This document shows, piece by piece, positions 1 to 64,000 of a stretch of 64,000 bases of DNA (positions are counted from its first letter, which is position 1; each line of letters opens with the position of its first letter). The position numbers were made by a program, and so were the translations under genes. The stretch covers positions 111,786,001-111,850,000 of the forward strand of contig CM075977.1 of assembly GCA_038087875.1 (NCBI GenBank), in the 5' to 3' direction. Below the pieces are notes generated by a model that saw only the letters and a program-made list of their open reading frames with translations, had not been told where the DNA came from and searched no databases. This DNA comes from Malacoraja senta (lineage: Eukaryota).

Positions 1-269
1 TCAAATTGATTTGTTCAATGTCCCCTTTGACATTCAAGACTGAAGTCTGCCCAGAACCAAATATCTAAAATTGCTCTCCGAGTGTTCCTCTCACAATTGT
101 CTTACAATAGATGCACGTTTATCAGTGTTTAAGATTGTATTTGTTGAATACATTTTATGTGCTGATTGACGATTAACTATTGGTGAAAATCAGAAGGGAA
201 CCCGTCCCGTCACGTTCCTTTGCTGCTTTGAATCCATAATAACAACTGAGAGGGCAGAGGGGCTACCAC

Positions 270-730
270 CTGAAACATTGACAACTGATTCGGGGCTACC
301 TCCTGCACCCACGTAGAACTCCCGGATTTAATTAGCGTCACAACTATTTTCCATACCGCACCCAAATTCACTTGGAACATCTCCGATATCTCCCTACCGT
401 TTCTTAATCTATCCGTCTCCATCACAGGAGATACACTATCAACCGACATCTACTATAAACCTACTAACTCCCACATCTACCTAGACGACATTTCTTCCCA
501 CCCTCCCTCCAGCCAAGACTCTATCCCCTACACCCAATTCCTCCGTCAATGCCGCATCTGTCCCTCATTAGGGTCTTCTCGATATCCCACAGCACACACC
601 ACATAGCCCTCTGACATTTCCGCCACATTTAACGGGATCCTACCACGAGCCATATCTTCCCATCTTCACCCCTATCAGTTTTCGGCAGAGACCGTTCCCT
701 CCGCAACTCACTGGTTTACACGTCCTTCCC
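270..730 (+). mobile_element. Penelope-like retroelement fragment (RT C-terminal region), deleted copy of 45470-46450
   Basis: Co-linear with 45470-46010. It is joined directly to a CR1 fragment by a deletion that removes the GIY-YIG part. Confidence 0.75.
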
Positions 731-965
731 GTTAATCCACAGATTAACAGCTCTGGGCGAAAATGTTTTAACTCATCTCAGCCATAAATGGGCTCCTTTT
801 ATTCTAAAACCGTGACCCCTGGTTTTGGACTCCCTCAACATCGGGAACTTTTTCCTGCATCTAGCATATACAATCGTTTCAGAATTTAAGAGTCGCTCAG
901 TATTCCAAAAGTCGGTTGCGTTTACATTGTATCATCAATTCTTCACTCACTATAAAGTGTTCCAG

Positions 966-1221
966 GTCTGGTTGATTCAGATTTGAGCACCCAAGAGGAG
1001 GGTCCGCTCACACATACAGAGGGTCAAAGCGCCACTTTCACATGTACCTATTCTAAGGATAATTATTACTTACACTGGTATCGCCAGTATTCAGCCGGAC
1101 AGCCGAGTTTGGGGTTCGGCGATACACTAACGGTGGCTCATACCAGAAGGCAGAATTCGCTCGAAATAGTTTTTCGGACGCGTCAGACTGATACGGCAGT
1201 ATATTTCTGCGCAGTGCATCA
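966..1221 (+). pseudogene. TRDV-like: TCR delta/alpha V segment pseudogene (copy A)
   Basis: Phase-1 acceptor TTCCAG|GT at 964-965. Translation LVDSDLSTQEEGPLTHTEGQSATFTCTYSKDNYYLHWYRQYSAGQP..DTAVYFCAV has Ig V-set Cys, WYRQ and DxAxYxC motifs. It has a frameshift after QP and a 47-nt deletion versus copy B. No leader exon found. Confidence 0.88.
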
Positions 1222-1260
1222 CATAGTGTTGAGATTGGCGAGAATTTCAAGCGCACAGCT
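1222..1260 (+). other. Degenerate 23-spacer recombination signal sequence
   Basis: CATAGTG (CACAGTG in the paralog) directly after the V, then 23 nt, then a poor nonamer CGCACAGCT. Confidence 0.6.
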
Positions 1261-3448
1261 GCTATCTCGTGGATGATTTGGTTCATTGCGGCTTGGGCAG
1301 CTGCCACGAAGCTCACAGCTTGTGTGCGGGTAACAGAAGCAGTCAGAGCCGGATTGACACAGCGTCTTGTCTGCCTATTTCTGCGAGATATCGGGAGAAA
1401 CCACTTTTCCATTGAAAATAAATTGACGCCAAACTCGTTCATTTAGGAGACCCACTACTTCGCAAAAGATAAACTTTCGTCCAATGAGGGAATAAATACT
1501 TCTTAAAGTATATATCGCTAGAGGAACAGAAAGGAGGCCGATGACCAAAAAAATAATGCAGATGCTTCTAAGTTAACCATGTTCTTGATCTTGCGGTCAA
1601 ACTCCGCGTTTATTAACTCATGACTGCTTCTTGCGAACAGAATGTATTCCTGTATCCACCCGGGTGGCTGTTTTCTTGAAACACAGACTGATCAGAGCAA
1701 TCAATTAAAATAAAACGATGGCCTTAAAACTGACTAAACTTTGTTGCCTTCCACCACAGTGAAAAATGCTGTGGTGGATGTTTGTGTTAAATGTTATTGT
1801 GCATTGTGTGTTCTTTTTAAGTGTATCGCTGCTGGCAAAATCATTTCACTGCACCTTCGGGTGCATAGGACGAATACAATTGAGTTTCTTTTTGACTTTG
1901 ACCTAACCGAAGGAGAGGTTGAGGCAGTTGGTTCTTTACTCTACTAAGTATTTATTTTATCGTTTTATTAGAGCGTATACATGTACTTCATGATTATCAT
2001 GCTGGATAATACACTCATCCATTTGTACTTCATTCCGAATTCTGTATTATAACCTAACAGTATAACGACAGTAAGATGATCACTGTAGCCGGATATTTTG
2101 ATCAGGTTGAATAATAATTATAAGCCTCCACGATGCGGGCGAAACAGCCTAGAGGGTTATAATCGAGATTCGATTGGGAACTGACAACGGACGGTTGGCA
2201 AGCAGGTACGGCATAGTGTGCTCACTCGTAGTCCCAAATGGTCCGCAGAACGGCAGAATAGTTTTTCGTCGGTAGCACGGAGGGCACGACCACGTCTGAC
2301 AGCAACAAATTAGATGGGAGTTTGGTAGAGGTGTGTGAACATGCATATCTAACACAGGCATCGTAAGGCACGGGCAGGTAAATTAACGGACAGGGGATGA
2401 GAACCCCAATCAAATTTACACCGTCAGCAAGTCTTTTGTCTTCCGCTATTGAATGCCATAATGCGGCTTGTTGCGAATGGTTGTTGATATCACTTCTGCT
2501 GAAGGTCCCACAGTACAGAACCGAAGTACAAGGAAGTTATGCCCGATTTGTTAACACACTCGCAGGGGGCTCTTTGCGTATTGCGCCCTGATCCTCTCAC
2601 GACATTACAAGGAGATGTGTCATACAATGGAAGGCGTAGAAGAGGCAAACTGGGACTTTCTATGCGGCAGGGAAGTACAGAATGAAACTGTGGGGTGTCG
2701 TGAGGCTTCAATGGAGAATGGTAGATCGACGCGGTACTGAACTGGGGTATTTTACCGAAATGCGAAATCCTGAGATAAAAACAAAGATGAATGATTACAT
2801 TTTATTCCGCAAATGTCCCAGGACCTGCTGACGATCTCCAGAATGATCTGACTTTAAATTCAATTTACTCCATCCGTCCTTCTTCCTTTCAAAGGTTCTG
2901 CTTGACCACTTGGGTGCACGTGCTGGATTAGGACCACATTCAAAGCATGCTTCGCATCTGTTGCACAGATTACAGCATTAAAACGGTAAAACGAGTATGA
3001 TTCACACAAGGAGAATTAACTAAACCAAAAATACATAAAACAATATATCTTGCAAATCGCTGAGATACAATAGAATACTGGTGCTCGAATATTGATGCAA
3101 AATTTAAAAGCTGTAGGGACTCCATTAAGACAAACCGTGACACGGCCTTGGCCGACTGCGTGAGGTCATTTCGTTCCGAATAGCCAGCAACCGGTCAGTG
3201 GAGACGAGTACGCGCGAGTTGACAGAATATAAATGTTGGCATAATTAAACGACTGTTAAGACAATACGATAATGACAGGATCATTAATTGTAGATGCCAG
3301 CGTTTGCTTTATTGCATTCATAACCATTAAATACAAGTACTTATTTAGAATTCCTAAAACGCGATTCATTTTTCTCGCAATCAAGTCAGTTGCATTGTGC
3401 TGACAATCCAGTGATTGCTATGACCCAGCGCCCCCGCAAGGTAGGAGT

Positions 3449-3540
3449 CTGAAGAAGGGTCTCAACCCGAAACGTCACCCATTCCTTCTCTCCGGAGATG
3501 CTGCCTTTCTCGCTGAGTTACTCCACCATGTTGTGTCTCC
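3449..3540 (+). mobile_element. Penelope-terminus-derived short repeat with minimal hammerhead-like core
   Basis: CTGAAGA-AGGGTCTCAACCC-GAAAC-GTC. The same repeat recurs at 35047, 39485, 49592 and 62541. Confidence 0.55.
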
Positions 3541-4141
3541 GACAAAAGAACAAATGGGCGCTCTGCTACAAAACGCACTTCCGTCACTCGAAAATGCCGA
3601 CAGGAACCTACGTCAAAAAGGCCCACCGGCGTCCAGCCGATCATGGCCGACGGGTGACGGCACAATTTCTCTCGTCTGGCGGGCTATCGCTGTACCTAAG
3701 AGTGCACGTTGTGAAATAGTGTCCTGAATAACGGTCAGTGCAAATGATAAACAGATTCACCATCCTGCGTGCACACTTCCGTTCGACTAAAATACACGAA
3801 TATATTCACGACAAGAAGTGATTGATCCGGCATCGATAAACAGTTCTGCTGGACCAACGGCAAAATCAGATCTTCACCTATGAGGTGAACTCCATGAGAC
3901 AGAACAGGACCCACGGAAATACACAGAGCAACGGGATTATGGTAAGATAACGAGATAGTATCCTTTATCCCAAAGAAAGATTTTAGTTCGTTGCAAAATG
4001 TATAGAAAATGGCAAATTCTATCTAAAACGCGTTAACATACTTGCAAAGTAGAACTATCTTAAAGGTAATATATTCAATGTGAACTGCGATTGAGGATGG
4101 TAATTTAAATGGCGATTGGCCCTGCTATCACAGGCACTAAT

Positions 4142-4653
4142 TGCTATTGAGGGAGTGCAGCGTAGGTTTACAAGGTTAATTCCCGGGATGGCGGGACTGT
4201 CATATGCTGAGAGAATGGAGTAGCTGGGCTTGTACACTCTGGAGATTAGAAGGATGAGAGGATATCTCATTCAAACATATAAGATTGTTAAGGGCTTGGA
4301 CACACTAGAGGCAGGAAACATGTTCCCGATGTTGTGGGAGTCCAGAACCAGGGGCCACAGTTTAAGAATAAGGAGTAAGCCATTTTGAACGGAGACGATG
4401 AAACACTTTTTCTCACATAAAGTGGTGAGTCTGTCGAATTCTCTGCCTCAGAGGGCGGTGGAGGCAGGTTCTCTGGATGCTTTCAAGAGTGAGCTAGATT
4501 GGGCTCTTAAAAATAGCGGAGTCAGGGGATATGTGGAGAAGGCAGGAACAGGGTACTGATTGGGGTTGATCAGCCATGATCACATTGAATGGCGATGCTG
4601 ACTCGAAGGGCCAAATGGCCTACTCCTGCACCTATTGTCTATTGTCTATTGTC
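4142..4653 (+). mobile_element. CR1 LINE 3' fragment
   Basis: Encodes the CR1 ORF2 C-terminus (EGVQRRFTRLIPG...) and is homologous to 51400-51900. It ends in an (ATTGTCT)n tail. Confidence 0.9.
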
Positions 4654-5859
4654 TAATATCCATAAAGGGCCAAATGATATCGTAAACGGCAAACGTTGCT
4701 GGCTTGATGCATGTAAGCGTATTATAATTTAAAATATGATTATTGGGGCATAACGCGATGACGACGGATTGGACCTTGTTTTAAAGTACCCATGAAGTAA
4801 ATAGAGAGACTTTCCGTGTTCATGGGGCACACTACAACACCCAGTTTTACAAGTCCTTGTTATTTCAGAGTTTTGTGTACGTCTGGGAAATATGTCCAAT
4901 GTTAAAAATCTATGTTATTCACAAGGCCCCGATTGCTATCTAAGTTGGACAATTATCAAAATCTAACATTATCCATAGCCCACGTATTCCTGCAAAAATA
5001 TTTGCCTCATTGACTCCCACTACCCCTGACATTATCCTGAACTTATTGCCAAGAAAATAGTGACGTGATGTCCACAAATACTTAAAATAGTGTAGGTCAA
5101 ATTAGTCAAGACTTCGGAAACCGGCAAGGAAGTGAAATCATTCTGAAGTACGTGGTTTCACCATATTCGTCCTCATTTCAGACACCCAGTTTGACAATGC
5201 AAACATGAAACATTTCAAATATTGTGCAGGGCAGACCGTACCGGCCGATTGAGGGGTAGAATTAACATTCAAATCTATGCCCAGATTTTCCGTTCCGATT
5301 TCCAGCTCTTCCTGCCAAATTATTTAAGAACTCCCAAAGCCTCTGCAGAGCGTGGCCAATACGCTGAAGATTGAGATGGAGTATATGATTCGCAGCCTTT
5401 GACAGCAACACCAAAGGCCTCCCTGCACAGAATGATCCAACCCACATCGGAAGTAATTAGTGCCATGTTAATAGCATGGCGAATAGCCACAAACAGAGCA
5501 AAGAGCAAACATATTCAGTCATAGTCATGGAGTCAGAAACGACGGAATCCGGCGTTTCAGCACAACTTATCTATGCAGCCCCATTTAAGCTAGCCCCATT
5601 TGCCTAGATTTAGGCCATAAACTATTTTTTTTTAATCAATATAGCTGGTCAAATGTATTTTAAATATTTATATTCTACTAGCCTCAACTACTTAATCTGG
5701 CAGCCCATTCCATATAACGTGAAACGGTTGCCCTCGGGTCCCTATTGGATATGTTCCGTCGCAGCGGAAACCCATGCTACCTCGTTCTTGATACGCACCC
5801 CTGGAAAAACATACTCGGTCCATTCACCCTATTTATCCCCCTCATGATTGTAAACGCAC

Positions 5860-6427
5860 CTCAGTAACATCACCCATCTTACGCTCCAGGTAATAGTGTT
5901 CTTGGCTGCCCAACATCTCCATTTATGCCATGTCCTCAAATACTGGAAACATCGTTGTAAATCGTCTCTGAATTCTTCCCAGAGTAATAGCGTCTGCAAG
6001 AGCACGATAACGTGCCATAATCGATTACCTGAACGATAAATGTCAAAGTACTCCTCGCCCTATCTAACTTCCGCGCCACTCTCAGGAAACGGTATACTTG
6101 CAGCCCCAGATTCTTCTCCGGTCCTCGATTCACCTACTCTGGGAAAGAAACTGTGCATCTCTCCCATCTATTCTTCTTACGATTGTATACATCTCCATAA
6201 GATCATCCCTCATCCTCCGGCGCTCCAATGAATAGAGTCCCAACCAACTCAACCTCACCCTATATTTCTGACCCTGTAGTCCTGGGAACATCCTCGTAAA
6301 TCTTCTCTGTTCCATTTCCAGCTTAGACATCTTTCCTGTAATATGGTATCCAGAACTGCACTCAATACTCTAAAAGCGGCCTCACCAACAGTTTTATTGA
6401 ACTGCAACATGACCTCCCAATGTATAT
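5860..6427 (-). mobile_element. Mosaic of CR1 LINE fragments
   Basis: ORF 6130-6330 (QRRFTRMFPGLQG..LGLYSLERRRMRDDL) is typical CR1 ORF2 C-terminus. Confidence 0.8.
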
Positions 6428-6708
6428 ACTCAGAGCGCAGTAATAAACTGCAGAGACGCGCAGGTTCAGCGCCGAGATGGTCAAGCTGCTGAATTAGGTC
6501 ACGGGCGGACCTCGGCTGTGAAATGTATTCCCGTTGCATGTTGGTGATGCCACCGGACAGCAAAAATTCGACCTCTGTTCCCAGGCGTTACCGGTACGGA
6601 ATAAATAACATATACTCGCTATCGTATTATAGTTTAAAGTCATGCGGTCTACTTTATCCTTTACTCCAGAGGACAGGGGTTGAGTGAGAGAATCTCCCTG
6701 ACACCAAT
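6428..6708 (-). pseudogene. TRAV/TRDV-like: Inverted TCR alpha/delta V exon pseudogene
   Basis: Minus-strand acceptor TTACAG| then (D)WCQGDSLTQPLSS.., YR*RLGTEVEFLL, and FSSLTISALNLRVSAVYYCALS. Several stops and frameshifts; the RSS is replaced by CR1. Confidence 0.82.
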
Positions 6709-6774
6709 CTGTAAGTAAGCATGATTAGATGGATTAGATGGAGAAAACAACACGCGCTTGTGCTTCAACATTAC

Positions 6775-6820
6775 CTCACAGATCGAGGACGGAGAGAGGA
6801 GCTAAATAGCCTGCTTCAGA
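6775..6820 (-). pseudogene. Degenerate leader exon of the inverted V
   Basis: Hydrophobic GYLAPLSVLDL* ends at a phase-1 donor GAG|GTAATG (6774-6769). A 66-nt intron leads to the acceptor at 6710-6709. No ATG retained. Confidence 0.5.
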
Positions 6821-8539
6821 AATACCTGTCAGTAATACTCCCCACACAACCCAGATACCGATGAGCCGCATTATGTTTCTCCATCCGTCAATGATGAGTT
6901 AGGGATTTGAAGCAACTTATTCCGATGCCTTCCGACAAAATCCATTGCCACCTTTCACGATGCTCTCCCGTTGCCTACTTGTAACCCCATTGATGCCGGG
7001 TGAGGGTTGGCTATTTAAGACGAAGAGTGGTAGTGGGATAGCCACTCAACCAATGGAAAGCAAATCCCATCAAGACACAGGAACTGCAGATTCAATAATC
7101 ATGAACAAATGAAAAACACTGCGCTGGAGTAACTCAGCAGGTGTAGCAGCAATACTGAAGGACGTGGGCAGGCGAGAGTCGGAGCTGGCACAGGGCTGCA
7201 TTCAATGCCGTTAGATGTTCCGCGCTCCCCGCTCATAGGGGCGCATGAAGCACCTGTCTGATTACTGAATCCGAGGGAAGACCAGCATTGAGGGAAAACA
7301 ACAGGAAAATGCGAAAACATTAAATTGATACTCCAAATGGTACCCGCAACTGGATTCGGAACTGCGTTATAGGAAGACAGGAACTTATTGTTACCAATCT
7401 CATCGAAAACACATGTACTTAGGTAAAAACATGGAGAGAACTAAAGCGCTTAACAATTTCTCCATAAAGTCCTCACACTTCAACATCCTCTCTCGTTGAC
7501 AAAGTTTTGTTTTGTTGGCATGAAGGACGAGAAACATGCAGGAAGAGGCTTGCACTGATGAAATACAAATTGCTCTATTTTGGTGAATCAAAGAGTGGGG
7601 TAAGAGATCAAATGGCACAGTTGAACGTATGAACATCTGGATGTAAATTTGCTTCTATTTGAGTAAGGCTCGTGAATAATATTTAAATTGAATAATATTG
7701 GATGGTGCTCGCAGGATATTGAGAGCGTAGGATTGTGTCGGGTTATGGGTGAAGTGTACACTGAGAAAAGTGTCGAAAATCTAATATTTTATATTCTATC
7801 CGGAATGTCGCTGCAGGAGGTATAGTCCATTTAGAAATAGCTCGTTTGCTTGGTGTCGTCACACTGTCCGGCTCAATGTTTGTTTTGAGGCTATTCAAGC
7901 GCGGTGGGGGGGGGGGGGGTGTATAAATTTGTAGCAGTCCGCCAGCCGGCGGGCATCGCGGTATCATTGTCAGACCGCCATTTTGACACAGGATCCTGAC
8001 CGCCATTTTGACACAGGCTCCTTGTTGCTATTGTGGCGCGACGTCTAGTTCATTCCCGTTCATACTGTAGGTCAAAGGAAAGTCATGAAATGTAAACAAA
8101 TTATTTAATTTCAATTGGTTACCACCATGGTCCGCGCAGTCATAATGCGCTGAATAACATTTTACTGTTTTACACTGTCATTGAACATAAAACACAAGAA
8201 CACGCCTTCAGGCCACAACGCCGAACATGACACGGAGATTAATACATACCTGCCTGCTCAAATTACATATAATTCTCTTCCCTGCATATCATCGTGTCTA
8301 TCGAAAACCCTCTTAAAAGCCACTGTGATATCTGCCTACTATTACCCCAGGCAGCGACGTCCCTGCGCTCACCACCATGCGTAAAAAACTTGCCAGCACA
8401 TCTGTAAACTTTGCACCTCTCACTTGAAAGATCTGCTCTCGAGCATGTCCCATGATCCCTTATATATCTGTAATAATGCTGACTGCAAGGTTCTTGTAAT
8501 GAGCCTCCCCATAACTTCTGACACCCGAACTAATCAATA

Positions 8540-8775
8540 ATCTTTCAATCTCCATCTTACAAATATCCATTTACGGCCTCCACAGCCTTCAAGGTCAATG
8601 CATTCCGCAGATTCGCGATCATCCGACTAAAGAAATGTATCCTCGTCTCCTCTATAAAGGAACGTCCTATTATTTTGAGGCTATGGTCTCTCGTCCTAGA
8701 CTCTCCCACTAGTGGACACATCCGCTCCACATCCACTTTATCCGGACCTTTCACAATTCGATAATTATAATGAGG
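8540..8775 (-). mobile_element. CR1 LINE 3' fragment
   Basis: ORF 8557-8937 contains KGPDKVDVERMCPLVGESRTRDHSLKI. Confidence 0.8.
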
Positions 8776-10620
8776 TCCTCCCCTCATCAACGCTGATGTA
8801 AAGTACAACGCACCATCGGAATAACATTTAAAACTAACTTTCCATGCAGATGGGGTCGCCCAAGCTTCCTCACCAAACGTCCTATGAAGGGTGGTGTGCA
8901 TAATGAACGGAGGAGGTACTTGAGGCAAGTAAAACAATAACGTTTGAGATACATGTGGGTCTACATGAGTTAGATAGGTTTAGAGGGCTATATATCGAGC
9001 CTGGGCTGGTGGGACGAGCGTAAATTGAGCATGATGGTCAGAGTGGACAAGTTCGGCCCGATGGCCTGTTTCCACCCTGTATGACTCTCTGCCAATACGA
9101 CTGTATGAGATCCCCCCTCTCCTGCAGAATGTAAATAAGACCATTCACAAAAACATTTAAACTTTATTTTTCAACAGGGCCTCCTGAAAAAACCTGGGAT
9201 AAAATTGATAATGGGTAGATGTGTATGGATTAGGTCAGTGTCTGGGAACTGTAGTTCAAGGTCTCGACATAAACTATTTCAAAGTACCCTGTGTTGTTGG
9301 CTGATATTTCTGTATGACCTTTCTACACCTGCAACCTCGGGGAATATATTTAAATTTAGAAATATTACACGCTATCCTACTTTACAATTCCTTTGTTCTG
9401 TACGTGCTCAATTGGTGCACAGGGGATGAGCGGCCACACTAATGAGTGTTGTGGTATAACATCACAAGGGAGCAAAATCCGTAATATATTTCCACAGGGA
9501 GGTGATCTCAACAAGTCGTTAATGTTTTCATTGGATACTAGACTAAGTGAGACCCTTTGGGTCCCAGCTTCACACGGGAGGGCTGGTCCCCCAGCGCAAT
9601 ATTCCACCTCTCCACCAATTCCAATATTGCTGGCCAGTTGAGGGGGGGGCTATCTGGAACGTTAGAATGGGTGTTGTGTGCCGAAGGGACTGGTTTCCAG
9701 AGGGCTAGTATGGACATTTTGGGCCGAATGGGATCTTGGGCTGGCAGCTCCGTCACTGAGGCCTGGCAGCTGAGCCACTCAGGCCTAGCAGGCTGTCAGC
9801 TCAGTAACTCAGGCCTGGCGGGCTGGCAGCTCAGAAACTGCCAGAAATTCTGCCGAAAACAGGTGACATACTCTATGAGAGAGAAGGGGGGGAGGGTGAA
9901 CATCCAATTTTAGACATTTTCATCTTTTTTTAGATCACAGCAATGAAAGAGGAAAGTCTATCCTTGCGTGGATCTCTGGAACGCTATTACGGATGTTGTA
10001 GGCTGAAGGGACAGGTTTCTAGAGGGCAGTATGGACATTGTGGACTGAATGGATTCTTGGACTTGCAGTTCAGTGAGTCACGGCTGGTGGGCTGGCAGTT
10101 CATGGCTGGTGGGCTGGCACTTCAGTCACTTACAGCTTTTGGGTTGGCAGTTCACTTACTCGTGGCGGGTGGGCTGGCAGTCCAGTCACTCACGGCTGGT
10201 GTGGTGGCAGTTCACTCAGTCACCCCTCCTCCCTTCACCCTCCACTCTGCTCGTTGCCATTCCCCTCCCCCCTCGCATCCAGTCCATCTCCCCTCAACCT
10301 CCCCCCATGCACACTTAGTTGCTCTCCGACAGCGCAGCCATTCCTACCTATTAGGTACACATTGCGATTAAGAACACGCAGGCATGGCAAGTGGAAAATG
10401 GATGTATTAATGTTTAAAATGTGAATCAATCTTAAAATATAACAACAATTGAAATGTTAAAGATGATTTAGTTCAGTTCTTTCTTGTTGTGTTCTGCTGC
10501 TCACTGCCGCTTGATGCCTCTTTGCTGTTCATTTAAAAAAAAGAGACAATTTTAATACAGAGAGATTGAGCGGTCAAATTTTAACAAAGAAAATCTGAGA
10601 TTTTACCTCGAAAGTCATCA

Positions 10621-10778
10621 TACAGTGCAGGCAGTGTCACAGCACATCAAGCAGATTGCAGGCAGCAAAACCAATGTCACGGCACTTCAAGCAGAGTGCA
10701 GGCAGCAAATCCAATTTCACAGCACTTCAAGCAGAGTGTAGGCAGCAAATCCAATGTCACAACTCTTCTAGCAGAGTG
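10621..10778. repeat. 40-bp minisatellite running into an assembly gap
   Basis: About 3-4 copies of GCAGAGTGCAGGCAGCAAATCCAATKTCACAGCACTTCAA before the N run at 10779-11020. Confidence 0.9.
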
Positions 10779-11020
10779 NNNNNNNNNNNNNNNNNNNNNN
10801 NNNNNNNNNNNNNNNNNNNNNNNNNNNNNNNNNNNNNNNNNNNNNNNNNNNNNNNNNNNNNNNNNNNNNNNNNNNNNNNNNNNNNNNNNNNNNNNNNNNN
10901 NNNNNNNNNNNNNNNNNNNNNNNNNNNNNNNNNNNNNNNNNNNNNNNNNNNNNNNNNNNNNNNNNNNNNNNNNNNNNNNNNNNNNNNNNNNNNNNNNNNN
11001 NNNNNNNNNNNNNNNNNNNN

Positions 11021-12400
11021 CACACACACACACACTCTACCACACACACGGCCTCCACCACACACACTCACACACACAGCCTCCACCTAATACACACTCC
11101 GCCACACACACACACACGCACACACACCCTCCACCACACACACACACACACTCCCACCACCACACACACACACCCTCCACCACACACACCCACACACACA
11201 CATCTCCACACACACACACACCCTCCACCAAACACACTCCACACACACACCCTCCACCACACACACACATTCCACCACACACACCTTCCACCACACACAC
11301 ACACCCTCCACCGCACACACACACGCATACCCTCCACCACACACTTACCCTCCACCACATACACACACACCCTCCACCAAACACACACCCTCCGCCACAC
11401 ACATACACACACACCCTCCACCACACACACACCCTCCAGCACACACACACCCTCCACCACACACACACAAATCCTTCACCACACACACACCCTCCACCAC
11501 ACACGCACCGACCCTCCAACACACACCCTCCACCACACACACGCACACCCTCCAGCATATGCACACACCCTCCACCACATACACACACACCATCCACCAC
11601 ACACACACACACCCTCCACCACACACACACCCTCCACCACACACACACCCTCCACCACACACACACATACACACACGCTCCATCACACACACACCCTCCA
11701 CCACACACACACACACACACTGTCCACCACACACACCCTCCACCAAACACACGCAGACCCTCCACCACACACACCTACACACACCCCCTCCACTACACAC
11801 ACCCACACACCACTACACACAAACACACACGCACACACACCCTCCATCACACATACACGAACACACACCCTCCACCACACACACACTCCACACACACACA
11901 CACACCCTCCACCAGACACACTCACGCACACATCCTCCACCATACACACACACCATCCACTAAACACACACACACCCTCCATTACACACACCCACACACC
12001 CCTCCACACACACACACACACGCACACACACCCTCCATCACACACACACACTCCACCACACACACACCACCCTCCACCAGACACACTCACACACATCCTC
12101 CACCACACACACACCATCCACCAAACACACCCACACCCTCCACCACACACACCCACACACACCCTCCACTACACACACCCACACATCCTCCACANNNNNN
12201 NNNNNNNNNNNNNNNNNNNNNNNNNNNNNNNNNNNNNNNNNNNNNNNNNNNNNNNNNNNNNNNNNNNNNNNNNNNNNNNNNNNNNNNNNNNNNNNNNNNN
12301 NNNNNNNNNNNNNNNNNNNNNNNNNNNNNNNNCTCACACACACATACAATCACACATATACACTCACACACCCACTCACACACACATACAGTCACACACA
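11021..12400. repeat. (CA)n / CCCTCCACCACACAC low-complexity array with internal gap
   Basis: Seen directly; N run at 12195-12332. Confidence 0.97.
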
Positions 12401-13757
12401 TGAAGTCTGTTTTGATGAAGCACGTTTCCGATGAATATTATTATTACCAAATCGTGGCATCAATTGGAGTGCCCGGTATGTCACTTGAAGGTTGAATGTG
12501 AGATAACCGTGACGACAATTGATTGGGGAACGGCAATGTTGGAGATGAAAAGACAATAGTGTGATGACATGTGCTGCATGCTAGGCTTTACCCATGGCAT
12601 GAGGTTAGGGCAACAACCAGTTAATGATAGTTATTTTATGCTAATAATATATTTGATCGTTGGCCATTTACTGGGACTCGTCGAGAATTATTACTGCATA
12701 TTGCCAAGTGAATTAACAGTCGAAGTAAACTGAGCGAAAAAAGGCTGCATCTGGTTATACCTTGGGCCATTGCATTTCCCCCATCTATTTTTGATTCCAT
12801 TTCATCTCTCTTTTTACTGCTCTAGATGTCGTTGATTTTAACTGTGGACTATCTTGAAAGACCGGCGCATCGCGTGCAGAGAATCTCGATTGTACACCGC
12901 CCACTTCAAACGTTGCAAACCCGGGAAGCAAATGCCGATCTGAAAGGTGCACCCGATTAACACTAACTTCAGTCTTGTTATACATACAACACTTCCGTTC
13001 AAACAGTTTCTCAGTTGATTAATTCACTGTTAGGTGGAATGTTTGTTCGTTGAGCGCAGTATCAGGGATTGCCTTCAAACCAAAGGAATCTCCGTCCATG
13101 CCATTCTTTTCCACCATTTTAGGAAAGTAAGCAAAATAACAATATATATACACCCATCATTCAACTCGAAGTTCTTCTCTGCGCATAATCACCATTGCTT
13201 CTTTTTTACTCCCCTGGTGAATCTAGTGGCGATTGTGATCCTGTCCTGAGCAAAGTGCGGTCTCTCCAAATGCATCACTCGTTACCTGGTGGCTATGGCG
13301 ACGGCGAACCTCACGGTGATTATCTGCGAAGTGATTTTAAATCGGATTGCCGATCTTTATTGGTGGAACACAATCCTGTTCTACACTCTTTGTGCAGGTT
13401 TATTCACGTCCTGTCCACCTCGGCCGTAGACTGTTCCGTTTGGTTCACGGTCGCTTTCACCTTTGATAGGTTTGTTGCTATCTCCAAACAGAATGTGAGA
13501 TCCATATCCACTGCACCGACACAACTGTTGTGGTTATGGTGACCCTATGTACCTTCTTCTGTTTACAGAACTGTAAAGACTTGTCAAACACGTAGTGTCT
13601 TCACTCTTAGTTTATTGCATACATTGTAGTCGTATACACACATATTGCCCTAGCTGTTCGTGGCCCGTTACCGGAGCTAGAGAGCGAGATAGGGGTGGGA
13701 AGGTTACAATTATACTGAAGATAATGGGGAGTGGTTAGTAGTGATGAGGTCATTATG

Positions 13758-16584
13758 TTAGAGGAACATGCACGGCTCTACATCCTTCCCCTTGAAAAGG
13801 GAAACATTACAATGATGACAGTGAGACCACGACTCATACGCTAGACACAAATCCGCGCGTACATCGTCAGGAAAAAACTTGAAACATTCAAGCAAACTCC
13901 CGGTAACGTTCAGGCGGCTTGACCAGACGCCCGGAGCGGGTACGCAGCCCGCCTTCCCCCCCCCCCTCCGAAGGAAGAGCAGGTACAGGAGCAGGAGTGG
14001 CGATAGGGGATCCGAGAGGACAATGAGCAGGAGAGGGAGGACGAGGAGACCGGGGAGGAGAAACGGGCACCGCAACGGGAACGCGAGCGGGAGAGGTTTG
14101 ATGGGGGGGGGGGCAGGAGGAGCAGCGGGAGAACGGGGCACCAAGGGTCGCGAGGGCAGAGCCCTGGGCATGGGAGGAGCGGTAGGGAAAGAGGTGGCAA
14201 CCGGGGGAGCAAAAGGGGCTGCGGGAGGCGGAGCGGGCTCGTTGACCGGCAGCAAATGCTGGCGGGACCGGCGGTAGATGGTGCCCTCGTAGTCAACTAG
14301 GTAAGAGCGCGGAGAGTCTGCAAAGCCGATGACAACAGCCAGTCGGTGGTGTCCGGAGGTGGACTGCATCCGGACGACCTGGCCCTTGAAGAGGGGCTGA
14401 AGGGGACGGCATGATTTGTCGTGGGAGCGCTTCTGGACGACCTGTTTCTGGGTAATGCGCTCCTGGACAGCAGCAGGGCTGCGGACTGCGGGCTGTAGGG
14501 ATCGCTGGGAGACAGGGATAGGAGGGCGTGTGGTGCGGGACATGAGCCGCTGAGCGGGCGAGCCCATGGCATGGTCGCGACAAATATTTCGGAGATTCAG
14601 TAGAGCCAGATAAAAATCCGAATGCGATAGTCTGCAATGTTCCAGCAGCTCCTTGGCACTGCGGACGGCGTGCTCTGCAAGGCCGTTGCTCTGCGGGTAT
14701 TCAGGGCTGCTGGTGATGTGGCGAAAGTTGTAGGCGGCGGCGAAGGCGCGGAACTCAGCACTCGAGAACTGGCCCCCGTTGTCAGACTGCACAGTCGCAG
14801 GAATGCCAAAGGTCCCAAAGTGGCGTTTCAGCTTCCCGATGACCGCAGCAGAAGTGAGGGAGTGCAGACGCTCAACCTCGAACCAGCTGGAGTAGGAGTC
14901 GACAAGGACCAGGAAATGTTTGCCACGCCACTCAAATATGTCCGTAGCGACCGTCATCCACGCCAGGGCGGGGGCAGGCTGTTGCAGGAGTGGCTGGCGT
15001 TGCTGGTGGGGAGAGAGGGTATTGCAGGTTGAGCAAGCAGAGACCCTCTCCCGGATGTCCTGTGCCATGCCGGGCCAATAAAATTGGCTCTAGGCCTGGG
15101 ACAGGGTGGCATCGGCTCCGGGATGGCCGCTGTGGGCAGTTTGGAAATAGCGGTCCCGCAGTGCAGCAGGCACCACAACCTTGTGGCCCTTCACCACCAC
15201 GCCGTCCTGCAGCACAAGTTCATCCCGGACTAAGAAGTAGGGCGCAGCACCAGCCGGCAAGGGTGAGCGACGGTCAGGCCAGCCACGACGGATGACGTCT
15301 TCAAGCTGTTGCAGGGCAGGATCATTGGCAGTGTGGTGAATCAGGGACTGCATCTGCTGGGAAGGCATAAAGTTGACGTTTAGCACCATCAGGTCGGATG
15401 ACTCGTACGGGTGGCGGGCAGTAGAAGCCAGCGGTGCGCGGGACAGCGTGTCGGCCACAAACATGTCCTTGCCCTTTCGGTACACAATTTGAAACGTGAA
15501 GCGTTGGAGCTGCAGCATCATATGCTGCAAACTGGAAGAAGCCACGTGGATCGGTTTGTTCAAGATCGTGACCAGCGGCTGGTTGTCGTTTTCAATAGTG
15601 AAAGTGTTACCCAGAATGTAGTCCTTGAACTTCGAGCAGGCAAACACCACGGCAAGGAGCTCCTTCTCGATCTGAGCGTAGCGTTGCTCGGTAGGAGTCA
15701 TAGTGCGGGAGGCGTAGGAGACAGGTAGTGCAGGCGGTCGTAGATTTGCAGGCAGGCGGCACCGAGACCGAAACTTGAGGCATCGCAGGTAAGGACGATG
15801 GGGCGCTTTAAGTCGAAGAACTTCAGAGTGGGGGTGCGAACCAGCCGGGATTTTAAGTCATCGAAGGCTGCCTGATGCAGCGGGTACCAACCCAGGCAGT
15901 GTCCTTCTTGGTCAGTTCCCTCAGGGGCGCACTCAGCTCGCTGAGGTCGGAAATGAATTTCCCCAGGTAGTTCACCATGCCCAAGAAGCGCTGCAGGCTG
16001 GGCACGTTGACCGGAGCTGGCATCCCAGAGACCGCAGCTGTCTTCTGTGGGTCTGGTTTTAGACCCTCAGCCATAAAAACGTGGCCCACGTAGGTGACCT
16101 CCGGGACGCGGAAGCGGCACTTCTTGGGGTTCAGTTTGAGGTTGATCTCACGAACCCTATCCAGGACTTGGCGGAGGTGGAGGTCGTGCTCAGCGACGTC
16201 TCTCCCGTACTCCAAGATGTCATCGACGATGATAGCACACGGCAGATGGGCAAATAGCTGCTCCATGGTGCGCTGGAAAACCTCGCTAGCAGAATTGATC
16301 CCGAAAGGCATGCGGAGGAAACGGAACCTGCCGAAAGGTGTACCAAACGTGGTCAGGAAGGATGAACGTTCATCCAGCGGAATCTGCCAGAAAGAGCTCT
16401 TGGCATCGAGGACAGAGAATACAGTGGCTGGGCCAACCTTTGCAGCGACATCCTCCACCGTTCGCATGGGGTAGTGCGGGCATTTGATGGCAAGGTTTAG
16501 GTCCTTGGGGTTTATGCAGATCCGGATCTCATTCTTGTCCTTCTTGGAAGCAACGACCATGGTGGAGACCCATGGAGGGATCAC
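13758..16584 (-). CDS. Gypsy pol (RT, RNase H, integrase), broken by frameshifts and stops
   Basis: LDAKSSFWQ, RMPFGI and IVDD (RT); YAQIEKELLAVV (RH); GHPG..CSTC, SDNGGQF and PQSNGLAE (IN). Confidence 0.9.
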
Positions 16585-18010
16585 TCACCTCCTTGATGAT
16601 GCCCACGGCCACCATCTGGCGCAGAGTCGACTCCACCCTGTCCTTCATAGCAAAGGAGACGCGGTGAGCCGGGCGGACTACCGGATGGACCTCCGGGTCC
16701 ACCTCGATTCCGTACTTGCAGGATAGTTTGCCCAATACATCGTCAAAACGGTGGGGGTATTCGCACATGGGATCCATGGGGGTCTGCAGCAGGTGGATAT
16801 CGCGGTGGAAGGAAACCAAACCGAGGTCCTGGCACGCACTGGCGCCCAACAGAGTAACATTCTCAGATTCCAGCAGGAGGAAAGAGACGGGCCGAGAGGC
16901 ATTCAGAACTGTGCAGATAAGGGTTGCCTTGCCGACCGGAAATAGCATGCTCCCCCCATATGCGTGGAGGCGGGAGTCGTCAGCAATAATATTCTCACCA
17001 GATCTTATCTGCTGAAAGAGGCTTAACGACATAACATTTGCAAACGCCCCCGTGTCGACCTTGGCAGAAAAGGTCTCTCCATTCACAGTAACTCGAATTG
17101 ATGGATCAGCTATCAAAGCATGTGCACCCAAGACTGAAAAAACACGCGATTCATCATGGGTGGAGCCGTTATCAGAATCAGGGAGTTCGTCTGAAAGGTA
17201 TGCGGAGCCATAAACACTATCAGTAGCAGTCAGGTTGTGTAGACTCCTTCTCGGAGCAGGGGCAGGCTGGCCCCTGGAACGGCATACTGCAGAGAAGTGA
17301 TTAAGCTTCTTACAGAAATTACAAGTCTTACCCAGCGCAGGGCAAACATTAAATTGATGACTGACAAAGTTGCAGTTTGGGCATCGACGAGGGTTAGCCC
17401 TCGTGGGCGCGGGAGTGCTATGCTGGCGTGGTGGGCCATCGCGCCGCGGGCGTTCAGCAGTGAATGTCCTGAGCCTCAGGGGGAGATACGGAGTCGACAG
17501 CAGCAGCCATGCGAGAGGCATGCAAAGCTTCATTTAAAGTGAGGTCCGGCTTCCTCAGAAGCTCTGCCCGTAGCTTCACGTCCTGTAGACCGTGAACTAG
17601 GACATCTCTGACCATTTGGTCAGGGTTCAACGTGTCCAGGCGGCAACGCCGAGCCAGGTGATGCAACGATGCAACGAAGGTGTCGATGTGCTCCCCGGGT
17701 TTCTGGCGCCTGCTGAAAAACTTGAACCGCTCTATAATGCAATTGGTGGGAATGTCACACAGCGCGGCAAATTTATTCGTGAGACATACCGGGTCCTCTG
17801 CATGCTCACCATCGGCGTACTCGAAAGATTCAAAACGTTCCATGGCCTCCGGGCCAGCCAGGTTGAGGAGCAGATGTGCTGTAACCGCAGGGGTAGCATT
17901 AGGATGAGCGATGGCGACATAGTGCTGGAAGTCGCGCCGCAAAACAGTCCACCGGTGAACGATATCGGAGTCAAACACCAGAACGTCAGGCTTACGACAC
18001 GAGCTCGCCA
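16529..18010 (-). CDS. Gypsy gag and aspartic protease (frameshifted)
   Basis: ORFs 17454-18125 and 16529-17533 contain Cys/His zinc knuckles (CNFCKKLNHFSAVC) and the protease motif KVDTGA. Confidence 0.85.
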
Positions 18011-19185
18011 TAGTACATAAAGGGTATGAAAGGAAAATAAAAACTTGGAGAAAACAAAACAAACCCCCATTGACAGGAGACGCAGGGTTCAACTTTATGA
18101 CACCATGTAAAGACTTGTCAAACACGTAGTGTCTTCACTCTTAGTTTATTGCATACATTGTAGTCGTGTACACACATATTGCCCTAGCTGTTCGTGGTCC
18201 GTTACCGGAGCTAGAGAGCGAGCTAGGGGTGGGAAGGTTACAATTATACTGAAGATAATGGGGAGTGGTTAGTAATGGTGAGGTCATTATGTTAAAGGAA
18301 CATGCACGGCTCTACAAGAACGACCCCCGGCATTTCGCTTATAATTCTTTCCACAAGCATAATGGTTTACTGGGCGGCTGCGGAATCCGATCGGACTTCT
18401 ATTTCCTACCCGCATCGATCGCATTTTCTTGGACCGAGCCGCTGTTGACCCCCCAGTGATTCCATTCCGTTTGATTTTGTTCTTTAATGCGCACACGGCG
18501 AGACGTATTTTAATGGCCAATCGGGTCCGCAGGAGGCTCCGCGACCTCAGTCGTGGAGACCCGGAGACGGAAAGCCGAAAACGGTCCATAATATTACTCT
18601 TTGCAGTTTCCAGCAGCTTTATCCACCTCCTACAGGGTCACAACTGTATCTTATTTTGTTACCTATCGATGTGTCAACGGATATTGGATGAGAGGTTTCA
18701 ATAACCCATTTGCAACATTAAAAAAACTGGAGTTCTGCTGCGGCTGCTGAACACCTGTACAAACACACTGATTTACCCCATCACCCAGGGGAAGTTCAGA
18801 GAGCAGCTCCTTTAGGCACTTCAATGCCCCGTCGCGCTATCAGGAAAGTTTGTGAAACTTAAAAATCCAGCTTAAAATGACATCACGAAACAAGTCTTCC
18901 CGAGTGTGACTGTATGGATCGCTGAAGAGGGAGCAATGAACGAAAATCTCACCTATGTTTCCAAAACTGCACATGTCTGCGTGGAGGCGGTTTTCCCCAC
19001 GCCTCCCAAGACCCACCATCTGCCCTTTGAAATGAACACCGCCCGTTTCCCTATTGCTCAACGTTTAAGGCTGTCAAGGGGAACACGATGTTAACTTCTA
19101 CTGTAGCGGACCTCCGGTATCTCCGCATTTACAACATTCATCAACATCTCTGATTTGCTTCCAATCCAGCGGCCACACCATTAGG

Positions 19186-20240
19186 TAGGTATGTTACAAA
19201 ACATACCTTCAGCGGCGCTGCAGTTCTGCCACTGGCCGTGTGCGCGACTTTGGCGCCTTTGAGGGGGGGGGGTGTGGGGGCGTGATTAAAATGCCGTTTT
19301 CTCCTGCCTGTCCGAGATATATTTTCTCGGGCTTCTACCTGATGCTGAATAATCGTTCCGACTGCCGTTCTCGGAATTTTTTTTAACCGCGGTACAATTA
19401 ATGGCTGGAGTAAAATAAAAAAGCGACTTCTAACGCCGTCAACGCCGACACGGGACGGATGTCACGTACGGGACAAAACATAAGCTAAGTCGTTTATTTT
19501 ACACATAAACTTGCTTCTTAGGATTACTTTAATCAAAATTTCATCGGCGAAAATGTCATTATGTAAATATACGAACCGGCAGTGTTTTTCCTGCCGTTAT
19601 GGGGTTTAAATTCACCGCAAACCGCAACGTTCCAATCGATTGCGTTCCACAAAAACCCACTCGCAATATGATTAAAATGCATTAATTTACGGGAATTAAA
19701 CACTAAATTCCTTCTATTTGGCCTATAAATTCATGACAAAGAGATTTAAAAATCATGTTATATTGTGAATTATTGTGTGAATGTTATTTGGACACTTAGG
19801 CTATTTAAAAATGTTAACATTTTCTTAAGAAATGTATAGATATTTGGATCTAGTAATTGAATTTTGTAATTAGCTACAATTAGGTAACTAACTAATTATA
19901 TTCTTTGATTTCAGGTCATCGAAGTAAGATTGTTCCATATTTGTTTCAGAATGCTTCAATCTATAGTAACTGAAAATTTCATTCAGTTCTCTTAATTTTT
20001 AAGAAATTTATGGCCTTTTGACTGTCCTCGATCACAGCTTTTGAGTTAAGTCAATGGAAAAGCAATAGGGAACTCTGCTAATACTCTGCTAATTTCAGAG
20101 TATGACAATGGCCATAATTTTTTTAATACTGAAGATATTAAAGTGAATAAGGTGTCAAATCAACCTTCTTTTTCTGCTTTATCTGATGGGATAAATTGCA
20201 GACTTGATTTTTTAAATCTCAAAATTTCGTAACATTGCTA
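19186..20240. mobile_element. Non-autonomous TIR DNA transposon with 7-bp TSD
   Basis: Imperfect TIRs TAGGTATGTTACAAAA / TAGCAATGTTACGAAA. TSD CATTAGG at 19179-85 and 20241-47. The empty site is present in the paralog at ~42325. Confidence 0.85.
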
Positions 20241-20619
20241 CATTAGGCCCTCAATGGCCAAACCTTTCAAATTCAGACCCCGAACCATTCCACGTCTTTC
20301 TCACTTCTCTTCTTTGAAGCACTCCGCGATTACTCAAGTTCGTTCCCAAGTCAAACATTTATGACATTAAAATAGAGTGCGTCTCCATCATTCCAGCTAC
20401 AACATTTAACTTAACCAGAGTTTAGTTGTATTCTTGTTTCTCCTTTTCAACGGAAAGCTTTATTCTCATTTAGAGGTGCTTTCGGATTGCATTAAATTAA
20501 TAAACTAAGCAGCAGATTGATATAATGAGAATTGCTGATGTTCATACAATATGGCGTAACGACATTATATATATTTTTAGAGCAAGGATATATTAACAGA
20601 CTACGGTACAGACCGCGGT

Positions 20620-20830
20620 AAAGTACATATATTTGCTTGGGTGTGGTGTCTATCCTACAGACTAGGAACAATTTACTGAAGCCAACAACTAACCAGCAAA
20701 CCGGAGTGCCCGGAAATAACCCACGCGATCAAAGGGAGAGCGTACAAATTCCGTGCAGACGGCACGCGTTTTGAGGTTCGAACTCGGGTCTCATGCACTG
20801 CAAGGCAGCAACTCTATCGCTGCGCCACTG
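20620..20830 (-). mobile_element. tRNA-derived SINE
   Basis: The minus strand starts GTGGCGCAGCGATAGAG..GAGTTCGAACC (A/B boxes). Absent from the paralog at ~42720. Confidence 0.7.
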
Positions 20831-21502
20831 TTCCGCCCCTTCTTCAAAATTATTTTCATAACTCCATTTAACAATAAACTTTCTGCAATGTGCGGGTTAA
20901 ATTTCAATGTAACTTGCGATGCCTTGTGCAGTAGAGCTGAGGGTTTGTACACCTAAATGCCCCATCTCTCAGGCGGAGATAGGCTCCGCTATCCCCTTTC
21001 TGCTGATGGATATTGTCTAGTTATATAACCCATTCATCAAATATTTTACAATATCACTCGTCAAATCTGATCATTCAAATTCAGGATCCAAATCTGGAGC
21101 AGATTGACGAAACCTGACAGAGCCTCACGTCATTCGCATAACAGCTGGAAGAAAATTACACGAGGTTCTGTGAGGTATTGTCAGCCTTTTGCCAGTGACA
21201 CAGGACAAGTTAACTTCCAAGAGTCAAGGTTGTTTTATTATCCTCTGTTCGAAAATGGAACAATGAAAATCTTGCTCGTAGCAGCACAAAAGATAAGTAA
21301 ATAACGTAATCTGCAAAAACCACAATATTAAACATTGCCCACCAATTGTATAGTGTTCGGAATTTATTTATCTGTAATTTTGTTTAACAGCCCGATAGTT
21401 GTTTGAAAGAAACAGCTCCTAAACCTTTAGCAGTTGAAGTTTTCAATGTCCCGATGGCAGGAGTGAAATGAGAATCTTGTGGTGTGTGTCTTTGATGGTG
21501 AT

Positions 21503-24500
21503 TGTAGCGGCAGATTATTATATAGTTCAAGAGATTACTCCCTCTAGCCACTTAAGAGACAACATGGCTTTCGGGGAATGTTGTTATTACGCATGTGAGC
21601 TTTCCCTGAGACTTTCAGAGCTTCTCTGGAGATAAATCTTCATAACATACTTTTGATTAATAGTTTCTTTATTGTCGAAGAAAAAAGTAAGATATTCATC
21701 CAACCTTCTCATCTGACTCGTACACTTTAATCTTTGTCCAACTGCAGCATAAGCTTTGGAAAACTCCTCTTGTCTCGTCAAAACTCCACATGGTCAAAGT
21801 GTTTTTCTTCCAGCCAGGACGAGCCCTAAAACTAAACCGACAAAACTAAGCTTCTGCGCAAGAGTACCCAGCAGCAAACACGCCACTGACTACATAATAA
21901 ATCCCACCCACATATTCACGGGCAGACTAAAATTTAAAGGCAAATGCCATAATTAATGACACACAAAATAAAGCCAAGTGGCCACTACATACCGGCACCT
22001 AATTGTTCGAGTATATAAACGAGGCAATTATTAATTACCATCAAAAAGTAGCCATGAAGGCTTAACAAATATCAAAAGCAAAAAATAGCATGCATTATAT
22101 ATCCGCATTCAAAATTCTTCTGCGACTCTTCCATCTTCACATTCGCCTTCTAGAAGCAAGCAGAACTTGATTATTGGTCTTTACAAAACATTGTTTGTAG
22201 TTTAAAGTCGTACCGTTTGCACCAAATCATTAACATCAGGCATTATACCCAGTGTATAGTCCAAAACACAAAAGTCCAACGTTTTGATAGCATGAAACTT
22301 CTTCCTCCATGTCCGAGCAACTCATGGATGTGTTGTGGGAATAACAGACTTTTTAGCAATAATGTTCACTGTTAGGTTCAGTTTCATTTCCAGAATATTA
22401 GCAGAGATTTCAAATCCCAGCTCAAGCTTTGGCCATTCTCTGTCTGGCTTACAGAGAGACTCTAGTTCATTGATCCATGTCTTATCGCTTAAGAAGCATT
22501 TCGCTGTCAGTTCTCTAGAAACTTCATCCACAGGATTTTCTTTTGTGTTAACATATTTCAATTGTGCAACATTAGTAACTACCAATTCTCTTTCCAATGG
22601 CAATTTGTCTTTGTCCAAATCCAATTCTCTGGTATCTTTGGCTCGATGATCTGGTGGAATGCTTTCCAATACATCACAATTGTTACTGATCCACTTGAAA
22701 CGCGTGAATCCTCCATTATTGCAGAGGGAAATCAGATGTTTTACCATTTGAATCGCTTCCTGCTCAGTAGACATGGATTTTAAGCAACCATCCACGTAGA
22801 GATTATTTTTCAAAGTGATTATTACTTCTTGACATTTAGTATTCTTGCCGAACATGCCTTTCAAATTCTGGGTGCGTTGCTCTGCCATAGGACGATTATC
22901 CGGTAGACTAACACTTTCTTGTTTGAAAGGTAAGTCCAGACAATAGTGTCCGTCAATCTTTACTGAGTAGTTCATAATATCCACGAACTTTAACTCTTCT
23001 CTAGTCATTTCCTCAGATTCCTTAATGGTACTTTCATTGAAGTCATGATTGTATTGCATCATCACCAGCTTTTCTAATTTATCAGTAGATATTTGACTAA
23101 TAGCAATGGCAGGGTAGTTCTTCTTGCTCCCATTTTCGTTGTTCCTTCTCAAGGAGCCATAGATAACCAATCCAAGCCTATTTTTCTCAGCATACGGTCC
23201 ATACCTTGGCTGCTCAAAATCTGTATAGGTCCCTATGCCTTCAAAACATTCGTTCCGATAAGTAGGTCAACACTAGAATTTATTTTAGATATTTTGACAT
23301 CCTTCAGGTAAGGCCATTTCATTCAAGTCTTCATATCTGGGTATATTTTAAGTACCAACAGGCATGGTTTCATGTGTAAGCACTTCAGATGTTGGTATAA
23401 AATTATCTTCATCCAGACTGGATATTTCCATACGTAATGCAATGACATGCTCTCATTATCTTCATTCATTCCACCTTTCGTTTCCACAGGTATTATCGTG
23501 GTAGCAAAACTGCTTCTCTTAGGTCCTGATCTTTCTTCAGTTTTGGTAAAGGAAGAACCTTTATCAGTTGCAATTGGTTTATGATCTTCAATAGTCATCT
23601 GGTGTAGCTCTAACGTTCCGTACTTGCTTTTCCGAGAAAACCACCATTTCTGGTAGCATGGCTACTCGCTTCCTCTCATCCAATATTTGACCTGCTTCAT
23701 CTCTCCACTTTTCTCTCTGTCTTCTGGGCAGCTTACTAATGATGACTCTAGTATTACTTGCAAAGTTAATTTCCTCCATGTGGCCGAGATTTTTGATCGA
23801 TCTGCAACTCCTCTAAGAAATATTGCATAATCACTCAATGCCTCCCCATCTTCTGGCTTGATTTCGTTCCAAGCAGGGGCCTTCTCCATGTATGCGTTAG
23901 CAATCCTCTGTTCATTACCAAAACGTTATTTAAGTAACCTTCTTGTCACTCTGTAGCCTTGGCTGTCCGGCTCATTTTGGCAACTTTCTACAAGTACCTT
24001 AACACTTCCGCTTGTGTACTTCACCAAAAATCATAAGCGCTCCTTTTCATCCATAAATTTCGTTTCTAATACTTCTTATAATGCACTTAGGAAAGTTTTA
24101 TACCGCAAAGCATCTCCATCCTATGTAAGAATTTCTACTGGTGAGAGAAAGAGAGAGTGATTTTGTGGTCTCAGCTTGACTATTCACCAATGCCAATAAT
24201 CCATCCTGATAACCTTGGCTTGGCGCCAATGGACGATAGACAGGCGTACAGGAAAGCTCATAATGGCTTGCTCGAGCATGTTTCTCAAGTCTCGGAAAAC
24301 CATAGTCCGCTATTGGTTTGTCGCGAGTTTCTCCAGTGGCCCCATAAGTATTTTGTTTCGGTGGAGCACCCATTTCCTGAGATGAAGTTTTACCGGCCCT
24401 ATATTGCCCCAATGGCTGTTCAAAGTCGTGAATTCCGGTGGACCTCGATTGTGGAGTTGATCCAACTGACTCACTTGGAGCAGTTTTTCCTCTCAAACCA

Positions 24501-25885
24501 GAGTTCATTGTCTTCGATGCTCTAGAGCTGCATCTTGAACCCTCACTTTCCAATATCTCCTTCTTTAATTTGACCATCGCCATCTTTGTGTCTAGTTGCA
24601 GCTGTTTTTTTCGTCGCCTCATCTCTTCATTCATCTATTCTTCTTGTCACCTCATCTCTGCTCCTTGTTGCATCATCTCTTTCTTTTGTCGCTCCTCTCT
24701 GCTCCTTGTTGTGTCCTCTCTTCTTTCTTTTGCTCAATCTCATGTTTCTTATTTAAGGCAATCGCTTCTATTGAGAGAGCGCCTAGATCAGCTTCAACTC
24801 GCAATCGAGCAGAAGCCCTCGATGCCGAGATACTATCGCGGGGTGCAATCTCTTCCAATTCAACACCTTGTTGCATCGCACATCGAGCTATTAAGCACGT
24901 AAATTGAGATAATTTCAGATAACCACTCCTCCGCCGCCTCCATGAAACCATTGAATATCTTCACCCTTGCTTCCCACCACTGGGTGTCTCCTTCGCGTTC
25001 TTCCCGACGTGTCTGTGAATGCAGCAGCACATCTTGATTCTCTCCAACCTCTTGGCAGAGGTTCCATTGTTTGCTCAGATTTGATTCTATTTTGATCGCG
25101 TTCTTAACTGATTCCATTAGTTTCTTCTGTTTCTCAATTTATTTGGTAACCTGTTCCCATAACTTGTTTCTCTCCTTCTAGGTTTCTTTCAGTCGGCAGC
25201 CTGGGTATTATCTGCATCTTCCCGATAAATGAGTTTTCTGCAGCTTTCAATTGACTCGTTCACTTGCTCCCATATCGACTTTCCCTCCTTCTTGGTTTCT
25301 TTCAGGTAGGCAGCTTGTCCTTGGCTGAGCTTGACTTCGCCACCTTGTGGTTCCTCTGACGCACCTATTCCTTCCTGCTCCATGGATTTAAAACATGTCT
25401 TGGCAAATTGCCAAATCTTTAAATTGGACGAACAAGGACTTCTTCGATTTGCCTTAGTCTTGTTGATAAATATCGGGTGCTGTTTTCAAAACATTTTCTC
25501 AAGAACAATAACAAATTGGATTTTCATACAACATCCCTCAACATCTACGAAATAAATAATAACGTTAGTTCGAAAGGAATGTGTCTTATCGTGTCCAAAA
25601 CAACTCAAGGTCAGACATCTGGATTTCTCGAGAAAAAGTGAAAAAACAAGCCTGTTGGCTATCTTCCAAGCTAGCAGAACTAGCTTTCTTCGTCCACATA
25701 GAAACCGTTCGTTAAAGATTCCCAGCTTTAAAATTCAAAAGAATAATAGTCGTTCTACTATAATAACTTCAATCTTCAAATAAGTCGTGTTGCTGTCGAT
25801 AAACCTCTAGGCCAGTATCTGGCCGAGATCTATTGTCTTCGGTGCCTCTTCTGGAAACGGTCTTCCGGCCACAGAATTCTTAACC
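21503..25885 (-). mobile_element. Degenerate BEL/Pao LTR retrotransposon with 3' LTR (21503-21989); 5' LTR missing
   Basis: ORFs contain GHYCLDLPFK, NNLYVDGCLKS, GGFTRFKWISN and NPVDEVSR, plus a coiled-coil gag region. The LTR is bounded by TGTAG..CTACA and is homologous to 60335-60788. Confidence 0.85.
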
Positions 25886-26618
25886 TGTGAGCCCTGGTTT
25901 TGGACTTCCCCAACATCTGTAACACTTTTCCTGCATCTAGCCAGTCCAATCCTTTAAGAATGCTATATATTTCTTTAAGCCCCCCCCCCCATCCTTCTAA
26001 ATTCCAGCGAATACAAGCTCAGTCGACCACTTATTTCATCATACGTCAGTCCCGCCATCCCAGGAATTAACCTACGCTGCACTCACGCAATAGCAATAAT
26101 GTTATTCCTCAAATTAGGAGAACAAAATTGCACACTATACTCTAGGTGCCGTCACACCAGGGCCCCGTACAACCGCTGTAGGACCTCTTTGCTCCTATGC
26201 ACAAATCCTCTCGCAATGAAGGCCAACATGCCATTAGCTTTCTTCAATGCCTGCTGTACCTGCACACTCACTTGCAGTGACTGTTGGACAAGCACACCCA
26301 GGTCTCGTTGCACCTCCATTTTCCAACTCTGATACCATTACCATATTAATATGCCTCACTGTTCTTGTCACTAAAGTGGATAACCTCACATATATCCACA
26401 TTATACTGCATCTACCAAGCATCTGCCCACTCACCCAACCTATCCAAGTAATTCTGCAGGATCATAGCGACCTCATCGCATCTCACATTACCACCCAGCC
26501 GTGTCATCTGCAAACTTGGAGAACTCTCATTTAATTCCCTTGTCCAAATCGTTAATATATATTGTAAATAACCGTGGTCCCAGCACAGAACCTTGCGGCA
26601 CCCAACTAGTCACTGCAT
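25886..26618 (-). mobile_element. CR1 LINE fragment
   Basis: AVTSWVPQGSVLGPRLFTIYINDLDKGI RT motif. Confidence 0.88.
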
Positions 26619-26640
26619 TCTTTAATTCATCTATTCTATA

Positions 26641-29600
26641 TGTTACGGGTCCCAGGAATGGGCACCTTAAGGCAGATAGATAACCTGTATAAAAGCAGGT
26701 GAGAGATAGCAAATGAGGACACAGTGCGTCTTAATTCATCCCCAAATTGCTTCTGGTTGTTTTATTCAATAATCATGTAAACACAAAACATTGCTCTTAT
26801 CATTACTTCAGTCATCCATTTTATTTCTCCCTAACACCTCCATTTTGTTACAGCTTCACTCACAGACAGTTCTTTCCTATGTTTCCCTTGTACTTGATAC
26901 ACTCTCTATGTGATTTACACACTTGTATTTTTGATTTTACACATCAATAAATATTATTAGGCACTTAATAAACCTTCATTACACATTTCCAGCAACATGC
27001 TAAAAGTTGACATTTGGCCTTTTTACTATGCCATATTCTCATTACAACGTCTGCAACCCCCCACAGGTTATGGAATGACTTGTCAAGAAACATGCCCATG
27101 CTACACGTTATTATAACTTCCAACACAGCACACAGAAACATTAGCAACCAGTAACCCACTAACTTCAACATTCTTAACACTCAAAACAATACAGCAACTT
27201 CACACAACCATATTCAACCCCATAAGTGCATATTTGTGTGGTCCCGACAGTCTACCGACCTGTATAAAAGCAGGTGAGAGATAGCAAATGAGGACACGGT
27301 GCGTCTTAATTCATCCCCAGATTGCTTCTGCCGAGATGGGGGGAAGTGCCCTGCTGTTTCCAGTCCCCACAGCAACTGGAGTGACACAGACGTTCCGCCT
27401 CACTGCTGCACATTATAAACTGCCAATGCACCATCAAATCAATTAAATCGAAGTGGTCACACCGTCTTAGGTGCGCCACACGCTCCCCAACAACAAAAGT
27501 GGCTCCTGACACTTATTTCAAATCGCAAGTTTCCATTGGAAATAATCAACAGTCTTTCACAGACTCAAAATTATTTACAATATTCAAAATCTTCAACTAT
27601 AAAAAAATATATAACTTTAGTTTGATTACATCACCACTGTGCATTCTCAATAACCCTGTACAGTACATGGCAAGTATGAATATTGGACTATAGGTGCACA
27701 CTGGACTGATGGCCTGTACAGTGGGTGAGTATAGGGCATGAGGTACGTGCCAATAGTGTTCACAGCAGGAAATGGTTGATAGGTCGGATGGCCAAGAGAT
27801 GAGTAGGTGAGCCCTTGGACTGGCCGTCTTTCCCTTGTGGACCGTCTCAGTGTAGCAGGGGATCCAGGTTCAGAGTGTGAGAGAGAGTGCTCCTCGAGGT
27901 CTGCATCCGGAGACAACTCTTGCTCGTCCTCCATCTGAGGTACATCGGGGTCCGCCTGCACAATCCTCTCATCTTGTTCAGTGTCATGGGGAATGTCCTG
28001 ACCATCCTCCTGTTGTAGTTCGCCCTCCTCTGTTAAATGCCTTTTCCATTGATACTTTGTCTGTATTCCAGCTTCTGGTGGCCTCAAGTCCATTTCATGT
28101 GATATTTGGACCTCCATCCGTTCTTGACTTCTTCCATGTTTTCCGACTGATATGAATGAATCTTCATCCCTGTGTCGGGTCACTCGAGTGGGTGTTCTTT
28201 GTGCTTGCCCATGTTGGATTCTGGTAGGTTTACTAGGAGTCTGAGCCGGCATTCTCTCAGGCTTAGCTGCTGTCCTTGGCTCAGCCCGACTTAGGGGTAT
28301 CCTCAACCAGTAACCTCCTCCTGACTCATCATCCGAGTCAGATGTCTCTGCATTCTCTGTTCTGTCTCTTATGTCACTCCTTCTCAACTGAGGTTTCCTT
28401 TGCGTTTGTGGCTTTGAAGTTGGTTTGGTCTGCTGCGATGGGAATTCCACTGGTAAATCATTGACCAGTAAAAGCAGGTTTCTATGCAGCGTCCTCAGTC
28501 TCCCTTTACCATCGTTTTCTGGATGAATAACATACACTGGGTTGTCTGAGACTTGTTCCTTCACTACATATATCCTCTTCTCCCAGTAGGAACGTAGTTT
28601 ACCAGGCCCGCCTCGCTCTCCCAGATTTCTAACCAACACTCTATCCCCAGGCTTCAGGACCACTCCTCTCACCTTCTGATCATAGTAGGACTTTCCTTTT
28701 GCACTTGAAGACAGACTGTTGTTGTTAGCAATGCGGTATGCTTCCGCCATCCTTTTTTGCCACTTCTCAACATAACCTTTGTGCGTCAATGGATCTATTT
28801 ATTCAGCCAACCCAAACAAGAGATCCACAGGAAGGCGAGGGTGTCGACCATAGAGAAGATAGTGAGGGGAATAGCCAGTAGACTCATGGCGGGTGCAGTT
28901 ATACGCATGTACAACCTGTGGGAGATGTTCTTTCCATGTCTCCTTTTCTTTGTCTGTCAGAGTTCGCAGCATCTGCAGCAAGGTTCGATTAAATCGCTCT
29001 GCTGGATTACTTTGCGGGTGATATGGGGATGTTCGGGAATGTCCTACTCCAGAGAGCTGGCCAAGGGTTCGAAACAGTTCATTCTCGAATTCACGTCCTT
29101 GGTCATGATGGAGCTTGTTTGGGAATCCGAAACGTGGTACAAAGTCATTGTAAATCCGTTCTGCTGCCGTCCGGCCGGACTTGTTTTTTGTAGGGTAGGC
29201 CTGAGCAAACCTTGTAAAATGGTCAATTACTACTAGGATGTACTCATAACCCCCTTTGCTCTTTTCCAGGTGTAAAAAGTCGATACAAACCATTTCCAGG
29301 GGCGAGTTAGACTTCAGACCGCCCATTGGTGCACGCACATGGACTGTAGGCTTCTTCTGTTTGATGCAACTGCACTTCTTCGTTACATAGTCCTCGACAC
29401 ACCTTTTCATGAAGGGCCAGTAAAACCTCTCCCTGGCGAGGTGAAGAACTCTCTCCATGCCCACATGTCCCATGTTGTCGTGGAGGTGCTTTAATACCAC
29501 GGGTTGGTATTTCAGAGGTAATACTAATTGTTTCCTACTTGTTGTTCTTCGTTACAGCAATCCATCCTCGATGCGCAACCTGCTCCACTCATGCAGAAGC

Positions 29601-32600
29601 TTGCATGCGGTTCCTTTCACAGTCCTTCTCATGTCGTCTGTCAATTTGCTGTTCATCTCTTTGAGCTTTACGATCTCTCCTATCTCGGGATCCTCTCTTT
29701 GAGCCTGGACCAAGTCGTCATGACTAATGCTGTGTAGAGGGGCGCGGGGCTGTAGGACAACATCTTGAGAGGAGACAGCAAGAGCGGCTATCCATGCCAC
29801 ATCTTTCCTCTGGGCTGCTTGACTTCCTTCCCAAGCTGCATTCACTACCTCCTGCGACAACTCCTCTGTGCAAGTTGACATGTACTGGTCAATATCAAGA
29901 GGGACTCGGGACAGAGTATCTGCGTCCGTGTTGACTCTTCCTGGTCTGTATCTGATGTCAAAATGGAAGTCTGACAGTTCTCCCACCCACCGGTGACCAA
30001 CCGCATTGAGTTTGGCAGTGCTCATGATGTAAGTAAGTGGGTTGTTGTCAGTGAAGATGGTAAAGTGTGGAGCATAATAGAGGTAGTCCCTAAATTTCTC
30101 GCACACTGCCCACTTAAGTGCAAGGAACTCCAACTTGCTACTATGCATATGCTAGTTCCTCTCTGCAGCTGTCAAAGTCCGTGACCCATACCCAATGACT
30201 CGCAGCTTTCCTTCCTGTTGCTGGTAGAGAACAGCTCCTAGACCTTGCTCTGATGCATCGGTATGCAAGACAAAAGGCGTGTCGAAGTTAGGGTATGCCA
30301 AAACCGGTGGATGTGTCAACATGTCAATCAGTCTCTCGAGTACACTTTGATGTTCAGCAGTCCACTGTGTGGGTGCCCTTGATGACAGTTGGGGTCCCTT
30401 GGCTTTACCTTGTCGAGACTGGACTTGATTTGAGGATTTCCCTTGGAGCATCTCATACAATGGCTTTGCTATCTTTGAGAAGTTTTGAACGTACGACCTG
30501 TAGTAACTGAGAAAGCCGAGAACCCTTCTCAAATCACCTACGGTCTGTGGTGTTTTGTCTTTCAAAGCCAGCACAGCATTCAGGTCCTTGGGATCAACTC
30601 GAATACCGTCAGCAGAGACAAGGCGGCCAACATAGCGAACTTCTTGCTTGAACAACTCACACTTTTCAGATCGGAGCTTTACCCCTTGATGTTGCAAAGC
30701 TTGGAGAACCTTGCGGGCCACTTCCACGTGATCTTCAAACGACCGCGAGTAGCAGAGGATGTCATCGAGGTAGGGTATACAGCACTCATCCCTCAGAGAA
30801 CTCAACATCTCCTCCATACTTCTCTGGAATGCTGCTGGCGCGTTTGATAGGCCAAACGGGATCCTTACCCTCTCATAAAACCCCCAGGGTGTGATGAAAG
30901 CAGTGAGATGACGTGAACTTTCAGCCACGAACCCCTGGTGGTAAGGCTTACCCTGGTCAAGGATGCTAAACCATGAGTAACCACCCAAGGTGTCCAGCAA
31001 GTCGCGTATTCGAGGCAGTGGGTGTCTATCCGGCACCGTTTTCTGATTCAATAGACGATAATCTATGCAGAGGCGCAGTGTACCGTCTTTCTTCCGCACA
31101 CACACTACTGGAGCGGCATAGGAGGACCTAGATTTCACAATCCATCCCTTGACAAGGAGGTCTTGAACATATTCCTTTACCTCTCTCAACAGCGGTTTTG
31201 GTATGGATGTGTACGCTCTCTGCACAGGAATGTCATCTTTCAGATTTATCACCATTTGCAGGCTTGGGTTGCATCCAATATCATTCTCATCTTTGGCAAA
31301 GGCTTTAGACTCCTCAAATAACATTTTCCTGACAACCTCTTGCTGATTTTCCTCCAGGTGATCAAGGTTCACGGGCGGATGCCACAGTGATGGAGTTGGT
31401 TGAGGAAGTTGAGAGGTGACCTCGTTGACTGTTGTCGTGGATGCCACTTTTCTGGGAGGGTCAGCTTCCACAACCCTTTCAATATGTTGTAAGGTGCCCA
31501 GGGCTGTCTTACGTGGCAAAATAATGTCATGGCTGGTGTTGTTGCCAACAGCAATGGTGACATATGGGTTTAAAGGATTCTGCATTTCAACCAAACCTGC
31601 TCCTAGATCTAGCTGATCCAACGGCTGACTGCCTTCGTCTGATTCGAACAACACCAGATGGCCATAGGAGTTCATGGTTGGGGGAACCCGGCATCTCACC
31701 CAGCTGACTTGTCCAGCTGGAACGACCACGTCCTTTCCACCAGTTCTTAGGCGTCCTTGTGGCATGCTTGGCTCCACTGTCTGAATAAAACTCACCACTG
31801 CTTCTGCCTTCTCACTTGAAACACTGATGGCATTCTGAAACAACTGTATCAGAGTAGGTACTAACCTCTCTGGCTGTCCTTCAACAAGCTGCTCCAGAAC
31901 ATTAAAACCAATCAACGGTCTTTCCATGGTCAAGCTACTGACTAAAAATGGGACACTGATGGCCAGACTTGGGTCCTCATTCCCAGGTAGGTTGGTCATT
32001 ATAGGAACCCATCCATCAAAAGGAATGAGCCCTCCGTTGACTGCATAAACCTTTAGCTCATCCAGTTCGTCAATGATCTCAGACATTGGTCGAATGTTTA
32101 GGTCAGGGAGGTGTAGATCTTTCCAGGCACGGCTGATAATACTAACTTGTGCGCCTGAGTCAAGCAATGCAGTTACCGCCAAACCACTTAGATTACATTG
32201 CATCAGAGCCTTCTTTCCTATCATGTTGGCGACAGCTTTACGTTTGGTACATTGTGGTTCAAAAGAGAACTGAGAAGATGAATTGCTTTGTTTGTCATTG
32301 TACTGTGTGCTCGCTACTTCTGAAGTAGTGGACCAAGGAAGATCTGTATTATTGTCATCACAATCAGTTTGAGTTTGGGGACGTTTCTCAGATCCGATCA
32401 CTGGGCGCCCCCCTGCAGCGACCGGTTCAAGTTTCCCTGAAGCTCTGTGGCCTTCCTCCCCACATGAGAAACAATGGTTACAATCTGGGCGGTTTTGTTC
32501 AACACATTTTGGACAACCGTATGGTCTATCTCTCGTGGGTCTCGTTTTATTTTGAGAATATTGGTTCCTCACATCTGTTGGTTGTGACTTAATTTGTCGT

Positions 32601-34988
32601 TTCACGGCCTCAATCATACTTGTGAGCTCATCTACTTTGGCTGTAAGCTCTTTAATTGGGTCTGTCTTTACTTTTGGCGCCGCGCTCTCTTGCTTGCTGC
32701 ACTGTTCTTTTGCTGTATTCGGTTCAAACTGTGCACCATGTGCATGTACTGCAGCCTGCCGACGAAAAGGACCTATCCTCTTTTGTCTCTCACTTTCTTC
32801 ACTGGTGATTCTCATTACCTGGCGCAGTATTGTCTCATCACTTACTTCACCACTGGACAAGAGAGGTTTTATTTCTCTGCGTAGGTCACTGTGTTTGTAG
32901 CCTAATCCCTGGTAAACTGTATGTAGGAAGCCATCTTGAACAGTAGCTGCACTGTATTTGATGCCTGCGTCTGACAGTTTTGATGTGAATAGGACACGTT
33001 GCTTCAAACCTATGACACGATAGAGGAATTGTTGTGGTGTCTCGTTCTCCTCCTGCTTGGCACATATTAACTCTTGGAATAACTCTGTACTGCTTTTTTC
33101 TCTTAAGTGAGCCTGGAGAAATCCCTTGAGTTCCATCACAGTCAAGTCATCCTTGTTGATTAGCATCTCTTTAAAAATTCCAGGTTTTATTATCCGGAGC
33201 ACACCACGAAGTATCTCTGCATCATGGAAGCCTTCTTTGATCCCTTCCTTTATTTGCTTACAGACATTGTTATAACTGATGTCTGACGAATGATCACCAA
33301 CCTGGCCCCCTTGTACCTTAAACTCCCTTCTCTGGAGGTAGGAGAGATCTCTTATGGAAATCATCCCCTCCCGAATGGGTTGGACAACTGTCGGGTTGTG
33401 GTATGATGAGTCACGTCGAGACTTATTAGCCTGTGCTGCTAATGGCGGTGAGTCTTCTGATGACTGAGTTGTCTGTATCATAATGCTTTGTTTCAGCCTT
33501 TTACCAAGCTCCTCATAGCTAGTGAGCATTGCCAGTAACTCTGCGTTTGTGTAGTCAGATACAGCAGTAGGTAGTACTGGGTCAGTTGTGAAAGCATCAC
33601 TGTTTGGCAAAGTAGAACTGACTTGGAACATTTGGTTAGTAGTATCTCCATGAGCACCTATGGGTTGTATTTCTAGCTCTGGCAAACCCAAAACATTTCG
33701 GGTCTTTACAATATCATCAATAGCATCTTTCAAACCCAACAATTCAGACATTCCCCTGTCTTCTGACTCTAACAAATGCGTACTGTACATGAATGAACTG
33801 ATTTTATCGAAGCAGCCTTCATGGTCTCCTTCATGGAGTTCAGACAAGTCCCCATCTGACGTTGAACCCACCTCTTTGGCGATGTGAAAGAGCTTTGCAG
33901 CTGACAAGGTGAGCAGTGACTTCTAATGTCCCACACTAGGCTCTTCCTCCCACTCTCTGACATGGCAGCAGCTTTTCACCGTCTTTCACGATGGATCATA
34001 GTTCAGCAATGGCCCAGTCTCTACTCCGATTCACCGCTCTCGGCACTCAGCTCGAATCAGCCCTGTCTCGGTCTCAGGTGTCTTTTGTTGGTCAGCTCCA
34101 GCTCCAACCAGGAAGTGGCGCCGATCCCGGAACGAGCCCCCATGATCTGTTACGGGTCCCAGGAATGGGCACCGTAAGGCAGATAGATAACCTGTATAAA
34201 AGCAGGTGAGAGATAGCAAATGAGGACACGGTGCGTCTTAATTCATCCCCAGATTGCTTCTGGTTGTTTTATTCAATAATCATGTAAACACAAAACATTG
34301 CTCTTATCATTACTTCAGTCATCCATTTTATTTCTCCTTAACACCTCCATTTTGTTACAGCTTCACTCACAGCCAGTTTTTTCCTATGTTTCCCTTGTAC
34401 TTGATACACTCTCTATGTGATATACACACTTGTATTTTTGATTTTACACATCAATAAATATTATTAGGCACTTAATAAACCTTCATTACACATTTCCAGC
34501 AACATGCTAAAAGTTGACATTTGGCCTTTTTGCTATGCCATATTCTCATTACAACGTCTGCAACCCCCCCACAGGTTATGGAATGACTTGTCAAGAAACA
34601 TACCCATGCTACACGTTATTATAACTTCCAACACAGCACACAGAAACATTAGCAACCAGTAACCCACTAACTTCAACATTCTTAACACTCAAAACAATAC
34701 AGCAACTTCACACAACCATATTCAACCCCATAAGTGCATATTTGTGTGGTCCCGACAGTCTACCGACCTGTATAAAAGCAGGTGAGAGATAGCAAATGAG
34801 GACACGGTGCGTCTTAATTCATCCCCAGATTGCTTCTGCCGAGATGGGGGGAAGTGCCCTGCTGTTTCCAGTCCCCACAGCAACTGGATTGACACAGACG
34901 TTCCGCCTCACTGCTGCACATTATAAACTGCCAATGCACCATCAAATCAATTAAATCGAAGTGGTCACACCGTCTTAGGTGCGCCACA
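26641..34988 (-). mobile_element. Full-length Gypsy/Ty3 LTR retrotransposon
   Basis: ~840-bp near-identical LTRs at 26641-27480 and 34148-34988 (TGT..ACA). 4-bp TSD TATA; tRNA-Pro-type PBS TGGGGGCTCGTTCCGGGAT (34124-34142); PPT TTGGGGAGCG. Confidence 0.97.
27647..33963 (-). CDS. Gypsy gag-pol polyprotein (a few stops and frameshifts)
   Basis: The 1251-aa ORF 30152-33907 has [22 protein letters not shown] and TDAS. It continues in 29552-30148 (RH), 28799-29500 (IN: [16 protein letters not shown]) and 27647-28789 (GPY-like region and long tail). Confidence 0.92.
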
Positions 34989-35599
34989 TATATCTCCCTA
35001 CATCACTGTCTGTATATCTCTTTTCCATTTCCTCGGACTCTCCAGTCTGAAGAAGGGACTCGACCTGAAACGTCACCTATTCCTTTTCCACAGAGATGCT
35101 GTCTCACCCGCTGAGTTACTGGAAGCTTTTTGTGTCTATATTCGATCCTCAGTACGACATTAGGTTAAAAATAAAACGCATGGCGACCAGCACAATGCAT
35201 GCCTCTCCTCGAGACTTCTCATCAGACCCATTGCTAAAGGCAGTAATACATCTTTACACAAGAGTCAAGGCCCCACCACGGCCTCACCACGGTTGCGAGC
35301 TATTTTCAATGACACGTACATCAATTCCCCTTTGAACTCTAACACTACCAAATTTCTCTTGCATCGCCAATAACCATCCACGCCCATTATGTGCGCCGCT
35401 GAAGCATCTCGACATCCTTCGCCCCACCAACATACCAACACCTCAGTTGTTTTTGCATAGGGAGGCTAGATATCGGCCGCATGGTTGTAATAGCTGGCCC
35501 CAAACTCTGAGCTCTGTGACATCTCATCACTCTTACCCTGGCAACCAGAGCAAGTTCAGTCAGTGCTGCTGTTTCCTCTCTGAACTTCTGCACATTGAT

Positions 35600-36180
35600 A
35601 TTAGAGTAAGAGTGTGGAAACAGATCCTTCGGCCCTCCGAGGTCGTACCCAGCGATCACCTCGTACACTTACACTATCCTACACATTAGGGACAACGTCA
35701 AATTTACAGAAACCATTTCATCTACCAAACTGTACATCTTTGGAATGTATTGGAATGGAATGGGATGGAATGGAATGGAATGGAATGGATGCTTCATTGT
35801 CACATGTGAGAAGGCATGGTGAAATTCTTGCTTGCATACCAAGGGTATGCGAATAGTCGCCACATCCGGCGCCAAAAAAGTTACAATGTATTCCCGCCGA
35901 CTCCTGATTTCTTCTTCCCTTTTCTCTTACCCTACCACTCTCCGGGTCCTCTATTGTTCATCCCCCCCACCACCAACTCCCAGTGGTCACTCCACTCCAG
36001 GTCCTCCATTGTTATTTTTTCCCCCTCTCCCTCATCGAGAGTGGGAAGAAAGTGGATCGCACGGAGAAAACCCATGTGACCACAGAGGGAACGCACAAAC
36101 TCCTTATAGACGACACCCGTAGTTAGGATCGAACAAGGGTCTCTGGCGCTATAAGGGAGCAGCTCTACCGCTGCGCCATT
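35600..36180 (-). mobile_element. tRNA-derived SINE interrupted by a (TGGAA)n-tailed insertion
   Basis: The minus strand starts TGGCGCAGCGGTAGAG..GTTCGATCC; (TGGAA)n at 35751-35790. Confidence 0.7.
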
Positions 36181-36469
36181 GAGCTTCCCTGCCAAAAGAC
36201 TGATGGGCAATGATCATATTGCGATTATTTTCCTGGCACGCAGGTTGAGACTTAAGAAAACACCAATCGAATGCCAGTATGCGGACGAGAACAAACAAAT
36301 TAGATTTCTTTAATGTAGAGCAGCCCACATTGTTGGCACCGAACACGGTAAATTAGACTGGAAGAAATACAGTTGCGACGCCATTTTACTTGGAAGGTAT
36401 TTTTATCATGGGTTGTCGAAATGGAGGGCGGACGAGAACAGATGATGTACAGTGAAACTGGAATAAGGG

Positions 36470-36735
36470 CAGAGCGATTCTCTCAAGTCCCTCGGGGAAA
36501 TATCGACGATCAACAATGCCATTGATTCTACATGAGCAAAAATGCTTTCTGGGCCACTGCTGGCAATCAAACAACAGTGGCAGCATCAGTTAACGGGAGA
36601 ACACATCCCAACCAGTGAAATTCAGAGGAAAGTGGGAGGGGCTTTCACATCAGGCTCAGAAAGCAGAAATATTGTCGCACTGGAGATTCGTGGTCTGAGA
36701 ATTCAACAGGGCACCATATATTCGTATCAATGGGC
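36470..36735 (+). pseudogene. Possible highly eroded NAR-TCR-type V relic
   Basis: ORF 36542-36901 contains QRKVGGAF..VALEIRGLRIQQGTIYSYQ, resembling QRVIVGGPC..ITLEIRDMRVGDSANYQCQ at 55860-55980. Cysteines are lost. Confidence 0.35.
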
Positions 36736-37552
36736 GAAAATCCTTGGCGTGCTAATTCAACATGGAGGTCGTCAGCAGTATTACAATTGGGTTGGATTGT
36801 GTTTGGACTGTGTTGGATTATACAGGCAATGCAAACTAAAAAATAAGAGTCGCGGACGTAAGGGAAATAGAGAAAGTCTCCTTATCAACGGAAAGCGTTA
36901 ATCAAACTTTGTGGCACTTCCTGAAAGTTTGATCACACAGGAATTTGGGATTTGATGTAACAGTCAGTTCGGCCGTAATTTGACTGACGAAAGGTACGGG
37001 TTTATAAAATTGCACTAATATAATGGTGTTACTAATTCTCCCGCATGTGGTCTTGCGCGATATAAATTAACGTCGAAATGATGCTCGGTTTAGAATGCAT
37101 AATGCATTACGTTGTCGGCCAGCGTAATTGAACACCAATCGTAACATCCACTCTGACAACGACAACCGAGGCTCACCAGTAGTGGAGGCTTGTCACTTCT
37201 AGATGCCTGAAACTTGAGGTCGAAGGTTAGATCAATCACAGCGGAAGCTCGGCACAGACTTTTTCCTTTTCACTTAGTATGGCTGTGTGGTAACTCACAT
37301 TTCACTGTACCTGAATTGGGACATGTGACTGTAAATTCACATTGACACCTTGAATATTAGGGCACGCTTTCAGGAAAGAAAGGAAAGCTGTACGTTATTT
37401 TACAATGATGCCTTTTCTCCCAGTGCTCTGCACTGCCGTTGTTTTTCAGAAGTCACGGGCGTTGAGGAGATCAGCGTAGCTAACAAAAAAGGGCCATGAA
37501 CCTGAAGCGTTTGAGAGACAATATCTTGTGTGCAGGGACAGCTTCGACATAT

Positions 37553-37624
37553 TCCCCGGAGGTCTCGTGGTTAGGTTTCGGCGCTTTCACCGCCGCGGCC
37601 CGGGTTCGGTTCCCGGTCAGGGAA
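37553..37624 (+). tRNA. trnE-TTC: tRNA-Glu(TTC), probably a pseudogene
   Basis: 72-nt match to vertebrate tRNA-Glu with anticodon TTC and a downstream TTTT terminator. It has substitutions at the invariant U8, A14 and A58 positions and an acceptor-stem mismatch. Confidence 0.85.
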
Positions 37625-38589
37625 ACACTCTTTTGCCATTCATATAACTGGAAAGGTCCCACATTGAGCAACGCCTGCGACGGTCTGCAGAAGATGCCAT
37701 TGTAAACACAGGAGGTGCAAATATATGATATTTCACCTTCTCCATTTCGACAATCCATAATAAAAACACATTGCAAATAAAATGTCAACGCAATTCTATG
37801 TCTTCCAGTCTAATTTACTGTGTTCGGTGCAAACAATGTTGTCTGCTCTACATTAAGTAAACCGAATTATTTTGTTTGCAGAACACATCCCTTTAGAGCG
37901 TAGGAGTAATCCTCAGCTTCCTGTTACGTGCCACTTTTATTATCTTCTCGATCCACTTTTGCCCTCTTCCCTCTATCCTTTAGAAACAAAGTGCAAGATA
38001 AGATCGAAGATCGATACGTCACCTTCCGGTGGGCACAGTTCAGTCTTCCGGTCTCAATATCCAAGTCTCAAATTTTGCAAACCAACGCCTCCTTTCCGTT
38101 TGGTTAATAACTCGGCTGTTCCACCCAAAGATAGTTCCACCTGCCATGATCACTCTAATGTCTCGTAATAATATTATTCATTTCTAAAGGTGAGCTGTCA
38201 GTCTTGCACGCTCCAGAGATAAATTAATCCCAACCTATCCAGTCTGTCACAATTGAAATTCTTCAGTCCTGATAAAATCCTTGTTGAATATATTCTGCCG
38301 CTTTACACTTAATTTTATTCTTCCTAAGATATTCTGACCTAGACAATATTCCACACACCGTTTCACCAACGTCCTGTTTTGAATATTAAGCGCTCAATTT
38401 CCCTTGATGTCAAGCAGCTCCGTCGGTGCTCCGTGATGAATGTTTGGCGTTTAAAAAAAATTAAACTCTATTTGAAATCGGCTGGGTGCGACCACTGTTG
38501 CAAAATAATCACAAAACAGAAACTGAATGAGGGGAGGGTTATCCTATCTTCCCCACTCAGATAGACTCACATTGATTGCAAACATGTTC

Positions 38590-39230
38590 GGCATCAACGA
38601 GATGGAGTACACTGTATAGTGAAAGGCTTGGATGCAGTGGATGTGGAGAGGATGTTTCCACCAGTGGGGGAGTCTGGGACTAGAGGCCATAGCAACAGAA
38701 TTGAAGGACGTACTTTTAGAAAGGAGATGAGGAGGAGATTTATTTGTCAGGAGTTGGTGAATCTGTGGAATTCTTTGCCTTAAAAGGCTGCGGAGGCCAA
38801 GTGTGGATATTTTAAAGGCCTAAATAGATAGATAGATTTTTGATTAACAAAGAAAACGTAGAAAAGAGGTGCAGGAGGAGGCCATTTGGCCCTTCCAGAC
38901 TGCACGCGAGTCAGAGTTTATGGGTAGAATGTTGCAGTTGTATAAGACGTTGGTGAGACTGCATTTAGTATATTTTGTTAAGTTTGGGTATCATATATTG
39001 TCAAATATATTGTCAAGCTTGAAAGGATTCAGAAAAGGTTTACGAGGATTTTGCCAGGGGGATGTAAGGTATAGGGAGAGGTGGAGTAGGCTGTGTCTCT
39101 ATTCCATGGAACGAAAGTGGATCAGCGGTGATCCGATAGAGGTGTACAAAATCATGAGGAGGATAGATCGGTTAGATGCGCAAAGTCTCATTCAAGAATA
39201 GGTGCATCGAGGACCAGAGGACACAGGATT
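38590..39230 (+). mobile_element. CR1 LINE fragments
   Basis: MLQLYKTLVRLHL..YSMERK..IEVYKIMRRIDR. The paralogous fragment is at 60790-61100 plus 62320-62360. Confidence 0.85.
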
Positions 39231-39393
39231 CCCCCTGAAGAATGTAAATAACAAAACTCACAAGAACCTTTCTACTTTATTTTTCAACAGTGCCACGTTG
39301 AAACACCTGGGATGAAATTGATAATGGGTAGATGTAAATGGATTGGGTTAGTGTCTGGGAACTGTAGTTCAAGGTCTCAAAATAAACTAAGTA

Positions 39394-39577
39394 TAGATAC
39401 AAAAAGCTGGAGTAACTAAGCGGGACCGGCAGCAACTCTGGAGAGAAGGAATGGGTGGCGTTTCTATTCGAGTCCTTCTTCAGTCTGAAGAAGGGGGTCT
39501 CGATCCGAAATGTCACCCATTCCTTCTCTCCAGATATGCTGCATGTCCCGCTGTGTTACTCCAGCATTTTGTGACTA
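39394..39577. repeat. ~180-bp fold-back (inverted pair of Penelope-terminus repeats)
   Basis: Centre CTTCTTCAG-T-CTGAAGAAG at 39484; arms GCTGGAGTAAC..GGAGAGAAGGAATGGGTG / CACCCATTCCTTCTCTCC..GTTACTCCAGC. Confidence 0.85.
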
Positions 39578-39891
39578 ACTACGGTTGAAACCAGCATCTG
39601 CGGATCCTTCTTACACCCTCCACATAAACTATTTCATCGTATCGTGTGTTGTTCACTGACATTTTTGTCCGACCTTTCTGCAGCTGCAACCTCGTGGAAC
39701 ATATTTAAATTTAGAAATATCATTCGCAATCCTACTTTGCAGTTTCTTTATTCTGTACGTGCTCAATTGGTGCATGTGCAATGAACGACCACCCTCGTGA
39801 TTGTTGTCGTATTACATGCACGCGGGAGCAAAATCCGTAATGAATGTCCACAGGGAGGTAATCTCAATAACCGTTAATCTTTTTCTTGGGT

Positions 39892-39897
39892 TATAAA
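39892..39897 (+). promoter_or_regulatory. Candidate TATA box of the GPCR gene
   Basis: TATAAA ~80 nt upstream of the ATG, conserved at 62945-62950 in copy 3. Confidence 0.45.
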
Positions 39898-39972
39898 TAT
39901 TCAGCGGTTTAACCTCCCACTATAACATTTGTAAGTTTTGTACTGCGTTTCCGAGGTCGCTTTCAAGGAGAA

Positions 39973-41980
39973 ATGGGTCGGATGCTGCACTTGTCGGTTG
40001 AATATTATTATTACCCAATCCTGGCATCAATTGGAGTGCCCGGTATGTCACTTGACGGTTGAAGGTGGGATAACCGTGGGATGCGATAATGTTGAAGATA
40101 AAGTGAAAATAGTGTGACAAAATGGAACGGGAGTTTGGGTATAACCTGAAGTTAATGTAGTTATTGTATGCTTTTAATATATTTCAACGTTTGCCGTTTA
40201 CTGGGACTGGTGTACAATTGTTTTTGCATTATTGGTAAGAGTCAAGACAAGAGTCACGAGTGTTTTACTGTGATATGTCCCGGACGGGACATTGAAATTC
40301 TTACTTGCTGCAGCACTACAGAATATGTGAATATGTAAACATTATATATATGGGGAAAAAATAAAAAGTTCAATAAATAACAAATATAGTGCAAATAACA
40401 AATTATAATATAGTCTTTAGCAGTTCAGAGCTCATAGCATATAAGTTGTGTTTAATAGCCTGATGGCTGTGGGGAAGTAGCTGTTCCTGAACCTGGATGT
40501 TATAGTCTTTAGGCTCCTGTACCTTCTTCCTGGTGGCAGTGGTGAGATAAGTGTGTGGCCAGGATGGTGTGGGTCCTTGATGATTTTGGCTGCAGTGAAG
40601 TAACAGCCAAGTAAGCTGAGCGACAAAGGCTGCATCTTGTTTATACCTCGGGCGATTGCATTTCTCGCATTTATTTTTGTCTCCGTCTGGTCTCCCAGTT
40701 TATGGCTTTAAATTCGTTAATTTTAACTGTGAGATTACCGCATCGCGTGCAGGTAATCTCTGTTATGCACCGCCCCTTCAAACGTTGCAAACCCGGTAAG
40801 CAAATGCCGATCCGGAAGGTGCGCCACATTAACACTGATTTTAGTCTTGTTGTTCATACTACACTTTCGTTCAAACCGTTTATCAGTTCATTAATTCACA
40901 GTTAGGTTGAATGTTTGTTCGTGAGCGCAGTATCAGGGATTGCATTCAAACCAAACGAATCTCCGTCCATCAAATCGTTTTCATCAGTTTTGGGAAAGTA
41001 AGCAAAATAACAATTTATACCCACCCACCCCTCAACTCGAAGTTCTTCTTTCCACATAATCACCATTGCTTCTTCCCCTAGTGAATATACTGGCGATTGT
41101 GGTCCTGTCCCGAGGAAAGTGCGGTCTCTCCAAATGCATCACTCATTACCTGGTGGCTATGGCGACGGCGGACCTCACGGTGATTGTCTGCGAAGTGATT
41201 TTAAATCGGATTGCCATACTGTATTGGCGGAACACAATCCTGTACTACACTCCTGTGTGCAGGTGTATTCTCTTCATGTCCGCCGCGGCCATAGACTGTT
41301 CCGTTTGGTTCACGGTCGCTTTCACTTTTGATAGGTTTGTGGCCATCTCCAAACAGAATCTGAGATCCAGATATTGTACCGACAGAACCGCGGCGGTGGT
41401 TATGGTGATCCTATGTACCTTCTTCTGTTTACAGAATGCTCCCTGGCCTTTCTCATGTAATGTTTTCTACAAGCATAATGGTTTACTGTGGGGCTGCCGA
41501 ATCCGATCGGACTTCTATTTCCTGCCCGCATGGATCGCATTTTCTTGGATTGAGCCGCTGTTGACCCCAGTGATTCCATTCTGTTTGATTTTGTTCTTTA
41601 ATGCCCACACGGCGAGACGTATTTTAATGGCCAATCGGGTCCGCAGGAGGCTCCGCGATCTCAGTCGTGGAGACCCGGAGACGGAAAGCCGTAAACGGTC
41701 CATAATTTTACTCTTTGCAATCTCCAGCAGTTTTATCCTGCTCTGGGTCACAACTGTATGTCATTTTGTTTACTATCGATGTGTCAACGGATTTTGGTTG
41801 AGAGGTTTGACAAACCCATTTGCAACATTTGAAAAAACTGGAGTTCTGCTGCAGCTGCTAAACACCTGTACAAACACACTGATTTACACCGTCACCCAGT
41901 GGAAGTTCAGAGAGCAGCTCCTTCACGCACTTCAATGGCCCGTCGAGCTAACTGGAAAGTTAGTGAAACTTATCAAATGA
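39973..41980 (+). CDS. GPR139-like: GPR139-like class A GPCR, 322 aa, two exons (39973-40042, 41082-41980), apparently intact
   Basis: Exon 1 MGRMLHLSVEYYYYPILASIGVP ends at a phase-1 GTATGT donor; the acceptor CTAG|TG is in frame with the 304-aa ORF. Seven hydrophobic segments, AMATADL (TM2), SVWFTVAFTFDRFVAI (TM3), RKRSIILLFAIS (TM6), NTCTNTLIY (TM7). Confidence 0.93.
40239..40592 (-). mobile_element. Rex-Babar-type LINE 3' fragment in the GPCR intron
   Basis: HPGHTLISPLPPGRRYRSLKTITSRFRNSYFPTAIRLLN. The same insertion is at ~63320-63680 and is absent from the copy 1 intron. Confidence 0.75.
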
Positions 41981-43213
41981 TGTTTAAAATGACATCAGGT
42001 AACAAATCTTCCCGGTTGTGACTTTATGGATCTCTGGTGAAGAGGGAGCATTGAACGAAAATGTCACCTATCTTTCTAAAACATTGCAAAAAATGTCACT
42101 AACATTCGGCTAAAACAATAATATCCCCCGTACATGAAGGCGTATAGCCGTTTCGGCGGCCCCAACGCTCCTCTGACCCGTCTCCTGCACTTTAAATTGA
42201 ACACCGCCGATTTGGCTACTGCTTTACCGGTAGGGCGGTCGGCGGGGACCCGATGATCACTTCTACTATTTCCATTTGAAAAAATCCGAGACATCTCTGA
42301 TTTCCTTTCAATCCAGCGGCCGCCCCATTCGGCTCTAAATGCCCAAACCTCTAAGTTTCTGATGCGTTCCACGTCCTTCGCACTATAAATCTTCGAAGCA
42401 ATCCGTGCTTACTCACGAGGGTGCCCAAGTCACAAACTTACTTGATGACATTAAAGTAGAGTGCGTCTCCAACATTCCAGCTGAAACATTTAGCTAAACG
42501 GGAGTTTCATTGTATTTTTGGAGCTCCCTTTCAACATAACCGGTTATTCCCATTTCGAGACGCTTTCGGATTACATTACACTAATTAACTAAGCAGCAGA
42601 TGGAAGTAACGAGAATTGGTGATGTTCATGCAAGCTAGCGTAACAACATAATCTATATTTTTAGAGGAAGGAGATATTGACAGTCTACGGATTCTACCGC
42701 GGTAATGTGCATATATACGATTGATGTGCAGAAGATCTGATGGTTTGTTTACCTAAACGGCCCATCTCCCATGTAGAGATTGGCTCCGCTGTTTCTTTTC
42801 TGCTGAATGGACACTGTCTGGTTATATAACCCATTCTTCAAATATTTCGAATATTGCACGTCAAATCCAAGCATTCAAATTCAGGAACCAAATGTGGACC
42901 AGATTGACGAATTCTGACATAGCCTCACGACATTCTGAAAACGACTGGAAAAAAGTGACGCGAGGTTCTGTGAGGTATTGTCAGTCTTTTGGCCAGTGAC
43001 ACAGGACAAGTTAACTTCCAAGAGTCAAGAAAGTTTTATTATCCTCTGTTTGAAAACGGAACGATGAAATACGTGCTCGCAGCACCTCAACCGATAAGTA
43101 AACATCGTACTCGGCAAAAACCAGTATATAAAACAATCCCGCCCCACCCCCGCCAAGTCTACAGAGTTCGGAATTTATTAATCGGTTTTATTGTTTATTA
43201 GCCCCATGGTTAT

Positions 43214-44468
43214 TATAGTATATTTTATATTAAATGTATCTTGTATAATCTTGTATTGAAAATAAGTTATATCTTAAAAAGTCTGATTAGGCAGTGGGCC
43301 TCTTGAGGCCACAGGCCATTTGCTCTTTCTCGATGTCACATTCTTGTGAAGTGTTGTAAAGACATAGCTCAGGATTTATGACTGTTTATACGTCCAAGAC
43401 AACAAGGCTGGAATAATAATGAATTCTGTATTAAATTTGCTACGTTTAATTACACATATGTTGAGATAAGAGATGATACATTTGTGCAGGTTGTATCTTT
43501 TATTTGTATATATATGTATCTAAGAAAGTAACTTTGTTTTGATCTGAGATGGTGATTGTGGGCTGCAGCTGTAACATTCCTTGTGTAATGCTGTTAGTGT
43601 GAAAGCAGAGCCATAAAAGAGGCCCTCGGTTGAGATTGAAGCTCACTTTTCCCTCGCGGTAACAGACAAGGGGAGGGCGTGATAACATGAAGCTGCGTGT
43701 AAGCTAGCGAAGAAGCAATAATCATTTATCAAGTGTGACATTTATAGGACCCCTGTGTGTTTGGAGGTGTGTGTATGGAATCAACTTTGTAGACTTCGCA
43801 AGGATAAAGCAAATTCATACTTTTAAGGTGAACAATACAGTTAATTATATTCTAACTATGTGATCTATAATAAATCCATGTGTGCTCTGGGGATGAGGTA
43901 TGTTGTGTTTGAAAGGATTATAACCATTAGGACCCTGTATTTAGGTTGATAGATTAAGAGATAACATTCTTCCCCGAGACGTACAGAGTTTAATGGGAAC
44001 AATGTGTCTTGTTTATGTAAATTGAGTGACCACTGTATCTCTTATATTTTGAGAAGTGGATTCTGGGAATTTAGTCCACTTTTCTTTGATTTCACTTTTT
44101 AAAATGAAAGGACCCTGAAAAAAGAAGTCAAAAGCACATGGCTGGCAGAGGCCATGTACCCTGAGTGATGTGACTACATCAGTTGCAAATATGGAAATGT
44201 ACTGGGAAGGAGGAGATAAGTGGGAGCAAGTGATTGGCTGATGATGAGGGAATGTCGGCAAATAATTGGATTTGGAAATGTAACAGGGGCGGGGCATGCA
44301 GAGTTGAACATGCTATAAAAAGAGATGATCCTTTGTTTGTGGCTCAGAGAGCTCCACGTGGGCGGATGACGTGGGGTGATCCAGCTTTTATTTGCAAATA
44401 AAGGTTTAAACTTCTTGAAGAATTCTCCGCGTTGCCTGAGTTAATTTTGAGTATTGGAAACCACGCCA
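43214..44468 (+). mobile_element. Solo LTR
   Basis: Flanked by 4-bp TSD TTAT; ends in CA and starts TA (TG mutated). Internal TATAAAA (~44314) and AATAAA (~44397). The empty site is in the paralog at ~21400. Confidence 0.75.
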
Positions 44469-45469
44469 TTATTTGTAAGAAACAGCTCCCGAACCTTTAG
44501 CAGGTGCAGTTTTAATGTTCCAGATGGCAGGTGTGGAATGATAATCTGTGTGGTGACGGTCTCCGGTGTGGATAGCTGAATGTTACAGACACCGACTGCT
44601 GTAGATCACATCGATGGTGGGAATGTAATTATCTGTAATGGATTAGATAGTGTTCACCATATTTTGCACTTTTTCTCGTTCACGTTTTCATAACCAGCAG
44701 ATTTCCCAAGTGCATATTTAGCTGCAGCTAACTCAATTGACTTACGTAAAATCTAATGAGACTTCGTAAAGTCATGGAGTTATATTATAATGTTAATTCC
44801 TGCTTCATTATCAATAGTTTTTCAAATGTGCTCCACGAGATGCCGATTTACACGAAACCGTGACTTCGCGAAGGAAGCGATCGTTTTCGCACAATATTAT
44901 CCAGATTAGTTGTTCGTTCGTTTTGACATGCTCTGCAAGGTCCCGTTAAACAGGTCGCAGAACTCATATAACATAGGAATTAAAAACCCATGAGAGACTT
45001 ATATGCCTTGTTCTCTTGTTATCAATTAATTACATGTGTAATATATAAGCTAATGTTGATATGGTGATTCATCTTTTTTCTAAGGAAGTTGCAGGCCGTA
45101 CCTTGGAAAAATGCAGTGAGGGAAAAAAGCGAATTTACAGCTATTAATGGAAAGTAACGAATTTCCCATGAATCGTTACAACTGTTCATTTCAATGTCGA
45201 TTCAAATTGGTTTGTTCAATGTCTCCTTTGACATTCAAGACTGAAGTTTGCCCAGAAACAAATAACTGAAATTGCTCTCCGACTGTTCCTTTCACCAATA
45301 TCTTACAAACGATGGGCGTTTACCAGTGTTCAGGATTGTATTGGTTGAATACATTTAAAGTGCTGATTGACGATTGACTATTGGTCAAAATCAGAAGGGA
45401 ACCCGTCCCGTCACGTTCCTTTGCTGCTTTGAATCCTTAATAGCAACTGAGAGGACAGAGGACCTACAA

Positions 45470-46450
45470 CCTGAAACATTGATGACTGCTTCGGGGCTAC
45501 CTCCTGCACCCACGTAGAACTCCCGGATTTAATTAGCGTCACAACTAATTTCCATCCCGCACCCAAATTCACTTGGGCCATCTCCGATATCTCCCTACCG
45601 TTTCTTAATCTGACCGTCTCCATCACATGAGATAGACTATCGAGGGACATCTACTATAAAACCTACTGACTCCGACATATACCTAGACGACATTGCTTCC
45701 CACCCGGCCTCCTGCAAAGACTCTACCCCCTACACCAAATTCTTCCGTCTGTGCCGCATCTGTCCCTCACGAGGGTCTTCTCGACATCCCACAGCTCCGC
45801 TCTTGCTCCCCTTTCCCAGCCGCAACAGGGACAGTGTCCCGCAGACCTTACCTTTCACCCCATCAGCCATCGCATAAAGCACATAACCCTCCGACATTTC
45901 CGCCACATTTACCGGCATCCTATCACGAGCCATATGTTCCCATCTTCAACCCAGCAGCTTGCCGCAGAGACCGCTCGTTCCGCAACTCATTGGTTTACAC
46001 GTCCTTCCGGATAATACCCCCCTCCCCACCCATCATAGGTATTTTCCCCTGCAACCACGGGAGCTATACCACCTGTCCTTACACCTCCTCCCTTGAATCA
46101 GTCCAAGGACCCGGACAGTCTTTACAGGTGAGGGAGAGATTCACTTTCATCTCCTCCAACCTCATCTACTGTATCTGCTGTTCCATGTTTTGGCTCCTAT
46201 ATATAGGCGATACCAAGCGCAGGCTCTTCGATCGTTTCGCTGAAAACCTTAGCTCAGTCCGCCTGGACGTGCCTGATCTCCCGGTTGCCAAACACGTTAA
46301 TCCCCTTCCCATTCCCACACTACTCTTTGGCTCCTCGGCCTCGTCCATTGTCAGAGCGTGGCCAAACATAAATAAGAGGAACAACGTCTCATATTTCGCT
46401 TGGACAGCTTACAACCCAGAGGAATGAACATTGATTTCTCTAACTTCAAG
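45470..46450 (+). mobile_element. Penelope-like retroelement fragment with GIY-YIG endonuclease
   Basis: ORF 45693-46427 has SSNLIYCICCSMFWLLYIGDTKRRLFDRFAENL, preceded by a C..C zinc linker. Confidence 0.88.
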
Positions 46451-46616
46451 TAACTTCTGCATCTACTCTCTCCCCATCCCCCACCTCACCTAGGTCGCAG
46501 GAGATTCCAAGTTATCCTGGAATCTATTTCATTGTCTATACCTCGTTCAAAACTAAGAAACAGCTAACAATGTCTTTTTGTCTTTATCATTGTTACTTTT
46601 TTGCATATATTGGAAC

Positions 46617-46965
46617 CATAGAAACATAGAAAAATAGGTGCCGGAGGAGGCGATTCGGCCATTCGAGCCAGCACCGCCATTCAATATGGTGACTGCTGAT
46701 CATATATATCAGTACCTCGTTCCTGCATTTTCCCCATACCCCTTGATTCCTTTAACTCTAAGAGCAAAATCTTACTCGCTCTTGAAAACATCTCCCTTTT
46801 ATGGCAGAGAATTCCACAGATTCACAACTCTTTGGGTGAAAATGTTTTAATTTATCTCAGCCCTAAATGGGCTCCTCTTGTTCTTAAACCGTGACCCCTG
46901 GTTTTTTACTCCCCCAACATCGGGAAATTTATTCCTGCATCGAGCCTGTCCAATCGTTTAAGAAA
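46617..46965 (-). mobile_element. CR1 LINE 3' end
   Basis: (CATAGAAA)n tail, homologous to 61121-61500. Confidence 0.85.
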
Positions 46966-47045
46966 TTAAGAGTCGCTCCGTATTCCCAAAGTCGGTTGCG
47001 ATTACTTTGTATAATCAATTCTTCACTCACTATAATGTGTTCCAG

Positions 47046-47341
47046 GTCTAGTTGATTCAGACTCCAGCACCCAGGAGGAGGGTCCGCTCACACATACAGA
47101 GGTTCAAAGCGCCACTTTCACATGTACCTATTCTAAGGATAATTATTACTGGCATAGCCAGTATCTAGGCGGACAGCCGAGTTTGCGGTCCGGCGATAAC
47201 TAACGGTGGCTCTGACCAGAAGGCACAATTCGCTCGAAATCGCTTTTCGGACGCAGTCCAGCAGTCGGTGAAGAAGTATCGATTGACACTCTCTGGACTG
47301 CGTCGGACTGATACGGCAGTTTAATACTGCGCAGTGGTTCA
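47046..47341 (+). pseudogene. TRDV-like: TCR delta/alpha V segment pseudogene (copy B)
   Basis: Reconstructed LVDSDSSTQEEGPLTHTEVQSATFTCTYSKDNYY--WHSQY..QP/EFAVRR/TNGGSDQKAQFARNRFSDAVQQSVKKYRLTLSGLRRTDTAV*YCAV, with frameshifts and a stop. Confidence 0.88.
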
Positions 47342-47380
47342 CACAGTGTTGAGAATGGCGGGAATTTTAAGCGCACAGCT
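47342..47380 (+). other. 23-spacer RSS with perfect heptamer
   Basis: CACAGTG at 47342-48, 23 nt, then degenerate nonamer CGCACAGCT. Confidence 0.7.
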
Positions 47381-50300
47381 GCAATTTCGTGGATGGATGT
47401 CGTTCATTGCGGCTTGTGCAGCTGCCGCGAATCTCACAGGTTATGTGCGGGGAGTAGAATCAGTCAGAGCAGATTTACACAGTGTCTTGAATCTGTCTAT
47501 ATCTGGTAGTGACTGCCTGTTTTCGGCGAGATATCTGGAGAAACCACTTCTCCATTGAAAATAAATTGACGCCAAACTCGTTCATTTAGGACACCCACTA
47601 CTTCGCAAAAGAGAAGCTTTCGTCCAATGAGGGAATACATACTTCGAAAAGTATCTCCCGCTATAGAAACAGAAAGGAGGCCGATGATCAAAATAATAAT
47701 GCAGATGCTTCTAAGTTAACCATGTCCTTGATCTTGCGGTCAAACTCTGCGTTTATTAACGCATTACTACTTCTTGCGAACAGAATGTATTCCTGTATCC
47801 ACTCGGGTGGCTGTTTTCATGAAGCAGAGACTGAGCAGAGCAGACAATGAAAAAAAACGATGGCCTGAAAACTGATTGAACTTTGTTGCCTTCCACCACA
47901 GTGAAGAATGCTGAGATAGATGCTTGTGTTAAATGTTCTTGTGTATTGTGTGTTCTTTTACAGTGTATCGCTGCTGGCAAATTAATTTCACTGCACCTTC
48001 GGGTGCATGTGACGAATAAAATTGACATTGACTTTGACTTTGACCTTACCGAAGGAGAGGTTGAGGCAGTTGGTTCTTTACTGCACTAAGTATTTATTTT
48101 ATCGATTTATTAGAGAGTATACATTTATTTCATGATTATCATGCTGGATAATTTACTCATCCATTTGTACTTCATTCCGAATTCCGTATTCCAACCTAAC
48201 AACATAACGACGGTAAGATAATCACTGTAGCCAGATATATTGATCAGGTGGAATAACAATTATAAGCCTCCAAAATGCGACTGAAACAGCCTAGAACGTT
48301 ATAATCGAGATTGGATTGGGAGCTGCCAACGGACGGTTAGCAAAAACGTACGGCAGAGTGTGCGCACTCGTCGTCCCAAATGGTCCTTAGAACTGCAGAG
48401 TAGTTTTTCGTCGGTAATTCGTAGGGCACGACCACGTCCGCCAGCAACAAATTAGATGGGAGTTTGATAGACGTGTGTGAACATGCATGTCTAACGCAGG
48501 CATCGTAAGGCACGGGTAGGTAAATAAACGGCGGATGAGAACCCCCAATACAATTCACACCGTCAGCAAGTATTTTGTCTTCCTCTATGGTATGCCATAA
48601 TACGGCTAGTTGCGAAGGGTTGTTGATGTCACTTCTGTTGAAGCTCCCAAAGTACAGAACCGAAGTGCAAGGAAGTTATGCCCGAATTGTTAACACACTC
48701 GCAGGGGGCTCTTTGCGTATTGCGCCCTGATCCTCTCACGACATTACAAGGAGATGTGTCATACAATGGAAGGCGTAGAAGAGGCAAACTGGGACTGTCT
48801 ATGAGGCAGGGAAGTACAGAATGAAACAGTGGGGAGACGTGAGGCTTCAATGGAGCAGAGTAGATCGACGCGGTACTGAACTGAGGTATTTTACCGAAAT
48901 ACGAAATCCTGAGATAAAAACAAAGATGAATGATTACATTTTATTCCGCAAATGCCCCGGGACCTGCTGACGATCTCCACAATGATCTGACTTTAAATTC
49001 AATTTCCTCCATCCGTCCTTCTTCCTTTCGAAGGTTCTGCTTGACCACTTGGGTGCACGTGCTGGATTAGGGCCACATTCAAAACATGCTTCGCATCTGT
49101 TGCACAGATTCCAACATTAAAACATTAAAACGAATATGATTCACACAAGGAGAATTAACTAAACCAAAAATACATAAAACAATACATCTTGTAAATCGCT
49201 GAGATACATAGACTGCTGGTGCTCGAATATTGATGCAAAATTAAAACGCTGTCGGGACTCCTTTAAGACAAACCGTGGCTCGGCCTTGGTCGACTGCATG
49301 AGGTCATTTCGTGCCGAAATAGCCAGCAACCGGTCAGTGGAGTCGAGTACGCGCGAGTTAACAGATTATAAATGTTAACATAATTAAACGACTGTTAAGA
49401 CAATAGGATAATGACAGGATAATTAATTGTAAATGCCAGCGTTTGCTTTATTGCATTCATAACTATTATATACAAGTGCTTATTCAGAATTACGAAAACA
49501 CGATACATTTTTCTCGCAATCAAGGGTGTTGCATTGTGCTGACAATCCAGTCAATCCATTTTATGACCCATCGCCCCCGTAAGCCAGGAGACTGAAGAAG
49601 GGTTTCAACCCGAAACGTCACCCACTGATTCTCTCATGAGATGCTGCCTGTCTCGCTGAGTTACTCCAGTATTTTGTGTCTCCGACAAAAGCACAAATGG
49701 GCTGCTCTGCTTCAACCTACAAAATGCGCTGCCGTCACTCGAAAATGCCGACAGGAACTACGTCAAAAAGGCCCACCGGCGTCCAGCCGATCATGGCCGA
49801 CGGGTTACGGCACAATTTCACTCCTGTGGCGGGCTGTCGCTGTGTCTAAGTGTGCACGTTGTGAAATAGTGTCCTGAATAACGGTCAGTACAAATGTTAA
49901 ACAGATTCACCATCCTGCGTGCACGCTTCCGTTTGGGTATAATGAACGAACATATTCACGACATACGTTTTAGGCAACACAGGTAGACCCGATAGAGTTT
50001 GTATCGAGACTCGGTAAAATGCAGAGCATGGGGCACATCCAATGGCAACGCAAACAACGTCGCTGTGTAGTGTACATACGTAGAAATGGCATTGTGGGAA
50101 ATATAACCACGTGCTGGTCAGCGAATACCAAGCGTCTGTAAAGTCCTAAGAACACACAGCCACACACTGGTGTAATGAAAGGTGACTCAAGGTGATGTAG
50201 TGTAATCAAGGAGAGGGTCTATTTAATATAGTGTGTAATAGCGCCGGGTGCAATGTAAAAACGAAAGAGCGATATGTAAATCCAATGGAGAATCCTCTCT

Positions 50301-51401
50301 GACAAAAGTGAAGCAAGGTATATTGAACGACAAGAAGAGATCGATCCGGCATCGATAAACAGTTCTGTTGGACCAACGGCAAAATCAGATCTTCACCTGT
50401 GAGGTGAAATCCATGAGACAGAACAGGACCCACGGAAACACACAGAGCAACGGGATTGTGGTAAGATAACGAGAGAGTATCCCTTATCCCAAAGAAGGAT
50501 TATAGATCATTGCAAAATGTATGGAAAATGGCTAATTCTATCAAAATCGCGTTAACATACTTGCAAAGTAGAACTACCTTAAAGGTAATACATTCAATGT
50601 GAACGGTGATCGAACATGGTGATTTGAATGGCTTTTGGCCCTGCTGGCACAGGCAATAATGTCCATATAGGCTGTGGGCCGTGGACCATTTTTTGTGCAG
50701 ATCCTTGCTGTATGTAGATTCAATAAATATGTGTTGTATCTTGAGGTGTGTTTGACGACTGATTACAACTACCTTACCAGAGATCCCACCTGAAATAACA
50801 TTCCCTACCCGTCTACCACACGGCATCTTGTCAATGGCCTTTCCAAAGTACATATCGGTAATATCTTCAAGGTTAACATTGTCTTGCAATCTGCCCTTGA
50901 TATTCACGTGGAACGGCGTATAAAATGCGAGAGTTTCATCGGCATTTTACATCCAGGAAAAAACACCCGGCAGACGCCTCATTCAAACAGTTGTATGTAA
51001 GTATCGTTGTTATCTCCCTTACCATGAATGGTTGACAGTATTTATGCAAGCGATCAACGGCAAACTGGAGGAGATGTTTACAAAAAACGAACAGGGTGGA
51101 TGCTTAACCTATTCCACTGGTCTTAACTGATGTTCCGAAGATGAGGAAATTTACCAGGGAAGGACTATTTGCCCAGGCATGTTATGATGCCGAGGCGAGC
51201 TGCGAGACGATTTTTCAACATTCTCCCTTAAATGTACGCATTAGCATCCGGGAAACCTTCTGTCATCGCACAAATGCAGAATCCCTCCCCACTGCTTTCT
51301 ATGTGAGCTAATCATAATCTGCGACACATGCCTTCATGTTTCACATAAGACAATACAAGAAAACACGTTTAGGTAGTGTAGAAAAAGTGAAATATGGGCC
51401 A

Positions 51402-54400
51402 ATAGACAATAGGTGCAGGAGCAGGCCATTTGGCCCTTCGAGCAGCACCGCCATTCAATGTGATCATGGCTGATCAATCCCAATCAGTACCCCGTTCCTG
51501 CCTTCTCCCCATATCCCCTGACTCCGCTATTTTTAAGAGCCCTATCTAGCTCTCTCTTGAAAGCATCCAGAGAACCTGCCTCCACCGCCCTCTGAGGCGG
51601 AGAATTCCACAGACTCGCCACTCTCTGTGAGAAAAAGTGTTTCCTTGTCTCCGTTCTAAATGGCTTACTCCTTATTCTTAAACTGTGGCCCCTGGTTCTG
51701 GACTCTCCCAACACCGGGAACATGTTTCCTGCCTCTAGCGTGTCCAAGCCCTTAACAATCTTATATGTTTCAATGAGATCCACTCTCATCCTTCTAAACT
51801 CCAGAGTGTACAAGCCCAGCTGCTCCATTCTCTCAGTATAATGACAGTCCCGCCATCCCGGGAATTAACCTTCTAAACCTACGCTGCACTACCTCAACAC
51901 TAAGAATGTCCTTCCTCAAATTAGGGGACGAAAACTGCACACAATACTCCAGCAGTGGTCTCACTAGGGCTCTGTACAACTGCAGAAGGATCTATTTTCT
52001 CCTATATTCGATTCCTCTTGTTATAAAGGCCAACATGCCTTTCGCTTTCTTCACTGCCTGCTGTACCTGCATGCGTACTTTCATAGACTGGTGTACAAGG
52101 ACCTCCAGAACCCGTTGTACTTCCCCATTTCCCAACTTGACGCCATTTAGATAGTAATCTGCCTTCCTGTTTTTGCTACCAAAGTGGATAACCTCACATT
52201 TATCCGCATTAAACTTCATCTGCCATGCATCTGCCCACTCCCCCAACCTGTCCAAGTCACCCTGCATTCTCATAGCATCCTCCTCACAGTTCACACTGCC
52301 ACCCAGCTTTGTGTTATCTGCAAATTTGCTAATGTTACTTTGAATCTCTTCATCCGAATCATTAATGTATATTATAAATAGCTGCGGTCCCAGCACCGAG
52401 CCTTGTGGTACCCCACTAGTCACTGCCTGCCATTCTGAAAGGGGCCCGTCAATCCCTACTCTTTGGTTCCTGTCTGCCAATCACTTCTCTATACACGTCA
52501 ACACTCTACTCCCAATACCATGTGCCCCAATTTTGCCCACTAATCTCCTATGTGGGACCTTATCAAATGTTTTCTGAAAGTTTAGGTGCACTACATCCAC
52601 TGGCTCTCCCTTGTCCATTTTCAAAATATTCCAGAGGATTAGTAAAGCATGATTTCCCCTTTGTAAATCCATGCTGAGTCGGACCGATCCTGTTACTGCT
52701 ATCCAAATGTGCGGCTATCTCATATTTTATAATTGACTCCAGCATCTTCCCCACCACCGATGTCAGGCTAACTGGTCTATAATTCCCCGTTTTCTCTCTT
52801 AAATGTGGGATAACATTAGCTACCCTCCAATCCACAGGAACTGATCCTGAGTCTATAGACCATTGGAAAATTATCACCAATGCATCCAGGATTTGTAGAG
52901 CCACTTCCTTAAGTACCCTGGCATGCAGACCACCAGTCCCTGGGGATTTATCAGCCTTCAGTCCCGTCAGTCCATCCAACACCATTTCCTGCCTTATGTG
53001 GATTTCCTTCAGTTCCTCTGTCGACCCAGATCCTCTGGCCACTACTATATCAGGAAGATTGTTTGTGTCCTCCTTAGTGAAGACAGACCCAAAGTACCTG
53101 TTCAACTCATCTGCCATTTCCTTGTTCCCCATACTAAATTCACCTTTTTCGGTCTTCAAGTGTCCAACTTTGTTCTTAACTATTTTTTTCCTCTTCACAT
53201 ACCTAAAGAAGCTTTTACTATCCTGCTTTATATTCTTGGCTAGCTTACCTACGTACCTCATCTTTTCTCCCCGTATTGTCTTTTTGGTTATCTTCTGTTG
53301 TTCTTCAAACATTCCCCAATCCTCTTGCTTCCCGCTCATCTTTGCTATGTTGTACTTCTTCGCTTTAATTTTTATACTGTTCCTGACGTCCCTTGTCAGC
53401 CATGGTCGTCCCTTTCTCCCCGTGGAATCTTTCTTCCTCCTAGAAATGAACTGATCCTGCACCTTCTGTATTATTCCTAGATACACCTGCCATTTTTGTT
53501 CCACTGTCATCCCTGCTAGTGTATCTTCCCAGTCAACTTTGACCAGCTCCACCCTCATGGCCCCATAGTCCCCTTTATTCAACTGCAACACTGACACCTC
53601 CGGTCTACTATTTCCCTCTCCAATTGTAGAATAAACCTGACCATGTTATGGTCACTGCCTCCTAATAGCTTGTTAACCTCGAGGTCCTTTATCAAATCCG
53701 GTTCATTACATAACACTAAATCCAGAATTGCCTTCTCCCTGGTAGGCTCCAAATACCAGCTGTTCAACGAATCCATCACGAAGGCACTCTACAAAGTCCC
53801 TTTCTTGGGGTCTAGTACCAACCTCATTTTCCCAGTCTACCTGCATGTTGAAATCTCCCATAACAAGCACAGCATTACTTTAACTACATGCCTATTTTAA
53901 CTCCTGATTCAACTTGCACCCTACGTCCAGGCTACTGTTTGGGAGACGGTAGATTAGTCCCATTATGGTATTTTTACCCTTACAATTCCGTAGTTCTATC
54001 CATACTGACTCCAAATCTCCTGTTTCAATGTCACCCTTGCAAGCGACTGAGTTCCATTCCTCACACACAGGACAACCACACCCCTTCTGCCCACCTGTCT
54101 GTCCTTTCGATAGGAGGTATACCCTTGAATATTCAGTTCCCAGCCCTGGCCCTCTTGCAGCCACGTCTCAGTAATTCCCACAACATCATACTTGCCAGTT
54201 TCTAACTGAGCCTCAAGCCCGTCCACTTTATTCCTTATACCTCGCGCATTCATATACAGCACTTTGACCTCCGTATTCACTTCCCCCCTCGCAATTGGCC
54301 CTTACCTTACTCTGTTGTCCATTCTCAAGCTTTCCTTCCCATTAATTCGAGAATCTTTTGTAATTTTTACTGTAGCCACTTCCCCTTCAACTCCACCTTT

Positions 54401-55380
54401 ATACTCCCAATTTGTCAATCCCTCCCCCCCCCCCACTATTTAGTTTAAACCCACACGTGTAGCCCTTGCAAACCTGCCCGCCAGAATGTCGGTCCCCCTC
54501 CAGTTAAGGTGTAATCCGTCCCTTTTGTACAGGTAACCCCTACCCCAGAATAGATCCCAGTGGTCTATAAATCTAAATCCTTGCTCCCTGCACCAGCCCC
54601 TCAGCCACACATTTAGACACTCTATCATCCTAGTCCTGTCCTCACTAGCACAAGGTACTGGAAGCAATCCAGAGATAACCACCCAAGAAGCCCTGCTTTT
54701 CAGTCTTCTTCCTAACTCTCTGCTCACCATGCAGAACCTCTTTCCACTTCTTCCCGATGTCGTTTGTGCCGACGTGCACAGCTACTGCCGGCTGTTCACC
54801 TCCGCCCTCGAGGATGTTCTGAATTCGGTTCGTGATATCTTGAACCCTGGCGCCAGGGAGGCAATAGATCATCCTCGAGTCTCGCCTGCATCCACAGAAT
54901 CTCCTATCCGCAACTCGGACAATGGAGTCACCCACCACCCACCTCAGCCGACGTCGGTCTCGCCGATCGAGTCCCATCTCTAGGATTGGAGCCACCTACG
55001 TGTCCACTGCTCGGACTGGAAGTGTCGTCTCCCCCGACAGTTCCCAAGAGGGCGTACCTGTTTTCATTAGGCACAGCCACCTGGGTCTCATGCACTCCAC
55101 GGTTACCACCCTTTCTCTCGGTCACACACCTTCGTTCTCCCCGTATCCTCTACGTAACCACCTCACTGTAGGTCCTGTCCAGGAAACTCTCGTTTTCCCG
55201 GATTGTCCTGAGGTTATCCAGCTGCTTCTCCAGTGCCCCAACACGGTCCTTTAGGAGCTGAAGCTGGACGCACTTGCCACAGTTGTGGCAGCCAGATGCT
55301 CCATCCGTGTCCCTGGGCTCCCACATTCTGCAAGCCTCACACTGTCTCATCTGCCCCGACATGTGTTCACCGTACCGAAA
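51402..55380 (-). mobile_element. Near full-length CR1 LINE (ORF1 zinc finger + SGNH esterase; ORF2 APE endonuclease + RT), degenerate
   Basis: CEAC..CGKC; VVGDSIVR and VHVGTND..DGLHLN (esterase); YMNARG, GITETW and SDHNM (APE); PQGSVLGP and FADN (RT). Confidence 0.93.
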
Positions 55381-55521
55381 TCTTTCAATAAGCTCCAAGA
55401 CACCGCCCTGTGCAAATAGCGGTGTTCGCCATCTGATTCATGGAGCAGCCGGTTGGAGCTGTCCCGGTATCGTGTCCCCGCGACACAAAATCACCCCCCA
55501 CTCTACTCCGGTGGCAGAACG

Positions 55522-55564
55522 ATGGGGATCGTTTTGGCTTATACCCTGTGTCTCTGCTAATGCC
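55522..55564 (+). pseudogene. Probable leader exon of the NAR-type V
   Basis: ATG MGIVLAYTLCLC*C plus 1 nt, then CTGAGT (GTGAGT with G>C). 144-nt intron to a phase-compatible acceptor at 55707-08. Confidence 0.5.
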
Positions 55565-55708
55565 CTGAGTACAACTCACACACTTCCACACTGTTGCGGT
55601 TTAGTGTACATTTGTCCGAGGCTATTTTTGAAATGAAATTGTATCGCTATCCGAGTTGAGTTATTAGCCTCTGATGCCCATACATCTCTCCTGGTGTATA
55701 ATCGCCAG

Positions 55709-56015
55709 GCTCCTTCAGGCATTCGGTGACCCAGAGTCCGACTGGGGTGACCGGGAAGAGCGTCACTCCTTTACGATCTCCTGCCGTTTTGGGATTTGTT
55801 CGCTAAGTTCAAACCGTTTTAACTCTGGACCCGTGTTCTAACATACCCAGCCCGTGGAAGAGCTGCAGCGGGTCATCGTAGGGGGACCATGTGTCGTGTC
55901 GACCTGTAAAGCGGACATGGCCATTACGCTGGAAATTCGGGACATGAGAGTTGGTGACAGCGCCAACTATCAATGTCAAGCTGCAGATAGCTGGATCGCA
56001 TGGGGTTTGAATATG
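55709..56015 (+). pseudogene. NAR-TCR V-like: NAR-TCR / IgNAR-type V exon pseudogene with a long 3' extension (candidate joined D)
   Basis: SVTQSPTGVT/EERHSFTISCRFGICSLSSNRFNSGPVF*HTQPVEELQRVIVGGPCVVSTCKADMAITLEIRDMRVGDSANYQCQAADSWIAWGLNM. Cys at 55782 and 55974, CDR1 Cys, short CDR2-less FR2 with xGG motif. One frameshift and one stop (55839). Confidence 0.8.
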
Positions 56016-58419
56016 CACATTGGAATGGGGCAGTGCTGGACCTCCTGTTAGGAAATGAGACAGGGCAGGTGGCGGAGGTAAGCGTTGGGGAGCTCTTCGG
56101 GTCCAGTGATCACAATACCATTCGTTTCAATATAATTATGGAGAGGGTCAGAACTGGACCTATGGTTGAGATTTTTGATTGGAGAAAGGCTAACTTTGAG
56201 GAGATGCGAAAGGATTTAAAAGGAGTGAATTGGGACATGTTGTTTTATGGGAAGGATGTAGAGGAGAAATGGAGGACATTTAAAGGTGACATTTTAAGAG
56301 TACAGAATCTTTATGTCCCTGTTCGGTTGAAATGAAATAGTAAAAATTGGAAAGAGCCATGGTTTTTAAGGGAAATTGGACACTTGGTTCGGAAAAAGAG
56401 AGATCTACAATAATTATAGGCAGCATGGAGTAAATGAGATGCTTGAGGAGTATAAAGAATGTAAAAAGAATATTAAGAAAGAAATTAGAAAAGCTTAAAG
56501 AAGATATGAGGTTGCTTTGGCAAATAAGGTGAAAGTAAATCCAAAGGGTTTCTACAGCTATATTAATAGCAAAAGGATAACAATAAGTAAAATTGGTCCA
56601 TTAGAGAGTCAGAGTGGACAGCTATCTGCAGAGCCAAAAGAGATGGGGGATATACTGAACAATTTCTTTTCTTCTGTATTCACCAAGGAGAAGGATAGGG
56701 AATTATGTGAGGTAAGGGAAACAAGCAGAGTAGCAATGGAAACTATGAGATTCAAAGAAGAGGAGGTGCGGACACTTTTGAAAAATATGAAAACGGATAA
56801 GTCTCCAGGTCCTGACAGGATATTCCCGAGGGCATTGAGGGAAGTTAGTGTAGAAATAGCAGGGGCTATGACAGAAATATTTCAAATGTCATAAGAAACG
56901 GGAATAGTGTCGGAGGATTGGCGTACTGCGCATGTTGTTCCGTTATTTTAAAAGGGTTCTAAGAGTAAACCTAGCAATTATAGATCTGTTAGTTTGATGT
57001 CAGTGGTGGGCAAATTAATGGAAAGGATACTTAAAGATAATATATACAAGCATCTGGATAAGCAGGGTCTGATTAGGAACAGTCAACATGGATTTGTGCC
57101 TGGAAGGTCATGTTTGACTAATCTTCTAGAATTTTTCGAAGAGGTTACTAGGGAAATTGATGAGTGTAAAGCAGTGGATGTTGTCTATATGGACTTCAGT
57201 AAGGCCTTTGACAAGCTTCCTCATGGAAGGTCGGTTAAGAAGATTAAATTGTTGGGTATTAATGGTGGAGTAGGAAGATGGATTCTATAGTGGTTGAATG
57301 GGAGATGCCAGAGAGTAATGGTGGATGGCTGTTTGTCAGGTTGGAGGCCGGTGACTAGTGGGGTGCCTCGGGGGTCTGTGTTGGGTCCACTGTTGTTTGT
57401 CATGTACATCAATGAACTGGATGATGGTGTGGAAAATTGGATTACTAAGTATGCAGATGGTACTAAGATAGGTGGTGTGGTGGATAATGAAGTAGATTTT
57501 CAAAGTCTACAGAGAGATTTAGGCCATTTGGAAGAGTGGGCTGAAAGATGGCAGATGGAGTTTAATGCTGATAAATGTGAGGTACTACATCTCGGCAGGA
57601 CAAATCAAAATAGGACGTACATGGTAAATGGTAGAGAATTGAGGAATGCAGTTGAACAGAGGGATCTAGGAATAACTGTGCATAGTTCCCTGAAGGTGGA
57701 ATCTCATGTAGATAGGGTGGTAAAGAAAGCGTTTGGTGTGCTGGCCTTTATAAATCACAGCATGAATATAGAAGTTGGGATATAATGTTAAAATTATACA
57801 AGGCATTGGTGAGGCCAATTCTGGAGTATGGAGTACAATTTTGGTCGCCTAATTATAGGAAGGATGTCAACAAAATAGAGAGAGTACAGAGGAGATTTAC
57901 TAGAATGTTGCCTGGGTTTCAGCAACTAAGTTACAGAGAAAAGTTGAACAAGTTAGGTCTTTATTCTTTGGAGCACTGAAGGTTAAGAGGGGACTTGATA
58001 GAGGTCTTTACAATTATGAGCGGGTTAGACAGAGTTAACGTGGATAAGCTTTTTCCATTGAGAGTAGGGAAGATTCAAACAAGGGGACATGACTTGAGAA
58101 TTAAGGGACAGAAGTTTAGGGGTAACATTAGGGGGGACTTCTTTACTCAGAGAGTGGTAGCTTTGTGGAATGAGTTTCCAGTGGAAGTGGTGGAGGCTGG
58201 TTCGATTTTATCCTTTAAAAAGAGATTGGATGGGTATATGGATGGGAAAGGAATGGAGGGTTATGGTCTGAGTGCAAGTAGATGGGACTAGGGGGTAGTA
58301 TTTATATATATTTTTTAAATTAAAAATTAAAAAATCAAAGGTTCGGCACAGACTTGAAGGGCCCAGATGGCCTATTTCCGTACTGTAATGGTTATATGGA
58401 ATGGAAGGGCGCATATAAC
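56016..58419 (+). other. 12-spacer RSS split by CR1 insertion
   Basis: Removing the CR1 and one copy of the duplicated TGGAATGG (56021-28 / 58397-404) gives CACATTG + GAATGGAAGGGC (12 nt) + GCATATAAC. Confidence 0.65.
56029..58396 (+). mobile_element. 5'-truncated CR1 LINE
   Basis: Consecutive ORF2 fragments (LDLLLGNE..SDHN, KSPGPD, QHGF, PRGSVLGP, YADG) and a GGTTATATGG tail. Flanked by the TGGAATGG duplication. Confidence 0.93.
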
Positions 58420-58733
58420 GTGCTAGCTTTAAGCGCTATATGATCGGGATCCCGTTTGTATTAGTTTTAGTAACCTTGCAATCAAGTTAAATTTCATTGT
58501 AATTTTCACTTTCTAAGTTATTTAACTTTGCCGTTTGGTTCCGACGTTCCTGATAACGTCGGCATCGACGTTAACCTTATCTAAACCATTTTATTCTGAG
58601 AGCTCCGTTAGTCAATGGGAACAAAATCATCCACTAGGTGTTTGGGGAACACGGAATATTACTTGTTCTTCTGAAGCATTGGAATAATTGGGCGGGGTTT
58701 CCTGTTGCTTTCTGGGCAAAATGGGGTGAGGAC

Positions 58734-58830
58734 TTTTATTTTACCGGGAAGACTGAGGGCTGGATCACTGTGTATGACTGCCGTGCATACTATAAAAACG
58801 GAGCCGGGACAAGCTTGACTTTCACGGCCG
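58734..58830 (+). pseudogene. NAR-TCR J-like: J segment (58773-58830) with 23-spacer RSS; splice donor mutated
   Basis: T-rich nonamer TTTTATTTT, 23 nt, perfect CACTGTG (58766-72), then YDCRAYYKNGAGTSLTFTA (GxGTxLT J motif). The phase-1 donor reads GAAAGC (GTAAGC with T>A). Confidence 0.82.
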
Positions 58831-59649
58831 GAAAGCACCCTAAAAGCGCTCTTTATATTCCTTGCCCAGGAATAATCAGTGTAGTCTAAAATTGGGATCG
58901 TGTGACATCAATGTCCTTCTAAGTGAAGCAACCCCAATTTCTAAATTCATCTTGCAAAATGGCCCATGGCTATGTTCGCGGAGGGCGACAGGTCTGGTGT
59001 GAGACCCGAGAGAGCAGACTGGTGCACTTCTGAAGCAGAAGGATTGTGGATTTTCAGGACAATAAATGACAGACATGTCAGCCATGCACGCACACCAGTA
59101 AAAGGAAAAAAATAAACGGAGCACCAGAGCGTTGGGCTGCACACTGATGTTCGTCCCAAGTGTTAATTAGCAGAAAATGATGGGGTTATACGAGTTCCCC
59201 AGCTGGGGTTGTTTGGGGAACGGGTAAGACATACCGATTCTGAACGTTCTCAAATCCAAGAGATAGCTGATGTGAGGGGTGTCCAATGGGGAACGGCTTT
59301 AGGATGGGTCCACGTGCTCTATGAGTGTGAGAATACTGGATGCAATCTCTTTATTGTTTACAATCCACCGAGCAAAGTTGATAGGGTAGACGCTGAGCTG
59401 TGAGTAAGTCGGAAACCCCCGCGAAAACAGCATAGACTCAAAGCAACTGACAACTGAATGCGGGAATGATTTTCAGGAGGAGAAAATATGAATCGTAGCG
59501 AGCGAGTGGCCAGAGAGGAAGTAAAATGGGATCTGGGGGACCTTGTTCTTGTCAATGAAAGTAAGCATGCAGGTACAGCAGGCAGTGAAGAAAGCTAATG
59601 ACATGTTGGCCTTCATAACAAGAGGAGTTGAGTACAATGCTTAAATACT

Positions 59650-60788
59650 TCAACAATAAGAACAAACGTGTCTTGACATTTGTAGCAAACATAATCTCTT
59701 TTGTGTTAGGTGCTACTAATGTGCCACGATGGAAATATGTTAACACAAATGAAAATCCTGCGGATGAAGATTCGAGAGGACAACAGAAGACCGCTTCTTA
59801 ATCAACAAGCGATGGCTCAATGGACCGGAATTTCTCTGTAAGTCAGACAGAATATGGCCAAAGCTTGAGCTGGGATTTGAAATCACTGCTAATTATGCGG
59901 ATATTAAACAAAACATCACAGTGAACTTCATTGCTAAAAATCGCATTATTCTCTCGAAGGATTTTCACATTTCAATATCATTGTTAAGATATATTCATGA
60001 ATTGATCGGACATGGAGGAAGACGTTTCATGCCGTCAAAACGTTGGACCTTTGTGTTTTGGGCTATATACTGGGTATCATGCCTGATGTTAAGGGTTTGC
60101 AACGTACAATACGACTTCAGACTAAGAATAATGTTTTAATAAGACTAATAACCAAGTTATGCTTGCTTCTGGAACGCGAAGGTGAAGATAGAAAAATCGC
60201 TAAAGAAGTCTGAATGCTGATATGTAATGCATGATATTTTTTGTTTTTTGAAATATATTTGTGTTTTATAGCTACCTTTTAAATATATTTTAGTAATTGC
60301 CTCGTTATATACTCAGAACAATTGGGGGCCGGTATGTAGTAACCATTTAGCTTAACTTGGTATTTTATAACTATAAACAGTTACCTTTAACCTTTATCTG
60401 CCTGTGTGGGTGGGATTTTTACGCGGTTGGAGGCGTGTTTGCGGCTGGGATTCTCGCACAGACGTTATAGTAATTAGTTTAGTTTAGTTTTAGGAAGCAT
60501 GGGGGAGCGGTCAGAGCTTTCGACCATGCACGAGTTCCACCATGCACGAATTTGATTAAGAGTAAGAACAAAATGTACTTAAACAAGAAGAAGTTTGGAT
60601 GAATATCTTACTGTTTTACTACTGCAATAAAGATACTTTTAATTAAGAGGCTGTGTTTGGGAGATTTAGATTTCGACGGCATTAAATGTCTCGTGGAGAG
60701 CTCATAAATGCGTTTCGATTATCCCCTGTCTTCAATCATAGTGACTAGTGGAAATATTCCTTGAACGATATGAAAATCTGTCACTACA
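59650..60788 (+). mobile_element. BEL/Pao 3' fragment with LTR (60335-60788)
   Basis: Reverse-complement homology to 21503-22600. Purine-rich GGGGGCCGGTA precedes TGTAGT..ACTACA. Confidence 0.8.
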
Positions 60789-61120
60789 AGGTGGACAAAA
60801 AGGTTTTTGGCAATTTAGCCTTTCATCAATCTTAGTATTGAATATAGAAGTTGGGAGGTCATGTTGCAGTTGTATAAGACGTTGGTGAGACCGCATTTAG
60901 AATATGTTGTTAAGTTCTCGGCATCATGTTATAGGAAATGTTTTGTCAAATTTGAAAGGGATCAGAAAAGATTTACGATGATGTTGCCAGAACTAGAGGG
61001 TGTGCACTATAGGGGGGAGGTTGAGTAGGCTGTGTCTCTATTCCATGGAGAGAAGGAGGATGAATGGTGATCAAAAAGAGGTGCATAAAATCATTAGAGG
61101 AAGCTACACAGAGACCCGTT

Positions 61121-62316
61121 CATAGAAACATAGAAACATAGAAAATATGTACAGGAATAGGCCATTCGGCACTTCGAGCCTGCACCGCCATTCAATATGA
61201 TCATGGCTGATCATCCAACTCAGTATCCTGTACCTGCCTTCTCTCCATACCCCCTGATCCCTTTAGCCACAAGGGTCACATCTAACTAACTCTTAAATAT
61301 AGCCATTGAACTGGCCTCAACTACCTTCTGTGGCAGAGAATTCCAGTGATTCACCACAGTCTGTGTGAAAAATGTTTTTCTCATCTCGGTCCTAAAACAT
61401 TTCCCCTTTATCCTTAAACTGTGACGCCTTGTCCTGGACTTCCCCAACATCGGGAACAATCTTCCTGCATCCAGCCTGTCCAACCCCTTAAGAATTGTGT
61501 AAGTTTCTATAATATCCCCCCTCAATCTTCTAAATTCTAGCGAGTACAAGCCGAGCCTATCCAGTCTTTCTTTATATAAAAGTCCTGACATCCCAGGAAT
61601 CAGTCTGGTGAACCTTCTCTGTACTCCCTCTATGGCAAGAATGTCGTTCCTCAGATTTGGAGACCAAAACTGTACGCAATACTCCAGGTGTGGTCTCACC
61701 AAGACCCTGTACAACTGCAGTAGAACCTCCCTGCTCCTATACTCAAATCCTTTTGCTATGAATGCTAACATACCATTCGCATTCTTCACTGCCTGCTGCA
61801 CCTGCATGCCTACTTTCAATGACTGGTGTACCATGACACCCAGGTCTCGCTGCATCACCCCTTTTCCTAATCGGCCACCATTCAGATAATAGTTTACTTT
61901 CCTGTTTTTGCCACCAAAGTGGATAACCTCACATTTATCCACATTATACTGCATCTTCCATGCATTTACCCACGCACCCAGCCTATCCAAGTCACAATGC
62001 AGCCTCCTAGCATCCTCCTCACAGCTAACACTGCCCCCCAGCTTCGTGTCATCCGCAAACTTGCAGTTGTTGCATTCAATTCCCTCGTCCAATTCATTAA
62101 TATATATTGTAAATAGCTGGGGTCCCAGCACTAAGCCTTGCGTTACCCCACTAGTCACTGCCTGCCATTCTGAAAAATACCCGTTTACTCCTACTCTTTG
62201 TTTCCTGTTTGCCAGCCAGTACTCTATCCTCATCAATACTGAACCCCCAATAACGTGTGCTTTAAGTTTGTATACTAATCTCTTATGTGGGGATTGTCGA
62301 AAGCCTCCTGAAAGTC
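61121..62316 (-). mobile_element. 5'-truncated CR1 LINE
   Basis: 316-aa ORF 61286-62236 with QGLVLGP and FADD; (CATAGAAA)n tail. Nested in an older CR1 fragment. Confidence 0.93.
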
Positions 62317-63025
62317 TTTCTAGAGTAGTTGCATCGGGGACCGGAGGACATAGGATTGCCCCTGATCTTTCCTCCTGAATAATTTAAATAAGTCCTCTCA
62401 AAAATAACTTTCTACTTTCTTTTTCATCAGTGCCGAGTAGAAACACCTGGAACGAAATTGAAAATGGGTAAAGGGATTAGGCCAGTGTATGGTAACTGTG
62501 GTTCAAGGTCTCCAAATAAAATAAACATAGACACAAAAAGCTGAAAATGGTCTCGACCCGAAATGCCACCCATTCGTTCTCTCCGGAGATGCTGCCTGTC
62601 CCGCTGAGTTATTTCAGATTTTTGTATCTACCTTCGGTTTAATACAGCATCTGCAATTCCTTCATACACACTCTACATAAATGATTTCATCGTCTCGTGC
62701 GTTGTTGACTGATATTTTTGTCCGTCCTTTCGACAGCTGCAACCTCGTGGAACATATTTAAATTTAGAAATATTATTAGCAAACCTACTTTACAGTTCGT
62801 TTGTTCCGTACGTGCTGATTTGGTGCATGTGCAATGAACGACTACCCTCGTGATTGATGTCGTATAACGTCACAGTGGAGCAAAATCCGTAATGAATGTC
62901 CACAGGGACGTAATCTCAATAAATCGTTAATCTTTTCCTTGGCTTATAAATGTTCAGTGGTTTAACCTCCCAATATAGCATCTGTAAGCTTTGTACTGGA
63001 TTTCAGAGTTCGTTGTTAAGGAGAA

Positions 63026-63095
63026 ATGGGTCGCCTGCAACACTTGTCGGTTGAATATTATTATTACCCAATTCTGGCAACAATTGGTGTGCCCG
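63026..63095 (+). CDS. GPR139-like: Exon 1 of a third GPR139-like GPCR (exon 2 lies beyond the window)
   Basis: MGRLQHLSVEYYYYPILATIGVP with a phase-1 GTAGGT donor. The intron is co-linear with 40043-40920 up to the window end. Confidence 0.88.
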
Positions 63096-64000
63096 GTAGG
63101 TCACTTGACAGTTGAAAGTTGGATGGACTTGACGACATTTGATTGGGAAACGGCAATGATGACAATAAAGTGTAAATAGTGTGACAAAATGTGCTAAATG
63201 CTAGGTTGCGCCATGGAACAGGGTTTGGGGAATAACCCACAAGTTATTGTATGCTTTAAATATATTTCATCGATTGCCGTTTACTGGGACTGGTATATAA
63301 TTGTTCTTGCATTATTGTTAAGAGTCAAGTCAAGAGTCCAGAGTGTATAATTGTCATATGTCCCGGAAGGGACAATGAAATTCTTACTTGCTGCAGCTCA
63401 ACAGAATATGTGAATATGTAATAATTCTATATAATGGTGAAAAAAGAAAAAGTTCAATGAATAACAAATATAGTGCAAATAGCACATAATAATATAGTAT
63501 TTTGCAGTTCAGAGCTCTTAGATGATTCGTTGTGTTTAATAGCCTGATGGCTGTGGGGAAGTAGCTGTTCCTGAACCTGGGCGTTAGAGTCTCCAAGCTC
63601 GTGTACCTTGTCCTTGATGGCAGTGGTGAGATAAGTGTGTGGCCAGGATGGTGTGGGGCCTTGATGAGTTTGGCTGCAGTGAAGTAACAGCCAAGTAAGT
63701 TGAGCGACAAAGGCTGCATCTTGTTTTACCTCGGGCGATTGCATTTCCCGCATGTATTTTTGTCTCCATCTGGTTTCCCATTTTATGGCTTTAAAGTTCG
63801 TTAATTTTAACTGTGAGATGACCGCATCGCGTGCAGGTAATCTCTATTATACACCGCCCCTGCAAACGTTGCAAACCCGGTAAGCAAATGCCGATCCGAA
63901 AGGTGCGCCACATTAACACTGATTTTAGTCTTGTTGTTCATACTACACTTCCGTTTAAACAGTTTCTCAGTTGATTAATTCACTGTTAGGTGGAATGTTT

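What the first reader, a model, noticed from the sequence alone, without database searches (positions are those of the whole stretch)
1..64000. GPR139-like GPCR genes co-amplified with TCR V segments as one tandem cassette
Seen: three same-strand GPCR paralogs alternate with V and J relics. The 3' flank of GPCR copy 2 runs into V copy B (47046), and the same V-bearing block opens the window, implying another GPCR unit upstream. The copy 1 3' flank matches until a BEL element cuts it. Every V, J and leader here is broken, yet GPCR copy 2 and exon 1 of copy 3 are intact. Inference: the unit under selection may be the receptor, with TCR segments hitchhiking. This would be a GPCR array embedded in or derived from the TCR alpha/delta V region, possibly lymphocyte-expressed and, if the locus still recombines, somatically deleted by V(D)J joining.
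Basis: partly seen in the sequence, partly recalled or inferred. Interest (0 to 1): 0.85.

Follow-up and report, generated by a model that had tools for sequence, protein, structure and literature searches.

The report
Receptor genes duplicated with dead TCR segments
In this skate DNA a membrane-receptor gene of a cartilaginous-fish-specific family has been copied several times along with neighbouring T-cell-receptor gene segments; those segments are all dead while the receptor is still kept intact, a new example of unrelated genes living inside an immune-receptor gene array.

Summary
The window carries at least four units of an old tandem segmental duplication. Its core is a two-exon GPR139-like GPCR gene plus a downstream block with a TCR alpha/delta-type V.

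- Copy 2 (39973-41980) is intact.
- Copy 1 is a pseudogene: stops, eight indels, and an LTR retrotransposon in exon 2.
- Copy 3 shows only an intact exon 1 before the window ends.
- All four V relics and the one J relic are broken.

The V-B block and the NAR-V/J lesions recur in the orthologous Amblyraja radiata locus. The V and J lesions are shared, so these segments died before the duplication and the species split.

The GPCR is constrained. dN/dS is 0.5-0.6 (p = 0.003-0.045). It has no indels where 5-7.5 are expected. It keeps 82 of 85 family-conserved residues.

Paralogs differ by 11-18% against about 9-10% between orthologs, so this is no assembly artefact.

V segments lie within 10 kb of GPCRs of one batoid-only clade in five of six outside loci (Amblyraja on two chromosomes, Leucoraja, Pristis). 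None were found at three cow-shark loci.

Lymphocyte expression and somatic deletion are untested. First-stage readers of this scan noted the same interleaving in more than ten other windows of this genome.

The parts
1..4141 (+). Unit 0: V block only (the matching GPCR would lie upstream of the window). It is homologous to 45202-50660.
   Evidence: Self-BLAST at 88-90% over 593 + 3166 + 342 bp. K2P to unit 2 is 0.110 and to Amblyraja L002 0.089.
971..1216 (+). psi-V-A: a TCR alpha/delta-type V pseudogene. It has the shared FR2 frameshift and a 47-nt FR3 deletion, and its RSS heptamer is mutated to CATAGTG.
   Evidence: Pfam V-set 33.1 bits, E = 6.9e-8; alignment A1; RSS read.
6431..6694 (-). 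psi-V-C: a degenerate V pseudogene on the opposite strand, with a stop and the first cysteine lost.
   Evidence: tblastn with the intact Leucoraja V (L009): 37% identity, E = 3e-8; frames read.
9119..9534 (+). Unit 1: the 5' flank of GPCR copy 1, homologous to 39234-39889.
   Evidence: Self-BLAST 82-86%.
10635..12400 (.). Copy-1-specific 40-bp minisatellite and (CA)n-like arrays that hold both assembly gaps (10779-11020, 12195-12332).
   Evidence: Tandem Repeats Finder. The equivalent interval in unit 2 is only about 90 bp.
12415..12474 (+). GPCR copy 1, exon 1. It is open and its splice donor GGTATG is present.
   Evidence: tblastn with P0001; sequence read.
13217..13571 (+). GPCR copy 1, exon 2, 5' part (pseudogene with a stop and frameshifts).
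   Evidence: tblastn; eight indels against copy 2.
13572..18316 (-). LTR retrotransposon inserted in exon 2 of copy 1. LTRs are 211 bp at 97.2% identity; termini TG..CA; 5-bp target duplication AGAAC.
   Evidence: Self-BLAST; junctions; Pfam rve integrase.
18317..18860 (+). GPCR copy 1, exon 2, 3' part (stops and frameshifts).
   Evidence: tblastn; dN/dS 0.87-0.94 against the intact copies.
18861..21497 (+). 3' flank of copy 1, homologous to the copy 2 flank and to Amblyraja L001/L002. The homology ends in retroelement sequence, and the V block is missing from this unit.
26638..34988 (-). Young LTR retrotransposon (LTRs 843 bp at 98.6%; 1251-aa gag-pol ORF) that fills the place where unit 1's V block would be.
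   Evidence: Self-BLAST; Pfam RVT_1 and RT_RNaseH.
39182..39972 (+). Unit 2: 5' flank and presumed promoter region of GPCR copy 2.
   Evidence: Homology to units 1 and 3 and to L001/L002.
39973..40042 (+). GPCR copy 2, exon 1 (MGRMLHLSVEYYYYPILASIGVP; donor G|GTATGT).
   Evidence: tblastn 87% to P0001; splice sites.
40043..41081 (+). Intron of copy 2. It contains a very high-copy interspersed repeat at 40220-40640.
   Evidence: Splice sites; depth of 1e5-1e6 in DNA runs of related species.
41082..41980 (+). GPCR copy 2, exon 2, intact. Together with exon 1 it encodes 322 aa.
   Evidence: Pfam 7tm_1, E = 3.3e-16; 88% identity to Amblyraja P0001; 82 of 85 conserved positions kept; pN/pS 0.50-0.60.
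41981..50660 (+). Unit 2: 3' flank of copy 2 running into the V block. It is collinear with Amblyraja L002 12044-18077 and with unit 0.
47051..47336 (+). psi-V-B: a TCR alpha/delta-type V pseudogene. It has the shared FR2 frameshift, a 6-nt and a 1-nt deletion, and TAA in place of the Tyr in YYC. The heptamer CACAGTG is kept, the nonamer is degenerate, and no leader exon is found.
   Evidence: tblastn; alignment A1; flanks.
55744..56028 (+). NAR-TcR-type psi-V (frameshift plus a stop shared with Amblyraja L002 6618-6902).
   Evidence: 91.6% nt identity to L002; 44% aa identity to the intact Amblyraja NAR-TcR V, E = 2.7e-11; frames.
56040..58397 (+). Non-LTR retroelement insertion that separates the NAR psi-V from its J. 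It is absent in Amblyraja.
   Evidence: RT-like ORFs at 56517-57785. L002 joins 6902 to 6895 without it.
58788..58835 (+). NAR-TcR-type J relic (YYKNGAGTSLTFTAGK). The heptamer CACTGTG is kept; the splice donor GT is mutated to GA, as in Amblyraja.
   Evidence: tblastn with the functional L005 J; sequence comparison.
62316..63025 (+). Unit 3: 5' flank of GPCR copy 3, orthologous to Amblyraja L002.
   Evidence: 87.8% identity to L002. K2P is 0.103 to L002 but 0.184 to copy 2.
63026..63094 (+). GPCR copy 3, exon 1, intact (MGRLQHLSVEYYYYPILATIGVP; donor G|GTAGGT). Exon 2 lies beyond the window end.
   Evidence: 91% identity to P0002; sequence read.

Best explanation
The window is a decaying stretch of a batoid TCR delta/NAR-TcR V-gene array. 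A lineage-specific clade of GPR139-like class A GPCR genes sits among the V segments in this array.

Inferred mechanism: unequal crossing-over between repeated units, the usual birth-and-death mode of V arrays. It copied blocks of about 12-15 kb, now 23-28 kb after transposon insertions. Each block held one two-exon GPCR gene and the neighbouring TCR segments.

Shown:
- The V, the NAR-V and the J carried disabling lesions before the copies and the two skate lineages separated.
- The copies are older than the split from Amblyraja.
- The GPCR reading frame has been kept by weak but significant purifying selection in several copies (copy 2, Amblyraja P0001 and P0002), while others died (copy 1).

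So the receptor is the only part of the cassette that is still maintained. The co-amplification itself is most simply a passive result of lying inside a duplication-prone array. A functional link to T cells is not required.
For: Structure and age:
- Tandem homology blocks of 84-90% identity over 0.3-3.2 kb.
- The same GPCR-plus-V order occurs in Amblyraja L002.
- K2P is 0.11-0.18 between paralogs and 0.09-0.10 between orthologs.
- Copies carry distinct transposon insertions, including one with a target-site duplication.

TCR segments dead early:
- One shared V frameshift in all three V copies.
- A shared NAR-V stop and a shared J donor loss.

GPCR maintained:
- pN/pS 0.50-0.60, Fisher p = 0.003-0.045.
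- Zero frameshifting indels in the 969-nt CDS against 5-7.5 expected from the flanking DNA, P about 0.0006-0.005.
- Intron mismatch 14.8% against 7.3% in the CDS.
- 82 of 85 positions that are at least 90% conserved in the family are kept.

Wider pattern:
- All V-linked GPCRs fall in one batoid clade (SH-aLRT 99).
- V or NAR-TcR segments lie within 10 kb in L002, L004, L005, L006 and L009.
Against: - Only unit 2 shows the GPCR and V blocks contiguous within the window. Unit 1 and Amblyraja L001 lack the V.
- An omega of 0.5-0.6 is weak constraint and may partly reflect past selection.
- No transcript evidence exists for any copy.
- The constant genes and the rest of the locus were not seen. 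This may be an orphon-like side array rather than the working TCR alpha/delta locus: Amblyraja has such arrays on two chromosomes.
Confidence: 0.8

Rival explanations
1. Functional coupling. The GPCRs are placed in the TCR V array because they share its regulation: lymphocyte or thymus expression, or germline V-region transcription or chromatin. V(D)J deletional joining would then remove them from T-cell genomes, and that loss would matter for function.
For: - GPCRs and V/NAR cassettes lie within 2-10 kb of each other in five outside batoid loci, some with intact RSS-bearing V genes.
- In this window the GPCRs are on the same strand as most V segments.
- In Amblyraja L002 the GPCR lies between a NAR V-J pair and a leaderless-looking V.
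Against: - No expression data. A polyA RNA run of a related species shows no spliced read.
- All local V and J segments are dead, so they cannot drive deletion here.
- Orientation varies at other loci: tail-to-tail in L005 and opposite strand in L009.
- Sister clades in a cow shark expand without nearby V segments.
Confidence: 0.1
2. Assembly artefact. The repeated units are falsely duplicated haplotypes or mis-scaffolded pieces joined across the two N gaps.
For: - Two assembly gaps lie in unit 1.
- No DNA run of the same individual was available; the best share of sampled words was 0.42.
Against: - Copies differ by 11-18%, far above haplotype divergence.
- They carry different transposon insertions and different lesions.
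- Copy 3 is closer to Amblyraja L002 (0.103) than to copy 2 (0.184).
- The gaps sit in simple repeats, and both flanks are collinear with unit 2.
Confidence: 0.02
3. All neutral. Every GPCR copy here is a dying gene, and copy 2 is intact only by chance. Nothing in the cassette is under selection.
For: - Copy 1 is dead.
- Omega is fairly high at 0.5-0.8 depending on the method.
- No expression was shown.
Against: - pN is below pS in all three intact pairs.
- There are no indels where 5-7.5 are expected.
- The CDS diverges half as fast as the intron.
- 82 of 85 conserved residues are kept.
Confidence: 0.08

Closest known systems
Olfactory receptor genes interspersed among mammalian TRAV genes (human OR10G2 and OR4E2; mouse Olfr1507-1509)
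   Same: [quoted passage not shown]
   Different: - In mammals there are two or three genes at the 5' edge of the locus. They are not amplified with V segments.
- Here a lineage-specific clade is repeated unit by unit with V and NAR-TcR segments.
- The receptor is not an OR. Its nearest solved relative is GPR139, at 28.5 bits.
Trypsinogen genes inside the TCR beta locus (from my own knowledge: Rowen, Koop and Hood 1996; not read here)
   Same: A non-immune gene family embedded in a TCR locus and multiplied by tandem duplication of locus segments.
   Different: The gene family, the locus and the lineage all differ.
NAR-TcR double-V cassettes of cartilaginous fish
   Same: - The window has a NAR-type V and J upstream of copy 3 and a V without a detectable leader downstream of copy 2.
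- Intact cassettes with the same parts lie beside sister GPCRs in Amblyraja L005 and Leucoraja L006.
- The general description of NAR-TCR is in PMC3457774.
   Different: - Here every part is broken.
- The NAR V-J and the downstream V are about 10 kb apart in Amblyraja L002 with a GPCR gene between them.
- The intact L005 cassette spans about 5.9 kb, including a LINE insertion.
Human GPR139 (solved structures 7VUG and others)
   Same: It is the best match among solved structures, with a rhodopsin-type 7TM fold. NCBI's automatic name for the relatives is 'probable GPR139'.
   Different: Only 28.5 bits (E = 9e-6). The window gene belongs to a chondrichthyan family of more than 1,200 proteins with lineage-specific expansions. 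This is no one-to-one ortholog pattern.

Membership tests
Rhodopsin-type (class A) GPCR | Match to the 7tm_1 profile over all helices, with an open reading frame | tested here: met
   Pfam PF00001: 60 bits, E = 3.3e-16, profile positions 2-260 of 260. The ORF is 322 aa with canonical splice sites.
GPR139 orthologs | Close, one-to-one sequence relationship to vertebrate GPR139 | tested here: not met
   Human GPR139 is the best solved match but scores only 28.5 bits, E = 9e-6. The relatives form large lineage-specific expansions. A true skate GPR139 ortholog was not fetched for comparison.
Chondrichthyan 'probable GPR139' expanded family, batoid clade | Groups with batoid members to the exclusion of shark and chimaera members | tested here: met
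   The clade of 10 batoid rows has SH-aLRT 99. The nearest member is Amblyraja P0001 at 89% identity.
Chondrichthyan 'probable GPR139' expanded family, batoid clade | Two-exon structure with a phase-1 intron in TM1, after 23 codons | tested here: met
   The same split is found in copies 1-3 and in Amblyraja P0001 and P0002, with GGTATGTC...CTAG boundaries.
TCR alpha/delta V gene segment (functional) | V-set domain with Cys23, Trp41 and Cys104 in one frame | tested here: not met
   psi-V-A and psi-V-B score as V-set or match V genes. Both carry the shared frameshift plus their own deletions and a stop. psi-V-C has a stop and lacks Cys23.
TCR alpha/delta V gene segment (functional) | Leader exon and a 23-RSS (CACAGTG, 23-bp spacer, ACAAAAACC) | tested here: not met
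   No leader lies upstream; a transposon tail ends about 80 bp 5' of the V. The heptamer is kept in V-B, mutated in V-A, and the nonamer is degenerate. No canonical RSS is found in the window. The intact Leucoraja V has both features.
NAR-TcR cassette | NAR-type V, then J with a splice donor, then a leaderless supporting V-delta with a splice acceptor and RSS | tested here: inconclusive
   All three kinds of part are recognisable, but each is broken. The NAR V-J and the downstream V are separated by the GPCR gene. Whether they ever formed one cassette cannot be told.
Working TCR alpha/delta locus | D, J and C delta/alpha genes in cis downstream of the V array | not testable with these tools
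   The window holds none. The scan's own notes (unchecked) place a broken NAR-TCR cassette and an IgM constant region about 38 kb beyond the window end.

The most novel reading that the evidence does not exclude
In skates and rays a whole clade of orphan, chemoreceptor-style GPCR genes has made the TCR delta/NAR-TcR V array its home. Some genes lie between a NAR V-J pair and the downstream V. In that position they would be transcribed, silenced or somatically excised together with V segments, so T cells would differ from other cells, and from one another, in GPCR gene content or expression. This would be a functional tie between a stochastically chosen receptor array and V(D)J recombination.
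Probability: 0.08. Interest if true: 0.85.

Novelty: new variant of a known kind. Interest (0 to 1): 0.5.

Why it matters
Antigen-receptor V arrays are known to harbour a few passenger genes: olfactory receptors in mammalian TRA and trypsinogens in TRB. Here the passenger is a whole, lineage-specific GPCR clade that has multiplied unit by unit with TCR delta/NAR-TcR segments. It outlives them under selection in at least two skate genera, and related cases occur in a sawfish.

This matters in three ways:
- It gives a natural case for asking how duplication-prone immune loci seed expansions of unrelated gene families.
- It flags an undescribed, very large 'GPR139-like' receptor family in cartilaginous fishes. 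I found no paper on it in the library searched.
- It warns annotators that V-region maps of batoids are interleaved with GPCR genes.

If the genes proved to be lymphocyte-regulated or somatically deleted, it would be a much bigger result.

Tried and rejected
- Canonical RSS search (CACAGTG, 11-24 bp spacer, ACAAAAACC): no match in the window.
- Motif scan for intact J segments with a heptamer: nothing. The one J relic was found only by homology.
- Protein database search with the Amblyraja V: one uninformative hit.
- Search of solved structures with the V: it matches both Ig VH and TCR V-alpha/V-delta domains, so it cannot assign the V type by itself.
- Sequencing runs: no run of the same organism (best share of words 0.42). 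The runs of unknown kind behave as DNA. The single RNA run (related species, 6% read) shows only transposon reads in the intron and a few reads on the conserved start of exon 2, with no splice joint. Expression is therefore unresolved.
- One run search failed and was repeated.
- Pfam gave nothing for the ORFs of the element that ends the copy 1 flank (22322-24634) or for the ORF at 45693-46427.
- Hypanus, Scyliorhinus and Stegostoma loci could not be read: no DNA was served or the protein was not on record.
- A weak NAR-like match at 36599-36736 (E = 0.054) was not accepted as a V relic.
- The Criscitiello 2006 and Ott 2021 papers on NAR-TcR were not held.
- The retroposed or transposon-borne GPCR idea was rejected, because all copies keep the conserved intron and the flanks are shared.


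Full report
**What is there**

The window is vertebrate DNA rich in retroelements. It has two assembly gaps, at 10779-11020 and 12195-12332. An intact 7TM reading frame lies at 41066-41980 (Pfam 7tm_1, E = 3.3e-16).

Its closest relatives are two Amblyraja radiata proteins at 87-88% identity. NCBI names them automatically as 'probable GPR139'. Behind them come more than 1,200 chondrichthyan proteins. An earlier follow-up note of this scan calls the genome a skate.

Using the Amblyraja proteins as guides, the gene has two exons. Exon 1 has 23 codons. A phase-1 intron of about 1 kb sits in TM1, with boundaries G|GTATGT...CCCCTAG|. Exon 2 has 299 codons.

The three copies, all on the + strand:
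- Copy 2 (39973-40042 plus 41082-41980) is intact and encodes 322 aa.
- Copy 3 has an intact exon 1 with its donor (63026-63094). Its exon 2 would lie about 100 bp beyond the window end.
- Copy 1 (12415-12474; 13217-13571; 18317-18860) is a pseudogene. It has a stop near codon 34 and further stops, and eight indels against copy 2. An LTR retrotransposon sits in exon 2 (13572-18316), with 211-bp LTRs at 97.2% identity, TG..CA ends and the target duplication AGAAC.

**The repeat structure**

Self-BLAST gives these matches:
- 1-593 = 45202-45795.
- 736-3813 = 46813-49963.
- 3801-4141 = 50319-50660.
- 9119-9534 = 39234-39889.
- 12707-13570 = 40594-41436.
- 18317-18967 = 41433-42082.
- 20241-21403 = 42326-43214.
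- 39496-40916 = 62549-64000.
- All are at 82-90% identity.

So there are four units:
- Unit 0 has the V block only.
- Unit 1 has a GPCR with its V block lost. The place is now filled by retroelements, including a young 8.3-kb LTR element at 26638-34988.
- Unit 2 has the GPCR plus the V block.
- Unit 3 has a NAR-V/J block plus the start of a GPCR.

The spacing between successive exon 1 copies is 27.6 kb and 23.1 kb. Much of that is later transposon insertion.

**The gaps**

Both gaps lie in copy-1-specific tandem arrays, a 40-bp minisatellite and degenerate (CA)n. They sit 5' of exon 1 of the dead copy. The DNA on both sides is collinear with unit 2.

The gaps therefore touch no coding feature and do not affect the inference. 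Their true length is unknown, and I did not try to fill them.

**The TCR parts**

*The V copies.* psi-V-A (971-1216) scores as V-set above Pfam's cut-off. psi-V-B (47051-47336) and the Amblyraja copy (L002 17214-17504) are its homologues.
- Aligned together (alignment A1), all three share one frameshift between FR2 'WYRQYPGGQP' and 'EF..'. An intact Leucoraja V reads straight through this point as 'WYRQYPGMQPEF'.
- V-A also has a 47-nt deletion and a mutated heptamer.
- V-B has 6-nt and 1-nt deletions and a TAA stop inside YYC.
- The Amblyraja copy has a 2-nt deletion that reopens the frame but garbles Trp41.
- No leader is found. A transposon tail shared by all three copies ends about 80 bp upstream of a splice acceptor.
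- A third, degenerate V lies on the minus strand at 6694-6431.

*The NAR-type parts.* Ahead of copy 3 is a NAR-TcR-type V (55744-56028). It has a frameshift and a stop, both shared with Amblyraja.
- After a window-specific retroelement insertion comes a J relic (58788-58835).
- The J heptamer is intact, but its splice donor is GA instead of GT in both species. The functional Amblyraja J has G|GTAAGT.

*Conclusion.* Every TCR element here is dead. The shared lesions show they were dead before the units and the two genera diverged.

**Age and reality of the duplication**

- Upstream block: copy 3 against Amblyraja L002 has K2P 0.103, while copy 2 against copy 3 has 0.184.
- V block: unit 0 against unit 2 has 0.110, and each against L002 has about 0.09.
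- The paralogs therefore predate the species split.
- With their different insertions and lesions, they cannot be haplotype or assembly duplicates.

**Is the receptor maintained?**

- pN/pS is 0.50 (copy 2 against P0001, p = 0.003), 0.60 (against P0002, p = 0.029) and 0.59 (P0001 against P0002, p = 0.045).
- Against the dead copy 1 the ratio is 0.87-0.94.
- Non-coding DNA between copy 2 and L002 carries 5.6-8 frameshifting indels per kb. That predicts 5-7.5 in the CDS, and none is seen (P about 0.0006-0.005).
- The intron differs by 14.8% and the CDS by 7.3%.
- Copy 2 keeps 82 of the 85 positions that are at least 90% conserved among 104 relatives. The three changes are conservative.
- The constraint is real but weak, as in fast-evolving receptor families.

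**Beyond the window**

Amblyraja L002 has the order NAR psi-V, J relic, GPCR P0002, psi-V at 86-91% identity to the window. Other batoid loci:
- A paralog on a second Amblyraja chromosome (P0024, locus L005) lies tail-to-tail with an intact NAR-TcR cassette: NAR V, J with donor, and a leaderless V-delta with a 23-RSS. Another NAR V lies upstream.
- Leucoraja L006 has a NAR V-J next to two GPCRs.
- Leucoraja L009 has an intact V with leader and canonical 23-RSS 2 kb downstream of the GPCR. It also has another V 8 kb upstream and the next GPCR exon 1 further on.
- Pristis L004 has two V-delta-like segments within 10 kb.
- Amblyraja L001 has none.
- Three Heptranchias loci (about 105 kb in all) have none.

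In a tree of 50 family members, every V-linked GPCR falls in one batoid-only clade (SH-aLRT 99). That clade sits inside a subfamily in which each shark lineage has its own expansion.

**What it is not**

Human GPR139 is the nearest solved protein, but at only 28.5 bits. The name is a label of convenience. It does not show orthology.

**Expression**

No run of the same organism was available.
- Runs of related species behave as genomic DNA.
- One polyA RNA run showed only transposon reads in the intron and a few reads on the conserved start of exon 2.
- It showed no splice joint.
- Expression, tissue and any somatic deletion remain untested.

**Comparison with known cases**

- Olfactory receptor genes lie among the 5' TRAV genes of human, mouse and sheep (PMC4574546).
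- From my own knowledge, trypsinogen genes are tandemly repeated inside TRB.
- A 2025 paper on the linkage of elasmobranch IgH isotypes near the TCR alpha-delta locus does not mention GPCRs (PMC12227049).
- I found no paper linking GPR139-like genes to cartilaginous fishes.

**Verdict**

- The reading 'receptor selected, TCR segments hitchhiking' is supported in its evolutionary part.
- The immunological part (lymphocyte expression, deletion by V(D)J joining) is only a possibility.
- This is a new variant of a known kind of arrangement, of moderate interest.
- First-stage readers of this scan noted the same interleaving in more than ten other windows of this genome. None of those notes shows a follow-up.

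Noticed in passing
window 40220-40640: The intron of GPCR copy 2 holds an interspersed repeat. Its word depth is 1e5-1e6 in DNA runs of related species, and it is also abundant in a polyA RNA run on both strands. It is probably a very high-copy SINE-like element of skates.
   Followed up: partly
window 26638-34988: Young LTR retrotransposon on the minus strand: 843-bp LTRs at 98.6% identity, an uninterrupted 1251-aa gag-pol ORF (RVT_1, RNase H) and further integrase ORFs. It may have been active recently.
   Followed up: partly
window 45000-46964 (ORF 45693-46427): This block occurs twice in Amblyraja L001 (14197-16182 and 19263-21251). It holds a 244-aa ORF with no Pfam match, so it looks like an unclassified repeat element rather than unique flank.
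   Followed up: partly
L002 1044-1499 (Amblyraja, upstream of P0002): An annotated 261-aa gene with a V-set domain that does not look like a rearranging V (no RSS context was examined). It may be a non-rearranging Ig-superfamily receptor next to the array. It has no counterpart in the window.
   Followed up: no
L005 17369-23296 and 7077-7337 (Amblyraja chromosome CM021380.1): An intact NAR-TcR cassette lies tail-to-tail with GPCR P0024: NAR V, J with donor, a LINE insertion, then a leaderless V-delta with a 23-RSS. A second NAR V lies upstream. NAR-TcR/GPCR arrays therefore exist on two Amblyraja chromosomes.
   Followed up: partly
L002 17214-17504 (Amblyraja): A 2-nt deletion in CDR1 compensates the ancestral frameshift, so this V is one open frame again. 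But 17 residues including the invariant Trp41 are garbled. It is an open but presumably non-functional V.
   Followed up: partly
about 38.6 kb beyond the window end (scan notes s1-140086, s1-140299): Earlier notes report a broken NAR-TCR cassette and an IgM constant region on the same strand. This would fit the published linkage of elasmobranch IgH clusters near the TCR alpha-delta locus (PMC12227049). I did not check it.
   Followed up: no
window 9950-10370 and 10635-12400: Long low-complexity tracts: 22-60-bp minisatellites and a 1.2-kb degenerate (CA)n that reads as THTHTH. They are inserted only in the promoter region of the dead copy 1 and caused both assembly gaps.
   Followed up: yes

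Follow-up and report, generated by a model that had tools for sequence, protein, structure and literature searches.

A decayed skate NAR-TCR cassette of a TCR alpha/delta-type region, with V and D probably joined in the germ line

Background

Does a NAR-type V gene that runs past its second Cys without an RSS, and then meets an RSS with a 12-nt spacer, represent a V and a D segment that were fused in inherited DNA? A sequence-only reading of this locus had proposed that V and D were joined in the germ line, leaving a single VD-to-J step, and had drawn on the germline-joined Ig genes of cartilaginous fish. Such genes are on record; germline VD, VDD and VDJ joins of shark Ig genes have been attributed to RAG activity in germ cells, and a VD-only join is typical of germ-line rather than lymphocyte rearrangement (PMC2193156). 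Germline-joined or partially joined Ig heavy-chain clusters (VD-J, VDD-J, VDJ) and VJ light-chain genes have been reported for sharks and skates (PMC2193156; PMC2192082). The unrearranged NAR-TCR cassette, according to the summaries of Criscitiello et al. 2006 in PMC1845163 and PMC12227049, consists of a leader, a NAR V, a D, a J and a leaderless supporting V-delta. Our literature search found no description of germline joining for NAR-TCR.

Analysis of the window, i.e., the whole 64-kb stretch of DNA, indicated that the locus is very probably a decayed NAR-TCR cassette of a skate TCR alpha/delta-type region, in which V and a single D were joined in the germ line.

Results and discussion

The anatomy of the cassette, all of it on the + strand, was found to be as follows.

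55522-55564, +, leader exon, inactivated (alignment with three Amblyraja radiata leader regions, L002, L005 and L006; translation)
55565-55708, +, leader intron with acceptor AG at 55707-08 (alignment with L002, L005 and L006)
55709-56015, +, V exon including its tail, NAR-TCR type
55709-55996, +, V-derived portion of this exon (codon-by-codon alignment to three V exons from batoids; tblastn; blastn; tree)
55997-56015, +, probable D-derived segment with junction, 19 nt, CGCATGGGGTTTGAATATG, in frame with the V tail (alignment to D coding ends)
56016-56022, +, heptamer CACATTG of the D 3' 12-RSS (by alignment, counterpart of the D 3' RSS in homologous cassettes)
56023-56028, +, first half of the 12-nt spacer, GAATGG (contigs from relatives match up to 56028)
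56029-58404, +, non-LTR retrotransposon (LINE), truncated at its 5' end and with its RT ORF disrupted (RVT_1 matched twice, in separate ORF fragments; target site duplication)
58405-58419, +, second half of the 12-nt spacer, AAGGGC (58405-10), and degenerate nonamer GCATATAAC (58411-19)
58420-58733, +, D-J intervening DNA, 314 bp, its J-proximal ~100 nt sharing homology with the corresponding interval in thorny skate and sawfish cassettes
58734-58772, +, 23-RSS of J: nonamer TTTTATTTT (58734-42), 23-nt spacer, heptamer CACTGTG (58766-72)
58773-58830, +, NAR-TCR J segment YDCRAYYKNGAGTSLTFTAG, coding (alignment with the J of L001 and L002; ORF translation)

In a tree built without IgNAR sequences, the V segment sits on a long branch within the clade of batoid NAR-TCR V (support 97/99); the protein search gave no IgNAR V, and the distinction between NAR-TCR and IgNAR rests on other features. 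The closest proteins to this V are NAR-TCR gene models of sawfish and skates (44-54% identity), and it shares 61-69% identity with the comparator V exons. The best solved single-domain matches are VNARs, the best of these in the PDB being ~38% identical. V segments of NAR-TCR carry a Cys in the a-b loop and are without the canonical Trp of the WYRK motif (PMC1845163). Here the position of the Ig Trp41 is Phe (TTC), and the sawfish and skate copies have FF(K/R) there; the second Cys codon is TGT at 55974-76. The a-b loop Cys codon is CGT, adjoining a 1-nt deletion, and TGT in three batoid homologues, and the missing Cys is read as probable decay of a former NAR-TCR member. The leader (MGIVLAYTLCLC…) is homologous to those of thorny skate. 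Taken together, the V clade, the closest proteins, the homology of the J and its upstream flank to NAR-TCR J regions, and the presence of TCR-type V segments elsewhere in the window support the NAR-TCR identity of the cassette, so that the NAR type proposed for the V is upheld.

The cassette (55522-58832) is a pseudogene and has long been dead, a state that the sequence-only reading had overlooked. In the leader, a TAA is found at 55558-60, where the thorny-skate copies have TTA (Leu), and the splice donor GT is replaced by CT at 55565-66. When aligned codon by codon with three V exons from batoids, the V exon shows the 1-nt deletion after 55757, and it has a TAA at 55839-41 in place of a Lys codon; the claim that the V stays in frame is therefore true of the tail, which is in frame for 39 nt, and not of the V exon as a whole. 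The splice donor of J has changed from GT to GA at 58831-32, where L001 and L002 have GGTAAG/GGTAAT. A supporting V-delta was not found in the 5.2 kb downstream (58.8-64.0 kb) and may lie beyond the window or have been lost.

The 39 nt that follow the second Cys (QAADSWIAWGLNM, 55977-56015) contain no RSS and are followed directly by CACATTG, as had been read from the sequence. In silico excision of 56029-58404 restores CACATTG, a spacer of 12 nt (GAATGG+AAGGGC) and GCATATAAC, again in agreement with that reading, and the J with its 23-spacer RSS, placed at about 320 bp, is reached after 314 bp. With 6/7 positions matching in the heptamer and 5/9 in the nonamer, the 12-RSS is weak. 12-spacer RSS-like motifs of this quality occur in the window at about 0.07 per kb per strand, which makes a chance position exactly at the end of the tail unlikely. 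The degenerate 12-spacer RSS faces the 23-spacer RSS of J, i.e., the 12/23 rule is obeyed.

The LINE, named CR1 in the sequence-only reading and here a candidate member of that clade, is flanked by an 8-bp target site duplication, TGGAATGG, with the 5' copy at 56021-28 and the 3' copy forming the last 8 nt of the insert (58397-58404). Other copies of the family extend upstream of 56027, which fits the 5' truncation. The element landed inside the RSS spacer. Neither a second NAR V nor a close LINE copy useful for defining ends was present in the window.

Comparison with unrearranged V segments of thorny skate and sawfish indicated where the V normally ends. All five unrearranged NAR-TCR V comparators (L001, L002, L004, L005 and L006) stop at CACAGYG-22-ACAAAAACC, 22-24 nt beyond the Cys, which bears out the expectation that a normal V ends a few codons after the Cys at an RSS with a spacer of ~23 nt. 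Three of the five (L001, L002 and L006) continue with a V-D interval of ~390 nt, a D of 14-15 nt with a 12-RSS on both sides, and a J with a 23-RSS. A three-way alignment showed one gap in the window, which takes in exactly the V-D interval with its two flanking RSSs (that of V and the 5' one of D); beyond it, the sequences align again from the D 3' end through the 12-RSS to the J. Neither homology to the V-D interval nor a re-inserted copy of an excised V-D fragment was detected anywhere in the window, even though this interval is 66% conserved between sawfish and skate (69% for the V exon). The blastn match with the L002 V ends exactly at 55996, and the 19 nt that follow align to the D coding end, immediately before the D 3' heptamer, in both thorny skate (…GGGATATC) and sawfish (TGCAT…GGGGCAT); this sequence is absent from the unrearranged V of all homologues examined. 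Downstream, blastn matched 58640-58744 to the D-J interval of L002 (72% over 106 nt, E 3e-10) and 58642-58834 to L001 (66%, E 5e-6); in the D-proximal part of the D-J interval no homology was detectable. A DJ join behind the long J was also considered as a candidate and was rejected, as homologous unrearranged J segments are equally long.

Two features of the junction deserve mention. The V side is ~4 nt short of the homologous V ends. The D-like stretch measures 19 nt compared with 14-15 nt for D segments elsewhere, and this length counts against a VD join, as do the weakness of the 12-RSS, the lack of detectable homology next to D in the D-J interval and the failure to find a supporting V-delta within 5.2 kb downstream. 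The comparators include no unrearranged paralogue of the same V lineage, and the exact germline D, the trimming and any N or P nucleotides are therefore not reconstructible; of the proposed match of the tail to a D with a trimmed or N-added junction, the alignment to D 3' coding ends holds.

This structure most likely arose when a V-to-D coding joint of RAG type formed in a cell of the germ line. Such a joint would have deleted the V 22/23-RSS, the V-D interval of ~390 nt and the D 5' 12-RSS, and in its product the D 3' 12-RSS would come directly after V(D), opposite the 23-RSS of J. Completion of such a VD unit would take a single additional 12/23-legal step, VD to J. In its present state the unit is unusable, given the lesions of leader, V and J and a degenerate 12-RSS that is split by a LINE in this genome.

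The alternative that survives best, although improbable, is a deletion of ordinary, non-RAG origin that by chance took out the ~390 nt between V and D after the cassette had died. The missing DNA starts within ~4 nt of the coding end on the V side. The D retains its 3' coding end with the adjoining RSS, where the alignment resumes, the D 5' border not being fixed, and remnants of neither deleted RSS are left. Two random breakpoints so near those borders within a cassette of ~1.1 kb would be improbable, and a microhomology deletion away from the coding ends, which the sequence-only reading had named as evidence against a join, finds no support, the ends of the missing DNA appearing to lie at the coding ends or within a few nt of them. 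Random deletions are nevertheless expected in a pseudogene with many lesions, and the exact junction is not reconstructible without a close split paralogue. The clean DJ and VDJ joins of other NAR-TCR cassettes (see below) argue for a recurrent, recombinase-type process. Still less probable is an ancestral D-less design, i.e., a V lineage whose long germline CDR3 and 12-RSS were original features, with nothing joined; none of the five unrearranged batoid V segments carries a long tail directly followed by a 12-RSS, all five having the short tail and conserved 22-spacer RSS, and the end of the window tail and its 12-RSS align to the D 3' end and the D 3' RSS. If a whole sub-family had this form, its simplest origin would still be a single VD join.

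The RAG-type germ-line join is further favored by contigs of other organisms that share the junction. They come from four public runs, representing four samples and three organisms, and are ~98%, 94% and 91% identical to the window. These contigs cover 55813-56028 with no indel, and near the junction the only difference is 55996 T>C; they could be paralogues rather than orthologues. They match the window to 56028 and then diverge, one of them running on for 79 letters past 56028, a pattern that fits the in silico excision and the 12-nt spacer and suggests a site empty of the LINE in these relatives. The same indel-free junction in contigs of three organisms indicates that the V-D join is inherited and not somatic. 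It is hardly credible that the joined form in the assembly stems from a somatic V-to-D rearrangement in lymphocytes or from assembly collapse, even though fish genome DNA is frequently taken from blood or lymphoid-rich tissue, considering that the four runs are independent, that the unit can be neither expressed nor selected and that a LINE lies inside its remaining RSS.

Other batoid cassettes of the same family were also found to be joined. DJ-joined NAR-TCR cassettes are present in Pristis pectinata (L004) and Amblyraja radiata (L005), and a VDJ-joined cassette with an open frame and an intact donor is present in Rhinoraja longicauda (L003). The window copy shares with these a clean loss of the interval or intervals together with the RSS pairs, but differs in having V and D already joined with the D-J step pending, and in being decayed where L003 is open. 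Judged by its protein, thorny skate P0089 appeared to be VDJ-joined; this candidate was rejected, as the underlying DNA (L006) shows V RSS, D and J in their normal form. Among RefSeq models, several continue through the V heptamer ('HSD') or rely on cryptic splices, and protein models alone are therefore no evidence of joining.

Compared with the NAR-TCR cassette, the window copy has a leader, a NAR-type V in which Trp41 of Ig is missing, and a J of its own with a 23-RSS and, originally, a splice donor; it is sited among TCR-type V segments, and its flanks are homologous to those of sawfish and skate cassettes. By contrast, it is without the V RSS, the V-D interval and a free D, V and D being contiguous; it has lost the a-b loop Cys, its splice and coding signals are all damaged, and no supporting V-delta follows within 5.2 kb. 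As in joined shark and skate Ig genes, segments that are split in the homologues are fused in inherited DNA, and the outer RSS is kept for the remaining step; unlike those Ig clusters, the window copy is a dead NAR-TCR cassette inside a TCR region. The V of TCR-mu that is membrane-proximal (supporting) is fully joined and functional, whereas the distal NAR V of the window is only VD-joined and a pseudogene, and the two lineages are independent. Both are nevertheless cases of a double-V T-cell receptor chain with one V domain gene pre-joined in the germ line, in marsupial TCR-mu the germline-joined V known as Vmu-j (PMC7615758, PMC2275272).

Conclusions

Germline joining has so far been taken as a sign of V(D)J recombinase activity in the germ cells of cartilaginous fish and has been documented for Ig clusters. 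The VD-only join, supported here by alignment, split homologues and a shared junction, extends this record to units of a T-cell receptor locus, and the DJ and VDJ joins of other batoids add to it. The copy described here, being dead, is without functional consequence; because the same junction occurs in organisms that are 2-9% divergent, it can serve as a datable fossil of the join. Tentatively, the VD join could be old and common to several skate species, and perhaps to neighbouring cassettes; together with the DJ and VDJ joins of other batoids, this could indicate that germ-line RAG has repeatedly remodelled cassettes of the TCR locus. Intact members of the joined lineages, for which the open VDJ-joined Rhinoraja copy is a candidate, could then code for NAR-TCR domains whose CDR3s are inherited and semi-invariant.

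Fusion of V and D in the window cassette

Reading of the region, followed by a check of every coordinate by script, confirmed the anatomy proposed by the sequence-only reading, i.e., a leader, a V with a 39-nt tail, a 12-RSS that appears once the insert is excised and a J with a 23-RSS.

Elements of the NAR-TCR-type cassette in the window
55522: start ATG of the leader exon
55707-08: acceptor AG at the end of the leader intron
55709: start of the V exon
55974-76: second Cys codon of V
39 nt after the second Cys: in-frame tail, QAADSWIAWGLNM
56016-22: heptamer CACATTG, directly after the 39-nt tail
CACATTG, 12 nt, GCATATAAC: D 3' 12-RSS, with the insert removed
56029-58404: 5'-truncated non-LTR retrotransposon (LINE), with RVT_1 in two ORF pieces and stops between them
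58734-58772: J 23-RSS (TTTTATTTT, 23-nt spacer, CACTGTG), 314 bp beyond the 12-RSS
58773-58830: J segment, 58 nt, YDCRAYYKNGAGTSLTFTAG

Because RSS-like motifs matching the 12-RSS in quality occur in the window at only about 0.07 per kb per strand, the position of the 12-RSS at the end of the tail is unlikely to be due to chance.

Six batoid cassettes were used for comparison, two from Pristis pectinata (sawfish; L001 and L004), three from Amblyraja radiata (thorny skate; L002, L005 and L006) and one from Rhinoraja longicauda (L003). The coding part of all five free V segments stops 22-24 nt past the Cys at CACAGYG, followed by a conserved 22-nt spacer and ACAAAAACC, and none shares the long tail on a 12-RSS. 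L001, L002 and L006 each carry a 14-15 nt D that is separated from V by a 390-nt interval and flanked on each side by a 12-RSS, and about 370 nt beyond D each has a 23-RSS J. Between sawfish and skate, identity is 66% in the V-D interval, 69% in the V exon and 52% in the D-J interval; by these figures the V-D interval comes close to the V exon in conservation and exceeds the D-J interval. A separate observation concerns RefSeq NAR-TCR gene models (proteins P0083, P0088, P0080 and P0020), in which the V heptamer is read through and J is reached by cryptic splices; at L002:10483-10500, CACAGTGAT across the V heptamer translates as 'HSD'. Since gene models read through the heptamer and use cryptic splices, a joined-looking protein (e.g., P0089) can arise from an unrearranged locus.

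In a three-way alignment of the window minus the LINE with L002 and L001, the alignment is continuous through V as far as …AGCTGGA(T), after which the window has a single gap in place of the V-D interval and the two RSSs bordering it, those of V and of the D 5' side. The sequences align again from the D 3' end onward (GTTTGAATATG in the window, GTTGGGATATC in skate), across the D 3' 12-RSS (heptamer, 12-nt spacer and nonamer), the D-J interval, and J with its RSS. By blastn, the L002 V matches the window up to exactly 55996, and the D-J interval and J have their matches at 58640-58744 and 58788-58843; nothing in the V-D interval matched any position of the window. Of the 19 nt at 55997-56015, GCAT…GGGG is also present in the sawfish D and …ATAT in the skate D. 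The gap, the blastn limits and these D-like 19 nt together indicate that the 39-nt tail consists of the V end, shortened by about 4 nt through trimming, and of D, and that the RSS behind it is D's own 3' 12-RSS. None of the three kinds of counter-evidence named in the sequence-only reading (the same tail on a 12-RSS in unrearranged paralogues, a microhomology deletion away from coding ends, a domain outside NAR-type V) was found, and the joined-VD interpretation is supported.

NAR-TCR identity and surroundings

A library-wide HMMER search with an intact 58-aa piece of the window V matched NAR-TCR gene models from many elasmobranchs, to which the V is 44-54% identical. In a maximum-likelihood tree built without IgNAR sequences, the window V has a long branch and nests inside the clade of batoid NAR-TCR V (97/99 support), and VNARs were its best single-domain matches among solved structures. 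Phe occupies the Ig Trp41 position; absence of this Trp is a NAR-TCR trait (PMC1845163). Homology to NAR-TCR J regions covers J and about 100 nt upstream of it.

Because the window also carries a TCR alpha/delta-type V segment at 962-1243 (+) (…WYRQ…TDTAVYFCAV) and a V remnant with a stop at 6413-6541 (-) (…SAVYYCALS), it lies within a TCR V region. Two N runs and an adjoining G+C-rich stretch (0.55-0.60 vs. about 0.44 elsewhere) are present in the window at 10779-11020, 12195-12332 and 14001-18000.

Inheritance of the junction and the LINE insertion

Logan contigs from four runs of three coded organisms (A, B and C) were mapped to window positions 55450-56350. Over 55813-56028, identity to the window was 98% for the contigs of organism A (two samples), 94% for C and 91% for B, with no insertion or deletion and, near the junction, one substitution (55996 T>C). 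Three contigs lose the match at exactly 56028, followed by 4, 10 and 79 unlike letters; because they diverge precisely there, the LINE is probably absent and the 12-RSS intact in the relatives behind them. The stretch after the LINE is present in both organism-A runs. Because the junction is common to contigs of all three organisms, the join appears to be older than their divergence and is germ line, not somatic; the LINE insertion probably came later. One further organism-A contig, at 55713-55804, is about 93% identical to V, is gapped by 1 nt at 55744 and has lower depth than the main contigs; it is probably a paralogous copy of the window V in that relative.

The insert is bordered by an 8-bp duplication (TGGAATGG; 56021-28 and 58397-58404), and contig loose ends show further copies of its family extending upstream past 56027. 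Another LINE copy, at 61286-62236 (-), has an open 316-aa reverse-transcriptase ORF and about 68% DNA identity to the RSS insert; the window has further fragments at 51.9-52.4 kb, 6.2-6.4 kb and 60.8-61.0 kb.

Decay of the cassette

When the V exon was aligned codon by codon with those of thorny skate, Rhinoraja and sawfish, it showed a 1-nt deletion after 55757, replacement of the a-b loop Cys codon by CGT, a TAA at 55839-41 where homologues have a Lys codon, and motif changes from GGRF to GGPC and from YYC to YQC. The deletion is also common to organism B, since its contig over 55538-55802 aligns without gaps. Relative to thorny-skate leaders, the leader has a stop at 55558-60 (TTA to TAA) and a changed splice donor at 55565-66 (GT to CT), and the J donor is GA vs. 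GT in sawfish and skate. No supporting V-delta was detectable in the 5.2 kb from the cassette to the window end. The window cassette is thus a long-dead pseudogene, a finding that adds to the sequence-only reading, which did not mention lesions.

Origin of the join and joined cassettes elsewhere

Germline-joined or partially joined Ig genes (VD, VDD, VDJ and VJ) are known in sharks and skates, and their joints have RAG character (PMC2193156). By analogy with these genes, the window join would most likely have originated as a RAG-type V-to-D coding joint formed in a germ-line cell, and the product would have retained a single VD-to-J step obeying the 12/23 rule. An ordinary deletion with both ends close to coding borders is possible but improbable; the comparators, only 61-69% identical to the window V, are too distant to dissect the junction.

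Other batoid cassettes are joined in their assemblies as well. L005:6850-6965 (thorny skate) and L004:7570-7665 (sawfish) are DJ-joined, with the D 5' 12-RSS directly before the D-J fusion, an intact GTAAGT donor and a V that retains its 22-spacer RSS. At L003:13693-14062 (Rhinoraja longicauda), a single open frame runs through directly adjoining V, D and J (…YYCKAKYKWDDMAAGRYWSTYYKDGTGTTVTVTG), a GT donor comes next and a supporting V-delta lies 2.8 kb downstream; this unit is possibly a functional germline VDJ-joined NAR V. Because L004 and L005 are DJ-joined and L003 is VDJ-joined, germline joining is recurrent in batoid NAR-TCR cassettes. In the literature searched, i.e., that outside Criscitiello 2006 and Ott 2021, no published description of germline joining for NAR-TCR was found. 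The window unit adds a NAR-TCR case to the germline-joined antigen-receptor genes, a class already known, and its main value is that of a dated fossil and of a further state (VD) in the series of joins.
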